Part shown: positions 1 through 64,000 of the stretch, piece by piece
Layout: every line of letters starts with the position of its first letter
Numbering within the stretch: the stretch's first letter is position 1
NCBI GenBank assembly: GCA_963770495.1
Contig: CAVYQA010000025.1
Span: forward strand, 1,792 to 65,791
Source: Chitinophagales bacterium
GTDB taxonomy: Bacteria; Bacteroidota; Bacteroidia; Chitinophagales; CAVYQA01
Direction of reading: 5' to 3'
DNA length: 64,000 bases
Notes under the pieces: model-generated
The model's database searches: none
The model's input: only the letters and a program-made list of their open reading frames with translations
What the model was told of the DNA's origin: nothing
Translations under genes and position numbers: made by a program

Positions 1-553
1 TGCCGGGATATAAATTTCTGTAAGTGATTTTTTTATACGCATGAGCCTGAACATTGGTGGTGCCGTTTAAAGTAAAATTGTAGACCTGGCTTATTTCATC
101 ATCACTGGTTATCTCTGCTGCCGGATTAGCCCCGACGAAATTAATCTGGTGAAAATCTTCAACGTATTTATAGTTTGTTTCTCCGTCATCATCATCGTTA
201 CCGTCGTCTTCTTTTCTCCCGGCTTTACTCTCGAGTTCTTCCCTCTCCTTTTCTGTGAGTTCTACCTTCGTGGTTTTTCCAATCCAAATACCGGTTGTTG
301 TAAAGTAATACTGCAATCCATCCTGGCGTGCGCCAAAAATTATTTGCTTTAAAGAAATATTTTTTTCGGGTATCTGGTATTGTCCTTTGTTCTCAACAAA
401 AACTTTTTGTTCAAAAGAGTTTTTAGCCGTCCATTTTATCCTTGGCGGTGTACCGGCTTTAGCCGGCAAGAAAAAACTAAGATTAAGCGTTAAAAGTAAA
501 AAGTAAAGATGGTTTCGATTTAGTTTGGGGGTTTTTGTAAAGAGTTTTCCCAC
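1..553 (-). CDS. N-terminal part of a secreted SBBP/DUF7948-type (likely T9SS cargo) protein, runs off window edge
   Basis: Manual translation from GTG at 553: MGKLFTKTPKLNRNHLYFLLLTLNLSFFLPAKA (signal peptide)...VFVENKGQ...YKKITYRNLYPG. The frame is open to base 2. FxENKGQ and NLYPG motifs are typical of this family. Absent from the ORF track because it has no stop in the window. Confidence 0.75.
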   Translation of the reverse strand, partial: MGKLFTKTPKLNRNHLYFLLLTLNLSFFLPAKAGTPPRIKWTAKNSFEQKVFVENKGQYQIPEKNISLKQIIFGARQDGLQYYFTTTGIWIGKTTKVELTEKEREELESKAGRKEDDGNDDDDGETNYKYVEDFHQINFVGANPAAEITSDDEISQVYNFTLNGTTNVQAHAYKKITYRNLYPG

Positions 554-827
554 TTTAAACTCTTTTTGTAATTAATCCCAATTCAACTCATTATTATGTG
601 TCCAAATTTCGTCATGAATAGTGCTTTTTGCCGTAACATTTGGGTGATGTATGTGACAATAAACAAGTTAGGTAACCTTTGTTATTAACTGATAATTAAT
701 TGTTTATATAACATCAATTTATGGGCGTGTTTATTTGGTTTGTAACTGTGTTTATTTAAATCAACTGAAATAGATTTTTTGCTTCAAAGTGCGGGAAAAT
801 TGTTGGCTATAATTTGCCGCTAATAAC

Positions 828-835
828 TAAATTTG
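828..835 (+). promoter_or_regulatory. Bacteroidota sigma70 -7 element for tRNA
   Basis: TAAATTTG matches TAnnTTTG, 17 nt upstream of the tRNA. Confidence 0.6.
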
Positions 836-852
836 CAGCCCGTTAATAAAAA

Positions 853-928
853 GTCTCCGTAGCTCAGCTGGTAGAGCAGATGACTCTTAATCATCGGGCC
901 ACAGGTTCGAGCCCTGTCGGGGACACCA
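853..928 (+). tRNA. tRNA-Lys(CTT)
   Basis: Acceptor stem GTCTCCG/CGGGGAC, D-arm AGCTCAGCTGGTAGAGC, anticodon arm GATGA-CT-CTT-AA-TCATC, T-loop GGTTCGAGCC, encoded CCA; 76 nt. Confidence 0.97.
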
Positions 929-933
929 GCAGC

Positions 934-966
934 AAAAGGGTTTCAGCATTATCACTGAAACCTTTT
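934..966 (+). terminator. Hairpin/intrinsic terminator after tRNA
   Basis: GGTTTCAG-CATTATCA-CTGAAACC stem followed by TTTT. Confidence 0.65.
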
Positions 967-1066
967 GTTGTTATTTGCAGACATTTAATCGTTTTTTGAA
1001 ATAATCCGTTATTAAAACCGGGTTTTTAGTTTTTGAATCTTTAAGAAAAAGATTGTAAAAGGGAAT

Positions 1067-3007
1067 ATGAAAGAAATTGACATTAAGAAAATATCGTTTG
1101 CCGGAGTATTAATTGCGTTGGGTATTGTATTTGGCGACCTGGGCACTTCTCCCCTTTATACTTATAAAGCCATCATCGGAAACCATGTCATAACAGAAAC
1201 TTTAATCCTGGGCAGTGTTTCAGCTATTTTCTGGACTCTCACTTTTCAGACCACCCTGAAATATGTGCTGATAACCATGCGGGCTGACAACAATGGAGAA
1301 GGAGGGATATTCTCCTTGTTTGCATTGATACGCAAGAAAGCTCGATGGGTAATATGGCCTGCCATTATCGGGGGCAGCTTTATGATCGCAGATAGCCTTA
1401 TTACACCTCCTATTTCTGTTACTTCCGCTATTGAGGGGCTAAGAGATGTGTACCCGCAAATATCTATATTACCAATAACCATTAGCATACTTGTGGCATT
1501 GTTCATATTCCAGCAATCTGGCACAGGAAGCATCGGTAAATTTTTCGGGCCCGCTATGGTGCTGTGGTTTGCGATGATTGCTGTGCTTGGGTTTAGTTTA
1601 CTTGTTAAAGATCCATCCGTGCTCCGCGCTTTAAATCCCATCTATGCTTACCGCTTGATTGTAGAATATCCCGGCGGCTTCTGGGTGCTTGGCGGAGTGT
1701 TTTTATGCTGTACGGGCGCGGAGGCTTTATATGCAGATATGGGGCATGTGGGTCGCAGAAACATACAAATTGCCTGGATATTCATTAAAATTTCCCTGGT
1801 ACTCTGTTATTTTGGCGAGGCGGCATTACTGAAATCTCATATCGGTCAAACGCTTAATGATGTAGATGCTTTTTATGGCATGGTGCCTGCGTGGTTTTTA
1901 ATTCCTTCCATAGCCATTTCTACTTTGGCTACAATTATCGCCAGCCAGGCGCTCATCAGTGGAACCTATACCCTGTTTAATGAAGCGGTGCGCCTGGAAA
2001 TATGGCCAAAATTAAGAACTAAATTCCCTACTGAATTACGGGGACAGGTTTACGTTCCCACTATTAACTGGCTGATGATGGCCGGTTGTATCGGGATGGT
2101 TTTATACTTCAGGGAATCAAGTAATATGGAAGCGGCATTTGGTTTATCCGTTACATTTACTATGCTGATGACAACAGTTTTGTTGAGCTATTACCTCTAT
2201 ACCCGTAAAGCGCCTATGCTTTTTACTTTTGCAGTTCTAATCGTTTATTTAAGCATTGAACTTTCCTTCCTTGCAGCCAATCTTAAAAAATTCTCACATG
2301 GGGGTTGGCTCACAATGCTCATCGGTGCATTATTGGTAACCATCATGTTTGTATGGCAAATGGGAAGACGGATTAAAAACAGGTATAAAAAATATGTTCA
2401 GCTTGGTGATTACATTCCTTCCTTTATAAAACTTAGCAATGATTCTGCAGTTCCGAAATTTGCAACTCATCTTGTATATCTTACCGCAGCGGACAAACCG
2501 GGTTTGATAGAAGAAAAAATTATTGAATCTGTGTTTTGCGGACAGCCTAAACGCGCCAATCTTTACTGGCTGGTGCATGTGGATGTGGACGACTCGCCTT
2601 ATACTATGGACTATGATACAAAAATAATTGCGCTTGATGACTTTGTATACGTAAGGTTTAAATTAGGATTCCGGATAGTTCCAAGGATTAATTTTTTGTT
2701 TAAAAAGGTGGTGAATAATATGATTGCCAACCATGAGATAAAGGTGGATAAGAATTATTGCATGATTGATCAGCACGATACCTGCGGGGATTTTCGTTTT
2801 GTAGTTATGAAGAGTTTCTTATCTTTTGAAAATGAACTTCCTTTTTGGAAGAATCTTATCATGAAGTTTTATTTCATACTTGATAAAATCAGCTTGCCCG
2901 ATGCGGAGGGCTATGGGCTTGATTATAATAATCTGGTTTTGGAAAGAGTGCCCCTTTTGGTTGGAGAACCGGCAGAGGTTCCCCTCATAAAGGAAAATAA
3001 ATTATGA
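1067..3007 (+). CDS. kup: KUP/HAK/KT potassium transporter
   Basis: LGIVFGDLGTSPLY, ADNNGEGGIFSL and TGAEALYADMGH motifs; ~12 TM helices plus cytoplasmic tail. Confidence 0.96.
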   Translation: MKEIDIKKISFAGVLIALGIVFGDLGTSPLYTYKAIIGNHVITETLILGSVSAIFWTLTFQTTLKYVLITMRADNNGEGGIFSLFALIRKKARWVIWPAIIGGSFMIADSLITPPISVTSAIEGLRDVYPQISILPITISILVALFIFQQSGTGSIGKFFGPAMVLWFAMIAVLGFSLLVKDPSVLRALNPIYAYRLIVEYPGGFWVLGGVFLCCTGAEALYADMGHVGRRNIQIAWIFIKISLVLCYFGEAALLKSHIGQTLNDVDAFYGMVPAWFLIPSIAISTLATIIASQALISGTYTLFNEAVRLEIWPKLRTKFPTELRGQVYVPTINWLMMAGCIGMVLYFRESSNMEAAFGLSVTFTMLMTTVLLSYYLYTRKAPMLFTFAVLIVYLSIELSFLAANLKKFSHGGWLTMLIGALLVTIMFVWQMGRRIKNRYKKYVQLGDYIPSFIKLSNDSAVPKFATHLVYLTAADKPGLIEEKIIESVFCGQPKRANLYWLVHVDVDDSPYTMDYDTKIIALDDFVYVRFKLGFRIVPRINFLFKKVVNNMIANHEIKVDKNYCMIDQHDTCGDFRFVVMKSFLSFENELPFWKNLIMKFYFILDKISLPDAEGYGLDYNNLVLERVPLLVGEPAEVPLIKENKL

Positions 3008-3140
3008 TAGTGTTCCGCATTCAGGTCATTATTTGGTGCAATCTTCTACAACCTGATTAAAAAGCCGAAGTCAGAGGCTTATCCTTCTTACAAAACTGGA
3101 ATCGACTAATACCGGTAATAGAACTAACCACTCGTTTTGG

Positions 3141-3183
3141 CTCTTAATCATCGGACCGAAGATTCTAACCCTTCGGGGAATAC
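3141..3183 (+). repeat. Degenerate copy of tRNA-Lys 3' half (att-like scar)
   Basis: CTCTTAATCATCGG is identical to 884..897 and is followed by a decayed T-arm/acceptor-like sequence (CGAAGATTCTAACCCTTCGGGGAATAC). Confidence 0.7.
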
Positions 3184-3288
3184 AAACCTCTTGTTTACAT
3201 AAGCAGAAGTTTTTTCTTTTTCGCCATAAAGCCTTAGGAATTTGCGTCATAGTGGCAACTGAAAAATTCTCAATAACAAGATAAGCAA

Positions 3289-3322
3289 GTTCTCTCCCCT
3301 TCGGGAAGAGTTAGAGTGGGGC
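3289..3322. repeat. REP-like GC hairpin element
   Basis: CTCTCCCCTTCGGGAAGAG-TTAGAGTGGGGC; similar layout to 41678..41716. Confidence 0.5.
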
Positions 3323-3380
3323 AGCAAAGCTCCTTACCCGTTATTTTAGAAAAAGAGTATTACAAACAGAATTTTTAAAT

Positions 3381-3908
3381 TTGTACCGTAATAAAATAAT
3401 TATGACGGAAAATAATACTTATGAAGGTTTTGATAACGACATTAAAACCTGCTTTGCTGATATAATCAGAACGTATAATTTTCATTTCTACGAAAAAAAA
3501 GAAGGCGTCTACTATTTAAAAAATAATAACTGTATTTTAACTTTTGATTTTGACGGAGAAGATATTAGTTGCTTTGCTTTGAATCCCGCGATACCGGAAG
3601 AGACTTTTCACGTCGGAATTATATGGAGCGCTTTGCGCCCGGATAAAGAAATTCCTGTTCAATTAGATCCAAACCTAAGTCTCAAATCCCAATTGGAATT
3701 TTATGCGGCGGTATTAAATGAATTAAATTTTATACTTCAGGGTGATTTTAGCTGGAAAGAGCAGTATAAGAGGTATGTAGACGAAGAATCAAGAAAAATA
3801 GCACTTGTTCAACAACTCGATACCAACCATCCTATTTATCAGAAATTTGTTAACGGTGATTTATCCTGGCAAAAAGATTTAGATGACTATATAACAAAAA
3901 ATAATTAA
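3381..3908 (+). CDS. Hypothetical protein (likely start ATG 3402)
   Basis: 175-aa AT-rich ORF; no motif recognised. Confidence 0.7.
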   Translation: MYRNKIIMTENNTYEGFDNDIKTCFADIIRTYNFHFYEKKEGVYYLKNNNCILTFDFDGEDISCFALNPAIPEETFHVGIIWSALRPDKEIPVQLDPNLSLKSQLEFYAAVLNELNFILQGDFSWKEQYKRYVDEESRKIALVQQLDTNHPIYQKFVNGDLSWQKDLDDYITKNN

Positions 3909-4094
3909 TTTAAATGACGCGATGAACACTTTTGATTTTTAACTGATAACTGTTCACTGATTCCAAACTCCAAATTATATTAAGTTTAACTTCTTGATAA
4001 CTTTTTTGTAGAAAATATAAAAAATATCTTAGCTTTATCCCAAGCTCATTTAAGTTGCTGTATTTATAATATTTAAATACTAAAAAATAGTGTT

Positions 4095-5954
4095 ATGAAA
4101 CTATATACTTACTTACTCTTAACAACTTTATCATTGCTATCTTTAGATTTGAAAGCACAAGCACCAAATGAAATTAATTACCAGGGTGTTGCCCGCAATT
4201 CTTCAGGGACAGTATTGTCAAATCAATTAATAGGGCTTGAGTTTACCATTCACCAGGGGTCATCCACCGGAACTATAGTTTACCAGGAAACTCAAACGGA
4301 TAGCACTGATCAGTTTGGATTATTTTCAGTTGCCATCGGCGCCGGTACCGTTAAAAGTGGCACCTTTGCGAGCATTAACTGGGGTAACAATAGTGAATAT
4401 TTACAGGTGGGAATGGACCCTAACGGCGGAACAAATTATGTTGATATGGGTACACAGCAGTTTCTTAGTGTACCTTATGCTTTATATGCCGCTAATAGTG
4501 GCAACACATCAGCTAATGCCTGGCAATTAGTAGGTAATGATGTTGCCTATACTTTTAGTGCTGAACCTTCTACCTATTTAGGTACTATCTCTTCAGGAGG
4601 GACAGGTTTTCAATTTGGAGTTAATGGCAATAATGCCGGTCGTGTTGAGGGAGGCGCTACTTTTAATTCAGCTTTGGGATACCAGGCTTTAAATTCTAAC
4701 AGCAGCGGTACAAAAAATTCGGCTCTGGGGGCAAAGGCATTAAGTGCCAATACCACCGGTTCCGAAAATTCAGCTTTAGGTTACAATGCCAATGTAGGCT
4801 CAGGCACATTAATTAATGCAACAGTTATTGGTGCAAATGCAACAGCGATTGCAAGCAACTCAATAACCTTGGGTAATTCAACGGCTACAAGCCTGTATTT
4901 ACCGGGTTATTCAACTATCGGTGAAATGTTTTATACCTCTGCGGCAAGCGGACTTGTTTCACCACTTGCTATAGGTACAAGCGGACAGATATTGACAGTA
5001 TCAGGTGGCGTTCCCACATGGGAAACATCAACCGGAACATCGGCTAATGCATGGCAACTAACAGGTAATGATGTTGCCTATACGTTTAGTTCTGCACCTG
5101 CTACCTATGTAGGTACTGCCTCTTCAGGAGGTGCAGGTTTTCAATTTGCAGTAGGTGGCAATAATGCCGGTCGCATTGAATCTACTAATCAAAATACCGC
5201 CATTGGTTACCAGTCAATGAATTCCAACAACACTAAAATCAACTCTTCAGCAAAAAATACTGCCGTTGGTTTTATTGCTCTTTATTCTAATACAGCGCAA
5301 AGCGGTAATATTGCCATTGGAGATAGCGCAATGTATAACCAATCTTACAATTCTGCTTTTTATAGTGATAATGTTGCACTTGGCAACTCTGCACTTTTTC
5401 AAAATAATCCAACTTCAACTTCTAATGGCTACCAAAATACGGCAGTTGGTAACAATTCTTTAAAAGCAAACACCAGCGGTTTCGATAACACTGCAATTGG
5501 ATATGATGCTGATTTAACTTCAGGCGGATTATCTTTTGCAACTGCTATTGGTGCCGGTGCAAAAGCGGGGCAAAGCAATTCTTTGATTTTAGGAGGCGCA
5601 AGTGGTACCTCTTCTGCTGTAAATGTTGGTATTGGTACTGGCACACCTAATTCAACTTTGCAAGTTTCAAGTGGAAATATAAGTTTGCCTATCACAGTTT
5701 CTTCCACCAGCATAAATCTCTCAACATCTCCTTTAACATACACCGTAATTATTACCGCTACCGGACAAACAGTTACTTTGCCGGTTGCTTCCACCTGTGC
5801 AGGCAGAATTTATAATATTATCGCTCAAATGGCATCGGGTTCCATTACTACAAGCAGTTACCTGAATTTTAATGGTGTAGCTAGCACTTCCATTCCGGCG
5901 GGTAATAGCATTATAATTCAAAGCGATGGCACAAATTGGGACCAGATTAAATAA
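4095..5954 (+). CDS. Secreted fibrous adhesin/tail-fibre-like protein with YadA-head-like repeats
   Basis: Signal peptide, QAPNEINYQGVARN domain common in Bacteroidota, NSALG/NTAIG repeats, internal duplicated ~45-aa block. Confidence 0.75.
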   Translation: MKLYTYLLLTTLSLLSLDLKAQAPNEINYQGVARNSSGTVLSNQLIGLEFTIHQGSSTGTIVYQETQTDSTDQFGLFSVAIGAGTVKSGTFASINWGNNSEYLQVGMDPNGGTNYVDMGTQQFLSVPYALYAANSGNTSANAWQLVGNDVAYTFSAEPSTYLGTISSGGTGFQFGVNGNNAGRVEGGATFNSALGYQALNSNSSGTKNSALGAKALSANTTGSENSALGYNANVGSGTLINATVIGANATAIASNSITLGNSTATSLYLPGYSTIGEMFYTSAASGLVSPLAIGTSGQILTVSGGVPTWETSTGTSANAWQLTGNDVAYTFSSAPATYVGTASSGGAGFQFAVGGNNAGRIESTNQNTAIGYQSMNSNNTKINSSAKNTAVGFIALYSNTAQSGNIAIGDSAMYNQSYNSAFYSDNVALGNSALFQNNPTSTSNGYQNTAVGNNSLKANTSGFDNTAIGYDADLTSGGLSFATAIGAGAKAGQSNSLILGGASGTSSAVNVGIGTGTPNSTLQVSSGNISLPITVSSTSINLSTSPLTYTVIITATGQTVTLPVASTCAGRIYNIIAQMASGSITTSSYLNFNGVASTSIPAGNSIIIQSDGTNWDQIK

Positions 5955-6237
5955 TCAATTGCTCCAAACTCCACGCTTCCGCCTTCTCTGAGAAAAGCAT
6001 TTTGGTTTTCGACCACGTATCTTTAAATAATTGGGAGAAACGGTAGTGGTCGAGCGATTTTTCATCCTTCCATATACTATATGTAAAAAAGATATTATTG
6101 GCTTTGGTATCCTTTAACAGTTCAAGATGATTACATCCATCAAAGGATGAAATTTTAGTTTTCATCTCTGAAAACAAATGCAGAAATTCATCCATCCTGT
6201 CAGGTGCAAACGTCATTTTAACAATACGCACAATCAC
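5947..6237 (-). CDS. Antibiotic biosynthesis monooxygenase (ABM) family protein
   Basis: MIVRIVKMTF...FFTYSIW...YRFSQLF; ~96-aa ABM pattern. Confidence 0.85.
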   Translation of the reverse strand: MIVRIVKMTFAPDRMDEFLHLFSEMKTKISSFDGCNHLELLKDTKANNIFFTYSIWKDEKSLDHYRFSQLFKDTWSKTKMLFSEKAEAWSLEQLII

Positions 6238-6313
6238 TTTCCTAAAGTTCTATAATAAATATTTTATTTCTTTTCTGTTCTTGAATTATAAAATAAGCGG
6301 CAAAGACAAAAAC

Positions 6314-6341
6314 TTTTGACTTTTGAGTTTTGACTTTTAAC
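6314..6341. repeat. Heptamer tandem repeat (TTTTGAC-type x4)
   Basis: TTTTGAC TTTTGAG TTTTGAC TTTTAAC. Confidence 0.8.
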
Positions 6342-6343
6342 TT

Positions 6344-7147
6344 TTATTTGAATTCAATTTTCACACTTTCCCCTTCATACAATCCAAGCAGGCTGCTGGC
6401 TTTTCCATGATTAATGGCAATCTCAAGATACCCGGCGCTGTTAAACAGGCATAATTTCTCGCCGTCTATCGCATTGGCGTAACCATGGCTTATGCGGTCT
6501 ATCACTTCATTTCTGCGAAACGATAAATAAAATTTTCGCCCTTGCCTTGCCGTTTCAAATTGTTGTTTGGTTACATTTAAAATCACATTCTCAAAATGGT
6601 CCACATACAACACATTGGCTCGAATATAATCGTCGCCGATGGACGGCTGCATAAAATACATTTGCCTGATAGCATTTATCGGGCGCGCTAATGATTCAAC
6701 TGTTTTTCCGTTTGCCAGAGCACAGGCAGCCGGCAAAAGCGTATCCAAAAATGCAAATGACGTATCCGTTTTTTTCTCAGTCAGGTTCAGCTCAAAAACT
6801 TTTTCAGGCATCCCGTCAAACAACACGGAGAATATGCCGTTATCGCCCGCCAGGAAATAATGCGATTGGTGTAGCGCCAGCAGGTAATGATTATCACGGT
6901 ATGCTTCATTATTAACGCAAATAAGATGAATGGTGTTTTTTGGAAAATACCTGTATGAATTGCGCAACACAAACGCCGCATGTCCTATGCTGTGAGGCAG
7001 TATGGTATGAGAAACATCAACAATTTGAGCGTTATTACACTCTGATAAGATCTTTCCTTTTAGAGCCGCCACATAGTAATCCTCTAAGCCAAGGTCGGAT
7101 GTGAGTGTTATAATGGGCATAGTTGTTGTTTGTAGTGTATTATCCAC
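6344..7147 (-). CDS. SAM hydroxide adenosyltransferase / SAM-dependent halogenase family (DUF62); likely start 7120
   Basis: IITLTSDLG, IVDVSH, DNG, YVDHFENVILN, FNSAGYLEIAIN motifs. Confidence 0.9.
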   Translation of the reverse strand: MDNTLQTTTMPIITLTSDLGLEDYYVAALKGKILSECNNAQIVDVSHTILPHSIGHAAFVLRNSYRYFPKNTIHLICVNNEAYRDNHYLLALHQSHYFLAGDNGIFSVLFDGMPEKVFELNLTEKKTDTSFAFLDTLLPAACALANGKTVESLARPINAIRQMYFMQPSIGDDYIRANVLYVDHFENVILNVTKQQFETARQGRKFYLSFRRNEVIDRISHGYANAIDGEKLCLFNSAGYLEIAINHGKASSLLGLYEGESVKIEFK

Positions 7148-7229
7148 AAATTTATATGTATAAATGTGGAACCTTGCTTCAGTTTTTGATGTATTTTGCA
7201 GTAAAATTAATTATAAATAAATATAAAAA

Positions 7230-8237
7230 TTGACTGAACTCACCATCCCTCTCGACACCATAGATCCAGTGGAATTCTTAGGTGTCAATAATACCAGGTT
7301 GAATAAGTTAAAAGATGCCTTTCCAAAGTTAAAACTCGTAGCCCGCGGCAATCGCTTACGCGCCGAGGGCAATCAGAAGGAGTTGGAAATGCTGGAAGAT
7401 AAAGTGATGCGAATGATTCGCTTCGTTGAGCGTTTCGGCGCCATTTCTGAAAAACACATGGATGATTTTTTAGAAGACGTTGAAAGCGGCGACAACATCA
7501 CCGATTTCGATTTTCCGCAATTCTCCGATGATGCCATTGTATATGGTCCAAACGGAAATGTGGTAAAGGCGCGCACGGAGAATCAAAAGAAAATGGTTGA
7601 GCTCTCTGAAAAAAATGACATCATCTTCGCCATCGGTCCCGCAGGAACAGGTAAAACGTACACTGCCGTTGCTTTGGCAGTGAGAGCTTTAAAAAATAAG
7701 CAGATAAAAAAGATTATACTCACCCGTCCGGCAGTGGAAGCGGGGGAAAGTCTCGGTTTTTTGCCCGGCGACTTAAAAGAAAAAGTTGACCCTTATCTTC
7801 GCCCTCTTTATGATGCATTGGATGATATGATACCGCTCGATAAACTCAATTATTATCTTGCCAACCGTGTTATAGAAATAGCGCCGCTTGCCTTTATGCG
7901 TGGTCGCACACTCGACCATGCCTATGTGCTGCTCGACGAAGCGCAAAACGCCACCGGCTCGCAAATAAAAATGTTTCTTACACGCATTGGCGCATCGGCT
8001 AAATGCATTATCACCGGCGACCTCACACAAATTGATTTGCCCAAAAACCAAACCAGTGGCTTATTCCAGGCTATTGACCTGTTGAAAGACATTGAAGGCA
8101 TAACCACTGTATTCTTAAATGAGCGCGATGTGGTGCGACACAAGCTGGTGAAACAAATCATTAAAGCTTATGAAAAGTCAGAAGGAAAAGATAATACTTC
8201 TAATCACTCTCCTAATCAAAAACCGACAAACCAATAA
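7230..8237 (+). CDS. phoH: PhoH-family ATPase
   Basis: [42 protein letters not shown]. Confidence 0.95.
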
Positions 8238-8248
8238 ACTATAATTAT

Positions 8249-9076
8249 ATGGACATGACTACTCTCCAAGCCATTATTCTTGGAATAGTGGAAGGTATAA
8301 CTGAATTTTTACCCGTTTCTTCTACCGGTCACATGATAATTACCACAGCCATTCTTGGTATGACGCCCACCGACTTTGTTAAAACATTTACCGTGGCTAT
8401 TCAGCTTGGCGCTATACTTTCCGTAGTTGTGCTGTACTGGAAACGTTTTTTTGATTTTAAAAATCTTTCAGAAGCTGTAATTTTCTATTTTAAACTTTTC
8501 ATCGCATTTCTTCCTGCCGGTATTATCGGTTTTTTATTGATGAAAAAAATTGATGAGCTTCTGGGCAGTATAACGGTGGTTGCCACTTCCCTGCTTGTGG
8601 GAGGAATTATTCTCGTTTGGGTAGACCGGCTGTTTGCCAAAACGGAAAAAAATCCCGAATTGCCTCTCACCTACCCTATGGCATTTATCATTGGCTGTTT
8701 CCAGGTTATCTCTATGATTCCCGGCGTATCGCGCTCCGCGGCAACTATTATAGGCGGGTTAAGCCAAAAATTAGGACGCAAACAGGCGGCAGAGTTTTCG
8801 TTTTTCCTTGCCGTGCCCACCATGTTTATAGCAACCGTATATAAATTATATAAGTATCACAAAGATATGGGACCTATCGGCATCTCTCATCACGATTATG
8901 TCATGCTTGGCATTGCCGGCGTAGTGGCTTTTATTGTCGCTATGTTCGCTATTAAAACTTTTATCGCATTTCTTTCCAATCACGGCTTAAAATTATTTGG
9001 CTATTATCGTATTGTAGTTGGCGGCATATTGCTAATTTTGATATATGCGTTGCATGTTAATATCAGCGTTGTATAA
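8249..9076 (+). CDS. uppP: Undecaprenyl-diphosphate phosphatase
   Basis: [14 protein letters not shown] and [10 protein letters not shown] motifs. Confidence 0.96.
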
Positions 9077-9768
9077 TGTTAAAAAAATATACCGATGGGC
9101 AGGTGCTGCTGGTTAATAAGCCTCTGCGCTGGACATCGTTCGATATCGTTAATAAGCTCAACTTCCAGCTTCGCTGCAAGGTAGGTCATGCAGGTACTCT
9201 TGACCCTCTTGCCTCAGGGTTGCTGATTATCTGTTGCGGCAAATTCACCAAACGCATCTCCGAATTTCAAAACCAGGAAAAAGAATATACCGGCACTTTC
9301 TTTTTAGGCGCCACCACCCCATCTTTTGATCTGGAAACAAAACCTGAGAACTTCTTAGACATAACTAATATTTCAGAACAACAAATTATCGAAACAACTA
9401 AAACTTTTTCGGGTGAAATATTGCAATCTCCCCCCGCCTATTCATCTGTTAAAAAAGACGGGGAGCGTATGTATTACATAGCCCGCCGCGGTGAAAAATT
9501 TGATATAGAAAAACGCAAAGTACAATTAACGGAATTTGAAATAACCAAAATTGAATTGCCGCTTATTCATTTCCGTATTGTTTGCGGCAAAGGTTTTTAT
9601 GTGCGCTCATTAGCCGATGATTTTGGTAAAGCGCTAAACAACGGCGCCTATCTTGCTTCGCTTTGCCGAACACGCATTGGTTCTTATTCTCTTAAAGATG
9701 CTGTTGAAATTGACGCACTTATTGAACAAATCAAAGAAGAAAAAAAAGCCGGACATTTATCTGCATGA
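9076..9768 (+). CDS. truB: tRNA pseudouridine(55) synthase
   Basis: KVGHAGTLDPLASG, KEY, PPAYS, CGKGFYVRSL. Confidence 0.96.
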   Translation: MLKKYTDGQVLLVNKPLRWTSFDIVNKLNFQLRCKVGHAGTLDPLASGLLIICCGKFTKRISEFQNQEKEYTGTFFLGATTPSFDLETKPENFLDITNISEQQIIETTKTFSGEILQSPPAYSSVKKDGERMYYIARRGEKFDIEKRKVQLTEFEITKIELPLIHFRIVCGKGFYVRSLADDFGKALNNGAYLASLCRTRIGSYSLKDAVEIDALIEQIKEEKKAGHLSA

Positions 9769-10709
9769 AGGTTCATACGCACCCTGATAATTTACCCGAA
9801 TTTAAAAACGCCGTTATCACCACCGGCACCTTTGATGGTGTGCATAAAGGTCACCAAATCATTATTGAGCATATCGTACAACAGGCAAAAAGAATTAACG
9901 GCGAAAGTGTGATTATCACCTTTGAGCCTCATCCCCGTTTAGTGTTACATCCCGAAGAACATAACTTAATACTTCTTACAACCCTGGATGAAAAAATTGA
10001 GAAAATAAGCGCCCTCGGCGTTGATCATCTTGTTGTATATCCTTTCACAATAGAATTTTCGCAGATGTCGGCAAAAGATTATGTGCACGACTTTTTGAAA
10101 GAGCGATTCAATCCTAAAATCATTGTCATCGGCTACAACCATAATTTCGGGCATCATCGCGATGGCAATATTGAATTGCTGCGTAAACTCGCTCCGGAAC
10201 TGCATTTTGAGGTGGAAGAAATACCACGCCAATTGGTTGATGACATTGAAGTAAGCTCAACAAAAATCCGCATTGCATTGGTTGAAGGTGATATTGAACG
10301 GGCTACACATTTATTAAACAGTTATTATTCTCTCACCGGCACGGTCACTATCGGCGATAAAATCGGGCGCACACTCGGTTATCCAACTGCCAACCTTTTC
10401 ATTGATAATGCTTACAAGCTTATACCCGCCGATGGCGTTTATGCCGCTTTTGCATATTTCAGGAACAAGAAATATAATGCTATGGTCAGCGTTGGCAATC
10501 GCCCTACTCTACAAGGCTCAACACATTTAATTGAGGCTCATCTTCTTGATTTCAATGAACAGATTTACGGCGAAAAACTTAAAATAGAATTAGTGAGTAA
10601 AATCCGCGACCAGCAAAAATTTGATTCATTAGAACTGCTGAAACAAAAAATTGACGGTGATAAAAAAGCCACCATTCCCATTCTGCAAAAAGCTACTGCT
10701 CACGGGTAA
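9765..10709 (+). CDS. ribF: Bifunctional riboflavin kinase/FAD synthetase
   Basis: GTFDGVHKGH, VSSTKIR, GRTLGYPTAN, IEAHLLDF. Confidence 0.96.
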   Translation: MKVHTHPDNLPEFKNAVITTGTFDGVHKGHQIIIEHIVQQAKRINGESVIITFEPHPRLVLHPEEHNLILLTTLDEKIEKISALGVDHLVVYPFTIEFSQMSAKDYVHDFLKERFNPKIIVIGYNHNFGHHRDGNIELLRKLAPELHFEVEEIPRQLVDDIEVSSTKIRIALVEGDIERATHLLNSYYSLTGTVTIGDKIGRTLGYPTANLFIDNAYKLIPADGVYAAFAYFRNKKYNAMVSVGNRPTLQGSTHLIEAHLLDFNEQIYGEKLKIELVSKIRDQQKFDSLELLKQKIDGDKKATIPILQKATAHG

Positions 10710-11146
10710 GCCATTGCTTTAAGCCGCTTAATAGCCGGCACTGTTATATATTTCACAACGTTTCCACTCGTATAGCTTATTACTGCTGCACCCGTCACTG
10801 CTACCGGCGACGCTTCCTTTTTTGGCTCTATAACCGGCATACGGTCTTGAGCACCCATTTTGCGGCGAAAAAATGCACTTGCGGTAATACGCAATGTATC
10901 GTTATTTGGTTTCAAGAATGACTTAACAGGTAAAACAAATCCATTCACCCACACTGAATCGCAGGTTACTGAGACGCTCTTTTTTATAAAATAAAAATTA
11001 TAATTTGTCCCCTGCCCCGACCCCGCAGCCCCTCCGCTCCAATCCTGCGACGTGGCATTTATAAAAATCAAATCCGGTTTAGTACCTATCTGTTTACAGG
11101 TTGCGCTGAAATACAATAACCAAATCACTAACAATAGATTTTTCAT
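10700..11146 (-). CDS. Hypothetical lipoprotein
   Basis: Signal peptide ending SATC; ATSQDWSGGAAGSG. Confidence 0.7.
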   Translation of the reverse strand: MKNLLLVIWLLYFSATCKQIGTKPDLIFINATSQDWSGGAAGSGQGTNYNFYFIKKSVSVTCDSVWVNGFVLPVKSFLKPNNDTLRITASAFFRRKMGAQDRMPVIEPKKEASPVAVTGAAVISYTSGNVVKYITVPAIKRLKAMAYP

Positions 11147-11200
11147 AAAATCTTATGACACTACTTAATTTTTAATTCCTGCTCAACTATTCAACACTTG

Positions 11201-11254
11201 CCCCTCTATTTCCAAGAGAGGGGCGCAGAGCCATAAGCCAAGCGGGTGAGTTAC
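11201..11254. repeat. REP-like element family A
   Basis: CCCCTCT..AGAGGGG hairpin plus CGCAGAGCCATAAGCCAAGCGGGTGAGTTAC; near-identical inverted copy at 34858..34896. Confidence 0.8.
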
Positions 11255-11255
11255 A

Positions 11256-12260
11256 TCAATGTAAAATACGATACACTAATTCTTTCAATAACTCTCCTTC
11301 AGAAACCGTGCCGCTATTAACGCCTTTAGAGCGCAAATCGTATTCCTGCAACAAACTAATCGCCCGCTCCGTGTGCAATTGGTTATATTTTTGCCCCGCT
11401 ATCCTGTATTCTTTTAAAAAGAACGGGTTAATGCCAAGCGTTGCAGCAATCTCTTTTTCAGAGCTGTTTTTTATCAAATGAAATATAAACAGCTTGGAGA
11501 AAAAACTGTAAAGTGAGCCGAGTGTCACAACAAGACGATTGTCATTCGGGTTAGAGGCAAAATAATCGGCGATGCGGTTGGCTTTTAAAATATTCTTTTC
11601 GCCGATGGCTTTATTCAGTTCAAACACATTGTACTCCTTGCTTATGCCGATGTTGCGCTCAATATCTCCCACATCAATCACTTTGCCGCTCTTTATGTTC
11701 AGCAGCAGCTTGTCCAGTTCATTGACGATTTTAGAAAGGTCGTTGCCCAAATACTCCACCAGCAATTCCTGTGCATCGGGCGATATGCGCGCATTCTTTT
11801 GCTGCAAATAGCCCGCAATCCATGCCGGCACCTTGTTCTCATATAATTTGTCCGAAGTAAAAACCACGCCCGTTGCCGCAATGGTTTTTGCAAATTTAGT
11901 GCGCTTATCCAGCTTGCCATGCTTGTGGCACAGCACCAGCAGGGTTGATTTCAGCGGCTTCTCAATATAAGGCAGCAGCTCCTCAAGCTTCTTCAGCTCC
12001 TGCGCCTCTTTAAGTATTATCACCTGGTAATTCGAGAACATCGGGTAGCGGCGGCAGGCATCATCCAACTGCTCCAGAGTAGTATCTTTTCCATACAGCA
12101 CCGTTTGGTTAAAATCGCGCTCAGCCGGTGTAAGCACCGTTTCCTCAAACAACTGTGTGAGGCGGTCAATGTAATACGATTCCTCTCCGTCGAGCAGGTA
12201 AACGGGCGAGTAGATCTTATTTTTTAGGTCGCGGTAAAGCTCTTCGTATTTCTGTGTCAT
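11256..12260 (-). CDS. holA: DNA polymerase III subunit delta
   Basis: PVYLLDGEESYYID, FNQTVLYGKD, IGISKEYNVFEL, DLRSKG. Confidence 0.95.
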   Translation of the reverse strand: MTQKYEELYRDLKNKIYSPVYLLDGEESYYIDRLTQLFEETVLTPAERDFNQTVLYGKDTTLEQLDDACRRYPMFSNYQVIILKEAQELKKLEELLPYIEKPLKSTLLVLCHKHGKLDKRTKFAKTIAATGVVFTSDKLYENKVPAWIAGYLQQKNARISPDAQELLVEYLGNDLSKIVNELDKLLLNIKSGKVIDVGDIERNIGISKEYNVFELNKAIGEKNILKANRIADYFASNPNDNRLVVTLGSLYSFFSKLFIFHLIKNSSEKEIAATLGINPFFLKEYRIAGQKYNQLHTERAISLLQEYDLRSKGVNSGTVSEGELLKELVYRILH

Positions 12261-12299
12261 AAATTCCGCTTAAATTTAACACTTCTTTTCTTTGCCGTA

Positions 12300-12746
12300 A
12301 TGAAAAAGGTCAATATCACTTTTCCACAGTATGCATTCAGGATGGAGCGCCGCAATGGTGTTGACTATATTTTTGACATCATCCGCAAAAAATTCGTTGC
12401 CCTCACGCCCGAAGAACAGGTGCGGCAAACCCTTATTCATTCTTTGATTCACTATAAAAACTATCCCCGCTCGCGCATTGCCGTTGAGATGACCATTAGT
12501 TTTAACACGATGGTGAAACGCTGCGACGTGGTAGTGTTTGATAAAGACGGCAAGCCCTGCCTCATTGCCGAGTGTAAAGCGCCTTCGGTTAAAATAACGC
12601 AAAAAGTGTTTGACCAGATTGCGCGCTATAACCTCGCTCTTAAAGTAAATTACCTGCTTGTAACCAACGGGCATGAGGTGTATTGTTGCAAGATAGATTT
12701 TGAAAATAAGACGTTTGAGATGATGGAAGAAATTCCGGAGTTGTGA
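12300..12746 (+). CDS. HsdR N-terminal-domain protein (stand-alone)
   Basis: DIIRKK..LTPEE.VRQ, RCDVVV, ECKAP, QIARYN, TNG; divergent from holA as is usual in Bacteroidota. Confidence 0.9.
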   Translation: MKKVNITFPQYAFRMERRNGVDYIFDIIRKKFVALTPEEQVRQTLIHSLIHYKNYPRSRIAVEMTISFNTMVKRCDVVVFDKDGKPCLIAECKAPSVKITQKVFDQIARYNLALKVNYLLVTNGHEVYCCKIDFENKTFEMMEEIPEL

Positions 12747-12754
12747 GTTGAGGC

Positions 12755-13027
12755 ATAAGGCGTAAGTGGTGTTGACAAGAACTTTGAACTTCCTGACAAT
12801 TAATTTTTTAATCGCCTGTTTTTCAATGCGCCCATGCATAACTGTCAGGAAAAGTTGTTGTCGGTTTCTTGTCGGTATTGTTGTCAGTAGTTGTACGGAT
12901 TTCCCATGTTGCGTAAACTGCTTTTCGGATAGCTTGTGGATTTGTTTTTGGTTTAGCATAAAATTTAGTTCGCCCCAAAATTAGCGGGTAACTAAAAGCA
13001 GTGAGAAAAGTTGGGACAGAAAGTTTG
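12755..13027. repeat. ~275-bp non-coding dispersed repeat, copy 1
   Basis: Aligns with 30769..31044 in the same orientation; internal IR TTCCTGACA (12790)/TGTCAGGAA (12843). Confidence 0.92.
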
Positions 13028-13038
13028 CGGAGCCTTTT

Positions 13039-13157
13039 AACTCCCCTCCTGTTTTTAGGAGGGGATAGAGCTGTGCGCGGAGGCGGGGAGGTTTTTTATT
13101 TTTACCTCCTCAGCTCTGCTTATGGCTATGCCTCCTCCTAAAAACAGGAGGAGAGCT
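13039..13157. repeat. Inverted doublet of REP-like family B (REPIN-like)
   Basis: CTCCCCTCCTGTTTTTAGGAGGGG... followed by inverted ...CCTCCTCCTAAAAACAGGAGGAGAG. Confidence 0.8.
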
Positions 13158-13356
13158 ACGTGCTTACTAAGCCTTGTAGTTTTACCCCACTTTTTTTCTT
13201 GTCAATTCTTGTCAAGAATGAAAAAGTGAGATTGATTATAAATTAATTATATATTTATTTATTACAACTGTGAAATGAGCATGCTGATTGGGAAATGAGT
13301 ATTCAATACAATAAAACGAAATAGGTACAAACTACACCGAGTGGGGTGTAATATTT

Positions 13357-13364
13357 ATCTTTGA
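13357..13364 (+). promoter_or_regulatory. -7 promoter element for cyclase/HEPN operon
   Basis: TATCTTTG matches TAnnTTTG, ~30 nt before ATG 13394. Confidence 0.55.
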
Positions 13365-13393
13365 TAAAGATAATTTATCTAAATAAAATTTAA

Positions 13394-14185
13394 ATGAGTA
13401 AAAAAGAAATAAAATGGGAAGAAAAAGCAAAAAGATTTGTTGCTTTCTTGGATATAATGGGGTTTAAAGATATGATGATGAAGACTAGTCACGAATATGT
13501 TTTAGATAAAGTAACAATTACAAAAAGATTAAAGGAATTATTGATTGATGGTACAAAAGAGGGTTTAGAAATGACAACTAATCTTAGGTCTTTCCAATTC
13601 TCAGATTCTACTTTCATCTTTTCTGCATCGGATACTGCACAAGATTTTTCCAATCTTTTACATCAATGTAGAATTTTATTAAGATTCTGTTTTGAATATA
13701 AAATACCTATTAAAGGAGCTATATCGCATGGAGTGATTACAGCAGATTTTAAGAATTCTATTTTTGTTGGTCAACCAATTATTGATGCATATTTACTCCA
13801 TGAAGAATTGCATATGTTTGGTGCTATTCTTGATCATAATGCTGAAAATAAATTAAATGAATTCATTTTAATTAAAAGGTTCAAAGAAGTAATAGAATTT
13901 GAAGCTATACAATATAAAACTCCAACCAAGAATGGAAGAATATATCATTATTGTATTAAATGGCCATTTTTATCATTTCCAACACCAAATAGTGAAAGTC
14001 ATTATGCGTTAGATTTAAAAGATAGAGAAACAATTAAAAAATTCTACACCACTGTCTCTGGTAAGCCAAGGATGTATGTAGATAATACTATTGAATTTGT
14101 TGATTTTTTAATTGGAGTAGAAAAAGAAAAACATCCAAATATTAAAGAATTTCCATTTCATTTAATTCATGATAAAAATAAATAA
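13394..14185 (+). CDS. Class III nucleotidyl cyclase-like (palm-fold) protein
   Basis: RFVAFLDIMGFK (first Asp), FSDS (second Asp), KGAISHG, GQPIIDAY; AT-rich. Confidence 0.7.
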   Translation: MSKKEIKWEEKAKRFVAFLDIMGFKDMMMKTSHEYVLDKVTITKRLKELLIDGTKEGLEMTTNLRSFQFSDSTFIFSASDTAQDFSNLLHQCRILLRFCFEYKIPIKGAISHGVITADFKNSIFVGQPIIDAYLLHEELHMFGAILDHNAENKLNEFILIKRFKEVIEFEAIQYKTPTKNGRIYHYCIKWPFLSFPTPNSESHYALDLKDRETIKKFYTTVSGKPRMYVDNTIEFVDFLIGVEKEKHPNIKEFPFHLIHDKNK

Positions 14186-14193
14186 TTTCGATA

Positions 14194-14973
14194 ATGAAAT
14201 TAAATAAAACTTTTTGGATAAATAATGAATTTATTAAACGAGGAATATTCGTTGAATCTTTTTCGGATTCTTCTGCAGAATTAATACAAAGGGCATACGA
14301 ACTCTGGAATCATGCTAAAGATATTTTAGAAAGCCATTCGACAAAAGATTTTTTATCTGATGCAATTTCTAATCTCAATAAGGTTATTGGATTGAGAATA
14401 AAATTATTAAATGATATTTATCATTTCAATCAAAGTCCATTTAAAACAAGGGACAAAAAAATATACAATCAGCTTGGGGAATTTGAAATATTAAGACCAA
14501 AACTAATTAATGAGATAACTACCTTTCGAAACAAAATTGAACATCATGATGAAACGCCACCTACGTTAAATAAATGCAAGGACTTTATAGAGATCTGCTG
14601 GTATTTTTTAAAAGCTACTGACTTACCTATTTTGCATATTAATGATAGTATATTATTTTGTTATGATGGGCAAGACCCTTATGGAATTGGAATCGAAATT
14701 AATTTCAAAAACAAATGGGAAATAAGTATTTCAGGATGTGTTAAACCATCACAACTCGTATCATTTAAAACCCAGGGGTTTATTGAAATAAATTTGGATA
14801 GACACGAAACTGCAGAACAATTATTTAATCGATTATCTAAAGGAAAAGGCTCATCTAAGGCTTTCTATAAAGAAAGAGAAATAAATCAAGAAGATATTTT
14901 TATAAATGGAATATTGTTACCTAATAAGGATGAGTTTAAGGAAATTGTCAGAAAATATTTCAAAGCAATATAA
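14194..14973 (+). CDS. Putative HEPN-domain protein
   Basis: Helical N-half with RNKIEH (Rx4H) motif; 8 bp after the cyclase-like gene; AT-rich. Confidence 0.6.
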   Translation: MKLNKTFWINNEFIKRGIFVESFSDSSAELIQRAYELWNHAKDILESHSTKDFLSDAISNLNKVIGLRIKLLNDIYHFNQSPFKTRDKKIYNQLGEFEILRPKLINEITTFRNKIEHHDETPPTLNKCKDFIEICWYFLKATDLPILHINDSILFCYDGQDPYGIGIEINFKNKWEISISGCVKPSQLVSFKTQGFIEINLDRHETAEQLFNRLSKGKGSSKAFYKEREINQEDIFINGILLPNKDEFKEIVRKYFKAI

Positions 14974-14994
14974 TTCCTTCTTTGCTGTGTAACC

Positions 14995-15101
14995 CCTTTC
15001 GCCGTTGGTTGGTGTTAGCGCAAGCAACAAGCATTGCCCACCAACAGCAGGGGGGTTTTATCTTCCCAATCTTTATTGGTGAAAAAACACCAGCAAAGGC
15101 G
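14995..15101. repeat. REP-like double hairpin element
   Basis: CGCCGTTGGTTGGTG...CACCAAC and TTGGTG-AAAAAA-CACCAGCAAAGGCG, with outer CGCC/GGCG complementarity. Confidence 0.6.
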
Positions 15102-15222
15102 CAAAGCGTTATGCTACCTCAACAATTAACGTTTAACAATTAACGATTAACTATTTTATACAACCAAAAGAAGAAAATACTAAATTCGCACCCTCAAACT
15201 TTTATAACCTACAAAAACCAGT

Positions 15223-17261
15223 ATGAAATATCTATTTATTGCCCTCACCATTGTGTGCGTGTTCGGCGCCTGCACACAAAAACCGGCTGCACCCGCCTAC
15301 ACAGCCATTGATGTGAAAGAATTTGACAGCACTTATAATGCCGGCGATGATTTCTTCGACTATGTAAATGCCAAATGGATAAAAGCCAATCCCATTCCTG
15401 CCTCGGAAAGCCGTCTGGGGCTCATTTAATATTCTTATTGACAGTAACAGGGCGGTATTGCACCGTATTCTTATTAATGATGCTAAAGACACTACTGCCG
15501 CAAAAGGAAGCGTAACTCAAAAAGTAGGTGATTTTTTTGCCAGCGGCATGGATACCGTTACCATTAACGCCGCCGGCTATAAACCTATTCAGCATTGGCT
15601 CGATTCGATTAATGGTATTAAAAATACGAACGACCTTATCCGTGTATTAGCGCAGGAGCACATTTACGGCAGACGGCGCCATTTTTAATTTTGGCGTTAC
15701 TCAGGATGCCAAGAACAGTGATAAGGAAGAAGCCGACATTGAACAAGGCGGATTGAACCTGCCCAGCCGCGATTATTATTTACGCAAAGACCCCAAAACA
15801 CAGGAAATCCGTGATAAATATCTGCGCTATATTGTTTCCATTTTTAAGCTTATCGGAGATGATGATAAAACAGCCACTGCAGCGGCAAATTCAATTCTTG
15901 ACATGGAAACACAATTGGCAACATCTTCACTCGACCGTGTTGTCTTGCGCGACCCCTATGCATCATACCACCTCATGACAATTGACCAGCTAAAAAAATT
16001 AACCCCGAACATTAACTGGGATATTTATTTCGCCACTATTCAGGGTCCTAAGTTTGATACGTTAAATGTCGGCGAGCCCGATTTCTTTAAGCAGGTGAAC
16101 AAAATGTTTACCGGAGTTAAATTAAACGACTGGAAAACGTATTTAACCTTTAGTGCAGTTAACGGATGTGCCGGTTATTTAAGTAAAGATTTTGTGGATG
16201 CTCATTTTGATTTCTATGGCAAAACTATGAATGGCGTTAAACAACAGCAGGCGCGCTGGAAACGGGTACAATCTGTTATAGACCGAAACATAGGCGAAGC
16301 GCTTGGGCAGGAATATGTAAAAGTTGCCTTTCCGCCCGATGCTAAAGCTAAAGCGCTTGACCTTATCAGTAATTTAAGAGCATCACTTGCCGAGCGTATT
16401 AAGGAGCTTACCTGGATGAGCGATAGCACTAAACAATATGCTTTAAAGAAACTTGCTGCTATAACTGTGAAAGTGGGCTATCCCGACACATGGCGCGATT
16501 ATTCCTCCCTTACCATTGACCGTGGCCCGTATGTGCTTAATGTAATGCGCAGTCAAAAATTTGAGTTCTATCGCGAGTTAAATAAAATCGGCAAACCGGT
16601 TGACCGCACCGAATGGGAAATGACTTCGCCTACAGTAAATGCCGGCTATAATCCTGCAAATAATGAAATTATTTTCCCCGCAGGTATATTACAGCCGCCT
16701 TTCTTCAGCCCCTTAGCCGATGATGCCGTGAACTACGGCGGCATTGGCGCAGTGATTGGACATGAAATGACACACGGCTTTGATGACCAGGGCAGGTTAT
16801 ATGACCTTCACGGCAATCTTAAAAACTGGTGGACAAAACAAGATTCAGCTAACTTTGTGCAACACGCTGAACTATTGGCAAAACAATTCAGCAGTTATGT
16901 GCCGGTTGATACCATGCACATAAACGGTCACTTTACGCTTGGCGAAAATATTGCCGACCTTGGCGGCATAACAATTTCATACTTTGCGTTTAAGAAAGCC
17001 GAAGAAAAAAATCCCGCTGATACTGAAAAAATTGACGAGTTAACTCCCGACCAGCGCTACTTCATAAGCTTTGCGCAAATATGGCGCGGAAACATAAGGG
17101 ATGAGGCGCAACGTCAGCGCCTGCTTATTGACCCGCACTCGCCTGCCAAGTATCGTGTAGACGGTGTTATGCCTAATGTGCCCATGTTTGCAAAAGCATT
17201 TGATGTGAAAGCCGGGCAGAAAATGGAAAACCCCGATAGCTTATTGGTTAAGATTTGGTAG
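15223..17261 (+). CDS. M13 (neprilysin/PepO-like) metalloendopeptidase lipoprotein; two frameshifts (~15414, ~15673), probably sequencing errors
   Basis: Lipobox-like FGAC, DDFFDYVN, VNAGY, HEMTHGFD, GENIAD, DPHSP; three ORF pieces join if one base is removed at each CAGACGG/CCGTCTG. Confidence 0.9.
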
Positions 17262-17287
17262 TAGTTTTTAAAATTTAATTATATTGC

Positions 17288-17320
17288 ACAGCCCTGTAGA
17301 AATGCAGGGCTGTTTGTTTT
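17288..17320. terminator. Intrinsic terminator between convergent genes
   Basis: ACAGCCCTG-TAGAAATG-CAGGGCTGT followed by a T-rich tail. Confidence 0.8.
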
Positions 17321-17351
17321 ACTTCACTTCCAACCTTACCGCAGACGAGGC

Positions 17352-19349
17352 TTATTCTTTTACAACTTTAAATATTTCGCTGGAAGAATTATTGCTAACC
17401 GATAAGAAATAAACACCGCCCGGCAATTCGCTAACATCAATAGTTTCTTTTTTGATTTCTGAATTATATAAAGACGAATAAACAACTTGTCCAATCACAT
17501 TTACAATTTCAATAGTATTAATTGATAACTGTTCGCTGTTCACCGTTAACAGTTCATTGGCAGGATTCGGATACACAGTCCACTGTCCCTTGTCAACCGT
17601 CAATTGATTAATGCCCGTTGCTGTTACGTCCATAGTATCAGATGACGTGCCACAGCCATTAGCTTCATTTGAAACAATAACAAAATAATTGCCGTTTACT
17701 GAAAAAATAAGGTTCTGGCTGGTATCTCCGGTTAAAATGGAATCATTATGATACCACTGGTTATCATACTCTGAACTTGAAGTTAGCGTATCGCCATTTT
17801 GGATAAATGTTGGTTTATTTGGAGAAGATGTAACTGAAACAGTTTCAGTATCTGTAACAGAACAACCAAATGAATTTGATCCTGTAACATAATAAATGGT
17901 TGAATTATTTAAATTAAAAATTACACTGCTGCCTGTTGAATCACTTAAACCTTCTGAAGGACTCCATTGATATGAAGTTGCTCCGCTGGCAACCAATTGA
18001 ATCGGTTGCCCCTGGCAAGTGGAGGCAGGTGATGGATTTATTTGCAGGTTGGGTAAGGTATCCACAGTAACTACTATACTTGTTGAAGCATAACAAACCG
18101 TACCGGATATGGAATAAGTAGTTGTGACTGTTGGTGTAGCGCTAACTGTTAACCCCGTACTGTCGTAATTTAAACTCGTGCCCGGCGACCATGAATAATC
18201 ATTTCTGCCCTTTGCAGAAAGGGTTATGCTTTGCCCGTAACATATGGATGGTGAAGCAGGATTGGTAGTAACAATAGGCGAACAGGGCGACAATTCTCTT
18301 ACCTGATTGTTATCGGCAAAATATACGTTACCAAATGAATCTATTATTATTCCTTGACCCCACTCCATAGAAGCTGTATCGGGATTGCCGTAATAATCTG
18401 AATAGCCGTACACACCATCACCGGAAATAGTGGTAATAGTATCATTCGGGTATACTTTTCTGATATAGTTTTTAAATTCTTCAACAATGTATAAATTATT
18501 AGAATCATCCACACCAATATCATACGCCCCTCCTATTTCAGCGTTGGTGGCAAGCCCGTCATCACCAGTATGCCCAACTGTGCCATTACCTGCAACTGTA
18601 GTAATAATACCATTGGTATCCACCTTTCTAACGTATCCGGCAGTACTTATATAAATATTGCCCTCGTTATCCGCTGCTACACCTGTGGGACCCCATATGC
18701 CGGCGTCAGTAGCAGGACCACCATCCCCATTATTAGCCGCAGTACCATTACCGGCAAAAGTGGTTATAATATCGTTGGTATCTATCTTTCTTACTACATA
18801 ATTATAATCGTCAGCTAAATAAAGGTTACCATACTTATCTGTAATAATTCCATATACGCCACTAATTTCTGCATCGGTAGCCGGACCGCCATCACCTGTA
18901 TAACCATCCGTTCCAGTACCTCCATAAGTTGTTATAATACCATTTTTATCTACTTTTCTTATGCGGCGATGATTCCAATCAGAAATATATAATACTCCTG
19001 AAGGTGCTATAGCTACTCCCAATGGTTCTGACAAACCTGCATCAGTTGCAGGTCCTCCGTCATTCAAATGATATGCAGTATCAGAACCTGCAACAGTAGT
19101 TATAATACCCTTGGTATTTACTTTTTGAATACGACTGTTCAGCTGGTCGCCTATATAAAGATTACCTGAGTCGTCAACGGCAACACCCCAGGGCGCAGAT
19201 AAGCCCGATGCAGTGGCTGGCCCGTTATCTCCTGTATCGCTGCGAGCTTCAATGCCGGCTACCGGCTCAATAACATAAGATTGTGCTCTGCTTACTTTAG
19301 CTGCAATTAAAAAAATTAGAACTGAGGGTAGTATAATTTTTCTATTCAT
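17352..19349 (-). CDS. NHL-repeat beta-propeller T9SS cargo protein
   Basis: GDGGPATDA/GIITTVAG repeats, Ig-like stalk, C-terminal VYPNPA...LPGGVYF..KVVKE CTD. Confidence 0.9.
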   Translation of the reverse strand: MNRKIILPSVLIFLIAAKVSRAQSYVIEPVAGIEARSDTGDNGPATASGLSAPWGVAVDDSGNLYIGDQLNSRIQKVNTKGIITTVAGSDTAYHLNDGGPATDAGLSEPLGVAIAPSGVLYISDWNHRRIRKVDKNGIITTYGGTGTDGYTGDGGPATDAEISGVYGIITDKYGNLYLADDYNYVVRKIDTNDIITTFAGNGTAANNGDGGPATDAGIWGPTGVAADNEGNIYISTAGYVRKVDTNGIITTVAGNGTVGHTGDDGLATNAEIGGAYDIGVDDSNNLYIVEEFKNYIRKVYPNDTITTISGDGVYGYSDYYGNPDTASMEWGQGIIIDSFGNVYFADNNQVRELSPCSPIVTTNPASPSICYGQSITLSAKGRNDYSWSPGTSLNYDSTGLTVSATPTVTTTYSISGTVCYASTSIVVTVDTLPNLQINPSPASTCQGQPIQLVASGATSYQWSPSEGLSDSTGSSVIFNLNNSTIYYVTGSNSFGCSVTDTETVSVTSSPNKPTFIQNGDTLTSSSEYDNQWYHNDSILTGDTSQNLIFSVNGNYFVIVSNEANGCGTSSDTMDVTATGINQLTVDKGQWTVYPNPANELLTVNSEQLSINTIEIVNVIGQVVYSSLYNSEIKKETIDVSELPGGVYFLSVSNNSSSEIFKVVKE

Positions 19350-19440
19350 GTAAATTTTTTATAAGCTGTAAATCTCCGAAATAGCTTTGACAAATAAAAT
19401 GCTTTAAACATGCTATTTTTAAACTAATTTTTAACCGCCA

Positions 19441-20646
19441 ATGAGCTTTAATGCCTACTATATTCTTATTTTTTTAAGCGGCGTGGTAATTATTTCTTAT
19501 TTGTTCGACCTGCTGGCAAGCCGCACCAAAATACCGTCTACTGTTATGCTGCTCGCCACAGGCATTGTGCTCAAGTTCGTTTGTGATTATTTTAATATCG
19601 CTCTTCCGCCCATGGACCGCTACCTGCAACTGTTCGGTATCATTGGGCTTATATTAATTGTGCTTGAAGGAACACTTGACCTTGAACTCAGCCGTGAAAA
19701 AGTGCCCATGATACTTAAATCGCTCGCCACAGCCCTATTCACCTTATTTTCTTCCTCATTTGCCATTGCCTATTTAATTCATTATTGGCTGCACGTACCC
19801 ATGCAAAGCTGCCTGGTAAATGCCATTCCAATGGCTATAACTAGCAGCGCTATTGCCATTCCGAGTGTGGCATCGCTGCATAAATCCAAAAGCGAATTTA
19901 TAGTTTACGAGGTAACCTTTTCCGACATACTCGGTATAATGATGTTCGATTTCGCCATTCAAAATACACGTCTTGACAGCGCTGCCTTTTTAAATTTAGG
20001 GCGTGACATAGGGATTATTATCACCATTTCCATTTTGTGTTGTATGCTATTTATATTTTTTATGGAACGTATTCAACACCATATAAAATTTTTCCTTATC
20101 ATTTCCCTGCTGGTGCTTGTTTATTCAATTGGCAAAACCATGAACCTCTCTTCGCTTATTCTCATTTTTGTTTTCGGAATTGCCATTAATAATCACAGGC
20201 TATATATCAGGGGAAAACTCATGAAGTTTTTAAGAGTGGAAAAAATTCAGGCGGAATTAACACAGTTAAAAATGATAACCGGCGAATCCGCCTTTCTCAT
20301 TCGCACTTTTTTCTTTATCATTTTCGGGTACTCTATTCATCTTGAGGTGCTGATGAACGTAAATGTATTACTGATTGGCGCCTGCATCATGGCGATAATT
20401 TTAATTGTGCGGCTTTTCTACCTGCCGTTTATTTCACGCTCAAATTTATTTCCGGCTGCTTTCATCGCCCCGCGCGGCTTGGTCACCATACTCCTGTTTT
20501 ATAACATACCTGCGCAATTTGCTATTCCCGAATTCGGAGCCGGTATTTTATTTTTTGTGGTGCTGGTTTCTTTATTAATTATGATGCTGGCTCTTATTGG
20601 CAGCCGCAATCGCCCGGTTGATACTATTACTGAAGAGCCATTGTAA
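19441..20646 (+). CDS. Cation:proton antiporter (CPA) family protein
   Basis: ~12 TM helices, TSSAIAIP, EVTFSDILG, PRGLVT. Confidence 0.88.
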   Translation: MSFNAYYILIFLSGVVIISYLFDLLASRTKIPSTVMLLATGIVLKFVCDYFNIALPPMDRYLQLFGIIGLILIVLEGTLDLELSREKVPMILKSLATALFTLFSSSFAIAYLIHYWLHVPMQSCLVNAIPMAITSSAIAIPSVASLHKSKSEFIVYEVTFSDILGIMMFDFAIQNTRLDSAAFLNLGRDIGIIITISILCCMLFIFFMERIQHHIKFFLIISLLVLVYSIGKTMNLSSLILIFVFGIAINNHRLYIRGKLMKFLRVEKIQAELTQLKMITGESAFLIRTFFFIIFGYSIHLEVLMNVNVLLIGACIMAIILIVRLFYLPFISRSNLFPAAFIAPRGLVTILLFYNIPAQFAIPEFGAGILFFVVLVSLLIMMLALIGSRNRPVDTITEEPL

Positions 20647-20681
20647 TTTTTATTATTTTTAGCTTCTCAAAACCACTAACT

Positions 20682-20990
20682 ATGAAATGGTATAACTATG
20701 TGCTTTGCTTCTTTGCAGGGCTGTTCATCGCCAACACAGTGCCGCACTTTATACATGGTATTTCCGGCGACCAATTCCCTACTCCATTTGCTACACCTCC
20801 CGGTAAAGGATTATCATCACCTACCGTTAATGTACTATGGGGTTTAACAAACCTGGTAATAGGTTATCTGCTTTACAGGGCAGGTAAAATATCGAAAACT
20901 AATTGGGGAACGATAATTATATTCTTTGCCGGAATTGCCGCCATGAGCATTATGCTTAGTTTCGTTTTTGCCGATAAAATGAAAGGGTAA
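20682..20990 (+). CDS. Small membrane protein
   Basis: 3 TM helices, NTVPHF..G..G..FPTPFA.PPG.GLSSP..NVLWG pattern. Confidence 0.75.
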   Translation: MKWYNYVLCFFAGLFIANTVPHFIHGISGDQFPTPFATPPGKGLSSPTVNVLWGLTNLVIGYLLYRAGKISKTNWGTIIIFFAGIAAMSIMLSFVFADKMKG

Positions 20991-21246
20991 TTTTTAAAAT
21001 ATATTATTATTTTGTTTTCAATTGTCTATCAATCCTGAGATTAACTTTTCGTCACTTTTCTCCTGAATTTTTATTCACACAGCGCAATATTTAATTAGGA
21101 ATTATGGAACACAAAAATTAGTTTTGTTTTTGCTTAATCAATAGATTGTTACTTTTTTATGTGCGTTAAAAATGAATCCATTGATTCAAAATAATAAGCT
21201 ATACTTTTCAATATAAATTTCAACTTAACCCAAAAAATCAACTTAC

Positions 21247-24200
21247 ATGAAATCACAGTTTCTACAATCCGTTGTAGGATTATGTATTGGCGTCTTCCTG
21301 AGTACGGGAACACTCTATGCCCAGATTATTCCTACAAAAATTAATTACAGCACACCGTTAGTCGTTAATTTTAAACAATTAGCCGATTACCAGTTATTAC
21401 ACACGGGAAAAACTCATCGCAGCATAGAGCAGGGTGAAGACAGGGATAAGGATTTTAAATTTATTCCTAAACCGGTTCCTGCAGATGCAGTTACTTTTCC
21501 TGTAACACTGCCGGCTGTTTCATCGCGCGCTACCTCTCCTGCCCCTACCGCATCATTTAACGGCGTAGAGGATAATGGTACATTAATACCACCCGATATT
21601 GAAGCGGCTGCCGTTCCCACTTACGTGCTTGAAACCACTAATCAGCAATTTAATATTTATACTAAAACAGGTACCTTACAAAGCACACTTACCATTACTA
21701 CGCTATTGTCACCAACCGGAGGCAGTGGATTTTTTGACCCTCATGTTGAGTACGACGCTAATGGCGGCAGGTTTATTATTGCATTGGACGGAACCTACTC
21801 TAATGGCGACGGCGGCATATTCATTGCCGTTTCGCAAACCAGCGACCCAACGGGTAACTGGTATGTTTACTCCTTCGATGGCATTGGCGACAAAACCGAT
21901 TTCTTGGATTTCCCTATGCTTGGTTTTAATGCCAACTGGATTGTAGTTACCGGCAATGATTTTATTAAAGGCAGCAGTCCTGTTTATGCAAAAATATATG
22001 TATTAAACAAAGCTGACCTTTATAGCGGCACTGAAGGCACTGTAACCACATTTACCGACGAAAGCTCATTTAGTGTTTGCCCCGCACAAACCAATGATAA
22101 TTCCCAAACTACCGAATACCTTGTAGAGGACTGGAACGGTAATTCCGGCGGAAGCGGCTATGTGCGTTTAGCTACTGTAACCGGAGCGGTATCATCACCC
22201 GCTTATGCATTGGGAAGTACGCTGGGAGTAACTTCTCCATGGAGTGAAACCGACATTAATGCTAAACAAGAAGGAAATTCAAATGCTATTAATACCGATG
22301 ATACAAGAATAGACTATGCAGTGGTAAGCAACGGTTCAATGTGGTTCAGCCACACTGCATTTTTGCCCGCTACATCACCCACTTACAGCGGGGTTGACTG
22401 GTGGGAGATAAACCCTGCCACTCCATCAGTTACACAATACGGACGTTTGGCAGTAAGCGGTACATTTTATTATTATCCCTGCATTAATGTAAATAGTAAT
22501 GGCGATGCTTTGTTAGACTATAGTGTTTCTTCATCTACGCAATATGCCGGTTCAGCCTATGCTTTCCACGCTTCATCTGATGCAGCCAATACTATGGAAG
22601 GTGGTTATGTATTTAAAGCGGGTGTAGCAGGATATTACAAAACCTACGGCAGCGGGCGCAACCGTTGGGGAGATTTCAGCGGTGTTGCCGTTGACCCGGC
22701 AAATAATTCGTTCTGGGCTTCCAATGAATGGGCAAATACAAGCAACGATTGGGCAACAGCCCTTGCAAATGTTCCGCCGAGTTCATCGTGCACTGTTGCA
22801 ACCGGTGAAACAACATCGAATATTGGAACAGACTCTGCCACCTTTTCATGGGCGGCAGTTTCAGGGGCAGCAAGCTACAACGTGCAATACCAGGTTGTAG
22901 GCGCTTCCACATGGACATCTGCTTCAACCACTTCAACATCATATAAAGTCACCGGTTTAACACCGGGTACAAATTACGCATGGCAGGTACAAACTGTTTG
23001 CTCTGCGGGCGGCTCATCTGCTTTCAGCAGTTCAACAGATTTTACTACCACCACTCCGCCTTGCAGTTTAGCTACAGGTATGGGTACAACCAACATAGCA
23101 AACAATTCTGCTACTTTTGGATGGACAGCAGTTTCGGGTGCTTCAAGCTACAATGTGCAATACCAGGTGGTAGGCGCTTCCACATGGTCTACAGGAACAA
23201 CATCAACCAATTCATATAATGCGAGTGGTTTAACAGCGGGAACAAATTACGCATGGCAGGTGCAAACCGTTTGTTCTGATGGCGGCTCATCGGCATATAC
23301 GGCATCAACCGATTTTACCACAACAGGCACTGCGCCATGCAATGCTCCCACAGGCATGACCACCGGAAGTATTACTGCTTCTTCCGCCACGCTATCATGG
23401 GGAGCAGTATCGGGAGCAGCAAGTTACAATATGCAATACCAGGTTGTAGGCGCATCCACATGGACAACCGCTTCAACCACTTCAACATCATATCCTATCA
23501 GCGGTTTAACAGCCTCTACAAATTACGCATGGCAGGTTCAAACCGTTTGCTCCGGCGGCGGAACATCATCATTTACGGCTTCTACAGACTTTACAACCCC
23601 GGCAGCTGTTAGTTATTGCTCTTCAAAAGGCTCAACAGCTTCAGAGTATATTCATATTGTAAAAGCTAACACCATTAGCAACACCGTGAGCAATGATGGA
23701 GGCTATGGCAATTACACCAACCTTAGCACCAATATTACAGCAGGTGTCGGGTTTAGTGTATCAGTTTCTCCCGGATTCAAAAGCACTACTTATACAGAAG
23801 CCTGGACTATTTTTATTGATTACAACCACACCGGCACTTTTGAATTGATTGCAGAAGGAAGAAGTACAGGAACAGTTTCGGGCACCATTAGTGTTCCGAG
23901 CACCTCTGTTAACGGCAGCACAAGAATGAGAATTGTAATGCACCGCAGCACTTATGAAACCAATGCTTGCGCCACATTCACTAATGGCGATGTGCAGGAT
24001 TACACGGTTAATATAAGTGGAGGCACAGCGTCACCTGTTTATGCAGATGATGGTAACACCAACGCTGTTACAACATTAACGGGTAATAACGACGTTGAAG
24101 CCGTATTGTATCCAAACCCAACCAATAATATGGTAACTGTTCATTACACCAATCCAAATAACACCAATGTAAAAATTGAAGTTATTTCAGTTACGGGTCA

Positions 24201-24339
24201 GGTTGTGTTAACAACACTTCCGCAAGATAATGTTCAGGATGTTCAATTGAATGTTGCTGAATTGCCGGCAGGTGTTTACTTTGTTCGCACAATTATTGGC
24301 GATGATAATGTACTTATAAATAAGCTGGTTAAAGAATAA
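21247..24339 (+). CDS. T9SS cargo: PPD-motif propeller domain + 3x FN3 + GEVED + CTD
   Basis: PPD.../RWGDFS domain, three near-identical FN3 repeats (NYAWQVQTVC), GDVQDY, LYPNPT...KLVKE. Confidence 0.9.
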   Translation: MKSQFLQSVVGLCIGVFLSTGTLYAQIIPTKINYSTPLVVNFKQLADYQLLHTGKTHRSIEQGEDRDKDFKFIPKPVPADAVTFPVTLPAVSSRATSPAPTASFNGVEDNGTLIPPDIEAAAVPTYVLETTNQQFNIYTKTGTLQSTLTITTLLSPTGGSGFFDPHVEYDANGGRFIIALDGTYSNGDGGIFIAVSQTSDPTGNWYVYSFDGIGDKTDFLDFPMLGFNANWIVVTGNDFIKGSSPVYAKIYVLNKADLYSGTEGTVTTFTDESSFSVCPAQTNDNSQTTEYLVEDWNGNSGGSGYVRLATVTGAVSSPAYALGSTLGVTSPWSETDINAKQEGNSNAINTDDTRIDYAVVSNGSMWFSHTAFLPATSPTYSGVDWWEINPATPSVTQYGRLAVSGTFYYYPCINVNSNGDALLDYSVSSSTQYAGSAYAFHASSDAANTMEGGYVFKAGVAGYYKTYGSGRNRWGDFSGVAVDPANNSFWASNEWANTSNDWATALANVPPSSSCTVATGETTSNIGTDSATFSWAAVSGAASYNVQYQVVGASTWTSASTTSTSYKVTGLTPGTNYAWQVQTVCSAGGSSAFSSSTDFTTTTPPCSLATGMGTTNIANNSATFGWTAVSGASSYNVQYQVVGASTWSTGTTSTNSYNASGLTAGTNYAWQVQTVCSDGGSSAYTASTDFTTTGTAPCNAPTGMTTGSITASSATLSWGAVSGAASYNMQYQVVGASTWTTASTTSTSYPISGLTASTNYAWQVQTVCSGGGTSSFTASTDFTTPAAVSYCSSKGSTASEYIHIVKANTISNTVSNDGGYGNYTNLSTNITAGVGFSVSVSPGFKSTTYTEAWTIFIDYNHTGTFELIAEGRSTGTVSGTISVPSTSVNGSTRMRIVMHRSTYETNACATFTNGDVQDYTVNISGGTASPVYADDGNTNAVTTLTGNNDVEAVLYPNPTNNMVTVHYTNPNNTNVKIEVISVTGQVVLTTLPQDNVQDVQLNVAELPAGVYFVRTIIGDDNVLINKLVKE

Positions 24340-24368
24340 CTAATCAGCTAAGAGGTAAAACCCCTAAT

Positions 24369-24404
24369 GCAAAAAGCCCTGCTTCGGCGGGGCTTTTGCT
24401 TTTT
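24369..24404 (+). terminator. Intrinsic terminator
   Basis: AAAAGCCCTGC-TTCG-GCGGGGCTTTT followed by a T-run. Confidence 0.85.
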
Positions 24405-24418
24405 ACTAATTACCATAA

Positions 24419-24486
24419 ATATGACTAAAATCATATTCATTAATGATATTCCTCATTTTTTTGATTACCCTACCCAAATAGTTTTG
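24419..24486 (+). promoter_or_regulatory. Two ATGA-N6-TCAT palindromes (Crp/Fnr-like boxes) plus -33/-7 promoter of oxidase operon
   Basis: ATATGA-CTAAAA-TCATAT (24419), AATGA-TATTCC-TCATT (24442), TTTG ~24460, TAGTTTTG 24479. Confidence 0.65.
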
Positions 24487-24503
24487 CCGTCGAATTAAAA
24501 AAC

Positions 24504-24716
24504 ATGAAACACTCAACCAGAGATACAAAAGAATCCAAAAGCAAATTATTAAACACAGAAAAAGAAAAAGCCTACCTGATTGATGCACAAATTGCAAAAG
24601 AATTTTTATATGAGCTTAACCTGCTGGAACATGGATGCCGTTGCGGTGGCGCTTGCAAAAAGGAAGGGCATAGGCACAAAGACAAAGAATGCAATCATCA
24701 AACTCATAAAAACTAA
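24504..24716 (+). CDS. Small Cys/His-rich protein leading the ba3 oxidase operon
   Basis: HGCRCGGAC...HRH..ECNH; directly after the promoter, 5 bp before subunit IIa. Confidence 0.6.
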   Translation: MKHSTRDTKESKSKLLNTEKEKAYLIDAQIAKEFLYELNLLEHGCRCGGACKKEGHRHKDKECNHQTHKN

Positions 24717-24721
24717 CGATT

Positions 24722-24853
24722 ATGGAAGATAATAAAACCAATGAAGAAAAATTTGTACCAAAGGGGGCTATTGCCTTCTTTATTTTATTAATACTGCTTG
24801 GCGGTGCAATATGGTATGGTGTGTTTTTTTTAATGTTATCAAGAACGGCTTAA
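24722..24853 (+). CDS. ba3-type cytochrome c oxidase subunit IIa (CbaD-like), 43 aa, not in ORF track
   Basis: MEDNKTNEEKFVPKGAIAFFILLILLGGAIWYGVFFLMLSRTA; PKGA..single TM..W...F...R pattern of subunit IIa; sits before subunit II. Confidence 0.85.
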   Translation: MEDNKTNEEKFVPKGAIAFFILLILLGGAIWYGVFFLMLSRTA

Positions 24854-24865
24854 AAACTATTTATT

Positions 24866-25318
24866 ATGGACAAACTTGAAATCAGAATCATAGTAGTTAC
24901 AGGTCTTTTACTCGCCTCTTTTTTATTTTCAGTATTATGGGCGCTCGATAAGCGGCATATTGATGTGCCCGCCTGTATTCCTTATGACAGCAAATATGCC
25001 ACATCAAAAATCACGCAGCTCGATTCTAATACCTACCAGGTATATGTAGTTGCAAGAATGTGGCAGTTCGACCCGCCGGAAATTGATGTGCCCGTGGGAA
25101 GCACTGTTGATTTTTATCTTACCAGTAAAGATGTGACCCACGGATTTAATATTGCCGACAAAAGCGTGAATATGATGGCGGTTTATGGTGGTATTACTGA
25201 AACCACGGTTCATTTTGATAAGCCCGGTACGTATAGTATTCTATGTCATGAATACTGCGGCGCCGGGCATCAGAGTATGACAGGGAAGGTAGTAGTTTCT
25301 CCAAAAAAACAAAAATAA
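24866..25318 (+). CDS. cbaB: ba3-type cytochrome c oxidase subunit II
   Basis: Single TM, DVTHGF, CuA motif CHEYCGAGHQSM. Confidence 0.92.
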   Translation: MDKLEIRIIVVTGLLLASFLFSVLWALDKRHIDVPACIPYDSKYATSKITQLDSNTYQVYVVARMWQFDPPEIDVPVGSTVDFYLTSKDVTHGFNIADKSVNMMAVYGGITETTVHFDKPGTYSILCHEYCGAGHQSMTGKVVVSPKKQK

Positions 25319-25324
25319 TACACC

Positions 25325-26997
25325 ATGAAAATAAGTAAACCACTCCGTTTTGTAATTCTGTTTGAATTATTCTTCCCCGCAGTGCTGCTTATACTCGGCA
25401 TTTATCACGGGTTAATGCAAACCATTTACCGCTGGGGCTTATTCACTCGGCTGCCGAGGTGCATCTTGATTATTACCAGGGGCTAACGTTGCATGGTGTA
25501 ATAAATGCCATTGTATTAACTACATTTTTCGCTGTTGCTTTCGGTCATGCCATAATGGCTTACTACCTGAAAAAAGAACCCGGTATACGATTAGTGCAAC
25601 TCTCTTTAATTCTTATGACAGTGGGAACATTGCTGGCAGCGTGGGCAATGTTGTCGGGAAATGCTTCGGTGTTGTATACTTTTTATCCCCCGTTAAGGGC
25701 TGATCCCATATTTTATATTGGAGCTGTATTGTTAATTGTTGGTTCATGGGTGGCATTTTGGGCTTGGATAAGTTTGTATATCGGCTGGCGTAAAGAACAT
25801 AAAACCGAGAAAATACCTTTAGCGGTTTTAGGCAACATGGTAAACTTTACGGTTTGGCAGGTATGTACACTTTCCGTGGCAACAGAGGTGCTTGTATTCA
25901 TTCTTCCCTGGTCTATGGGATGGACGCACACTATTAATATTCCTCTTTGCCGCACCTTATTCTGGTTTTTCGGTCACCCATTAGTGTATTTCTGGTTATT
26001 GCCGTCTTATATCATGTTTTATACCTTTCTGCCTAAACTGGCCGGTGGAAAATTATACTCAGGCGTTGCCGGACGGTTTAGCTTTATGTTGTTTATAATC
26101 CTGTCCATTCCTGTGGGAGTGCATCACCAGTTTGGCGAACCGGGGCTTCTTCCTTCAACCAGGATGTTCCAGACTATTTTAACCTTCGCCATTACTTTAC
26201 CGAGTTTTATAACCGCATTTACCATAGCCGCAACATTAGAATACGCCGGCAGGCTGCGGGGGTCAAAAGGATTATTCGGCTGGGTGGCCAGATTGCCTTA
26301 CCTAGATACTAATAATTTTTTATTCAGTTATTTAATCTGCGGGCTCATTCTTTTCATTTTCGGCGGGCTCACCGGAATGGTTAATGCATCGTATTCATTA
26401 AATAGTATGGTGCATAATACGTCGTGGGTGCCGGGGCATTTCCACATGACGGTGGCAGGTCCCGTTTTTCTTGCAATTTTAGGAATGACTTTATACTTAA
26501 CTTCAAAACTTACCGGCAAACCTGTTCGCTTTAAGAATCTTAGTGTAATGGTTCCTTACTTATGGATGATTGGAATGCTCATTTTCTCTTACGGTTTAAT
26601 GTCGGGCGGTTTAATAGGCGAGCCGCGCCGTACCAACCTCGGATTAACTTATCTTAATCCCGCAAGCTCTCAATACAGACCCGATTGGATACCTTCTACG
26701 GCACTTGCATTAGTGGGCGGCACAATCATGACCATTTCTGCTTTATCTTTTTTCATTACGTTTTTTGGAACGGTATTCAGCAAAAAGAAGGAAGAACCCA
26801 TTCTTGAATTTCCTGAATCGGAGTTATTACATGAGGAGCCGACGATTAGTATATTAAACAGATTTACGCCATGGATTATTGTAATGTTTATTGTGCTTCT
26901 GCTTGCTTATGTGCCTGCTATAATGAGCATCATGAAATATATCGGTCCCGGAGCCCAGCCGTTTTCTCCTGATAATCCCATTCCTATGACATTCTGA
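25325..26997 (+). CDS. cbaA: ba3-type (B-family) heme-copper oxidase subunit I; frameshift near 25432
   Basis: YYQGLTLHG, FWFFGHPLVYFW, GVHHQF, VHNTSWVPGHFH, PRR; N-terminus MKISKPLRF starts at 25325 in another frame. Confidence 0.92.
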
Positions 26998-27008
26998 TAG
27001 TATAAGAA

Positions 27009-27722
27009 ATGGCACAAAATATTTCATATAACGAACACGATGCAGGGGCGCAAGCCAAAACTGAAATTCAAAAAAAGACTTTCCTTGCCGACACGCACGT
27101 ATTCATTTATTTCGCTTCGATTGTTTTAATTGCAACCTTATCCTATGGGGTAGTCCACTGGTATCAAAATAATAAAGCCGGGCTTCCTTTTTATGGCGAC
27201 AATGGTAAAATTAATTCCGCCAATGCCCATTTTATTGTGCCGCAGTTTTCATTCACCAACCAGGACGGGCAAACGATTACTTCTTCATTTATAAAAAATA
27301 AAATTTGGGTGGCTGATTATTTTTTCACCAGTTGCGGCAGCAGTTGTCCTAAGCTGACCAAATCATTAAAAACAATTCAAACAGAATTTAAGAGTGATGA
27401 TAATGTGCGGCTCCTCTCCTTTTCTGTAGACCCCCAACATGATACTCCCCAGCGGTTAACTTCCTACGCAAAACAGTTTGACGCGACAATAGGACAATGG
27501 CAGTTTTTAACCGGCGAAAAAACGGAGCTCTATCGTTTTGCGCGCAATGGTTTATTTATAACCGCTGCTATGGGAGATGGCGGTGAAAATGATTTTATAC
27601 ACAGTTCAAGTTTGGTGCTGATGGATAAAGACGGGCATATTCGCGGCTATTACGACGGAACAAGCAACGGCGATGTGCGGCAGCTTATAAAAGATATAAA
27701 ACGGTTAGAGAAAAATAATTAA
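27009..27722 (+). CDS. SCO family copper chaperone
   Basis: FFTSCGSSCP (CxxxC), SVDP..DT, FIHS, IRGYYDG. Confidence 0.92.
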   Translation: MAQNISYNEHDAGAQAKTEIQKKTFLADTHVFIYFASIVLIATLSYGVVHWYQNNKAGLPFYGDNGKINSANAHFIVPQFSFTNQDGQTITSSFIKNKIWVADYFFTSCGSSCPKLTKSLKTIQTEFKSDDNVRLLSFSVDPQHDTPQRLTSYAKQFDATIGQWQFLTGEKTELYRFARNGLFITAAMGDGGENDFIHSSSLVLMDKDGHIRGYYDGTSNGDVRQLIKDIKRLEKNN

Positions 27723-27734
27723 AATATAATTTAT

Positions 27735-28286
27735 ATGCGTAACACAATTTTTATTGCACTCATTTTAGCAGCAGCCATGATGCGCACTACATCATTACAG
27801 GCGGCAAATGCCGATGACGGCAAAAAACTTTTCATCAGCCATTGTTCGAGCTGCCACATGATTGGACAGCGATTGGTAGGTCCCGCTTTGAAAGACGTGT
27901 ATAAATCGCAAAGTGAGGATTGGATAATTTCATTTGTGCATTCTCCCGTAAAAAAAATTAACAGCGGCGACACCACAGCAGCTAATTTAGCCAAACGTTT
28001 TGCACCGATTATAATGCCCGACCAGGTTGATTTAAATGACAACCAGATTAGAGATATTATTGCTTATGTTAAGGCGCAAAGCGAAATGATTGCCACTGCT
28101 GCACCTGCCGCTGCTCCAGTTGTTGCTTCTACTGCTGCCGCCTCCGGTTATGCACCTGTTACCTGGCTCGACTATTGGTTCTGGTGCGGCTTAGCCACGC
28201 TTATTGCTCTTTTATTGTATGGCTTGGTTATTCTCGAGCGCGCTTACAAAGCAAAGCAAGACTATTTACTGTCGAAGAATAAATAA
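27735..28286 (+). CDS. Membrane-anchored class I cytochrome c
   Basis: Signal peptide, CSSCH, VGPAL, axial Met IMP, C-terminal TM. Confidence 0.9.
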   Translation: MRNTIFIALILAAAMMRTTSLQAANADDGKKLFISHCSSCHMIGQRLVGPALKDVYKSQSEDWIISFVHSPVKKINSGDTTAANLAKRFAPIIMPDQVDLNDNQIRDIIAYVKAQSEMIATAAPAAAPVVASTAAASGYAPVTWLDYWFWCGLATLIALLLYGLVILERAYKAKQDYLLSKNK

Positions 28287-28554
28287 AAGTTAGTTTACAA
28301 TATTACATAATATAATCCTGAAAATTATTGACACCTGCCAATAATTTCAAATCGCCATATACACTTTGTCTATCTTTTTCCTATTTTTAAACCCATCATA
28401 CGTTATTTGATATTAAAAGCTTATTAAAGAATTGAATATATAAATAATCTAATATTTTGGCTATCAACATAATATAAGTATATAAAATTGTAGGCAAGGA
28501 ATTTGCATAATATACGACATTAGCAAAAGTCTAATTAGTAAAATTTATAAAACG

Positions 28555-29712
28555 ATGAAAACTCTATTGAAAGTTTTAACAGTAACAGTGGCGCTTTACA
28601 TGGGCAATTTAATTGTGCCACAAAAAGCACAGGCACAAGTAAGTTTCCAGGTATTTTATGATGGACTAAGCCCTTACGGCACGTGGGTCACTGACCCGAC
28701 CTACGGTTATGTGTGGGTGCCAAATGCCGGCGCCGATTTTACGCCTTACGGCACTAACGGGCATTGGGTATTAACTGATGCCGGATGGACGTGGGTGTCG
28801 GATTATCCGTGGGGATGGGCGCCTTTTCACTATGGGCGCTGGTATTATGATGCTACTTATGGATGGATTTGGGTGCCTGATACCGTGTGGGGTCCTGCCT
28901 GGGTTTCGTGGAGAGTGGGCGGCGGTTGCTATGGATGGACACCGTCCTGGGTCCCCGGAATAGGCATTGGCGTTGACTTTTATGCTCCGCCCGATAGATG
29001 GCTGTTCTGTGACCAGGCGCATTTTTGTGACCCTTATGTTTACCGTTATTATTTACCGAGAGGAAATTATGCAACTATTTATGCAAGAACTACAGTAATC
29101 GGCGGCACCTATGCAGATGCAGGGCGTCATGCTACTTACTATTACGGTCCAAGAAGAGATGATGTGGAACGGGTGACACATACAACTATACGACCTGTTG
29201 CCATACGCGAAAGCTCAAGAGAGGAAAAGTCATCTGTAAGCGGCGGGGCGCTTACTATCTACAGACCTGCCGTACAAAAAACAGCTAATGGAGCAAGACC
29301 AGCACCCACACATGTAGCAACATTGAGAGATGTGAAACCTGTTGCTCAAAAAAGTGGTACTGTTGCAACGCCAGCCCGCGGTCAAACCACGCGCACCGGT
29401 GCAACACATCCGGTATCGGCATTGCCAAACGCTAATCGCGCTCAACATACTACGAACGTACCTATCAGCAAGCCACAGTATCAACCTGCCACACAGTATC
29501 CGGCGCCTTATACGGTACATCCGGCTAAAACCCAACCTGCTGCTGCACCGCAGAGAAGCGCGTCTCCACAACGAAGTGCAACGCCTTCACGCAGTGCCGC
29601 TCCGCAGCACAGTGCAGCACCTGCCCACAGCGCGGCGCCGCAACGGAGTGCAACTCCCCAGCGAAGCGCACCCGCAAAGCAAGGCGGAGGAAAAAAGCCG
29701 GGGGGCAGATAA
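28555..29712 (+). CDS. DUF6600-like secreted Trp/Pro-rich protein with low-complexity tail
   Basis: FYDGLSPYGTW, WGWAPFHYGRW, WGPAWVSWR; PQRSA repeats. Confidence 0.85.
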   Translation: MKTLLKVLTVTVALYMGNLIVPQKAQAQVSFQVFYDGLSPYGTWVTDPTYGYVWVPNAGADFTPYGTNGHWVLTDAGWTWVSDYPWGWAPFHYGRWYYDATYGWIWVPDTVWGPAWVSWRVGGGCYGWTPSWVPGIGIGVDFYAPPDRWLFCDQAHFCDPYVYRYYLPRGNYATIYARTTVIGGTYADAGRHATYYYGPRRDDVERVTHTTIRPVAIRESSREEKSSVSGGALTIYRPAVQKTANGARPAPTHVATLRDVKPVAQKSGTVATPARGQTTRTGATHPVSALPNANRAQHTTNVPISKPQYQPATQYPAPYTVHPAKTQPAAAPQRSASPQRSATPSRSAAPQHSAAPAHSAAPQRSATPQRSAPAKQGGGKKPGGR

Positions 29713-29755
29713 TACTTACTGCAAAAGTCTTTCATATTTATGAAAACTATAATTA

Positions 29756-30751
29756 ATGAGTGAATTAAAAGTCGGTGTATTAGGGGGTGGCAGCTGGGCA
29801 ACGGCATTGACTAAAATTATTACATTAAAAAACCAACCGGTTAACTGGTGGATACGGCGAACCGAAACGGTGAAATTTATAAATGAAAATAAGCGCAATC
29901 CTAATTATTTAAGTTCTGTTGAATTTGATATCTCTAAAATAAATGCCGGCACCGACCTGCTGCAAACGGTTAATAATTCCGATATAATTATTGTTGCCAT
30001 TCCTTCCGCGTTTTTGAAAGACACGTTGAAAGAGCTGCCCAAAGATTGTTTTAAAAATAAAATTGTTGTCTCGGCAATTAAAGGAATGATTCCCGGCGAC
30101 AACTTTATTATTGCAGAATTCTTTAACCATTATTATGATGTGCCGCTGGAAAATGTGGTGGTCATCAGCGGTCCGTGCCATGCTGAAGAAGTGGCGTTGG
30201 AGAAACTCTCCTACCCCACTATTGCTTCTAAAGGTGAAAAAAGCTGCAAAACCATTTGTGATTTGCTGAATTGCGGTTTTATTAAAACCGTTCCCTCCGA
30301 TGATATTTACGGCACTGAATATGGCGCTGTGCTGAAAAATATTTATGCTCTTTGTGCGGGAATCTGCCACGGGCTTGGCTATGGCGATAATTTCCTGGCT
30401 GTGCTTATCTCCAATGCCATTCGCGAGATGAAACGGTTTGTGGATGTTGTTCACCCCATTAACCGCGATATAAATGATTCTGCCTATTTGGGCGATTTGA
30501 TGGTGACGGCTTACTCGCAGTTCAGCCGCAACCGCACCTTTGGAATGATGATTGGCAAAGGCTACAGCGTGATTGCCGCGCAACTGGAAATGAATATGGT
30601 GGCTGAAGGCTACTATGCGTCTAACTGCGTTCACAACGTGAATAAAAAATATAATGTGCCGATGCCGATTGCCGAGGCGGTGTATAATATCCTCTATCAA
30701 AAAGTTTCGGCAATGGTTGAGATTCGGCTGCTTACCAATGCGCTTAATTAA
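29756..30751 (+). CDS. gpsA: NAD(P)H-dependent glycerol-3-phosphate dehydrogenase
   Basis: GGGSWATAL, SGPCHAEEV, LKNIYA, GDL..T..S.FSRN, VAEG. Confidence 0.96.
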   Translation: MSELKVGVLGGGSWATALTKIITLKNQPVNWWIRRTETVKFINENKRNPNYLSSVEFDISKINAGTDLLQTVNNSDIIIVAIPSAFLKDTLKELPKDCFKNKIVVSAIKGMIPGDNFIIAEFFNHYYDVPLENVVVISGPCHAEEVALEKLSYPTIASKGEKSCKTICDLLNCGFIKTVPSDDIYGTEYGAVLKNIYALCAGICHGLGYGDNFLAVLISNAIREMKRFVDVVHPINRDINDSAYLGDLMVTAYSQFSRNRTFGMMIGKGYSVIAAQLEMNMVAEGYYASNCVHNVNKKYNVPMPIAEAVYNILYQKVSAMVEIRLLTNALN

Positions 30752-30768
30752 GGCGTAAAGCATAAGGG

Positions 30769-31044
30769 ATAAGGCGTAAGTGGTGCTGACAAGAACTTTT
30801 AACTTCCTGACAATTAATTTTTTAATCGCCTGATTTTCAATGCGCCCAGGCATAGCTGTCAGGAAAAGTTGTTGTCGGGTTCTTGTCGGCATTGTTGTCA
30901 GTTGATTAACTAAGGCATAAGTCGTAAGGGGTAAGGCGTAAGTGGGTAGCTTGTGGGTTTGTTTTTGGTTTAGCATAAAATTTAATTTGCTCTAAAATTA
31001 ACGGGTAACTAAACGCGGTTGGCAAAGTTGGGACAGGAAGTTTG
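30769..31044. repeat. ~275-bp non-coding dispersed repeat, copy 2
   Basis: Aligns with 12755..13027; the central ~40 bp is replaced by a TAAGGCG-type heptamer array. Confidence 0.92.
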
Positions 31045-31098
31045 TTGTGCTGATATGCTAATGTGCTGATTGATTATACACAGTGCTTGAATAGCAGG

Positions 31099-31154
31099 TT
31101 ATTCCCTTCCTTTTTCAAGGAGGGGACTGAGCTATGAGCGTAGCCGGGGTGGTT
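31099..31154. repeat. REP-like element family B
   Basis: TTATTCCCTTCCTTTTTCAAGGAGGGG...GCCGGGGTGGTT; inverted near-copy at 34903..34958. Confidence 0.8.
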
Positions 31155-31270
31155 TAATTAAATTCTTTTGGTTTGGTGAATGCCCGCCCGGCTGAACGCC
31201 GTTCGGACGGGAATATTCACGACAAAGAACGACGTAGAAATAGCCTACGCCGAGTGGGGATTTTATCCAT

Positions 31271-32318
31271 TCAATGTTGCACAACTTTTAAAAGATAATT
31301 TAAAAGGTTCATTTTATAATCTTCATCTGTAAGTATATTAGTAAGATTGAAATACTTTGAAATTGTTTTATCTGCTTTTACTCTTTGTTCAACTTCATTA
31401 GTAATGCAAGAGGCAATTAAACAAGTCTTCACTTTATTATTCTCTTTAAGAGAATGTTCAAACGATTTTTTTGCAGCACCATACCTTTCTAAAGCACCCC
31501 ACTGGGTCTGTACCCCCTTTTACTTCAATTACCATTTCAGACTTGCCAGATTTATCAATTATAGTTAAGTCTGGTTCACTTGAAAATATAATTGATTTTT
31601 GATTAGTAAGCATCAATCCTTTTACTTCCTTAATATTTTTAATTATATTATCAATTGTTGATTTGTCAGGAGTTTCAATATTCCCATTTGCTCGCATAAT
31701 AAACGCTTGTAAGAGATTTCGTTTTATTACTTCTTGAGATAGCATTGTCTTAACTACTTTTTCTGCCTCATCTCCAATTGAATTTCTCCAAGAGCCATCA
31801 ATTTGAGCACCGGTTGAGGCGAATAATAATCCATGAATTTCGCTTTCTTTAAATTCACCAAAAGCACTATCCACAATTAATGAAATATGTTCATTAAAAA
31901 ATAAAGCAAGACATAATGCCTGGCTTTCTGTAATGTCTATCTTATTATTTTCCTCAAAACGGCTTGGATCAATATTGCACATGTATTTAGTTGCTTTTTG
32001 TGATAATACTGCAACATTTCTGTAATATCCAATTAAATGGGGATGCTCTCTTATTAATTTGGGATGAGTAAATACCTGTATTAAATCTAAATCACTTTTT
32101 CTTAAAATGTCAAAAGCTGATTCTGTAATACCCCATTCTTTAAAATCATCCCAATTATAATGTTTAGAATGAGGAATAAGTTGGGTTATTGTTGTAGGAA
32201 ATTCAAGTGTTTTATATTCATGAAGTTTTCTATAAAAAAAGGTAGATCGAAGTCGATAATTAATTTTATGTGCTTCAATTAAAAGTTCTTTATTGTTTTT
32301 CTTTATCTTTTTTGCCAT
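31271..32318 (-). CDS. Type II restriction endonuclease (XcyI-like); frameshift at ~31500
   Basis: GAQIDGSWRNSIG, SEPD...EVKGGTDP (PD-(D/E)xK). Removing one base continues as GALERYGAAKKSF... to TGA at 31271. Confidence 0.8.
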
Positions 32319-33724
32319 AGGTAAATACATTTGCGGGTTTCTGTTCTACCATAATTTCCCATTTGCTGACTACTATTGCCCTTACCTTTTGGCAGTACAA
32401 AAATTTTATTGATGTTAAATCCAAAGTTTTCTGCAAACTCTGATAGAATTAAATCGACAGGAATTTCTTCACCTCCATAACGCACATTATCATTAACCAT
32501 TACACAATAACCATTGCTTTTCGTAATTCTTGCCATTTCATAGATTACAAAACATAATTCTAAGAAATAATTTTTTACCATTCTAGGTAAATTATTGTTA
32601 TTTAATTTTTCAAGTTTATTTAATTCATCAAGTACAAAATTTACTTCTGTCATGGCTTTTGAGCTATTATAAACTTCCATTACATTTTCAAAAACTACTG
32701 GTTTGCCCATAGAAGAATAAAATTGATTTAAGTAATGGATTTTTTCTTTGTTCTCGACTGTACAAGAAAGCATTGATTGTCGTAAGTTGCGAATTTTGTC
32801 ATTATTACACTCTAGAAATACCAACTCTAAAGCATAGGTTCGAGTATAATCATATCGATTGCAATAAGGTGGGGATGTAATAATGAAATCAAAGAAGTTA
32901 TCCTTAAGCTTTGGGAGTTCTTCAAGGCAAGACCCCTCAATAATATTAACCGGGTGTTCTTTAATTATTTTATTTTCAACTTTATTGAAAAGTAGTTCGT
33001 TTTGGGGCAGAAGATCAGTGACAATATGAGAAAGTTTATATTTTAAAGCTTCTTCAAACGAAAGTATCTTTCCTTTGTCAAATGGCTTACCTGCCAAATC
33101 TCTTTTTGAACGATGATCCCAGCGTAAATACTGCCCATCCTTTCGGGTAAAGCTAATTTCTTCAAGTACAGAAAAAGCGGCAAAACGCAGGATTGTTTTT
33201 ATTTGATTATTTCTAACCGTGTCGCAAAATGTTAAGTATTTGTTTAGGATGATTTCACTTTGCTCGGAAAATGCATCTTTGGTGATTGAAATATGATGAA
33301 TGTGTATTTTATAATCGGTCATCATCTTCAATTCTATCCAAATATTTTTTGTAATTTTCTTTAGTTCCTCAATATCAATGTTATTTAATGATTCACGTGT
33401 TTGCATTACAAAAACGCCCACCGGCAAAATTTCTATTCCATAAGATTCCCACCCAAGTTTCTGCGCAGCAAACAAGGTTGTACCACTACCTGCAAAAGGA
33501 TCTAAAATTTTCCCAGGCTTTTTTGAATATTCTGTTAGAAAGTATTTAACGAGATTAGCAGAAAAACCTTCTTTGTATTTAAACCAACGGTAAATAGGTT
33601 CATCTTTGTTTGCTTGAAAACTTACAACTTTTCTATTAAAATTATATGCGATTTCTAATTTATCAACCAGTCGGTCATATAATTTTTGTCGTTCGGAAGG
33701 GAAAATATCTACTTCTTGTCTCAT
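32303..33724 (-). CDS. Site-specific N4-cytosine DNA methyltransferase (alpha class, M.AvaI/BsoBI-like)
   Basis: DPFAGSGTT precedes TSPPY; overlaps the REase start. Confidence 0.9.
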   Translation of the reverse strand: MRQEVDIFPSERQKLYDRLVDKLEIAYNFNRKVVSFQANKDEPIYRWFKYKEGFSANLVKYFLTEYSKKPGKILDPFAGSGTTLFAAQKLGWESYGIEILPVGVFVMQTRESLNNIDIEELKKITKNIWIELKMMTDYKIHIHHISITKDAFSEQSEIILNKYLTFCDTVRNNQIKTILRFAAFSVLEEISFTRKDGQYLRWDHRSKRDLAGKPFDKGKILSFEEALKYKLSHIVTDLLPQNELLFNKVENKIIKEHPVNIIEGSCLEELPKLKDNFFDFIITSPPYCNRYDYTRTYALELVFLECNNDKIRNLRQSMLSCTVENKEKIHYLNQFYSSMGKPVVFENVMEVYNSSKAMTEVNFVLDELNKLEKLNNNNLPRMVKNYFLELCFVIYEMARITKSNGYCVMVNDNVRYGGEEIPVDLILSEFAENFGFNINKIFVLPKGKGNSSQQMGNYGRTETRKCIYLWQKR

Positions 33725-33802
33725 CTTACAAATTTAGTCAAATATTTCATCTCACCATTTTATATAAACTAAATCTCATTTACTAACCCCGTTCGACACC
33801 TA

Positions 33803-34435
33803 TCACACCTTCCCCTCCACCCTTTTCACCTCATGCGCCGGGTGAAACAAATAGATGCGGTTGGTTTTTACTTCAAGGCACTTGTAGCGAATGCGCACCC
33901 GCTCTCCTTTTTTAAATACGCGTCCGTCGTGGGTTTTGAAAAAATCGTCTTTGGCAATTTCTTCTAAGAGAAGGTTGAGGCGTGTATCAAAGTGGCGCAG
34001 GGCTTTCATCAGGTGCGGGTCGTTGCAGGTGCTGGCAGAAGGGTCGCTGGTATATCGTTTTAACGGCGTAATTAATTGTTCGGGAAAAATATTTTTAGCA
34101 AAAAAATCTTTTAGTAAAAAACTATAAAGCTGTTTCCACTCAGTGCCATGCGCTTTTACTTTGCCCCTGTATTTTTCCCAGCACATCAGATGCGCCACTT
34201 CATGAATGAAGGTGATGAGAAAAGCATATTGGTTCAGGTCGCCGTTAATGGAAATGCGGTGTCCCATGTTACCATACGGGTGACGGTAATCGCCCAAAAC
34301 AGAATTTCTCTTTTCCGTTATGGTGAGAACTATTTTATAGTCTATTATCCACTTAACCACAATGGGAACGGTTGCCGCCGGAATGTATTTGGCAATAAGC
34401 ACCGTTAATTTTTCGCGCAGCAAAAGGGGGTTCAT
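33803..34435 (-). CDS. SprT-like zinc metalloprotease domain protein
   Basis: LGDYR, HEVAH, HGTEWK. Confidence 0.9.
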   Translation of the reverse strand: MNPLLLREKLTVLIAKYIPAATVPIVVKWIIDYKIVLTITEKRNSVLGDYRHPYGNMGHRISINGDLNQYAFLITFIHEVAHLMCWEKYRGKVKAHGTEWKQLYSFLLKDFFAKNIFPEQLITPLKRYTSDPSASTCNDPHLMKALRHFDTRLNLLLEEIAKDDFFKTHDGRVFKKGERVRIRYKCLEVKTNRIYLFHPAHEVKRVEGKV

Positions 34436-34827
34436 TAATCCTGTTTCTCTTTTAACCCTTTTAACAGGGAAAATAGTTCACTCACCTCAAGACAAGTGAA
34501 GACGGAATAAAAAATAAAAAACGGAATTACTATTAAAAGACTTTTAGGTTTTACTATTAGAATGTAGGCAACAATTCCGGTAATGCAGAGTACAAATTTT
34601 GCAATAAAGGAAAGAGTGATAGCCATTAAAAACTGCTGAGTGCTGCTTTGCAAAGCCGAGCGGGCAGTGAGTGAAAAACTAATAACGCTGACAATAGTTA
34701 AAAATACTAAACAGAACCATGAGAATGCAATGAACGCCGGTATGAGGGCAAGCAATTGTAAAATGATGAGCAGAACAATAAGTATACCATCGGTAATGAG
34801 TAAGCGTTTGAGAAAGCGTGTGAGCAT
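34435..34827 (-). CDS. AtpI-like 4-TM membrane protein
   Basis: Four hydrophobic helices; downstream of atpZ-like gene. Confidence 0.7.
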   Translation of the reverse strand: MLTRFLKRLLITDGILIVLLIILQLLALIPAFIAFSWFCLVFLTIVSVISFSLTARSALQSSTQQFLMAITLSFIAKFVLCITGIVAYILIVKPKSLLIVIPFFIFYSVFTCLEVSELFSLLKGLKEKQD

Positions 34828-34856
34828 TAGTTGGATCAGATTTTAAAAATTGTCAT

Positions 34857-34995
34857 GGTGACTCACCCGCTTGACTCGTGGCTCTGCGCCCCTCTTTTTA
34901 ATAACCACCCCGGCTCCGCTAAATGCTCTGCCCCCTCCTTGAAAAAGGAGGGGAATAAGGGGCACGTGGGATTGAGGGTTAGCGGGTGAGTCACC
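34857..34995. mobile_element. Composite MITE/REPIN-like element: family A arms with nested family B
   Basis: Perfect 15-bp terminal IR GGTGACTCACCCGCT/AGCGGGTGAGTCACC; inner element flanked by AATAA direct repeats. Confidence 0.7.
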
Positions 34996-35002
34996 ACTTG
35001 CA

Positions 35003-35242
35003 TCAGTCATCATTAGAGAATTCTTTAATCATAACATACATGGCTCCTATAACGCCGAGCACGCCAAAAATGAGTTTAAAAATAAATGTGGTGTGAAAAA
35101 GCTTATCCAGCCCCCAGCCAATTAATAATGCCACTGCAATAAATGCAATGATTTGAAAAGCCAGTGAAGAATACCTGGCGTAGGACTCAGATAGCTTCCT
35201 TTTTCTGGGCTGGCGCTGCTGCGGCTGCTGGTTTGTCGGCAT
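35003..35242 (-). CDS. AtpZ/AtpI family protein
   Basis: YARYSSLAFQ, G.GLD, two TM helices. Confidence 0.85.
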   Translation of the reverse strand: MPTNQQPQQRQPRKRKLSESYARYSSLAFQIIAFIAVALLIGWGLDKLFHTTFIFKLIFGVLGVIGAMYVMIKEFSNDD

Positions 35243-35633
35243 GTTTCATTTCTTTTACTCCCATACTGCAGCTACCGTTAAATGTTGCCCCCGCTTCAAC
35301 CACCAGCTTTGTGGCAATGATATCGCCTTCAATATAACCGGAAGATTTAAGAAACAGCAAATCATTAACTTTAATAGTGCCGAATATTTTGCCCGATACG
35401 TCTGCATTTTCGCAAATCAGGTCGCCATCTACTATGCCTGTCGGACCGATAGCTAATTTGGCTTTTGAGGTAACGGTGCCTTTTACTTTACCATCAATGC
35501 GAAAATCGCCATCAGAAACGACCTCACCTTCAACACTGGTGCCCTGGCTAATCATATTCAGTGCAGAACTTGGTGTTGAAACGGGCTTGCCGCCAGCAGG
35601 TGTTTCTTTGTTGCTGTTATTATTGTTGAACAT
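35187..35633 (-). CDS. Bactofilin (polymer-forming cytoskeletal protein)
   Basis: ISQGT.VEG...GDFRIDG, GATFNGSCSM. Confidence 0.93.
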   Translation of the reverse strand: MFNNNNSNKETPAGGKPVSTPSSALNMISQGTSVEGEVVSDGDFRIDGKVKGTVTSKAKLAIGPTGIVDGDLICENADVSGKIFGTIKVNDLLFLKSSGYIEGDIIATKLVVEAGATFNGSCSMGVKEMKHADKPAAAAAPAQKKEAI

Positions 35634-35645
35634 AGGAGAAGGTTT

Positions 35646-36560
35646 TTAATTAAAGTTAATATAATCCTTTGGGTTTAATGCAATTCCATTATACCACAAT
35701 TCAAAATGAAGATGAGGACCTGTAGTTAATTCGCCGGTGTTTCCCACAATTGCAATCACATCGCCGGCATGAACATAATCACCTTCTTTCTTCAACAGAA
35801 CTGAATTGTGTTTGTACAAAGATATTAAATTATTTTCATGTTGTATGCCTATGACATACCCGGTTTCGGGTGTCCAGGTTGAAATGACTACTGCGCCATC
35901 AAGAGTAGCCTTTACGGGGGCATTCTCAGGGGCAACAATATCCACACCGTAGTGTTCATTTTTGGGGTCGAAATCGCCGGTTATATAGCCTTTTACCGGC
36001 AGGAAAAAGTAAAAATTGGTTACACCGCTGGCGGCATTTCCCTGTAAACTTTGCGCACTGCCGACGGGGATACGGACAGCATATTTTTGGTCGTTTTCCA
36101 CATCCTGGCGCATTTGAGATTCCATAGGGCTTACGCGGGACAAATCAATAGAATCATAATTAGTTGATTTAGTATTTTCCGCAGCGGTTACCTTACTATT
36201 TGTATCAACAGGGCTGTTGCCCGACAAAACCCGGCGAAGGTTATTAACATAGTTATTTTGCCCCATGATAACATTTTGAAAAGAATCTGTTTTTAACGTC
36301 AACTGCATTAATTGGCGTTTGACGTTCACATCGCTATAGCCGGGAATGTATTCTTTAATGGGGGTATAGAAAATAACGCTTGTAATGATGAATACAAGAA
36401 TGACAAGGGTGGTGCTTAAAATAATGTAAACGTTAACGCGCGACAGGCGGATAGACGATATTTCCTCAAATGTTTCGTCATTAAGAACCACCAGCCTGTA
36501 TTTGTTATTGAGCCTCTTAAAAAACCTGGTTTTAGGCTTTTGTTCACCTTCCATTTTCAT
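35646..36560 (-). CDS. M23 family peptidase
   Basis: HYGVD, YKH, GNTGELTTGPHLHFELW. Confidence 0.93.
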   Translation of the reverse strand: MKMEGEQKPKTRFFKRLNNKYRLVVLNDETFEEISSIRLSRVNVYIILSTTLVILVFIITSVIFYTPIKEYIPGYSDVNVKRQLMQLTLKTDSFQNVIMGQNNYVNNLRRVLSGNSPVDTNSKVTAAENTKSTNYDSIDLSRVSPMESQMRQDVENDQKYAVRIPVGSAQSLQGNAASGVTNFYFFLPVKGYITGDFDPKNEHYGVDIVAPENAPVKATLDGAVVISTWTPETGYVIGIQHENNLISLYKHNSVLLKKEGDYVHAGDVIAIVGNTGELTTGPHLHFELWYNGIALNPKDYINFN

Positions 36561-36639
36561 GGTCGTTATTTTTTATCAAAAAATTGAAATATTTTTGTAG
36601 AAATCCTGTTTAATACTCAGTACATAAATAAGCCCGTCT

Positions 36640-39360
36640 TTGAACAAAGTTAAAACATTTTACCGGTTACTGTTTTTATCCTTTCTGCTACTGTCATCCT
36701 GCGTTGAAAATAAATATGGTATGGACCAATCGGCTATAAGCCGGGGATATCATAATACAACGTCAAGATACAATGGTTATTATTATGCTCACATGAAAAT
36801 GCAGGGGGATTTCGAAAAAATGCAAAAAAACGAAAAGGATGATTATACCAATCTACTCCCCCTTTATTTAGAGAACCAGGACAACAGTTCCGTTAGTTCC
36901 GATATGGACTCGGTAATTAAAAAAGCATCACTGGTTGTTCAACTCCATACTGATAACAAATCGGGAAAAGCAAAAAGCCAGTGGATACCGGATTGTTACT
37001 TACTGCTCGGGCAGGCGCATTATTTTAAAAAAGATTACGACAGGGCTTTAACCGCCTTTCAATACCTTTCCTCTATGAAAAAAATGGCAAGTGAAGAAAA
37101 ACCAAAGAGTTCAGGATATTCTTCCGGCTATTTAAGCTGTAAAGAGGAGGGCAGGTTGCCCTATAAACTACCTGAACAGAAACACGGTTTGTTTAATTTT
37201 GTAGACCATCCGTCCGCCCGTAACCAGGGCATCCTGTGGCTGATACGAACTTACATCACCATGAAAAAATATGATGAGGCGAATACCATCATACAAGCCG
37301 TGATGAAAAAAACCGATTTTCCGAATGAGCTCAGGGGACAACTGGAAGTGTTACATGCTAACCTGTTTATACAACAGGGGCAATACGCTGACGCTATTCA
37401 GCCGTTGAAAAATGCCATTATACTGACGAAAAATAAAAAACTGCGCACCCGTTATATATTCATCTTAGCCCAGCTTTATCAGAAAATGAATGATGCCAAT
37501 GCTTCAAAGCAATTTGCATACGTACTGAAAGGAGACCCAAGCATAGCCATGGAATTTTATGCAAAGCTTTATTCTGCCTACACTTTTGAGGGAAATACAC
37601 AGGAGTCGTATTATAAAATCATAGCGATGCTGCAGCAAATGGCTCAGAATAAAAAATATGATGACTACTATGACCAGATCTATTACGCTATTGCCACTAT
37701 ATATGAAAAAGAAGGAAACACCAAAAAGGCAGTAGAAAACTATCAATTGGCAGCCCGCAAAAGCACAACTAACCCGATGCAAAAAGGGAAAGCCTATGTG
37801 GCAATAGGCAATATTTATTTTAAACAAGAGCTATATAAACCCGCCAAATTCGCTTATGACAGTGCACTACAGTCTCTTAAACCCGATTATGACAGTCTTA
37901 ATGTGATTAAAGAGCGTCATACTGCATTAACCGACCTGATTAAAAATCTCAACATAATTCAGCGTGAAGATTCGGTGCAAAAAATCGCAAACATGTCTGA
38001 CAAAGACCGCGAAGCCTATGTTGAAGATTTACGCAAAAAAATTGAAAAACAAAAAGAAGAAGAGGAACAAGAAGCGTCTCAAAGCAATAATCTTTTAAAT
38101 ACTACTACACAACAAAATAATAATTCTACCGCCGGGGGCTGGTATTTCTATAATGTGGCGGCAAAAGGGCAAGGGTATAATCAATTTATCCAGGTTTGGG
38201 GTAAAAGAGTAAACGAGGATAATTGGAGGCGAAGTAACAAAGCTTCTGTTGAGCCGGAAGATTTGTCAACTGCAGGAATTGATTCCACCGCTTCCGACAC
38301 ATCTAAATCAGGAAAAAACGACCTGAAAAAAACATTGCTTTCTGGAATTCCGCTTACCGATGAAAAAATGAAGGCATCAGTAGACCGTATTGTTAAAGCT
38401 TATTATGAAGTTGCCGATATTTATAATAACCAGTTGCATAACCAGCCCAAAGCTATTGAAACCTTAAATGAGCTGCTTGCAAGGTATCCGCAAAATTCGC
38501 AACTGCTGCCTGTTTGGTACCAGCTTTATATCATGAATAAAGACCAGGGAAACATGGCAGAAGCAAACAGGTATAAGGATTCTATCGGGCGCAGGTTTCC
38601 GAATTCCGACATCTATAAAATTATAAATGATCCCAACTATATCAATACACTTAATCAAAAACAAAATGAGTTAAACACCTTTTATGCCTCTACATACAAT
38701 GATTATTTAAATGATGATTATAGCACGGTGTTCCAGCGCACCCGACAAGCTGATTCTTTATTTAAGCCCAACCCGTTACAGGCAAAGTTTGATTTACTGA
38801 ATGCTTTTTGCATAGGGCAGATACAAACCAAGGATAGCATGAAAACCCAATTGATAAAATTTATAAAAAAATATCCTTCAGGTGAAGAATACACCCTTGC
38901 TATGCAAGTGCTTAAAGACATGGGCTATGGCAAAGACAGCACAAAAGTGAAACATAACAAAGATTCACTCACAAATTTGAAGAAAACTATTTATAAATAT
39001 ATGCCGAATGAGGCGCAACAAGTAGTGATGGTGTTTTCTTCGGTTGATCCGAGGGTAAAAAGTATCAATGACTCGCTTGTAAACTTCAATAACAAATCTC
39101 ATTCATCAGATAATCTTAATACAACAACAGCATTGCTTAATACGACACGTCAAATGATTATTATAAAGTCATTCACCAATGCAGCCAAAGCAATAGCCTA
39201 TTATAATGAAATAAAGCAGCAGCAAGGTATTATTGATATTGCCAAGCAACTCAATTATAAACTATTTGTAATGGACAGCAAGGATTATATGTATTTTTAT
39301 AATTCCAAGGATGTGGATGGCTACAACAATTTCTTCCAGTCTGCTTATCTATCGCATTAA
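36640..39360 (+). CDS. sprE: T9SS/gliding TPR lipoprotein SprE (PorW)
   Basis: Lipobox LSSC, YHNTTSRYNGYY, TPRs, WYFYN...F...WG.R..EDNWRRS; adjacent to the bactofilin-atpZ cluster. Confidence 0.82.
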   Translation: MNKVKTFYRLLFLSFLLLSSCVENKYGMDQSAISRGYHNTTSRYNGYYYAHMKMQGDFEKMQKNEKDDYTNLLPLYLENQDNSSVSSDMDSVIKKASLVVQLHTDNKSGKAKSQWIPDCYLLLGQAHYFKKDYDRALTAFQYLSSMKKMASEEKPKSSGYSSGYLSCKEEGRLPYKLPEQKHGLFNFVDHPSARNQGILWLIRTYITMKKYDEANTIIQAVMKKTDFPNELRGQLEVLHANLFIQQGQYADAIQPLKNAIILTKNKKLRTRYIFILAQLYQKMNDANASKQFAYVLKGDPSIAMEFYAKLYSAYTFEGNTQESYYKIIAMLQQMAQNKKYDDYYDQIYYAIATIYEKEGNTKKAVENYQLAARKSTTNPMQKGKAYVAIGNIYFKQELYKPAKFAYDSALQSLKPDYDSLNVIKERHTALTDLIKNLNIIQREDSVQKIANMSDKDREAYVEDLRKKIEKQKEEEEQEASQSNNLLNTTTQQNNNSTAGGWYFYNVAAKGQGYNQFIQVWGKRVNEDNWRRSNKASVEPEDLSTAGIDSTASDTSKSGKNDLKKTLLSGIPLTDEKMKASVDRIVKAYYEVADIYNNQLHNQPKAIETLNELLARYPQNSQLLPVWYQLYIMNKDQGNMAEANRYKDSIGRRFPNSDIYKIINDPNYINTLNQKQNELNTFYASTYNDYLNDDYSTVFQRTRQADSLFKPNPLQAKFDLLNAFCIGQIQTKDSMKTQLIKFIKKYPSGEEYTLAMQVLKDMGYGKDSTKVKHNKDSLTNLKKTIYKYMPNEAQQVVMVFSSVDPRVKSINDSLVNFNNKSHSSDNLNTTTALLNTTRQMIIIKSFTNAAKAIAYYNEIKQQQGIIDIAKQLNYKLFVMDSKDYMYFYNSKDVDGYNNFFQSAYLSH

Positions 39361-39378
39361 TCTTCTGTACTATTTAGT

Positions 39379-41592
39379 ATGAGTAAAACTAAAGACCTGA
39401 AAAAATATGTAGTATACTTTTGGTATACGTTACTAAGTTTGTTCGGGTTGTTTTTATTGCTCATCATCCTGACAGATGCCGGAGCTTTTGGTAAAATGCC
39501 ATCCTTTATTGAACTGGAGAACCCCTCTAATTCGCTGGCTACCGAGGTGTATTCTGCCGATGGTGTTTTGCTGGGAAAATATTATTACGAAAACCGCTCC
39601 AACTCCTCTTTCGAGGAAATTCCAAAAGCGATGAAAAGTGCGCTTATCGCAACGGAAGACGAGCGGTTTTACGAACATTCTGGTATTGATTTTAAAGCCT
39701 TATTCCGCGCCATCATTACTTTAGGCACAGATGGCGGCGGAAGCACCATAACTCAACAGTTGGCTAAAAATCTTTTTACAACAAAAGTTTCAAACAATAA
39801 AGTTGTCCGTGTTTTTCAGAAATTTAAGGAGTGGATTACTGCTGTAAAGCTGGAACGCCGTTATACTAAAGATGAAATTCTTAATCTTTATTTAAATACT
39901 GTTCAATTCAGTGAAAATTCTTATGGAGTAAAAAGCGCAGCCCGCACGTATTTTAATAAAATTCCCGATTCACTTACTATTGATGAAGGCGCTATGCTTG
40001 TAGGCATGTTAAAGGGCAGCACACTATATAATCCCAAGCGCAATCCGGAAAATGCCATAGCGCGCCGCAATGTGGTGCTGGGTCAAATGGAAAAATACGG
40101 ATTCCTCACCCATGCCGAGTATTTAAAATACCGGCAGATGCCGATTGTGCTTAGTTATGTAAGTCCTGATAATAATGAAGGAGCGGCAACTTATTTCCGC
40201 GAGCAATTGCGGCAGGATTTAATGCAATGGTGCCGTGAAAATAAAAAGCCCGATGGTACTAATTATAATATTTACAAAGACGGGCTTAGGGTTTATACCA
40301 CCATTGATTCGCATATGCAGCAATATGCCGAGGAAGCCGTTGCTCAACACATGAAAGAATTACAGGTCGAATTTTTCCACAGCTGGAGAGGCAGAACTCC
40401 GCCATGGGGAAGTGACACCACTATAATTGTTAATGCGATGCGTAAAACATCGCGCTACCAGGAATTGATTAAGGAAAATGCCGGCGATGATTCAATACGA
40501 AAAGTATTTAACACAAAAGTTAAAATGACGGTATTCTCATGGCATGGTGATATTGATACCGTGATGACGCCAATGGATTCTATAAAATATTCAAAATATT
40601 TTTTGCAAACAGGATTTATGGTCATGGATCCTTATACCGGCTTTGTGAAAGCCTGGGTAGGCGGCATTAATCATCATTACTATCAATTCGACCACGTTAA
40701 TATAAATGCAAAGCGGCAAGTGGGTTCTACATTTAAACCCATCGTTTACTCAGTGGCTATCACAAACGGCTATTCACCTTGTTACAAAGTGCCTAATGAG
40801 CGTGTTGTTTTTGAAAATTTCAATAACTGGTCGCCGCAAAATGCTGAGGATGTATATGGCGGTATGCTAACACTATACCAGGGTTTAGCTAACTCTATAA
40901 ATACAGTCACTGCTTATATTATTAAACAGGTGGGCACACAACCGGTGATTGACCTGGCTCGCCGAATGGGCATCACCAGTCACCTCGACCCTTATCCTTC
41001 TCTTGCTTTAGGTGTTCCTGATATTTCAGTTTATGAAATGACGGGCGCTTATACCACCTTTGTGAATAAGGGTGTGTATACCAAGCCAATTTATATAGAA
41101 CGTATAGAAGATAAAAACGGCAACGTGCTCCAGGAATTTCACACCAGCCATGTTGAGGCGCTGGATGAGCAAAGCGCTTATGTAATGCTCACCATGCTTG
41201 AAAATGTGGTTAATGAAGGTACCGGAATTCGTTTAAGAAACACATTCAAATTTACCAATGAAATGGGCGGCAAAACCGGCACCACACAAAACAACAGCGA
41301 TGGCTGGTTTGTGGGTGTTATACCGCAATTGGTGGGTGGCGCATGGGTGGGTGGCGACGATAGGGTGGTGCGTTTTAAATCTCTGTTCTACGGGCAAGGT
41401 GCTAACATGGCTTTGCCTATTTGGGGATATTTTCTTCAAAAAGTTTATGCCGATAAAAAACTTGGTATTTCTGAAGATGCCCCATTTGAACTCCCACCGG
41501 GTCCTATTACCATAGAAACCGATTGCAGCAAATACAACCATGAGCAACAGGTGCAAAAAACCACCAATTTTGGGGATGAATTCAATAAGTGA
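39379..41592 (+). CDS. mrcA: Class A penicillin-binding protein 1A
   Basis: ATEDERF, GGSTITQQLAKN, GSTFK (SxxK), SIN, KTGTT. Confidence 0.92.
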   Translation: MSKTKDLKKYVVYFWYTLLSLFGLFLLLIILTDAGAFGKMPSFIELENPSNSLATEVYSADGVLLGKYYYENRSNSSFEEIPKAMKSALIATEDERFYEHSGIDFKALFRAIITLGTDGGGSTITQQLAKNLFTTKVSNNKVVRVFQKFKEWITAVKLERRYTKDEILNLYLNTVQFSENSYGVKSAARTYFNKIPDSLTIDEGAMLVGMLKGSTLYNPKRNPENAIARRNVVLGQMEKYGFLTHAEYLKYRQMPIVLSYVSPDNNEGAATYFREQLRQDLMQWCRENKKPDGTNYNIYKDGLRVYTTIDSHMQQYAEEAVAQHMKELQVEFFHSWRGRTPPWGSDTTIIVNAMRKTSRYQELIKENAGDDSIRKVFNTKVKMTVFSWHGDIDTVMTPMDSIKYSKYFLQTGFMVMDPYTGFVKAWVGGINHHYYQFDHVNINAKRQVGSTFKPIVYSVAITNGYSPCYKVPNERVVFENFNNWSPQNAEDVYGGMLTLYQGLANSINTVTAYIIKQVGTQPVIDLARRMGITSHLDPYPSLALGVPDISVYEMTGAYTTFVNKGVYTKPIYIERIEDKNGNVLQEFHTSHVEALDEQSAYVMLTMLENVVNEGTGIRLRNTFKFTNEMGGKTGTTQNNSDGWFVGVIPQLVGGAWVGGDDRVVRFKSLFYGQGANMALPIWGYFLQKVYADKKLGISEDAPFELPPGPITIETDCSKYNHEQQVQKTTNFGDEFNK

Positions 41593-41630
41593 TCAGTTAA
41601 CAGTAATCAGTTAACAATTTCCAACATCAT

Positions 41631-41670
41631 TTATTCCTTTTCTTCGCGCAAACCTGCACATAACCGGGGG
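41631..41670 (-). pseudogene. Remnant duplicate of O-methyltransferase 3' end
   Basis: Encodes PGYVQVCAKKKE*; 41640..41670 matches 41811..41841 at 29/31 nt. Confidence 0.75.
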
Positions 41671-41677
41671 CAATTTA

Positions 41678-41716
41678 GCCTCACCCTTAATCCTCTCCTA
41701 AAAGAGAGGGAGACTC
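41678..41716. repeat. REP-like hairpin element
   Basis: CCTCACCCTTAATCCTCTCCTAAAAGAGAGGGAGAC. Confidence 0.6.
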
Positions 41717-41803
41717 TGTTAGTTTGATATTATAGGTTTAGATTTTAATTAATTTAATTGTCTCGTCTAATATTCCACATCTTTAAACTATCATCTGTCA
41801 ACT

Positions 41804-42847
41804 TTAAACTTTCTTCGCACAAACCTGCACATACCCGGGGGGCGACATGAATTTATTTACCTTATAAAATTTAAGTCCTGCTCCTGTTTGAAAGTCTTTT
41901 ATTTCCTGTAAGCTCCAGGTTCCGGATGTACTGCTTAAATTAAAAAACAGATCGAGGGTGGCCCCCAGCAAATCCATATTATTGGATGTTTCCGGTCTTA
42001 AAAATTCCTGTATAACATAGTATCCACCCGGCTTAAGCGCTTTGGCAACTTTTGAAGATAGCAATTGACATTGTTCAGGCGTGAAATGATGAATAAGGCT
42101 TGATATCAATACCAGGTCAAATTTGTTTTCGCCCAAATCTTCTTTCAAAGCATCTCCAGCCCAATACTGCACCTTATCGCCCATATTGAATTTTGCAAGG
42201 ATAGGTTTCGCTTTTTCAACAGCCGAAGGCAAATCGAGAATAGTAGATTTTAAGGTTGAATATTTTTTACAAAGCTCAACAGAATATAACCCATGAGAGC
42301 CGCCAATATCAAGCATGGCAACCGGATTTCCGGTCATTGGCGTCATCTTAGCTGCTGCTTTTGAGGGGTCGCGCGCAAAATCTTCCATACATAATTGATA
42401 CAATTTCCACTGTTCATCATTCAGAGTATTATGGATTTGCAGCCCCTGTCCCGTTTTTAAAAAGTCTTCCGTGTGATCCATCCAATCACATTGCAAATAA
42501 TTAAATAACTGATAGTTGTAAATGCTTACCGGGCTTTCTTTAAGGCACCATTTTCTTGCCATTTTTGTCAATGAAAATTTGTCATTGCTGTATTTGAAAT
42601 ATCCTGATGCCGTTAATGTATTAACCAAACTTTTCAATGCCCTCTTGCTAAGGGCAGTTTTCTGCTGCAACTCTTCTAAAGTTTGTGCAGTATCTTTAAG
42701 CGCTTCAAAAATATTCAGCTTAAATGCCGCCATTACCGCCCTTGACAGAATAAAGAATACCTGTGTGTGGACTATCGGTACAGGCACTAGGTTTGCTTTG
42801 AGCCCAATATATTCAATCGGGTTTTGTGGTTTGATTGCAACTTTCAT
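41804..42847 (-). CDS. SAM-dependent O-methyltransferase with dimerisation domain
   Basis: N-terminal wHTH, LDIGGSHG, DLP, GDAL, IHHF, ALKPGG. Confidence 0.9.
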   Translation of the reverse strand: MKVAIKPQNPIEYIGLKANLVPVPIVHTQVFFILSRAVMAAFKLNIFEALKDTAQTLEELQQKTALSKRALKSLVNTLTASGYFKYSNDKFSLTKMARKWCLKESPVSIYNYQLFNYLQCDWMDHTEDFLKTGQGLQIHNTLNDEQWKLYQLCMEDFARDPSKAAAKMTPMTGNPVAMLDIGGSHGLYSVELCKKYSTLKSTILDLPSAVEKAKPILAKFNMGDKVQYWAGDALKEDLGENKFDLVLISSLIHHFTPEQCQLLSSKVAKALKPGGYYVIQEFLRPETSNNMDLLGATLDLFFNLSSTSGTWSLQEIKDFQTGAGLKFYKVNKFMSPPGYVQVCAKKV

Positions 42848-42924
42848 ATACCTTTGATTTATTAAATAAAATAATTTTATACGCCATGAACCGTTTTAAT
42901 TTTTAAATCGGCAAAGCAAATATA

Positions 42925-44088
42925 ATGAAAAGGTTTTTACTAATTTTCCAACTATTATTTATCTGCTTTGCGCAATTAGCTAATGCCCAAACCGGCGAAT
43001 TATTAGGAGTAGCATCTATAGGGGGTAAAACAAATGGCGGCGTTATATTTAAAATCAATTCGGATGGAACCGGTTTTGATACACTTTATAGTTTTAATAA
43101 AGTAAATGCGTCAATTGGCTTTTCCCCTGCGGGGCAACTTGTGCCGGGGGATGACGGCAAGTGGTATGGTATACTTGGTTTCAGCAATACTACTTCCGAT
43201 TCGGGTGTGTTCTATAGTTTTGATTTAACCACTCACAATTGTAAAAAGCTGTTTGCCTTTAACAGCCATAAAGGCACACCTTCATTTGGCAGTATTGTGA
43301 AAGCGACTAATGGCATATTATATTTAGCCACCTCATCCGACAGCGTGGGAAGTATTTTATGCTACAATACAGCTGATAATAGCCGCATAAGAGTTTTAAA
43401 TTTTGACACAACAGATGGAAGATTACCTTTTGGCGGCTTGCTTTATACTAAAAACGGCAACCTGTATGGAATGACCGCTTATGGCGGCGCTTACAATGAC
43501 GGCGAATTATTTTGTTTCAACCCGTTAAATAAAACGTATAAAAAGCTTTATGATTTTAACAAAGTAAACGGATTACATCCCTGGGGCAACCTGATAGAGG
43601 CAAAAGACGGGAAACTATACGGAATGACTTCGGGCGGCGGCGTTAATGATACGGCTATGTGGAACCACGGCGACGGCGTGATATTTAGTTTTAACCCCGC
43701 CGATAACAGTTATAAAAAATTACATGATTTTAAATGGAAAGAGGGCGCAACGCCGCAGAGCAGCCTGTTACAGGCAAAGAACGGCAAACTATACGGGTTA
43801 ACCTGGTATGGCGGCGCTTACCAACACGGCGTGGTGTTTGTTTTTAATCCTTCGGATAACTCTTTTACCGACATTCATGATTTTAACGATAGCGACGGCT
43901 CCTACCCGCACGGCAGTTTAATACTGGTAAAAAATAACGAGTTGTATGGTATGACTACCCGCGGCGGCACACATAACTGCGGCATTATTTTTTTAATTGA
44001 TACTAAGAACAATTCAATTAAAAAGATTTATGACTTTGACCGCGTGAAGGGAGGATTGCCTTTTGGAGATTTGAGTGAAATAAAATAA
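42925..44088 (+). CDS. Secreted GloVer/Gloeo_Verruco-repeat beta-propeller protein (no CTD)
   Basis: Repeats of LYGMT..GG...G.IF.F.P; signal peptide. Confidence 0.85.
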   Translation: MKRFLLIFQLLFICFAQLANAQTGELLGVASIGGKTNGGVIFKINSDGTGFDTLYSFNKVNASIGFSPAGQLVPGDDGKWYGILGFSNTTSDSGVFYSFDLTTHNCKKLFAFNSHKGTPSFGSIVKATNGILYLATSSDSVGSILCYNTADNSRIRVLNFDTTDGRLPFGGLLYTKNGNLYGMTAYGGAYNDGELFCFNPLNKTYKKLYDFNKVNGLHPWGNLIEAKDGKLYGMTSGGGVNDTAMWNHGDGVIFSFNPADNSYKKLHDFKWKEGATPQSSLLQAKNGKLYGLTWYGGAYQHGVVFVFNPSDNSFTDIHDFNDSDGSYPHGSLILVKNNELYGMTTRGGTHNCGIIFLIDTKNNSIKKIYDFDRVKGGLPFGDLSEIK

Positions 44089-44092
44089 TCCA

Positions 44093-45442
44093 TTATGATG
44101 CAACCGGTTGGCTGCTAAACTTTTTAATATCCGTTCCAAAATCAAGCACCTCTTTTTCTCCTCTTGCAGCGGCAACAATGCTGGCGCCAATTACGCTACG
44201 CACTCCGCCTTCGCAATGAACAACAATGGGTTTGCCTTTGGGTATTTCAGCGGTGCGCTCCCTCAATTCATTTAATGGGATATGAAAGGCAGAATCAAAT
44301 TTTTTACCGCCTTTCCATTCTGTATCATTCCTTACATCTAAAATGGTGTAATCGGACTGGTGAGAAAGAAATTCATCTAAATCAAATTCGGACGATGTTA
44401 CCAAGCCTTCTGTTGGGTTAGGAATTGCCGCAATAATGTTGCTTTCATATCCAATTCTCGCTGCGCGTTCAATAAGTTGTTTTGCTGTTAAAGGGGAATC
44501 AGTAATGAGATAAGATTTTTCCTTTGGTCCCACCACAGTGCCTAAATAGGTTTCAAATTTTTTTGCAGAGGGGTTATTAATAGCTCCGTGCAAATGACCT
44601 CTATCAAATTGCTCTTTCTGCCGCGTATCAACAACTAGCGCATTTTTTTCGGGAGTGATTGGCTGAGAATAAATTTTAACCGCATCAACTGACTCACGAA
44701 ATGATTTGATTTTCTTACGGTTCATCTCAACCGAATTGATGAAATATTTGGGGATATAGGGTTGGTCTTCCAACAATGCTTTCACAAATTCATCTTCAGT
44801 CATATTACTGAACGCATAATTTGACACCCTCTCCGCCCCTATTGTGGTGTAATTTGCTTTGCTTAAACTTTTGCCGCATAACGACCCGGCGCCATGCGCC
44901 GGGTATACTATAACATCATCGGGCAATTTCATTAGTTTATCATGGATGGAGTGATACATTTTCTTAGCCAGCTCGACACGGGTTGCCGCGCTTGAGGGCG
45001 TATTCTCACGTAAATCGGGTCGACCTACATCGCCTACAAATAGTGTATCGCCGCTAAAGAGATATAAGGGTTTATTATTTTCTTCCAACACAATGGAGAT
45101 ACTGTCAGGTGAATGACCGGGTGTATGTAAACAACGGAATATATAATTGCCGATGGAAATAGTATTGCCATCATCAAAAGGAACAAAATCGTATTCCGGT
45201 TTAATAAGCGGGTGCTCATAAATTTTGGCGCCCGTTGTTTGCCCAATTTCATAATGCCCGCTCACAAAATCGGCATGGGGATGTGTTTCTATAACATGCG
45301 TTATAGCGGCATTATTTTCCTTAGCAAAATCGTAATACTGCTGCGGATTGCGCGAGGGGTCTATTACTACAACCGAATTATCTATGAGAATGGCATAAGA
45401 ATAATGCGCTAAATTCTCATCGTTAAATTGTTTTACCTGCAT
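44093..45442 (-). CDS. MBL-fold hydrolase/persulfide dioxygenase-like fused to two rhodanese domains
   Basis: ETHPHADFVSGH, HTPGH, SGDTLFVGDVGRPD, DVRN..EW, HCEGGVRS. Confidence 0.92.
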   Translation of the reverse strand: MQVKQFNDENLAHYSYAILIDNSVVVIDPSRNPQQYYDFAKENNAAITHVIETHPHADFVSGHYEIGQTTGAKIYEHPLIKPEYDFVPFDDGNTISIGNYIFRCLHTPGHSPDSISIVLEENNKPLYLFSGDTLFVGDVGRPDLRENTPSSAATRVELAKKMYHSIHDKLMKLPDDVIVYPAHGAGSLCGKSLSKANYTTIGAERVSNYAFSNMTEDEFVKALLEDQPYIPKYFINSVEMNRKKIKSFRESVDAVKIYSQPITPEKNALVVDTRQKEQFDRGHLHGAINNPSAKKFETYLGTVVGPKEKSYLITDSPLTAKQLIERAARIGYESNIIAAIPNPTEGLVTSSEFDLDEFLSHQSDYTILDVRNDTEWKGGKKFDSAFHIPLNELRERTAEIPKGKPIVVHCEGGVRSVIGASIVAAARGEKEVLDFGTDIKKFSSQPVAS

Positions 45443-45512
45443 AACTATTTATTTTATAGTAATACAAATATACACTTATTTAAACCTGTTGTAAACCGGA
45501 AAACCCTTTTTA

Positions 45513-45770
45513 TTAATTGGGGGCTACTACTGAAACGTAGGTGCGCTCTTTAGCTTTTACTTTAAATTCAACTATGCCATCACGGATGGCATAAATAGTA
45601 TAGTCTTTGCCAACAGCCACCCCCGTGCCGGGGTGAAATTTAGTGCCGCGCTGGCGCACAATAATGTTGCCATTGGTAGCGGGCTGACCGCCATATATTT
45701 TTACACCAAGCCGTTTGGCGCGTGATTCACGACCGTTTTTTACTTTACCTTCACCTTTTTTATGTGCCAT
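45513..45770 (-). CDS. rpmA: 50S ribosomal protein L27
   Basis: MAHKKG...NGRES..KRLGVK. Confidence 0.98.
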
Positions 45771-45773
45771 GAC

Positions 45774-46079
45774 TTAGGATATTTTATCAATTTTAATTCT
45801 GGTAAGAAAATCGCGATGCCCGCGTTTCAGCTTAAAGCCCTTGCGTCTTTTCTTTTTAAAAGCTATTACTTTGTCGCCTTTAAGCTGGTCAACGATGGTA
45901 GCATTAACGGTTGCCTTAACTGTGGGAACTCCAACAGTGTATTTACCGTCTTTTTCAAGGAATAATACGTCGGTAAATTTCACCTTATCGCCCTCTTTGC
46001 CTTCAAGGCGATGCACCAATAATTCACTGCCCTCCTCAGCCCTGAATTGCTGTCCTGCAATATCAACAATAGCGTACAT
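45774..46079 (-). CDS. rplU: 50S ribosomal protein L21
   Basis: MYAIVDIAGQQF...KKKRRKG...GHR. Confidence 0.98.
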   Translation of the reverse strand: MYAIVDIAGQQFRAEEGSELLVHRLEGKEGDKVKFTDVLFLEKDGKYTVGVPTVKATVNATIVDQLKGDKVIAFKKKRRKGFKLKRGHRDFLTRIKIDKIS

Positions 46080-46219
46080 TGTATATATAGATTTTAAAAA
46101 TAGGCTGCAAAAATACTATTTTTCCGCCAAAAATAAAAGGAATTTTTAAATACTGCTTCAAATAAAGGCAATGACATTTAACTTATTTATAATATATTAG
46201 TCTAATTCATATTTATTAA

Positions 46220-47126
46220 ATGAAAATTGTACACCGTTTTATGTTATTGGCTGTTATTGTTGGTCCGATAACTATGCAGGGATTCGCGCAGCCAGCCATA
46301 AAAAATGCTCCTAAAACGGACAGCACCACTAGAACCGAATGGGATGTAACTTTGGATTATTACACCAGGTCTGTATTTCTCGGGCGCACCGACAGCATCG
46401 GTTCCGGCTATTATATGCCGGCTATTGCAGTTAATCTTAAATCGGGTTTATTCTTTTCATTAGCTCCTACCCTTTTTCAACAAAATACCAAACAAGCTTA
46501 TGGCGGATTAAGCCTTATAGGCGGGTATGATAAAACCATCTCCGATAATTTTACAATTGATATCCAATTAATTAAAAATTTGTATCCGGCTGCAACCAGG
46601 CGGGTTAATAGCACCGTAACGTTCGAGGGAGAAGCTGCTTTAGACTATATAAACGATATTGTCACCTCCGAGATTAGCCTCCAGTTCTTAATTAATAAAA
46701 GCTCATTTGATAATACGCCGGATTACGTGTTTACGCTTACAGAATCTCACCCGTTTTATTTATATGCCCTTCTCTCTTTAAATGACAGCTTAAGCATTAC
46801 CCCGTCGGCAAGCGTTTCGGCAGGAACTCAAAATTTTTACTTTGGCTATGTTAATACAGAAGTACTGGCGGAACACCCTAAAGAGGAGGCGGCATTAAAA
46901 AAGGCTGCTACCAAGCTTGAGAAAGCGGCATCGGAAGCCAAAATTCTGAATTATGAATTATCGCTGCCGGTTGAATATTATTTAGGGCATCTTATCATTT
47001 ATGTAACTCCGATGTATGATATTCGGGGAAAATATTATTGGGCGACCAACTTCATTATCACTTTGGTCGGCAGACTTTGGAATTGGTTACAGGTTTTGGT
47101 CCGGTAAACATCCAAAGAAATCCTAA
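46220..47126 (+). CDS. Putative outer-membrane beta-barrel protein; frameshift near 47025
   Basis: Signal peptide and alternating beta strands. Removing one base in CGGGG gives ...DFGIGYRFWSGKHPKKS* with a beta-signal-like GIGYRF. Confidence 0.65.
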
Positions 47127-47152
47127 CAATTTATATTATGAAGCACACGAAT

Positions 47153-48562
47153 TTATTTTCCTCTTCCCTGTAAAATGGTGAGCGTAGTATAAAGCATAAT
47201 GCGAAAATCGTTGGCAAGCGACATATTCTCTATATAAATAAGGTCGTATTTAACCCGTTCTATCATCTGCTGTATGTTTTCGGCGTAACCGAATTTTACC
47301 ATACCCCATGACGTTATACCCGGTTTAACCTTTTGCAGGTGAATATAATCGGGCTCCACTTTAACGATTTGTGAAATATAATGTTCTCTCTCGGGACGCG
47401 GACCTACGAGTGACATATCGCCCCGTATCACATTATAAAATTGAGGCAATTCATCGAGCCGCCACTTACGCATAAATCTGCCCCAAAGTGTTATGCGGGG
47501 GTCGTTAATACTTGATAAGGCAGGACCATCTGGCTCAGCATTGTGTATCATTGACCGGAATTTATAGATTTTAAACGGTTTGCCGTGCCACCCGATACGT
47601 TGCTGGCTGTAAATTATGGGTCCTTTTGAAGAAAGCTTTACACGTATGGCAACAAAAAACATAAGCGGGGAAAGAAGAATCAACACTAAAGCGGATGCAG
47701 TTATATCTATAATGCGCTTGAAGTTATGCTGCCATTGCGGCATTAACTCGGGATAAATTTCAATCAGCGCCGCACCTAAAACATGATTCATTTTCACAGA
47801 GCCCGACAGGATATCATACATATCGGGAATTATTTTTATCACTACATTTTTACCTGCCAGCTGATTAATGATATCGTGTATTCGGTTGTGTTCCGATGTT
47901 TCAATGGCTATTATAACTTCATCAATAGAAGAATTTTTCAGCACATCGCCAAGCGATTGCAGTTTGCCAAGATTAGGAATGTATGAGGAAAGCCCGTTAG
48001 TGCTGTTGCCATTGGTATCAATAAAGCCGACAAACTTGTAACCAAGCACTTTTTTACTGTGGTTTATTTCATTATAAAGCCCTACAGCGCGCTGGTTGCC
48101 GCCTATAATAAGTGTTTGAAAGCCGAACCTGCCGGTTTTCATGCGGCGCTTGGCGCGATTAAGAATAATAATCCGTCCCAATATGGTTAACAGGAACTGG
48201 GTAAAAAACAATACCAAAAAATCAATGTAGTAATCGGAATAGGAAGTAACCTTATCATTTAAAACAAAAGCAAAAAATATGACTATACATCCTACTGTAG
48301 TAATTATAAATGTTTTAATAACTTCGCTAAGGCGCGACTTGCGGTAAATGTTAATATACGTTCCGAGCACCAGGTTAAGCAGCAGCCATCCAATGGTTAT
48401 GGCAATGGTGCCTTCAAATAATTTTTTTTCGTGCAGGAATATGGGATTCCACGATAATTTCTCAATATATAATTTTCTGAAAATATAAAAAAGCACCCAT
48501 GTTAGCGCGGCGCTAAACAAATCTGACAAAATATAAGATACTATGCCGTTACGTTTTTTCAG
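47153..48562 (-). CDS. Polyprenyl-phosphate sugar phosphotransferase (WcaJ/WbaP family)
   Basis: KRIID, FKIYKFRSM, DPRIT, LDELPQ, GDMSLVGPRPE, KPGIT; start either CTG 48562 or TTG 48529. Confidence 0.93.
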   Translation of the reverse strand: MKKRNGIVSYILSDLFSAALTWVLFYIFRKLYIEKLSWNPIFLHEKKLFEGTIAITIGWLLLNLVLGTYINIYRKSRLSEVIKTFIITTVGCIVIFFAFVLNDKVTSYSDYYIDFLVLFFTQFLLTILGRIIILNRAKRRMKTGRFGFQTLIIGGNQRAVGLYNEINHSKKVLGYKFVGFIDTNGNSTNGLSSYIPNLGKLQSLGDVLKNSSIDEVIIAIETSEHNRIHDIINQLAGKNVVIKIIPDMYDILSGSVKMNHVLGAALIEIYPELMPQWQHNFKRIIDITASALVLILLSPLMFFVAIRVKLSSKGPIIYSQQRIGWHGKPFKIYKFRSMIHNAEPDGPALSSINDPRITLWGRFMRKWRLDELPQFYNVIRGDMSLVGPRPEREHYISQIVKVEPDYIHLQKVKPGITSWGMVKFGYAENIQQMIERVKYDLIYIENMSLANDFRIMLYTTLTILQGRGK

Positions 48563-48575
48563 AAAAAAATATTAA

Positions 48576-49463
48576 TTAAAAATGAACCAATTTTATATTA
48601 TCCAAATAAATTTGCCCTTCGCTCTTGCCTTGAGGCAAAGTGGCGCCAAAAGCTATTTGATAAAGATTTTTACCGGTTTGTGTCAAGTAAGGAGACAGAT
48701 TGATATATATTTTATTCCAAGTACTTATGGGATTTATCTGCTCAAAATAATTGGCAGAAAATGTGACACCATTCTGAATATCAACTATACCAATACTGAA
48801 AGGAATGGTACACATATAATCCATTTCAACATAAACCGGGCTAGAGTTGGGTAATGAGTCAGGTTGAATTGATTCAACCTGGAAATTACTATTCTGGGAA
48901 TTAAGTAATGCATAACCGCACGATTTTCCGTATTTTACTATGGAAGGATTTGAGTAAGTATTCAATTTCACATTACCACTATCAAAAGTTTGAAAACCAT
49001 TATTGTTTTCAAACTCAGCTATAAGCGGAAATTTAGTATTTGAACGATAGGTAAAATGTGGAATAAATGTAGAGGTATGATTTGCCTGAAAGTTAACAGT
49101 CATTGTATCGTAAGTATAAAATGGATAAATACTGCGGGTTTCCTGAAGTCCATTTTCTTCAATACCTGGGCTAAGCTGGGTAAAGGTATTGCCCTGTGCA
49201 AGTACAGGAAATAATGAAGGAACATTGTAAACTCCTATTGGATTATTATTATAATATGCCCAAACATTGGTAATGTTTGAAGTGGTGTCGCCGTTTTGTT
49301 CAGCCATAGAGTTATTCGTAGAAAAAACAACAGAATTTATTTTAAGATAAGCGGGCACGGCAGTATCAGGAAACAACTTATTGCACGAGATTAGCTCGCT
49401 TATAACCAGCACACCAAACAAATCTGCCAAAATATAAGATAGTATGTAGTGGTTGTGTTTCAG
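48576..49463 (-). CDS. Hypothetical lipoprotein, paralog 2 (chimeric N-terminus)
   Basis: Paralog of 49479..50348 (TSNITNVWAYYNNNPIGVYNVP, YLDNIKLVHF). Confidence 0.8.
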   Translation of the reverse strand: MKHNHYILSYILADLFGVLVISELISCNKLFPDTAVPAYLKINSVVFSTNNSMAEQNGDTTSNITNVWAYYNNNPIGVYNVPSLFPVLAQGNTFTQLSPGIEENGLQETRSIYPFYTYDTMTVNFQANHTSTFIPHFTYRSNTKFPLIAEFENNNGFQTFDSGNVKLNTYSNPSIVKYGKSCGYALLNSQNSNFQVESIQPDSLPNSSPVYVEMDYMCTIPFSIGIVDIQNGVTFSANYFEQINPISTWNKIYINLSPYLTQTGKNLYQIAFGATLPQGKSEGQIYLDNIKLVHF

Positions 49464-49478
49464 AATCGTTGATTTTTT

Positions 49479-50348
49479 TTAAAAATGAACCAGTTTTATA
49501 TTATCCAGATAAACCTGTCCTACAGGTGTTCCGGCGGGCAGAGTGACATTAAACGCTACCTGGTAAACACTTGCATCAACCGATGCTATATAAGGGGTTA
49601 AATCAATATATATTTTATTCCAATTGCTTATAGGATTAATCTGTTCAAACCAATTGTCCACAGTATCACCTGATGTAATGCCTATTAATCCGATATTAAA
49701 AGGAATGTTGCACATATAATCCATTTCAACATATACGGGTCCTGAAGAAGGTAATGAGTCGGCATTGATTGTTTCACCCTGGTAAACAGGATGATTAGCA
49801 TCAACACAAATATAGCCGCAATATTTACCATATTTTACTTCAGGCGAATTAGTCAGCCTGATGAGCGTAGTGTCGCTGCCGTCAAACGTGTGAAAATTAT
49901 TTCCGTTTTCAAAATCAGTTATAAATGAGAATAGGGTGTTCGGGCGGTAGGTAAAATGCGGAATAAATGAAGAGGTATGTCCTGCCTGGAGATTGACCGT
50001 CATTGTGTCATCGGTATAAAACGGGTAGACAACACGGGTCTCCTGGAGCCCGTTATCTTCAATGCCGGGGCTAAGCTGAATTAATGTTCCGCCTTGGGCA
50101 AGTATAGGGAACAATGCCGGAACGTTGTAAACCCCGATGGGATTATTATTATAGTATGCCCAAACATTAGTAATATTTGAAGTAGGATATCCCTGCTTAA
50201 AAAGGTTGTCGGAAAAGGTTACAGAATCAACGGAGAGGTAAGCCGGCACAGAGGTGTCGGGCTGAAATGTATTACAGGAAGTCAACTGGTAAAACATTAT
50301 ACCGCTAATCAGATAAATTATGATTTTTTTAAACGTAAACAGTGACAC
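49479..50348 (-). CDS. Hypothetical lipoprotein, paralog 1
   Basis: Signal peptide with LTSC lipobox; same motifs as neighbour. Confidence 0.85.
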   Translation of the reverse strand: MSLFTFKKIIIYLISGIMFYQLTSCNTFQPDTSVPAYLSVDSVTFSDNLFKQGYPTSNITNVWAYYNNNPIGVYNVPALFPILAQGGTLIQLSPGIEDNGLQETRVVYPFYTDDTMTVNLQAGHTSSFIPHFTYRPNTLFSFITDFENGNNFHTFDGSDTTLIRLTNSPEVKYGKYCGYICVDANHPVYQGETINADSLPSSGPVYVEMDYMCNIPFNIGLIGITSGDTVDNWFEQINPISNWNKIYIDLTPYIASVDASVYQVAFNVTLPAGTPVGQVYLDNIKLVHF

Positions 50349-50384
50349 ATTAAGTATTTAAACGATAAAATAATTATTTAGTAT

Positions 50385-51365
50385 CTACGATGGATTATTT
50401 TTTTCAATCCGGTCAAGAATCTGGTACGCTACATTCATAGCATTGCAGCCATCGAGCATAGTGACAGGGGTTTCCTTATCATGAAGAATAGCATCTATAA
50501 ATAATTCCAATTCCATTTTAATAGAGTTTATAGGTAAAATTTCAGGACGGTCGAAAGTAATGTACTTTGTTTCACCGTCTTTACCCGTATTAATTTCAAG
50601 AGAAAAAGGGTTAGTGCTATCGCGCGAATCCGAAAGCCGCACAATTTCCGATTTTTTTTCAGAAAAATCTATACTTATGTAAGCATCTCTTTGAAAAATA
50701 CGCATCTTGCGCATGACCTTTAACGAAATGCGGCTGGCTGTAATATTAGCCACACAACCATTATCAAATTCGATACGCGCATTGGCAATATCGGGGGAAT
50801 TGCTGATAACAGCTACCCCGCTGGCACTGATTCGTTTTACCGGCGATTTTACAATTTGCAGAATGATGTCTATATCATGTATCATCAAATCAAGGACGAC
50901 AGCCACATCTGTGCCGCGCGGGTTAAACTGTGCCAAACGGTGTGTTTCTATAAATACCGGGCGAAGGTCATAATTCTTAACCGATAAAAATGCGGGATTA
51001 AAGCGCTCCACATGTCCCACTTGCGCTTTTACGTGCGCTTCTTCAACAAAAGCAAGCAACTGGCGGGCTTCTTCAAGCGTATTGGTGAGCGGTTTTTCAA
51101 TAAAAATATGTTTCGATTTTTTTATGGCTTGCGATGCTAACTCAAAATGAGTGGAGGTTGGTGTTACAATGTCCACCGCCTCAACTTCATTAAGCAATGA
51201 ATCTATATCCGGAAAGCGTTTTACGCCAAGTTCTTTTTCAACGGCAATAGCTGTAGCTTCGTTCAAATCGTAAAATCCGACCAGAGAAGCATCTTTTATT
51301 TCCTTCAATAACTTGATGTGAACTTTACCGAGATGACCGGCACCAAGCACCCCGATTTTTACCAT
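50385..51365 (-). CDS. Gfo/Idh/MocA family oxidoreductase
   Basis: GAGHLG, EKP, GHVERFNP, DLMIHD. Confidence 0.93.
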   Translation of the reverse strand: MVKIGVLGAGHLGKVHIKLLKEIKDASLVGFYDLNEATAIAVEKELGVKRFPDIDSLLNEVEAVDIVTPTSTHFELASQAIKKSKHIFIEKPLTNTLEEARQLLAFVEEAHVKAQVGHVERFNPAFLSVKNYDLRPVFIETHRLAQFNPRGTDVAVVLDLMIHDIDIILQIVKSPVKRISASGVAVISNSPDIANARIEFDNGCVANITASRISLKVMRKMRIFQRDAYISIDFSEKKSEIVRLSDSRDSTNPFSLEINTGKDGETKYITFDRPEILPINSIKMELELFIDAILHDKETPVTMLDGCNAMNVAYQILDRIEKNNPS

Positions 51366-51517
51366 CTTTTATCGTTTAGTGAATGAATAATCTTTTTTAG
51401 TCGGGCAAAAATAATCAAATTTGCGCTGCATTTTTAAATTGCCGCTTAACATTTTATTTCGACAAATGCTTATCATTGCTGATTCTTTATAAATCTATAA
51501 ATAAATTTGGTTACCTA

Positions 51518-53569
51518 ATGCTCGACAAAGATCTGTACCTGAAAGCTTATGAGCTGATGTGTTGTGTGAAATACATGGCGCAGACCTATGACGACAACCG
51601 CCCAATCTGCAAATATGTGCACAGCACATCGCGCGGACATGAGGCTATACAGATTGCCATGGGATTTCAGCTAAAGCCGTGGGATTACATTTCGCCTTAT
51701 TACAGGGATGAATCTATGTTATTGGCTATTGGCTACAAGCCCTACGAACTGATGCTGCAATTGCTTGCCAAACGCGATGACCCTTTTTCGGGCGGAAGAA
51801 GTTATTACTCCCACCCCTCTTCAAAACGCGCTGATTTTCCAAAAATTCCACATCAGTCAAGCGCCACCGGAATGCAGGCAATTCCCACGACAGGCATGGC
51901 GCAGGGCATTCAGTATCTCGAAAAAAGAGAATTGCTTAATACGCCTGATAAGCCCGTAATTGTTTGCTCGCTTGGCGATGGTGCTGTTACTGAGGGCGAA
52001 GTGAGTGAGGCATTTCAGTTTGCCGTGCTTAAAAATTTGCCGATAATCTATCTTATACAGGATAATAACTGGGGCATTTCTGTAAGCGCTGATGAAATGC
52101 GCAGCATGGACGCTTATGAATATGCAGCAGGTTTTAAAGGCATGAAACGCGTGCGTGTGGATGGCAGCGATTTTTATTTATCGTATAGCTGCCTGAAAGA
52201 ACAAATTGCCTATGTGCGCGAACAACGAGGCCCTGTATTAATTCACGCAAAAGTTCCACTGCTGGGGCATCATACCTCCGGTGTGAGAAAAGAATGGTAT
52301 CGCTCTCCAGAAAACCTTGCAGCCCATTTTGCAAATGACCCTCTGCCCAAACTGAAAAAGTTTTTATTGCAGATTGAGGTGAGTGAGGATGTGCTTAATA
52401 AAATTGATGAAGAAGCGAAAGAGCAGATAGAACAGGATTTTAATGCCGCCGTTAATGCCCCCGACCCTTCCCCTGAAAGTGTGATGCTGCATGAATTCGC
52501 CCCGACTCCCATTATTGAAGAAAGTGGCAACCGCACACCTGAAGGGCGCGAAAAGGTGGTTATGGTGGATTCCGCGCTTCACGCCGTAGATGAAATTTTA
52601 CGTACGACACCTGAATCCATTTTTTTCGGGCAAGATGTAGGAAGACGGCTTGGCGGTGTTTTTCGTGAGGCTGCAACATTGGCTGAAAAATATGGCGATG
52701 ATCGTGTCTTCAACACTGCTATACAGGAAGCCTATATTGTTGGTTCATGTGCGGGGTTATCGGCCGTCGGTGTAAAGCCTATTGTTGAAATTCAATTTGC
52801 CGATTATATATGGACAGGTGTTAACCAATTGGTAACAGAGTTATCCAAGTCGTGTTACCTTACTATGGGTAAGTATCCTATTCAGGCGCTTATTCGTATT
52901 CCTATTGGCGCTTATGGCGGCGGCGGTCCGTATCATTCGGGTTGTATTGAATCGAGCATTCTCGCGGTAAGAGGAATAAAAGTGTGTTATCCCTCCAACG
53001 CTGCCGACTTAAAAGGATTGATAAAGGGTGCCTTTTACGACCCCAACCCTGTAGTTATGTTCGAACATAAAGGATTATACTGGAGCAAAGTGCCAGGCAC
53101 TGAAGATGCCAAAACCATTGAGCCGGATGAAAATTATATTCTTCCTCTCGGCAAAGCAGCCATTACGCAATACGCCTCTGATGAAGAAATTGCTAACGGT
53201 AATTCCCTCGTTATAATAACTTACGGCATGGGCGTTTATTGGGCGCGAAATGCAAGCAAACAATTTGCGGGCAGTGTTGAGATTGTTGATTTGCGCACTC
53301 TTAATCCTTTGGATGAAGAGCTTATTTATTCTTCCGTAAAACGACATGGTAAATGTATTGTGCTAACTGAAGAGCCGCTTAAAAATTCATTTACCGAAGC
53401 GCTTGCAGGAAAAATAAGTTCTACCTGTTTTCAATATCTTGATGCGCCTGTGCAGATGATTGGCGCGAAACCATTACCCGCCGTGGGTTTAAGTGTTATA
53501 CTTGAAAAAGCCATGCTGCCAAATGCGGATATGGTGGCGGAAAGGGTTGGGGAGCTTTTGAGGTACTAA
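51518..53569 (+). CDS. 2-oxoacid dehydrogenase E1 alpha/beta fusion
   Basis: GHEA, YYRD, TPP motif GDGA...NN, GQDV...GGVFR, EIQFADY; TAAATTTG at 51502 favours ATG 51518. Confidence 0.93.
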   Translation: MLDKDLYLKAYELMCCVKYMAQTYDDNRPICKYVHSTSRGHEAIQIAMGFQLKPWDYISPYYRDESMLLAIGYKPYELMLQLLAKRDDPFSGGRSYYSHPSSKRADFPKIPHQSSATGMQAIPTTGMAQGIQYLEKRELLNTPDKPVIVCSLGDGAVTEGEVSEAFQFAVLKNLPIIYLIQDNNWGISVSADEMRSMDAYEYAAGFKGMKRVRVDGSDFYLSYSCLKEQIAYVREQRGPVLIHAKVPLLGHHTSGVRKEWYRSPENLAAHFANDPLPKLKKFLLQIEVSEDVLNKIDEEAKEQIEQDFNAAVNAPDPSPESVMLHEFAPTPIIEESGNRTPEGREKVVMVDSALHAVDEILRTTPESIFFGQDVGRRLGGVFREAATLAEKYGDDRVFNTAIQEAYIVGSCAGLSAVGVKPIVEIQFADYIWTGVNQLVTELSKSCYLTMGKYPIQALIRIPIGAYGGGGPYHSGCIESSILAVRGIKVCYPSNAADLKGLIKGAFYDPNPVVMFEHKGLYWSKVPGTEDAKTIEPDENYILPLGKAAITQYASDEEIANGNSLVIITYGMGVYWARNASKQFAGSVEIVDLRTLNPLDEELIYSSVKRHGKCIVLTEEPLKNSFTEALAGKISSTCFQYLDAPVQMIGAKPLPAVGLSVILEKAMLPNADMVAERVGELLRY

Positions 53570-53711
53570 GTGACAGTTTGAAGGGTTTAAAGGTTAAAAG
53601 GTTTTTTGAATTTCGAATAATGAAATACTTAACTTCTCCATTCGCAATTCAATATTCTGCTGTTCATAATTCAATTTTACCACTCTTTGTACCTCTATGT
53701 TAAAAATACAC

Positions 53712-54191
53712 TCATCTTCCCTTTGCTTTTTCTCCATGCAATGTCATTATAGTGCTTGTAACAGTGGCAATTAGTTTACCGTCTTCCATCCGTATAATAT
53801 CGCAGCTATAATAGCTGATAGTTCTACTGCCATTAATAAGATGCGATACTGCTTTAATTTTTCCATTCCGCATAGGACGGAAGAAATTTATTTTTAAATC
53901 AATACTGGTAAAAGATTCGTCATTTTTTAATGTGCTCCAGTGCGCACATCCGATGGCGGCATCGGCAATATCACAAAGCACTCCACCGTGAAGAGTTCCC
54001 ATAGGATTAGCATGGATAGAACTATCTGATTCCATTTCCATAGTGGCGCTTGGTTCGGCAGTAATATTTGTAAGCCGGAATCCAAGTAATTTAGCTATGG
54101 GCGGCGGAAAGGTAAAACCAGGTCTTGCATCTTTTGGCATCGAGCCGCAAGTGAAAACGGCTTTCATTAATTCAAAATTTGACAGTGACAT
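53712..54191 (-). CDS. PaaI family thioesterase
   Basis: NPMGTLHGG..DIAD, INFFRP. Confidence 0.92.
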   Translation of the reverse strand: MSLSNFELMKAVFTCGSMPKDARPGFTFPPPIAKLLGFRLTNITAEPSATMEMESDSSIHANPMGTLHGGVLCDIADAAIGCAHWSTLKNDESFTSIDLKINFFRPMRNGKIKAVSHLINGSRTISYYSCDIIRMEDGKLIATVTSTIMTLHGEKAKGR

Positions 54192-54331
54192 AGTAACATT
54201 AATTTGGATTTCAAATATAGGATGATTGGGGAAATTTTAATCTAATTCTTATTTGCAACAAAGCTAATGCACATTTAAATTGTTAACATAAATAATAAAA
54301 ATTATTTTCCGAATTTTATATATTTGTGCGC

Positions 54332-54435
54332 TGCAATTGAGAAAAGGCTAGGTTAATTACCGGTTGTTTTGCGCTTACTGGAACCTGCCTTTTGTCGTAA
54401 GCCCTCGCAAGGTTTCGTGAGGGCTTATTGATTTT
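54332..54435 (+). ncRNA. Candidate small RNA (promoter-hairpin-terminator unit)
   Basis: TATATTTG at 54319; stem AAAAGGC/GCCTTTT + AGGTT/AACCT + CCGGT/ACTGG; terminator TAAGCCCTCGC/GTGAGGGCTTA. Confidence 0.5.
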
Positions 54436-54566
54436 ATAGCGTTGATGAAGTACCATATCCCTCACACCTTATATCCACAACCAACGTTTATAACTGAATA
54501 TGCTTAAACATTGAATGTAAGCAGATAAAAAGTAAATTTGCCTTTGCAGGATAACTATTGTAATTA

Positions 54567-55986
54567 ATGAAAAAATTTATACCGCTCATTTGCAGTTTAT
54601 TTTTGCTTGCAGGGCTACCGGCAAAAGCGCAAACGTATGAATTGTGGGGCATGACGTATCGGGGAGGGCTGAATGACGCCGGTACTATAATGCACATTAA
54701 TGAAACTGTATTAGATACCTCCAGCGTTGAATTAGCCTATTCTTTCAGTACGCCCACCGGTGAATATCCAACGGGCAATCTTTTATACGGCAAGGACAGC
54801 ATCTTCTATGGTATGACAACATATGACGGCGCAGACAGCGAAGGGGTGTTATTCAGCTTTAACCCCGTGACAGGAATTTATACTGACCTTGTAGATTTTG
54901 ACGGACCGAATGGTTCATATCCTAATGGCAGTCTTGTTCAGGATACTGCCAGCGGCGTATTGTATGGAATGACATCACAGGGAGGCGCTCATAATTTCGG
55001 GGTAATATTCAGTTATAATCTCCATAGTGATACACCATACACTGATCTGCATGATTTTGACAGTGTAAGAGGCGAAATGCCTTTAGGAAATTTACTACTG
55101 GCAAATAACTCTACCCTATACGGTATGACTTCATTGGGAGGCATTAACAACGATGGTGTGATTTTTAATTATAATCCAGTCACACATGGTATAATAAAAC
55201 TTTATGATTTTAATGATACTTTGGGAATGCTGCCAACCGGCGCTCTTATACAAGACAGCAATTCATTATATGGAATGACTCCTTATGGCGGCGCAAATGA
55301 TGACGGTGTTCTTTTTAGTTTTAATTTATCTGATAGTACCTATACCGACCTTCTTGATTTTAATTATGCAAACGGCTCAAATCCCGCAGGCAGTCTTTTT
55401 AAGGCATCAAATGGGGAATTATATGGAATGACGGAAAATGGTGTTGACAGTGTTTCTGACGGAGTACTATTCAGTTATAATCCCGATAGCAATAGTTATT
55501 CAATTCTGTATGTCTTTTATAATGACTCGGTAGGAGCAACTCCTTCCGGCAGTTTTATACAAGCTCACGATGGTAAGCTATATGCCACCACACAATCGGG
55601 CGGCACACATTATAACGGGGTAATATTCAGCTATGCTCCTGATAGTAATATATATACCGATGTATTTAATCTTAACAATGCCCTTGCCGGAACGCCCCAT
55701 GGCAACCTTACTGAAACGCCATATATAATGGGTGCAACAGGTATTGCAGTTGTTACTAAAAATCAATATTCTATCTTTCCTAACCCCAGCAGACGGGTTA
55801 ATAACTGTTATAAGTCCGACTATAATAAGCACTGTAAGAATTACTAATTTATTAGGTCGTGTTATTTATACATCAACACCAAAGCAAAATAATTTAACCC
55901 TTAACATTAAGGAAACAGGAATGTATTTTATAACCCTTACTTCCGATACCCAAACAACAACAAGCAAAATAATTATAAGCAAATAA
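54567..55986 (+). CDS. GloVer-repeat T9SS cargo protein; frameshift at ~55793
   Basis: YGMT..GG repeats; removing the A in CAGACGG gives IFPNPSSGLITV...GMYF...SKIIISK CTD. Confidence 0.88.
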
Positions 55987-56140
55987 TATGTTTTATTTAT
56001 TGCTTTATTTTTTCAGAATAAACCTTTTGATGCAATTCCCTTCTAACCTATCAATAATAAATACCGGATGTAAAAGTAGTTTATGATTTAACAAACACAA
56101 TTAAACTTTCGTAGCTTTAATTCGTGAAAAACATAACCGA

Positions 56141-58495
56141 ATGAAAAAAATAGTTACTCTTTTCATAATTCTTCTTACCGGTTTTATGAGCCATGCACAG
56201 GAATATAACCGCATAGACACAATACCTGTTTATAACTACGGGAGAAAATTAGTCTTCCCGTGGGTGGGCGGCATAAACAGCCCCCAGTTTTCACCTGCCA
56301 ATCTTGTGAGCCAGGGGGTTTCTCTTCTTGTGATATTCGACCGTTGCGGCAACCATTTTTATACCTTTTTAAACGAGGGCATACCGGATTCGGCGTCTTA
56401 TATATATGCACCGCAGTATGAAAAAAATTTCCCTGCCTGTCAGAATTTTGCACTTCTTCGCGATTACAACTGTGACGGTATTCCCGATATTTTTAGCAGC
56501 ACCGACGACGGTATTGATGTATACAGGGGTTTTTACAATGAAAATAATGAATTGGATTTTACCCTGGCGAGCCCGCAATTAACATTTCCGTTTTTATACA
56601 ATACAGGACTTGCTCCATCAAATGTTTATGTACCGGGCTCAGATTTGCCCGCTATTGATGATATTGACGGGGATGGCACAATGGGTATATTAGCGTTCGG
56701 CACTTTCGGCGGATTTATTAATTATTACAGAAATACATCTGAAGATTCAGGCTGGGGCTGCGACAGTCTCAGATATGTTTGGCAATCGGGCTGCTGGGGA
56801 AAAGTGTTTGATAATTACTGGCTGACAATGCTTTTGAATACCTGTAAGGGCTTCCTGGGTTCTCCCCGACCGCAGGGTAAAAGTGGCCCTGACCAGGTGG
56901 AACACCATGCAGGTAATACGCTTTGTACGTTTGACGAAGATTCAAGCGGGCATAAATCGGCATTGTGGGGAGGTCTTACCTTTTCTTCTACTGTTTTTAT
57001 TCACGATGCAGGATTTCCCGATACGTTTTACGTTGACTGGCAGGATACTACTTTTCCTTCATACAATGTGCGCGATTCAATAAGAAGCTGGCCCGCCGCC
57101 TTTTCTCTCGATGTGAATAATGACGGATATAAAGACTTATTGTTTGCACCCAATTATACATTTGGCGCACAGGATTTTAATTGTGTGCATTATTACAAGC
57201 AAATACCGAGCTTATACAATTATACCGGCACTAAATACAAGCAATATTACCAATATCAAAATGATTCCTTGTTTTCAAAAGATATGATTGACGTGGGTTC
57301 GGGCTCCGCCCCCGCATTCTTCCACTACTTTAACGGTGACGATACCGTGTATGACCTTGTTATTGGGAGTATAGGTAGTTATAATATTAATGCCATTCCC
57401 AATGGTCGCCTTACTTTATATAGGAACACCGGTTCGCGTAATCACCCCGTGTTTCAATTAGTGAGCAAAGATTTTGATTCTATTTCTAATTATCTGCTAT
57501 CGGCTGTTGTGCCTGCATTTGGCGACTTGCGCGGCACGGGCGCTGAAGATATGATACTTGGAAATAGTGAGGGTGACTTGTATTATTTTGAAAATGTGGC
57601 TGACATGGGACATCCCGCTCAATATGTGCTTCCCAATGGCGTTGAAGCAGGGCAGAACTACGATGGCATTTCTGTTGCCAGCGGGTATAGCGCCCCTCAA
57701 CTGGTTGATGTGGATGGTGATGGGTTGCTTGACCTTATCATCGGCTGCCAGAACGGAACACTTTCTTATTACCATAATGATGGAACTGCAAGCTCACCAA
57801 AATTTGACCTTGTTTCTTCCAATTGGGGGAGCGTAAATGTGTCGCATTACGATACGTCTTATTATACTTCTTACGATACTATTAACGATACGCCTTATGT
57901 TTATATAGATACTATTATATATACATATTCCGGGTACAGCCATCCTTTTCTTTATCACGATTCCATAGGCAAACTTGTGTTATTAGTGGGTACAAATTAC
58001 GAAGGCACTATATTCCGCTACGACAGCATTGAGAAAAATATAAACGGAGGAACGTTCGTGTTAACTAATACTTCTTTTGCCAATATTGAAACCGGGTTTG
58101 AAACACAATGCGCAATTTCAGGTGCAAGCATTTTTGGCAAAGCTAATCCTGAAATTGCCGTAGGTAATTATCGCGGAGGCGTAACAATTTATACTACCGG
58201 CGGAGGACCTACGGGCATTCAACAGGTGCAAAAACTATGGATGAACTGCGTTCTGTATCCAAATCCTTCCGATAATGAAATTACAATTAATATGCCCGGC
58301 GTAGCTAATACCGATATTGTTAATATAGATGTGGAAGATGAATTAGGGCGCATGGTTCTTTCTCATTCTTATGAAAATCAACAAATGCAAATATCTATGC
58401 AAGTGTCGCAACTTCCGGCAGGGTTATATTTTTGCCACATCACCATAGGAAATGATTTTGTTGTACGTAAATTCATTGTTACTCGTAGAGATTAA
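56141..58495 (+). CDS. FG-GAP/VCBS-repeat T9SS cargo protein
   Basis: DYNCDGIPD, DIDGDG, DVNNDGYKD, DVDGDGLLD; LYPNPS...KFIV CTD. Confidence 0.9.
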   Translation: MKKIVTLFIILLTGFMSHAQEYNRIDTIPVYNYGRKLVFPWVGGINSPQFSPANLVSQGVSLLVIFDRCGNHFYTFLNEGIPDSASYIYAPQYEKNFPACQNFALLRDYNCDGIPDIFSSTDDGIDVYRGFYNENNELDFTLASPQLTFPFLYNTGLAPSNVYVPGSDLPAIDDIDGDGTMGILAFGTFGGFINYYRNTSEDSGWGCDSLRYVWQSGCWGKVFDNYWLTMLLNTCKGFLGSPRPQGKSGPDQVEHHAGNTLCTFDEDSSGHKSALWGGLTFSSTVFIHDAGFPDTFYVDWQDTTFPSYNVRDSIRSWPAAFSLDVNNDGYKDLLFAPNYTFGAQDFNCVHYYKQIPSLYNYTGTKYKQYYQYQNDSLFSKDMIDVGSGSAPAFFHYFNGDDTVYDLVIGSIGSYNINAIPNGRLTLYRNTGSRNHPVFQLVSKDFDSISNYLLSAVVPAFGDLRGTGAEDMILGNSEGDLYYFENVADMGHPAQYVLPNGVEAGQNYDGISVASGYSAPQLVDVDGDGLLDLIIGCQNGTLSYYHNDGTASSPKFDLVSSNWGSVNVSHYDTSYYTSYDTINDTPYVYIDTIIYTYSGYSHPFLYHDSIGKLVLLVGTNYEGTIFRYDSIEKNINGGTFVLTNTSFANIETGFETQCAISGASIFGKANPEIAVGNYRGGVTIYTTGGGPTGIQQVQKLWMNCVLYPNPSDNEITINMPGVANTDIVNIDVEDELGRMVLSHSYENQQMQISMQVSQLPAGLYFCHITIGNDFVVRKFIVTRRD

Positions 58496-58511
58496 TTTTA
58501 AACCGAAATTC

Positions 58512-60638
58512 TTATTTTGTCACAAGGACTTTCCCTATTTCTATACCTTCATCAGATTTAAAATAAATAAAATACATTCCTGCAGGTTGAGTAGTAAAAT
58601 CTATAGTGTTTTGTGCATTGCTTAAAACAGATTGATAAATTTTTTCACCCATCACATTACAAATTTCCATAGTGTAACCATTTTGGTTATTTTGTAATTT
58701 TAATATGAATTTTCCTGGTGATGGATTTGGATAAATTAATAATTGATTATTGCCCGCTGATAATTGATTTATGCCCATGACCGTATCAATAGTCAGTGAA
58801 TCAGACGATGTACTACACCCGTTAGCCTCATTAGTTACATTTACCCGATATTCGCCCATTGAAGTAATTATAAGATATTGACCGGTGTCGTTAAGGAGCG
58901 AATCATTACGATACCAATGATTTTCATATTGGGAACTTGAAATAAGGGTGTCTCCATGCTGCCTGAAGGTTGGCTTATTAGGAGAAAGCAATACGTTTAC
59001 TACCTCCGAGTCTGTTGATGTGCAATCGAATGCGCCCGTGCCCCTAACATAATAAGTAGTTGTTGTTGCAGGGGTGGCAATTACATTATCTCCTGTTGTT
59101 GCATTAAGCCCTGTTGCAGGCGCCCATGTGTAAGTTATTGCGCCGCTTGCGGTTAGTGTCGCACTTGTTCCGCTACAAATCGGCAATAATAGTGTATCTA
59201 CCGTAATTGTCGGATTGGGATTGACCGTCACGATTATAGTCGTTGTGTAAGTACGCCCGCCTTTTGTACCTGTTAATGTGTAGGTAACTGTTGCTGTTGG
59301 ATTAGCGGTTACACTGTCTCCTGTCGTGGCGCTAAGTCCTGTTGCGGGCGACCAGGTGTAATTTGATGCGCCGATTGCGGTAAGTATAACATTACTTCCC
59401 TCACAGATAGCAGCTATCAATGGTATTATATAGATGGTAGCCGTATCTATTCCGAGCAAATCGCCAAAAGGATGTACTCCGTCAGCGCCCGTAAAATCGT
59501 GTATGTCAGTTTCTATACCTGTGGGAATGCTGAAATTGAAAATTGTGCCTTTGTTATTAGTTCCGCCCGCATAAGTCATTCCATAAAACAACCCGTTGCC
59601 CAACTGAATGAGCGAGCCTTGAGGATAAAACCCGTCAGTACGGGCGCCAAAATCATGTAAATCGGTTTCTGTGCCCGTAGAATCATTATAACTGAAAATT
59701 ATACCTGAATCTTTAGTACCGCCTTCAAACGTCATACCATAAAACAAACCGTTATTTGCCTGGATGAGCGAACCAAAAGGGTATCGACCGTCAGTGCCAA
59801 CGCCAAAATCATAAGCAGCAGTTTCAGTTCCTGTAGAAATATTATAATTGAAAATTACCCCTGAATTATTAGTGCCGCCATTGGTATTTGTTTTAATTCC
59901 GCCGGCAGAAGTTAATCCGTAAAGCAATCCGGTTCTTGCCTGTATAAGCGAGCCGGTTGGCGCATAGCCGTCAGTGACGACGAAGGGATTAAAATCGTGT
60001 AAAACGGTTTCTGTGTTTGTAGTATCGTTAAAGCTGAAAATTATGCCTCCGTCATAACCCCCGCCTAATTCAGTCATTCCGTAAAGCAATCCGTTGCTTG
60101 CTTTAATAAGAGAGCCATAAGGATATTCGCCATCAGTGTCATTGCCGAAACTATGCAAAACGGTTTCCGCGCCGGTGGAAATACTGAAACTGAAAATTAT
60201 ACCATCTTCATTATAGCCACCATAAGCGGTCATTCCATAAAGCATACTATCGTCTACCAGGAGTAGTGAGCCATAAGGGGTTTGACCGTCAGTATCGCCG
60301 CTAAAATTATACAGGTCAGTATAAACATGTGTAGTAATATTGTATCGGAAAATGGTGCCAAAATTATAAGTTCCACCCTGTGAAGTCATTCCATATAACA
60401 AACTATCGTTTACTTGTATGAGCGAACCGTAAGGGTATGCCCCTTCGATGCTGCCGTTAAAGTTATGTAAATCCGTATCTGAGCCTGTTGCAATATTGTA
60501 ATTGAAAACTATGCCTGAATCACCTGTGCCGCCGGAATGAGTCATGCCCCATAGAGTTGGGTTTGGGGTTTGAGCTTGACACAATGATGTAACTAAAACA
60601 AAGAGAAAAAGAATAAGTACCGAATATTCTTTCATCAA
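58512..60638 (-). CDS. GloVer-repeat + Ig-like stalk T9SS cargo protein
   Basis: LYGMT..GG repeats, YTWSPATGL stalk, IYPNPS...GKVLVTK. Confidence 0.9.
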   Translation of the reverse strand: MMKEYSVLILFLFVLVTSLCQAQTPNPTLWGMTHSGGTGDSGIVFNYNIATGSDTDLHNFNGSIEGAYPYGSLIQVNDSLLYGMTSQGGTYNFGTIFRYNITTHVYTDLYNFSGDTDGQTPYGSLLLVDDSMLYGMTAYGGYNEDGIIFSFSISTGAETVLHSFGNDTDGEYPYGSLIKASNGLLYGMTELGGGYDGGIIFSFNDTTNTETVLHDFNPFVVTDGYAPTGSLIQARTGLLYGLTSAGGIKTNTNGGTNNSGVIFNYNISTGTETAAYDFGVGTDGRYPFGSLIQANNGLFYGMTFEGGTKDSGIIFSYNDSTGTETDLHDFGARTDGFYPQGSLIQLGNGLFYGMTYAGGTNNKGTIFNFSIPTGIETDIHDFTGADGVHPFGDLLGIDTATIYIIPLIAAICEGSNVILTAIGASNYTWSPATGLSATTGDSVTANPTATVTYTLTGTKGGRTYTTTIIVTVNPNPTITVDTLLLPICSGTSATLTASGAITYTWAPATGLNATTGDNVIATPATTTTYYVRGTGAFDCTSTDSEVVNVLLSPNKPTFRQHGDTLISSSQYENHWYRNDSLLNDTGQYLIITSMGEYRVNVTNEANGCSTSSDSLTIDTVMGINQLSAGNNQLLIYPNPSPGKFILKLQNNQNGYTMEICNVMGEKIYQSVLSNAQNTIDFTTQPAGMYFIYFKSDEGIEIGKVLVTK

Positions 60639-60722
60639 ATAGATTTAAAAACAAGTATAAAAAATATCCACACCTAATGCGTAAATTCATCGCCCGCAAG
60701 GAGCAAATTTTAATTTTTCAGA

Positions 60723-61405
60723 TTATATATCTATTGTTTCTCCTACTGCGGGCAGCAGCAATTGTTTGCCTTTTGATTTAAAATTAGCTATTGCTTTTTT
60801 TTTGTCAATTATAATATAAGGGAAAGTATCGTAATGCACGCCTACAACTTTCTTACATTTCACAAAGTCAGCGGCAATAGTGGCATCGTCATAACTCATT
60901 GTAAAATTATCGCCGATAGGTAATATGGCGCAATCCACTTTATAATAGTCGCCGATGAGTTTCATATCCATAGTGAGCGCAGTATCGCCGGCATAATAAA
61001 TTGTTTTTTTATCCGCCTGGATGATAAAACCCGCTGGATTACCTCCGTAAGTGCCATCGGGCAATACACTTGAGTGAATGGCAGATACCATTTTCACCTT
61101 ACCAAAATCGAATTGCTTTGCCCCGCCGATATTCATCGGGTGATAATTTTTATGCCCCTGCGCCTCAAACCAGTACTGCCTATCTCGAATATGCTTACCA
61201 CAGTTGCATTAGTTCGCCTGGCAATATTTACCGCGTCACCAACATGGTCGCCATGCCCGTGGGAAATAAGGATATAGTCTGCCGGGATTTTGTTCGGATC
61301 AATTTTTTCTGCCAAAGAGTTGCCTATAATAAACGGGTCAAAAAGAAGATTCTTACCACCGGCAACTAAATTGAAACAGGAGTGACCGTAATAAGTGTAT
61401 TTCAT
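60723..61405 (-). CDS. Metal-dependent hydrolase (UPF0173, MBL fold); frameshift at ~61178
   Basis: YGHSCF, SHGHGDHVGD, then MNIGG, HSS, YYAGDT, GVHYDTFP in the second frame. Confidence 0.9.
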
Positions 61406-61410
61406 AGGTT

Positions 61411-62554
61411 TTAGTTTTTTAAAACTTCACGGGCTATAACTAATTTCTGAATTTCTGAGGTGCCCTCGCCGATGGTGCACAATTTAGAATCGCGATAGTA
61501 TTTCTCTACGGGGAAATCTTTAGTATAGCCATAGCCGCCGAATATCTGCACCGCATCCGTAGATACGCGCACCGCAACTTCCGAGGCATAATATTTAGCC
61601 ATTGCCGAATATTTTGTTACCTGCTCTCCCCTGTTTTTCAAATCTGCGGCTTGCATAATAAGCAGTTCAGCCGCTTCAATCTGCGTTTTCATGTCAGCTA
61701 ATTTAAAAGCAATACCCTGGAATTCTGCAATAGGTTTGCCAAACTGGTGCCGCTCTTTGGAATATTTAAGGGATGCTTCATAAGCGCCTTTTGCAATACC
61801 AAGCGCAAGCGCTGCAATCGAAATTCTTCCCCCGTCAAGCACCTTCATTGCCTGGATAAAACCTTCACCCGCTTTGCCCAATACATTTTCTTCAGGAATT
61901 ACACAATTATTAAGAATCACTTCAGTAGTTTCCGAAGCGCGCATCCCCAATTTATTTTCTTTCCTACCTGCTGAAAGTCCCGGTGTACCCCGTTCCACAA
62001 TAAATGCCGTCATGCCACGGCTATCTCCTAACTCGCCATTGCGGGCTATAACAACCAGCACATCACTGCTGTTGCCATGCGTTATCCAGCATTTTGTGCC
62101 GTTAATGACCCATTTATTGCCTTCTTTTTTTGCCACGCATTTCATGTTCATTGCATCGCTGCCGGTATTTGGTTCGGTAAGCGCCCATGCTCCTATCCAT
62201 TCTCCGCTTGCGAGCTTAGTGAGGTATTTTTTCTTTTGCCCTTCATTGCCAAAATAATTGATATGCCCGCTGCACAGCGAATTATGCGCAGCAACCGACA
62301 AACCGATGGAGCCACAAACCTTAGCTATTTCAACAATAGCAGCCACATATTCAAAATAACCCAACCCGTCTGCCGCCATATTCTGCCGGAATAAAAACGC
62401 CAAGAGCACCGAGTTTGCCTAACTGCTGCAAAACATCTTTAGGAAAATGCTGTGTTTCGTCCCATTCCATCACATGCGGCCTGATATTTCTCTCCGCAAA
62501 ATCACGCACGGCATTCGTGATCATTAGCTGGCTGTCGTTCAATTCAAAATTCAT
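61411..62554 (-). CDS. Acyl-CoA dehydrogenase; frameshift at ~62369
   Basis: P.EYGG.GL, ALTEP..GSD, GTKCWIT, KLGMRAS, R.QFGKPI, GGYGY, IGEGTSEIQ. Confidence 0.94.
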
Positions 62555-62685
62555 GGATGCAAATATAGGGTTAATTACAGTTATCTTAAATCTAAAAGGT
62601 TAGAGATTAATTAGTAAAATAGAATAAAACATATATCATTCTTATATTTGGCTATTCATATTAACTACTCAAAAAAATAACTTTT

Positions 62686-63273
62686 ATGAGAATAGAAAAA
62701 GCATTTTTAATAATTTTCATTATCGAAATAGTTTTAAAATTATTTCATTTCCCCGGTGCTTCTACTTTGCTTATCATTTCTTTATCCACTATGTCAATGG
62801 CATATTTCGCCATATCATTTTATTTATTCTGTGATAAGGATATCAAGCGACAGAATTTTGGATTATCCATTCCTACTGGAATTTTTATAAGCGTTGGACT
62901 GATTGGCTTATTATTTAAAATTCAATACTGGCCTGGGCTCAGTATCTATCTTGCAATATGTTCTGTGGCTATGGCTATTGTTTTTGTTATTTCCTTATAT
63001 CTCAAAAGCAAGGCTTTACCCGAACTTAAAATATATTATAGAAATATGTTAAGACGAACAGGTTTTATTTTTGTTTTGACTTTATTATTCTATTTACCTT
63101 CTAATGCTACTCTTCTAAAAATTCAATATTGGGACAACCCTGAATTAGCCCGTATAAACTACTTATATTTCACTTATCCTGAAAATCCTGAATACAAAAA
63201 AATGCATGATGATTATTATCGTAGGAGAGATTCTATCAATTCAGTCAATTATATAATAGATCATTCCAAATAA
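62686..63273 (+). CDS. Membrane protein with GldL-N-like repeats
   Basis: LKLFHFPGA / LFKIQYWPG repeats, ~5 TM helices. Confidence 0.6.
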   Translation: MRIEKAFLIIFIIEIVLKLFHFPGASTLLIISLSTMSMAYFAISFYLFCDKDIKRQNFGLSIPTGIFISVGLIGLLFKIQYWPGLSIYLAICSVAMAIVFVISLYLKSKALPELKIYYRNMLRRTGFIFVLTLLFYLPSNATLLKIQYWDNPELARINYLYFTYPENPEYKKMHDDYYRRRDSINSVNYIIDHSK

Positions 63274-63286
63274 AATTGCATGGATT

Positions 63287-63928
63287 TCATTGAACCGTTA
63301 TATAAGGCGCCAATTTTTCATACTCTTCATCTGTAATAATCACAATTTTCTTTAAATCGGCTTTAGAAGTAAAATTGCCATGTTGTTCCCTATATGCCAC
63401 TATAACTTTTGCCAGCGAATACCCTATATAAGGGTGATGTTTTAGCTCATTAATATCTGCATTGTTAATATTTATTGTTTTTACTTTGGATTCATCCACG
63501 GTAAAATGCTGCATATTGGAATCAATTATTTCAGGATTTAAGCCATATACTTCTTTTAACTGTGAAACCGAATAAAAGCCGCCAAGAGCTCTGCGAAATT
63601 TTATAATCCGTGCCGCTATATATCTTTTAATCCCATTAATACGCCCAAAAGAATTAGAATCGGCGCTATTAATCTCTATGGTAAAGGCTTCATCCGTTTT
63701 ATAAGAATAGGAATCAGCTTTTTTTTCATTTGTTGTATTATTTTTTAAAGACGTTACCTGCTGTTCAAATTCAGACAGTGGCTTCATTTTGGGCGGAAAT
63801 ATCCTGTTCCATAAATAAGGAGCAATAATCACTAAAAGCAAAATGGATAACAGAACTATGATACCCCTTCGTTCACGTGAAGTGAAGGTGAAATAATCTT
63901 TTAAAAATGTTTGGAGCCGCTTAAACAC
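63287..63928 (-). CDS. ComEA-like helix-hairpin-helix protein
   Basis: N-terminal TM, IEINSAD, LGGFYSVSQLKEVYG, ININNA..ELKHHPYIG. Confidence 0.88.
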   Translation of the reverse strand: MFKRLQTFLKDYFTFTSRERRGIIVLLSILLLVIIAPYLWNRIFPPKMKPLSEFEQQVTSLKNNTTNEKKADSYSYKTDEAFTIEINSADSNSFGRINGIKRYIAARIIKFRRALGGFYSVSQLKEVYGLNPEIIDSNMQHFTVDESKVKTININNADINELKHHPYIGYSLAKVIVAYREQHGNFTSKADLKKIVIITDEEYEKLAPYITVQ

Positions 63929-64000
63929 GTCAATATATTATCAAATAGAAAATTTCAATCCGTCATATCCTAGATGAATCCCTTCGGGAAGCGATGATTC

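Follow-up and report, generated by a model that had tools for sequence, protein, structure and literature searches.

Ordered and co-oriented repeat arrays beside low-GC, often defense-type islets in a Chitinophagales-like genome

Integrons, including CALIN, and the pdif modules of Acinetobacter comprise small, often defense-type cassettes lacking a recombinase of their own; they are accompanied by structured repeats, and the enzyme is encoded elsewhere. Arrays of short repeats between conserved genes, featuring variable neighbors and insertion sequences (IS), were described in Neisseria as NIME arrays, alongside minimal mobile elements (MMEs) (Bentley et al. 2007, PMC1797815). REP and BIME sequences, REPINs together with RAYT, and REPs serving as IS targets represent further repeat systems (Tobes & Pareja 2006, PMC1525189; Bertels & Rainey 2011, PMC3116915; Ton-Hoang 2012, PMC3333891). 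For the IS110-family element ISPpu9 of Pseudomonas putida, a non-coding module, ssr9, was reported to be moved in trans by an IS110 transposase into REP targets, with solo modules remaining around the chromosome (PMC12288879).

In the Chitinophagales-like genome analyzed here, ordered repeat arrays point at islets of low GC content, which suggests that they mark sites where foreign, often anti-virus genes are gained. The favored reading, to which about an even chance is given, is that the two arrays described first represent a repeat mosaic specific to this lineage, with units of set order and common orientation, in two copies that are well preserved; at its 3' edge, the mosaic would act as an insertion or recombination hot spot.

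Anatomy of the two arrays in the window

The window, i.e., the whole stretch of 64,000 nucleotides analyzed, contains two arrays (A and B) of identical order, in which heptamers come first, followed by a ~275-bp repeat and a hairpin, and a ~50-nt motif precedes AT-rich cargo. This two-copy composite of one order and orientation, reported in a preliminary description, proved to be real: units of A and B align at 94% identity (12751-12888 and 30765-30902) and 87% (12927-13027 and 30944-31044), and BLAST aligned the ~275-bp repeats at 83% over 281 nt. The word TAAGGCGTAAG (at most one mismatch) occurs eight times in the window vs. 1.13 times expected, a count reached in 0/100 shuffles, and seven of the eight occurrences are located at 12756 and 30749-30942.

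Both arrays begin at the stop of a core gene, as previously stated. At locus A, the stop of an HsdR_N-domain gene (12300..12746, plus strand; Pfam HSDR_N_2, E 2.6e-41) lies 3 nt ahead of the array; this gene is divergent from holA, a pairing retained in 67/80 loci of distant relatives. At locus B, the stop codon of gpsA (29756..30751, plus strand; Pfam NAD_Gly3P_dh) is the first TAA of the first heptamer block; the gpsA-sprT synteny is absent in 80/80 loci. The source genome is the sole member of its family among the genomes compared, and the nearest GpsA and HolA proteins show 63% and 56% identity, respectively.

Array A is composed of units that, apart from the M4 doublet, are assigned to the plus strand; genome-wide copy numbers were determined by nhmmer. 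M0, a block of TAAGGNN heptamers ending in TAAGGCGTAAGTGG (12750..12772), is followed by the MITE-like, two-stemmed M1 (12773..12888; 46 copies), the low-copy linker M2 joining M1 to M3 (12889..12975; 6 copies, depth 2-7) and the ~50-nt unit M3 with its core GTTGGGACARRAAGTT (12976..13026; 73 copies). The REPIN-like M4 doublet (13038..13158; 62 copies), consisting of a hairpin unit (13038-13092) and its inverted copy (13104-13158), precedes M5, which contains two TTCTTGTCAA words and an AT-rich tail (13192..13265; 33 copies), and M6, in which TGAATATTCAC, a hairpin and CCGAGTGGGG form the final unit ahead of the islet (13296..13346; 26 copies). Array B, also on the plus strand, comprises M0 (30744..30783), M1 (30788..30903), a second M0 block replacing part of M2 (30906..30945), a partial M2 with M3 (30946..31044), a single M4 (31099..31152), a GC-rich hairpin unit not present in array A (31165..31210; matching C32:70343-70396 at 94% identity over 54 nt) and M6 as last unit (31211..31259). 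The REP hairpin was thus rightly assigned to both arrays. The terminal motif (...CTACRCCGAGTGGGG) likewise recurs in both, corresponding to the ~50-nt M6 copies, whereas the segment 31165-31210, formerly counted to it, belongs to a different unit. A third M4 copy of the window (34904..34956, minus strand) lies within another REP-type cluster.

GC content of the arrays (~0.41) equals that of the genome, while cargo values are 0.26-0.32. The AT-rich cargo noted earlier behind both arrays is evident from a GC drop from 0.41-0.48 to 0.26-0.29 over 13500-14999 (locus A) and to 0.29-0.32 over 31500-32999 (locus B). Islet A (13348..14990; GC 0.26-0.29) carries two plus-strand genes, and islet B (31260..33790; GC 0.29-0.35) two minus-strand genes, in agreement with the opposite cargo orientations initially reported. 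In islet B, gene 31458-32330 encodes an XcyI-like restriction enzyme and gene 32303-33724 a type II methyltransferase, so the proposed restriction-modification (R-M) identity stands. The islet A genes matched no Pfam or PADLOC entry at usual thresholds. Their proposed cyclase and HEPN identity is weakly supported: Guanylate_cyc was matched by 4/31 family members of gene 13394-14185 (best E 0.016), and gene 14194-14973 showed a HEPN_Apea match (E 0.022) and an invariant R-N-x-I-E-H motif, which is HEPN-like (Rx4H).

Repeat families, their order and their polarity in the genome

In total, 246 copies of M1-M6 were recorded in 165 intergenic clusters of the 4.05-Mb genome. Only 11/240 module copies (three of the 62 for M4) lie within genes as called by an in-house hexamer-based caller, and all 85 exact-pattern occurrences of the M3 core are intergenic. 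Tabulation of the neighbors showed that the arrangement recurs, with housekeeping genes 5' and low-GC islets 3' of the arrays. The single composite platform assumed at first does not exist; instead, the arrays are a mosaic of at least six repeat families, each dispersed independently. M1 (~130 nt) is small and non-coding with terminal inverted repeats, as are MITEs; the ends formed by its outer stem (GACAAGA/TCTTGTC) show little or no variation among 29 copies, its tail contains TTGTTGTCG repeats and its inner stem covaries. Pairing was observed in 347/377 cells of M1 (six pairs changed on both sides; 0/500 shuffles match) and in 126/135 cells of M6 (three pairs changed on both sides; 0/1000 shuffles match), a pattern indicating that both hairpins are maintained through compensatory changes. 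M4 is a short, imperfect, high-copy and intergenic palindrome like REPs; M1, M3, M5 and M6 as whole units are not.

The order M1<M2<M3<M5<M6 is kept in 50/52 adjacent pairs, and 35 of the 36 clusters that contain two or more kinds of module have them all on one strand, M4 being the only module that alternates. Furthermore, the arrays are polar. A GC content below 0.34 in the 1.5-kb flank was found downstream of 46/123 oriented clusters vs. upstream of 1/123. Of 125 oriented clusters, 52 have a low-GC tract (at least 600 bp, starting at most 400 bp away) on the downstream side and 14 on the upstream side, compared with a background rate of 17.4% among 1686 intergenic sides (p 2.4e-10). All counts originate from one genome and the copies are related to one another, so that the tests overstate independence. 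Among 583 low-GC tracts, the boundary module points inward in 39 and outward in eight. Low-GC association and polarity are both present in the sub-families of M1, M3, M5 and M6, and neither was detected for the REP-type families f1, 5, 9, 10, 19, 21, 26, 28, 32, 36 and 54.

These results bear on passive accumulation, according to which selfish MITE/REP-type repeats gather at any place that tolerates insertions, for instance in spacers beside newly gained DNA, and play no role in islet gain. Intergenic repeats are indeed abundant, since 67.6 kb of 588 kb have at least four other copies and fall into 116 families; moreover, IS and DUF559 units are nested at the same places, and many clusters are islet-free. 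However, this explanation predicts neither the co-orientation, the fixed order and the one-sidedness of the arrays nor the contrast with equally abundant yet unassociated REP-type families, and it is regarded as improbable.

Islets, delimited by GC alone, are in contact with different units (M3 in 17 cases, M5 in 13, M6 in 12, M1 in eight and M4 in two); therefore, no single attachment site exists. Their far edges are usually without any of the modules, which also applies to both window islets, so that these do not resemble TIME-COMP/IMU elements; about five other loci have a module there. At its far edge, each window islet closes with TAACCCC(T/G)TTCG, an inverted but imperfect version of the M6 tip that has only five intergenic copies in the genome: TAACCCCTTTCG (14992..15002, plus strand) for islet A and TAACCCCGTTCG (33786..33796, plus strand) for islet B. 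The latter is located just before the stop codon of the SprT-like gene, the core-side gene past islet B (33803..34435, minus strand; Pfam SprT-like, E 3.2e-6). About five islets lie between inward-facing arrays, among them C32:66098-70358, C16:196299-199024, C16:89550-90869 and C2:35558-39347. The locus C7:9323-12436 is an inverted duplication.

Array and islet could also form one non-autonomous mobile cassette moved in trans, with the array as conserved non-coding end opposite a very short other end. Polarity and fixed module order would fit such an element end, the far-edge word of both window islets could represent the other end, and the inward-facing array pairs would then be TIME-COMP/IMU-like composites. 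On the other hand, 73/125 oriented clusters have no islet, the array GC is genome-like and differs from that of the cargo, the junction module varies, most far edges are module-free and the far-edge word is missing from the other ten M6-led islets. Hence, a low probability is assigned to the cassette.

Expression signals for neighboring genes (promoters, terminators, insulators or small RNA genes) represent another conceivable function of the arrays. The module pair f15 and f33 is located directly upstream of ~20 co-directional low-GC genes, M1 and M6 fold, and the terminal AT-rich box of M5 may resemble a Bacteroidota -7 element. Gene directions, however, showed no bias: the gene upstream of oriented clusters faces the array with its 3' end in 51 and with its 5' end in 72 cases, the downstream gene is convergent in 63 and co-directional in 60, and M3 cores are co-directional with genes in 37 and convergent in 48 cases. 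In addition, a tRNA was the only Rfam match in the window, and the cargo of locus B converges on its array. A regulatory role is accordingly rated as very improbable.

Islet cargo, nested elements and candidate enzymes

Recognized defense or toxin-antitoxin (TA) genes, such as those for Cas9, GmrSD, R-M and AbiGi, were found in 14/42 unique downstream islets. At E<=1e-20, PADLOC matched 11/85 islet proteins vs. 3/97 proteins of upstream neighbors, the three being named SufC, ABC-transporter ATPase and UvrA by NCBIfam; at E<=1e-5, raw rates did not differ (21/85 vs. 15/97; Fisher p 0.14). Upstream neighbors are housekeeping genes encoding TypA, Tig, ClpP, RadA, ATP synthase, DnaX, SufBC, RecA, UvrA and similar proteins. 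No match to a recombinase, transposase or integrase family was obtained among the 85 islet proteins (the four of the window and 81 others). In line with the original description, Phage_integrase, rve, IS110 and Y1_Tnp, the families searched, yielded no match on the contig of the window (C25).

IS elements were found in association with the arrays. For an IS3-family element (five copies, one fragment), each of the six left ends follows a co-oriented M3 core on its downstream side at a distance of 0-105 nt, and the element's tips TGTCTTGTCC and TTTGGGACAA are M3-like; TCTTGTC(C/G) is the only word that the five-copy element shares with M1, M3 and M5. Both copies of a second IS3-family element are located within arrays, and IS110 subfamily b adjoins truncated M4 copies. 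Inverted M4 copies, forming a doublet as at 13038-13158, flank four of the seven DUF559 genes on both sides.

The genome encodes one clear RAYT, four further genes are more weakly Y1-like, and the M4 palindrome with its inverted doublets is REP-like. The arrays might accordingly be classic REP/BIME clusters that owe their spread to a RAYT (Y1 transposase); an integron-like attC array (CALIN) would be the other option. The RAYT (C2:34371-34817), however, has inverted f74 hairpins at its flanks, whereas f22/f108 (C5:158192, C30:234521) or inverted repeats of their own accompany the Y1-like genes, in each case without M modules; moreover, M1-M6 are co-oriented rather than alternating. Regarding integrons, none of the six tyrosine recombinases (PF00589) of the genome is encoded on C25 or within 5 kb of any cluster, and islet genes are evenly distributed between the strand of the array and the opposite one (50 each), unlike integron cassettes. 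Given these RAYT flanks, the co-orientation, the recombinase absence and the mixed gene strands, both identities fail and are considered extremely improbable. Of the genes suggested for examination at the outset, DUF559 genes (four of seven, by M4) are flanked by these motifs, and neither the RAYT nor the tyrosine recombinases are.

Under the hot-spot reading, M0, M1, M2, M3, M5 and M6 would form the mosaic, with M4 as an unrelated REP-like doublet nested within it. At ~165 intergenic places, its 3' edge would receive three kinds of DNA, namely low-GC islets (often of defense type), IS3-/IS110-family elements and M4-bracketed DUF559 genes. The mechanism deemed most probable has two parts. M1, M3 and M5 have TTCTTGTC/GGGACAAGAA words in common that are similar to the ends of a resident IS3-family element; transposases or recombinases encoded elsewhere may recognize these words, and the M6 and M4 hairpins with them, in trans. 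In addition, the arrays could act as portable homology through which incoming DNA replaces the neighboring islet. A causal role of the arrays in islet gain, as opposed to co-occurrence, is an inference, and so is the identity of the acting enzyme. Several observations count against the hot-spot reading: 73/125 oriented clusters are without islet and just 39/583 low-GC tracts have an inward-pointing module, far edges are mostly module-free and the islet-touching unit varies, the data leave the restriction of islets to the 3' side without a reason, and PADLOC rates do not differ at the relaxed threshold. The capture hot spot acted on in trans, as first envisaged, is partly supported, namely by genome-wide polarity, by the defense/TA genes of many islets, by the lack of recombinase matches among islet proteins and by the nested IS3, IS110 and DUF559 units; neither a single platform nor a single attachment site exists.

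Comparison with known systems

The arrays differ from integrons and CALIN in that IntI was not found, cassettes are dispersed singly, gene orientation is random and the repeat is present on one side. Unlike Acinetobacter pdif modules, they show no Xer-like 28-bp site pair. Non-coding modules scattered around the chromosome are shared with ISPpu9/ssr9 (PMC12288879), whereas the IS110 copies here contain no module in their conserved body, and no circles were observed. REP and REPIN systems, as portrayed in the accounts cited above, are matched by the high-copy M4 palindrome in inverted doublets and by IS110-/IS3-family elements in or beside repeats; in contrast, the resident RAYT is paired with another hairpin family, M4 brackets DUF559 genes, and greater length, a set order and polarity distinguish M1, M3, M5 and M6.

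Compared with NIME arrays, a common ~20-bp inverted-repeat separator of the dRS3 type is missing, as units abut or are joined by unique linkers; moreover, all units share one orientation, follow a fixed order and face one side. As cargo, the arrays have low-GC defense-type islets rather than the surface-antigen genes reported for the Neisseria systems, and phylum and sequences differ. The parallel to MMEs flanked by core genes refers to islets between housekeeping genes in one genome only; variable neighbor genes are a NIME feature (PMC1797815), and low-GC islets and IS insertions adjoin the arrays here. Nevertheless, both systems feature non-coding arrays of many short repeat families between conserved genes and opportunistic IS insertions, and the variable neighbor genes in Neisseria include the R-M cassettes of MMEs (PMC1797815). 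By analogy, Neisseria NIME arrays together with MMEs appear to be the closest known counterparts of the arrays described here.

Composition of the two arrays in the window

Within the draft genome of the Chitinophagales bacterium (4.05 Mb, 32 contigs, 39.9% GC), two arrays of small non-coding repeat units were analyzed, array A located behind an HsdR_N gene and array B behind gpsA. Both lie in the window (contig C25, positions 1792-65791), whose genes for T9SS-sorted proteins place it in the Bacteroidota. A preliminary description had recognized the same composite platform at both loci, and every feature named therein was recovered where it had been placed. The repeat of approximately 275 bp (12751-13027 and 30765-31044) showed 83% identity over 281 nt, with sub-blocks of 94% and 87%, and heptamers of the TAAGGCGTAAG type were enriched in the window (8 matches vs. 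1.13 expected; none of 100 shuffles reached 8). In array A, the hairpin occupies 13038-13092 and recurs inverted at 13104-13158; in array B, it lies at 31099-31152. The terminal motif was located at 13296-13346 and 31211-31259. Behind the arrays, AT-rich cargo was likewise confirmed, with GC content falling to 0.26-0.32 across 1.6 kb at locus A and 2.5 kb at locus B; such low-GC gene tracts on the 3' side of an array are referred to as islets. The platform represents a chain of separately dispersed units, as deduced from the BLAST copy-depth profile, which steps sharply along both stretches. With seven and five modules, respectively, the window arrays are the richest clusters of the genome. 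The sole Rfam match of the window was a tRNA.

The units were designated M0 (the heptamer block) to M6, with M4 being a nested REP-like hairpin. M1 is a MITE-like unit of about 130 nt featuring near-invariant GACAAGA/TCTTGTC ends, a tail with the TTGTTGTCG word in two or three copies and an inner stem maintained through two-sided changes; pairing was observed in 347 of 377 cells, compared to 133-173 with partners slid, and none of 500 shuffles scored as high. M0 blocks occur on either side of M1, and tandem M0-M1 repeats were found at two loci. The M3 core GTTGGGACARRAAGTT has 85 exact-pattern copies, all of them intergenic, and M5 contains two TTCTTGTCAA words. M6, which is 50 nt long and contains a 7-bp hairpin, forms two sub-families with compensatory changes at at least three pairs; its pairing (126/135 cells; 0/1000 shuffles as high) reflects few independent compensation events, since only two stem types exist.

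Both window islets are closed by the word TAACCCC(T/G)TTCG (14992-15002 and 33786-33796), which repeats the M6 tip CGAGTGGGG imperfectly and in inverted form. It has only five intergenic copies in the genome and is lacking from the other M6-led islets. Its presence at the far edges of islets A and B, as well as the occurrence of about five bracketed islets, would fit an array and its islet moving as one non-autonomous cassette, a reading that was considered rather unlikely.

Beside islet A, the M13 peptidase gene (15223-17261) is broken across three frames (15223-15429, 15458-15688 and 15753-17261), representing either a pseudogene or consensus errors. Further repeats of the window, namely three tandem copies of about 273 bp within the gene for a 1030-aa FN3/GEVED T9SS protein (22789-23600) and five repeats spaced by about 165 bp within an NHL-repeat T9SS protein gene (18416-19125), are coding domain repeats and have nothing to do with the arrays.

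Genome-wide order, polarity and gene content

The module census covered this one draft genome, with genes called by a home-made hexamer caller. Iterated nhmmer searches yielded 46 copies of M1, 6 of M2, 73 of M3, 62 of M4, 33 of M5 and 26 of M6. In total, 246 module matches fell into 165 clusters, and 11 of 240 lay inside called genes. The genome is rich in repeats, as 67.6 kb of its 588 kb intergenic DNA have at least four other copies and 116 families were obtained de novo. Among the 36 clusters comprising at least two module kinds other than M4, 35 have all modules on one strand, and the order M1<M2<M3<M5<M6 is obeyed by 50 of 52 adjacent pairs.

Cluster orientation was assigned from this order, and islets were defined by GC content only, as low-GC tracts of at least 600 bp starting no more than 400 bp from a cluster. 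Such a tract lies downstream of 52 of 125 oriented clusters and upstream of 14, compared to a background of 17.4% among 1686 intergenic sides; the corresponding p-values (binomial, 2.4e-10; sign test for downstream vs. upstream, 2.8e-6) are indicative only, because repeat copies are not independent. A GC content below 0.34 in the 1.5-kb flank was recorded downstream in 46 and upstream in one of 123 clusters, and the asymmetry persisted for cut-offs from 0.30 to 0.36. Sub-families of M1, M3, M5 and M6 show both the low-GC association and the polarity. As a within-genome control, equally abundant REP-type hairpin families feature neither of the two. The converse link, from low-GC tract to array, was weak: an inward-pointing module was present at 39 of 583 low-GC tracts and an outward-pointing one at 8. 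Passive accumulation of selfish repeats leaves order and one-sidedness unexplained and was judged improbable. On both sides, the adjoining genes run in either direction without bias towards the modules; with orientation relative to genes thus random, a role of the arrays as expression signals such as promoters or terminators appears very unlikely.

Regarding flank composition, two places at about 15.9-16.1 kb on contig C13 (19.4 kb) have 1.2-kb flanks of about 69% GC, compared to 40% for the genome; therefore, this contig probably contaminates the bin.

The 52 clusters with a low-GC tract correspond to 42 unique islets of one to six called genes each. Recognized defence or toxin-antitoxin genes were identified in 14 of them, encoding Cas9, two GmrSD/HEC-type enzymes, a type IIG R-M enzyme, the R-M pair of islet B, an HNH/REase cluster, AbiGi, a PD-T4-6-like kinase, a PtuA/AbiEii-like ATPase fused to a methyltransferase, PDC-M28B with DUF6932, a DEDDh exonuclease with a PD-(D/E)XK nuclease, a DndB/DpdB-like protein, ParE and PIN. 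The other 28 islets lack such genes, and the remaining islet proteins are mostly without family. None of 85 islet proteins (81 genome-wide and 4 of the window) matched transposase or integrase families. The nearest genes on the upstream side, 97 in number, belong to the housekeeping type, e.g., those for TypA, trigger factor, ClpP, RadA, ATP synthase subunits, pyruvate kinase, DnaX, SufBC, RecA, UvrA and TilS; four IS110-family transposases and one of the IS3 family are also among them. The earlier proposal of variable defence genes loaded behind core genes is partly supported, and an islet is absent from 73 of 125 oriented clusters. In PADLOC searches at E<=1e-5, matches to islet proteins (21/85) and upstream neighbours (15/97) did not differ significantly (Fisher p 0.14). 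At E<=1e-20, matches numbered 11/85 and 3/97, the latter being SufC, an ABC-transporter ATPase and UvrA, so the contrast is confined to strong matches after naming generic ATPases. The motif CCCCNNTCG was rejected as a general far-edge motif; it occurs at both window islets and at one further islet, and the other M6-led islets are without it.

Concerning the window cargo, the R-M genes announced for locus B encode an XcyI-like restriction enzyme and a type II methyltransferase. For cargo A (13394-14185 and 14194-14973), described as cyclase plus HEPN, weak or sub-threshold matches were obtained, with no family match at normal thresholds. Homologues of the first gene number 557, all unnamed, and share invariant F-x-D-x-x-G-F-K and F-S-D motifs; a weak Guanylate_cyc match was found in 4 of 31 sampled family members. 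For the second, five homologues were obtained; its R-N-x-I-E-H motif is invariant, and its HEPN_Apea match is sub-threshold. The cyclase plus HEPN assignment is plausible but unproven; single-sequence and profile searches of cargo A against PDB sequences gave nothing useful.

A pair of repeats separate from the M modules, f15+f33, consists of a doubled TACCTG-N4-CAGGTA palindrome and an AT-rich box. It immediately precedes about 20 different low-GC genes, all co-directional with it (e.g., C17:158417-158489, C21:2083-2155, C32:66675-66745 and C5:79018-79090), and low-GC DNA follows 18 of 23 copies. It may serve islet genes as a common operator or promoter; loci A and B do not carry it. On contig C7 (9323-12436), an inverted duplication of a 248-aa gene with M6 M3 M3 surrounds an 890-bp centre, with f15 and a low-GC gene located behind each arm.

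Mobile elements at the arrays and occurrence elsewhere

A word common to M1, M3 and M5 resembles the tips (TGTCTTGTCC..., ...TTTGGGACAA...) of a five-copy IS3-family element of 1.36 kb. All six left ends of this element, from five copies and one fragment (C7:169931-171293, C18:2084-3450, C17:314794-316155, C17:365878-367240, C31:47721-48451 and C2:184199-184272), lie downstream of a co-oriented M3 core at distances of 0-105 nt, which suggests targeted insertion beside sequences like its own ends. Both copies of a second IS3-family element lie within arrays. Furthermore, a 1277-bp IS110-family element (C17:40370-41650, C2:186506-187785 and C32:64836-66112) borders M4 hairpins and appears to have inserted into them, as the adjoining hairpins are truncated. 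Two copies of a 1640-bp IS110 subfamily are 60-270 nt from M6.

DUF559 nuclease genes flanked by array motifs were looked for, as proposed earlier. An inverted M4 doublet brackets four of seven genes for this Vsr-like endonuclease (C2:341985-342302, C6:25117-25431, C2:100976-101293 and C5:202577-202894), a fifth carries the doublet at a single flank, and a sixth is enclosed by a different REP family. DUF559 with the REPIN-like M4 repeat looks like a small mobile unit, and the M4 doublet of array A resembles one that is missing its gene. A DUF559-REP pairing was not found described in the literature searched.

A corresponding link to RAYT fails for the M modules, because the classic RAYT of this genome (C2:34319-34900; 148 aa; Y1_Tnp E 4e-27) is flanked on both sides by inverted CCGTCAG...CTGACGG hairpins of a different family, f74 (11 copies). 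Weaker Y1-like genes are flanked by families f22/f108 or by their own inverted repeats. RAYT/BIME or integron-like systems fit the tests poorly and are extremely improbable as explanations.

The genome is the sole member of its family among the genomes compared. The 30 relatives compared over 6 kb at locus A were too distant to show empty sites. The nearest GpsA (80 metagenome loci searched) was 63% identical and the nearest HolA (80 genome loci searched) 56%; the holA/HsdR_N pair was kept in 67 of 80 loci, and neither sprT nor DUF6600 adjoined gpsA in any of the 80 metagenome loci, gpsA synteny being gone; these loci, too, were overly distant for the purpose. Module HMMs had no match in any of the 160 loci, the M1 covariance model none in 150 genomes, and array-A DNA matched one of 400 other genomes of the order (two candidates scored per genome) by a 28-nt hairpin only. 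In viral contigs, the M6 pattern was absent, and the three M3-core matches were attributed to chance since all lie inside coding sequence. Two soil read runs contained 0.07-0.08 of the query words; their contigs were short, sparse and identical, with no islet-crossing joint, and are uninformative either way.

Interpretation and comparison with known systems

The best-supported reading, held at about even chances, is that the arrays are NIME/BIME-like mosaics acting as insertion or recombination hot spots, with the hot spot located at the array's 3' edge. It is favoured because the same places are demonstrably chosen by other elements (two IS3-family elements, IS110 elements and DUF559/M4 units), and because islets share the array side with the IS and DUF559/M4 insertions; one of these non-islet elements keeps strict spacing and orientation relative to M3. 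Islets would be brought either by a transposase in trans or by an exchange of array-linked DNA that is assisted by homology. Quite improbably, the arrays could constitute the cis-acting half of a hitherto undescribed, dispersed gene-capture system, in which a recombinase or transposase in trans would recognize the M6 hairpin together with the TTCTTGTC/GGGACAAGAA words in their common orientation, and would load or exchange promoter-equipped defence cassettes at the 3' edge, invariably on the side not facing the core gene. Dozens of chromosomal sites would then form, functionally, an integron-like cassette bank that has neither attC nor IntI.

Most small chromosomal defence islets carry no mobility gene of their own, and their route of arrival is an open question. 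More than 40 islets of this genome share one recognizable oriented non-coding marker, so this question becomes testable by comparative genomics of close relatives or by a simple mobilisation assay. If the arrays direct insertion, they would represent landing pads of a new kind and could serve in practice to point out unknown defence genes; if they are mere bystanders, their strict order and one-sidedness would still need explaining.

REPs are known as IS targets (PMC1525189), as is IS110-driven movement of a non-coding module (PMC12288879). The arrays differ from known systems in their fixed order, co-orientation, one-sided link to low-GC defence islets and DUF559-hairpin pairing, none of which was found described in the literature searched. 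The closest described systems are the Neisseria NIME arrays and minimal mobile elements, for which the same two mechanisms have been proposed, a transposase in trans and homology-assisted exchange, and in which R-M genes occupy such slots (PMC1797815).
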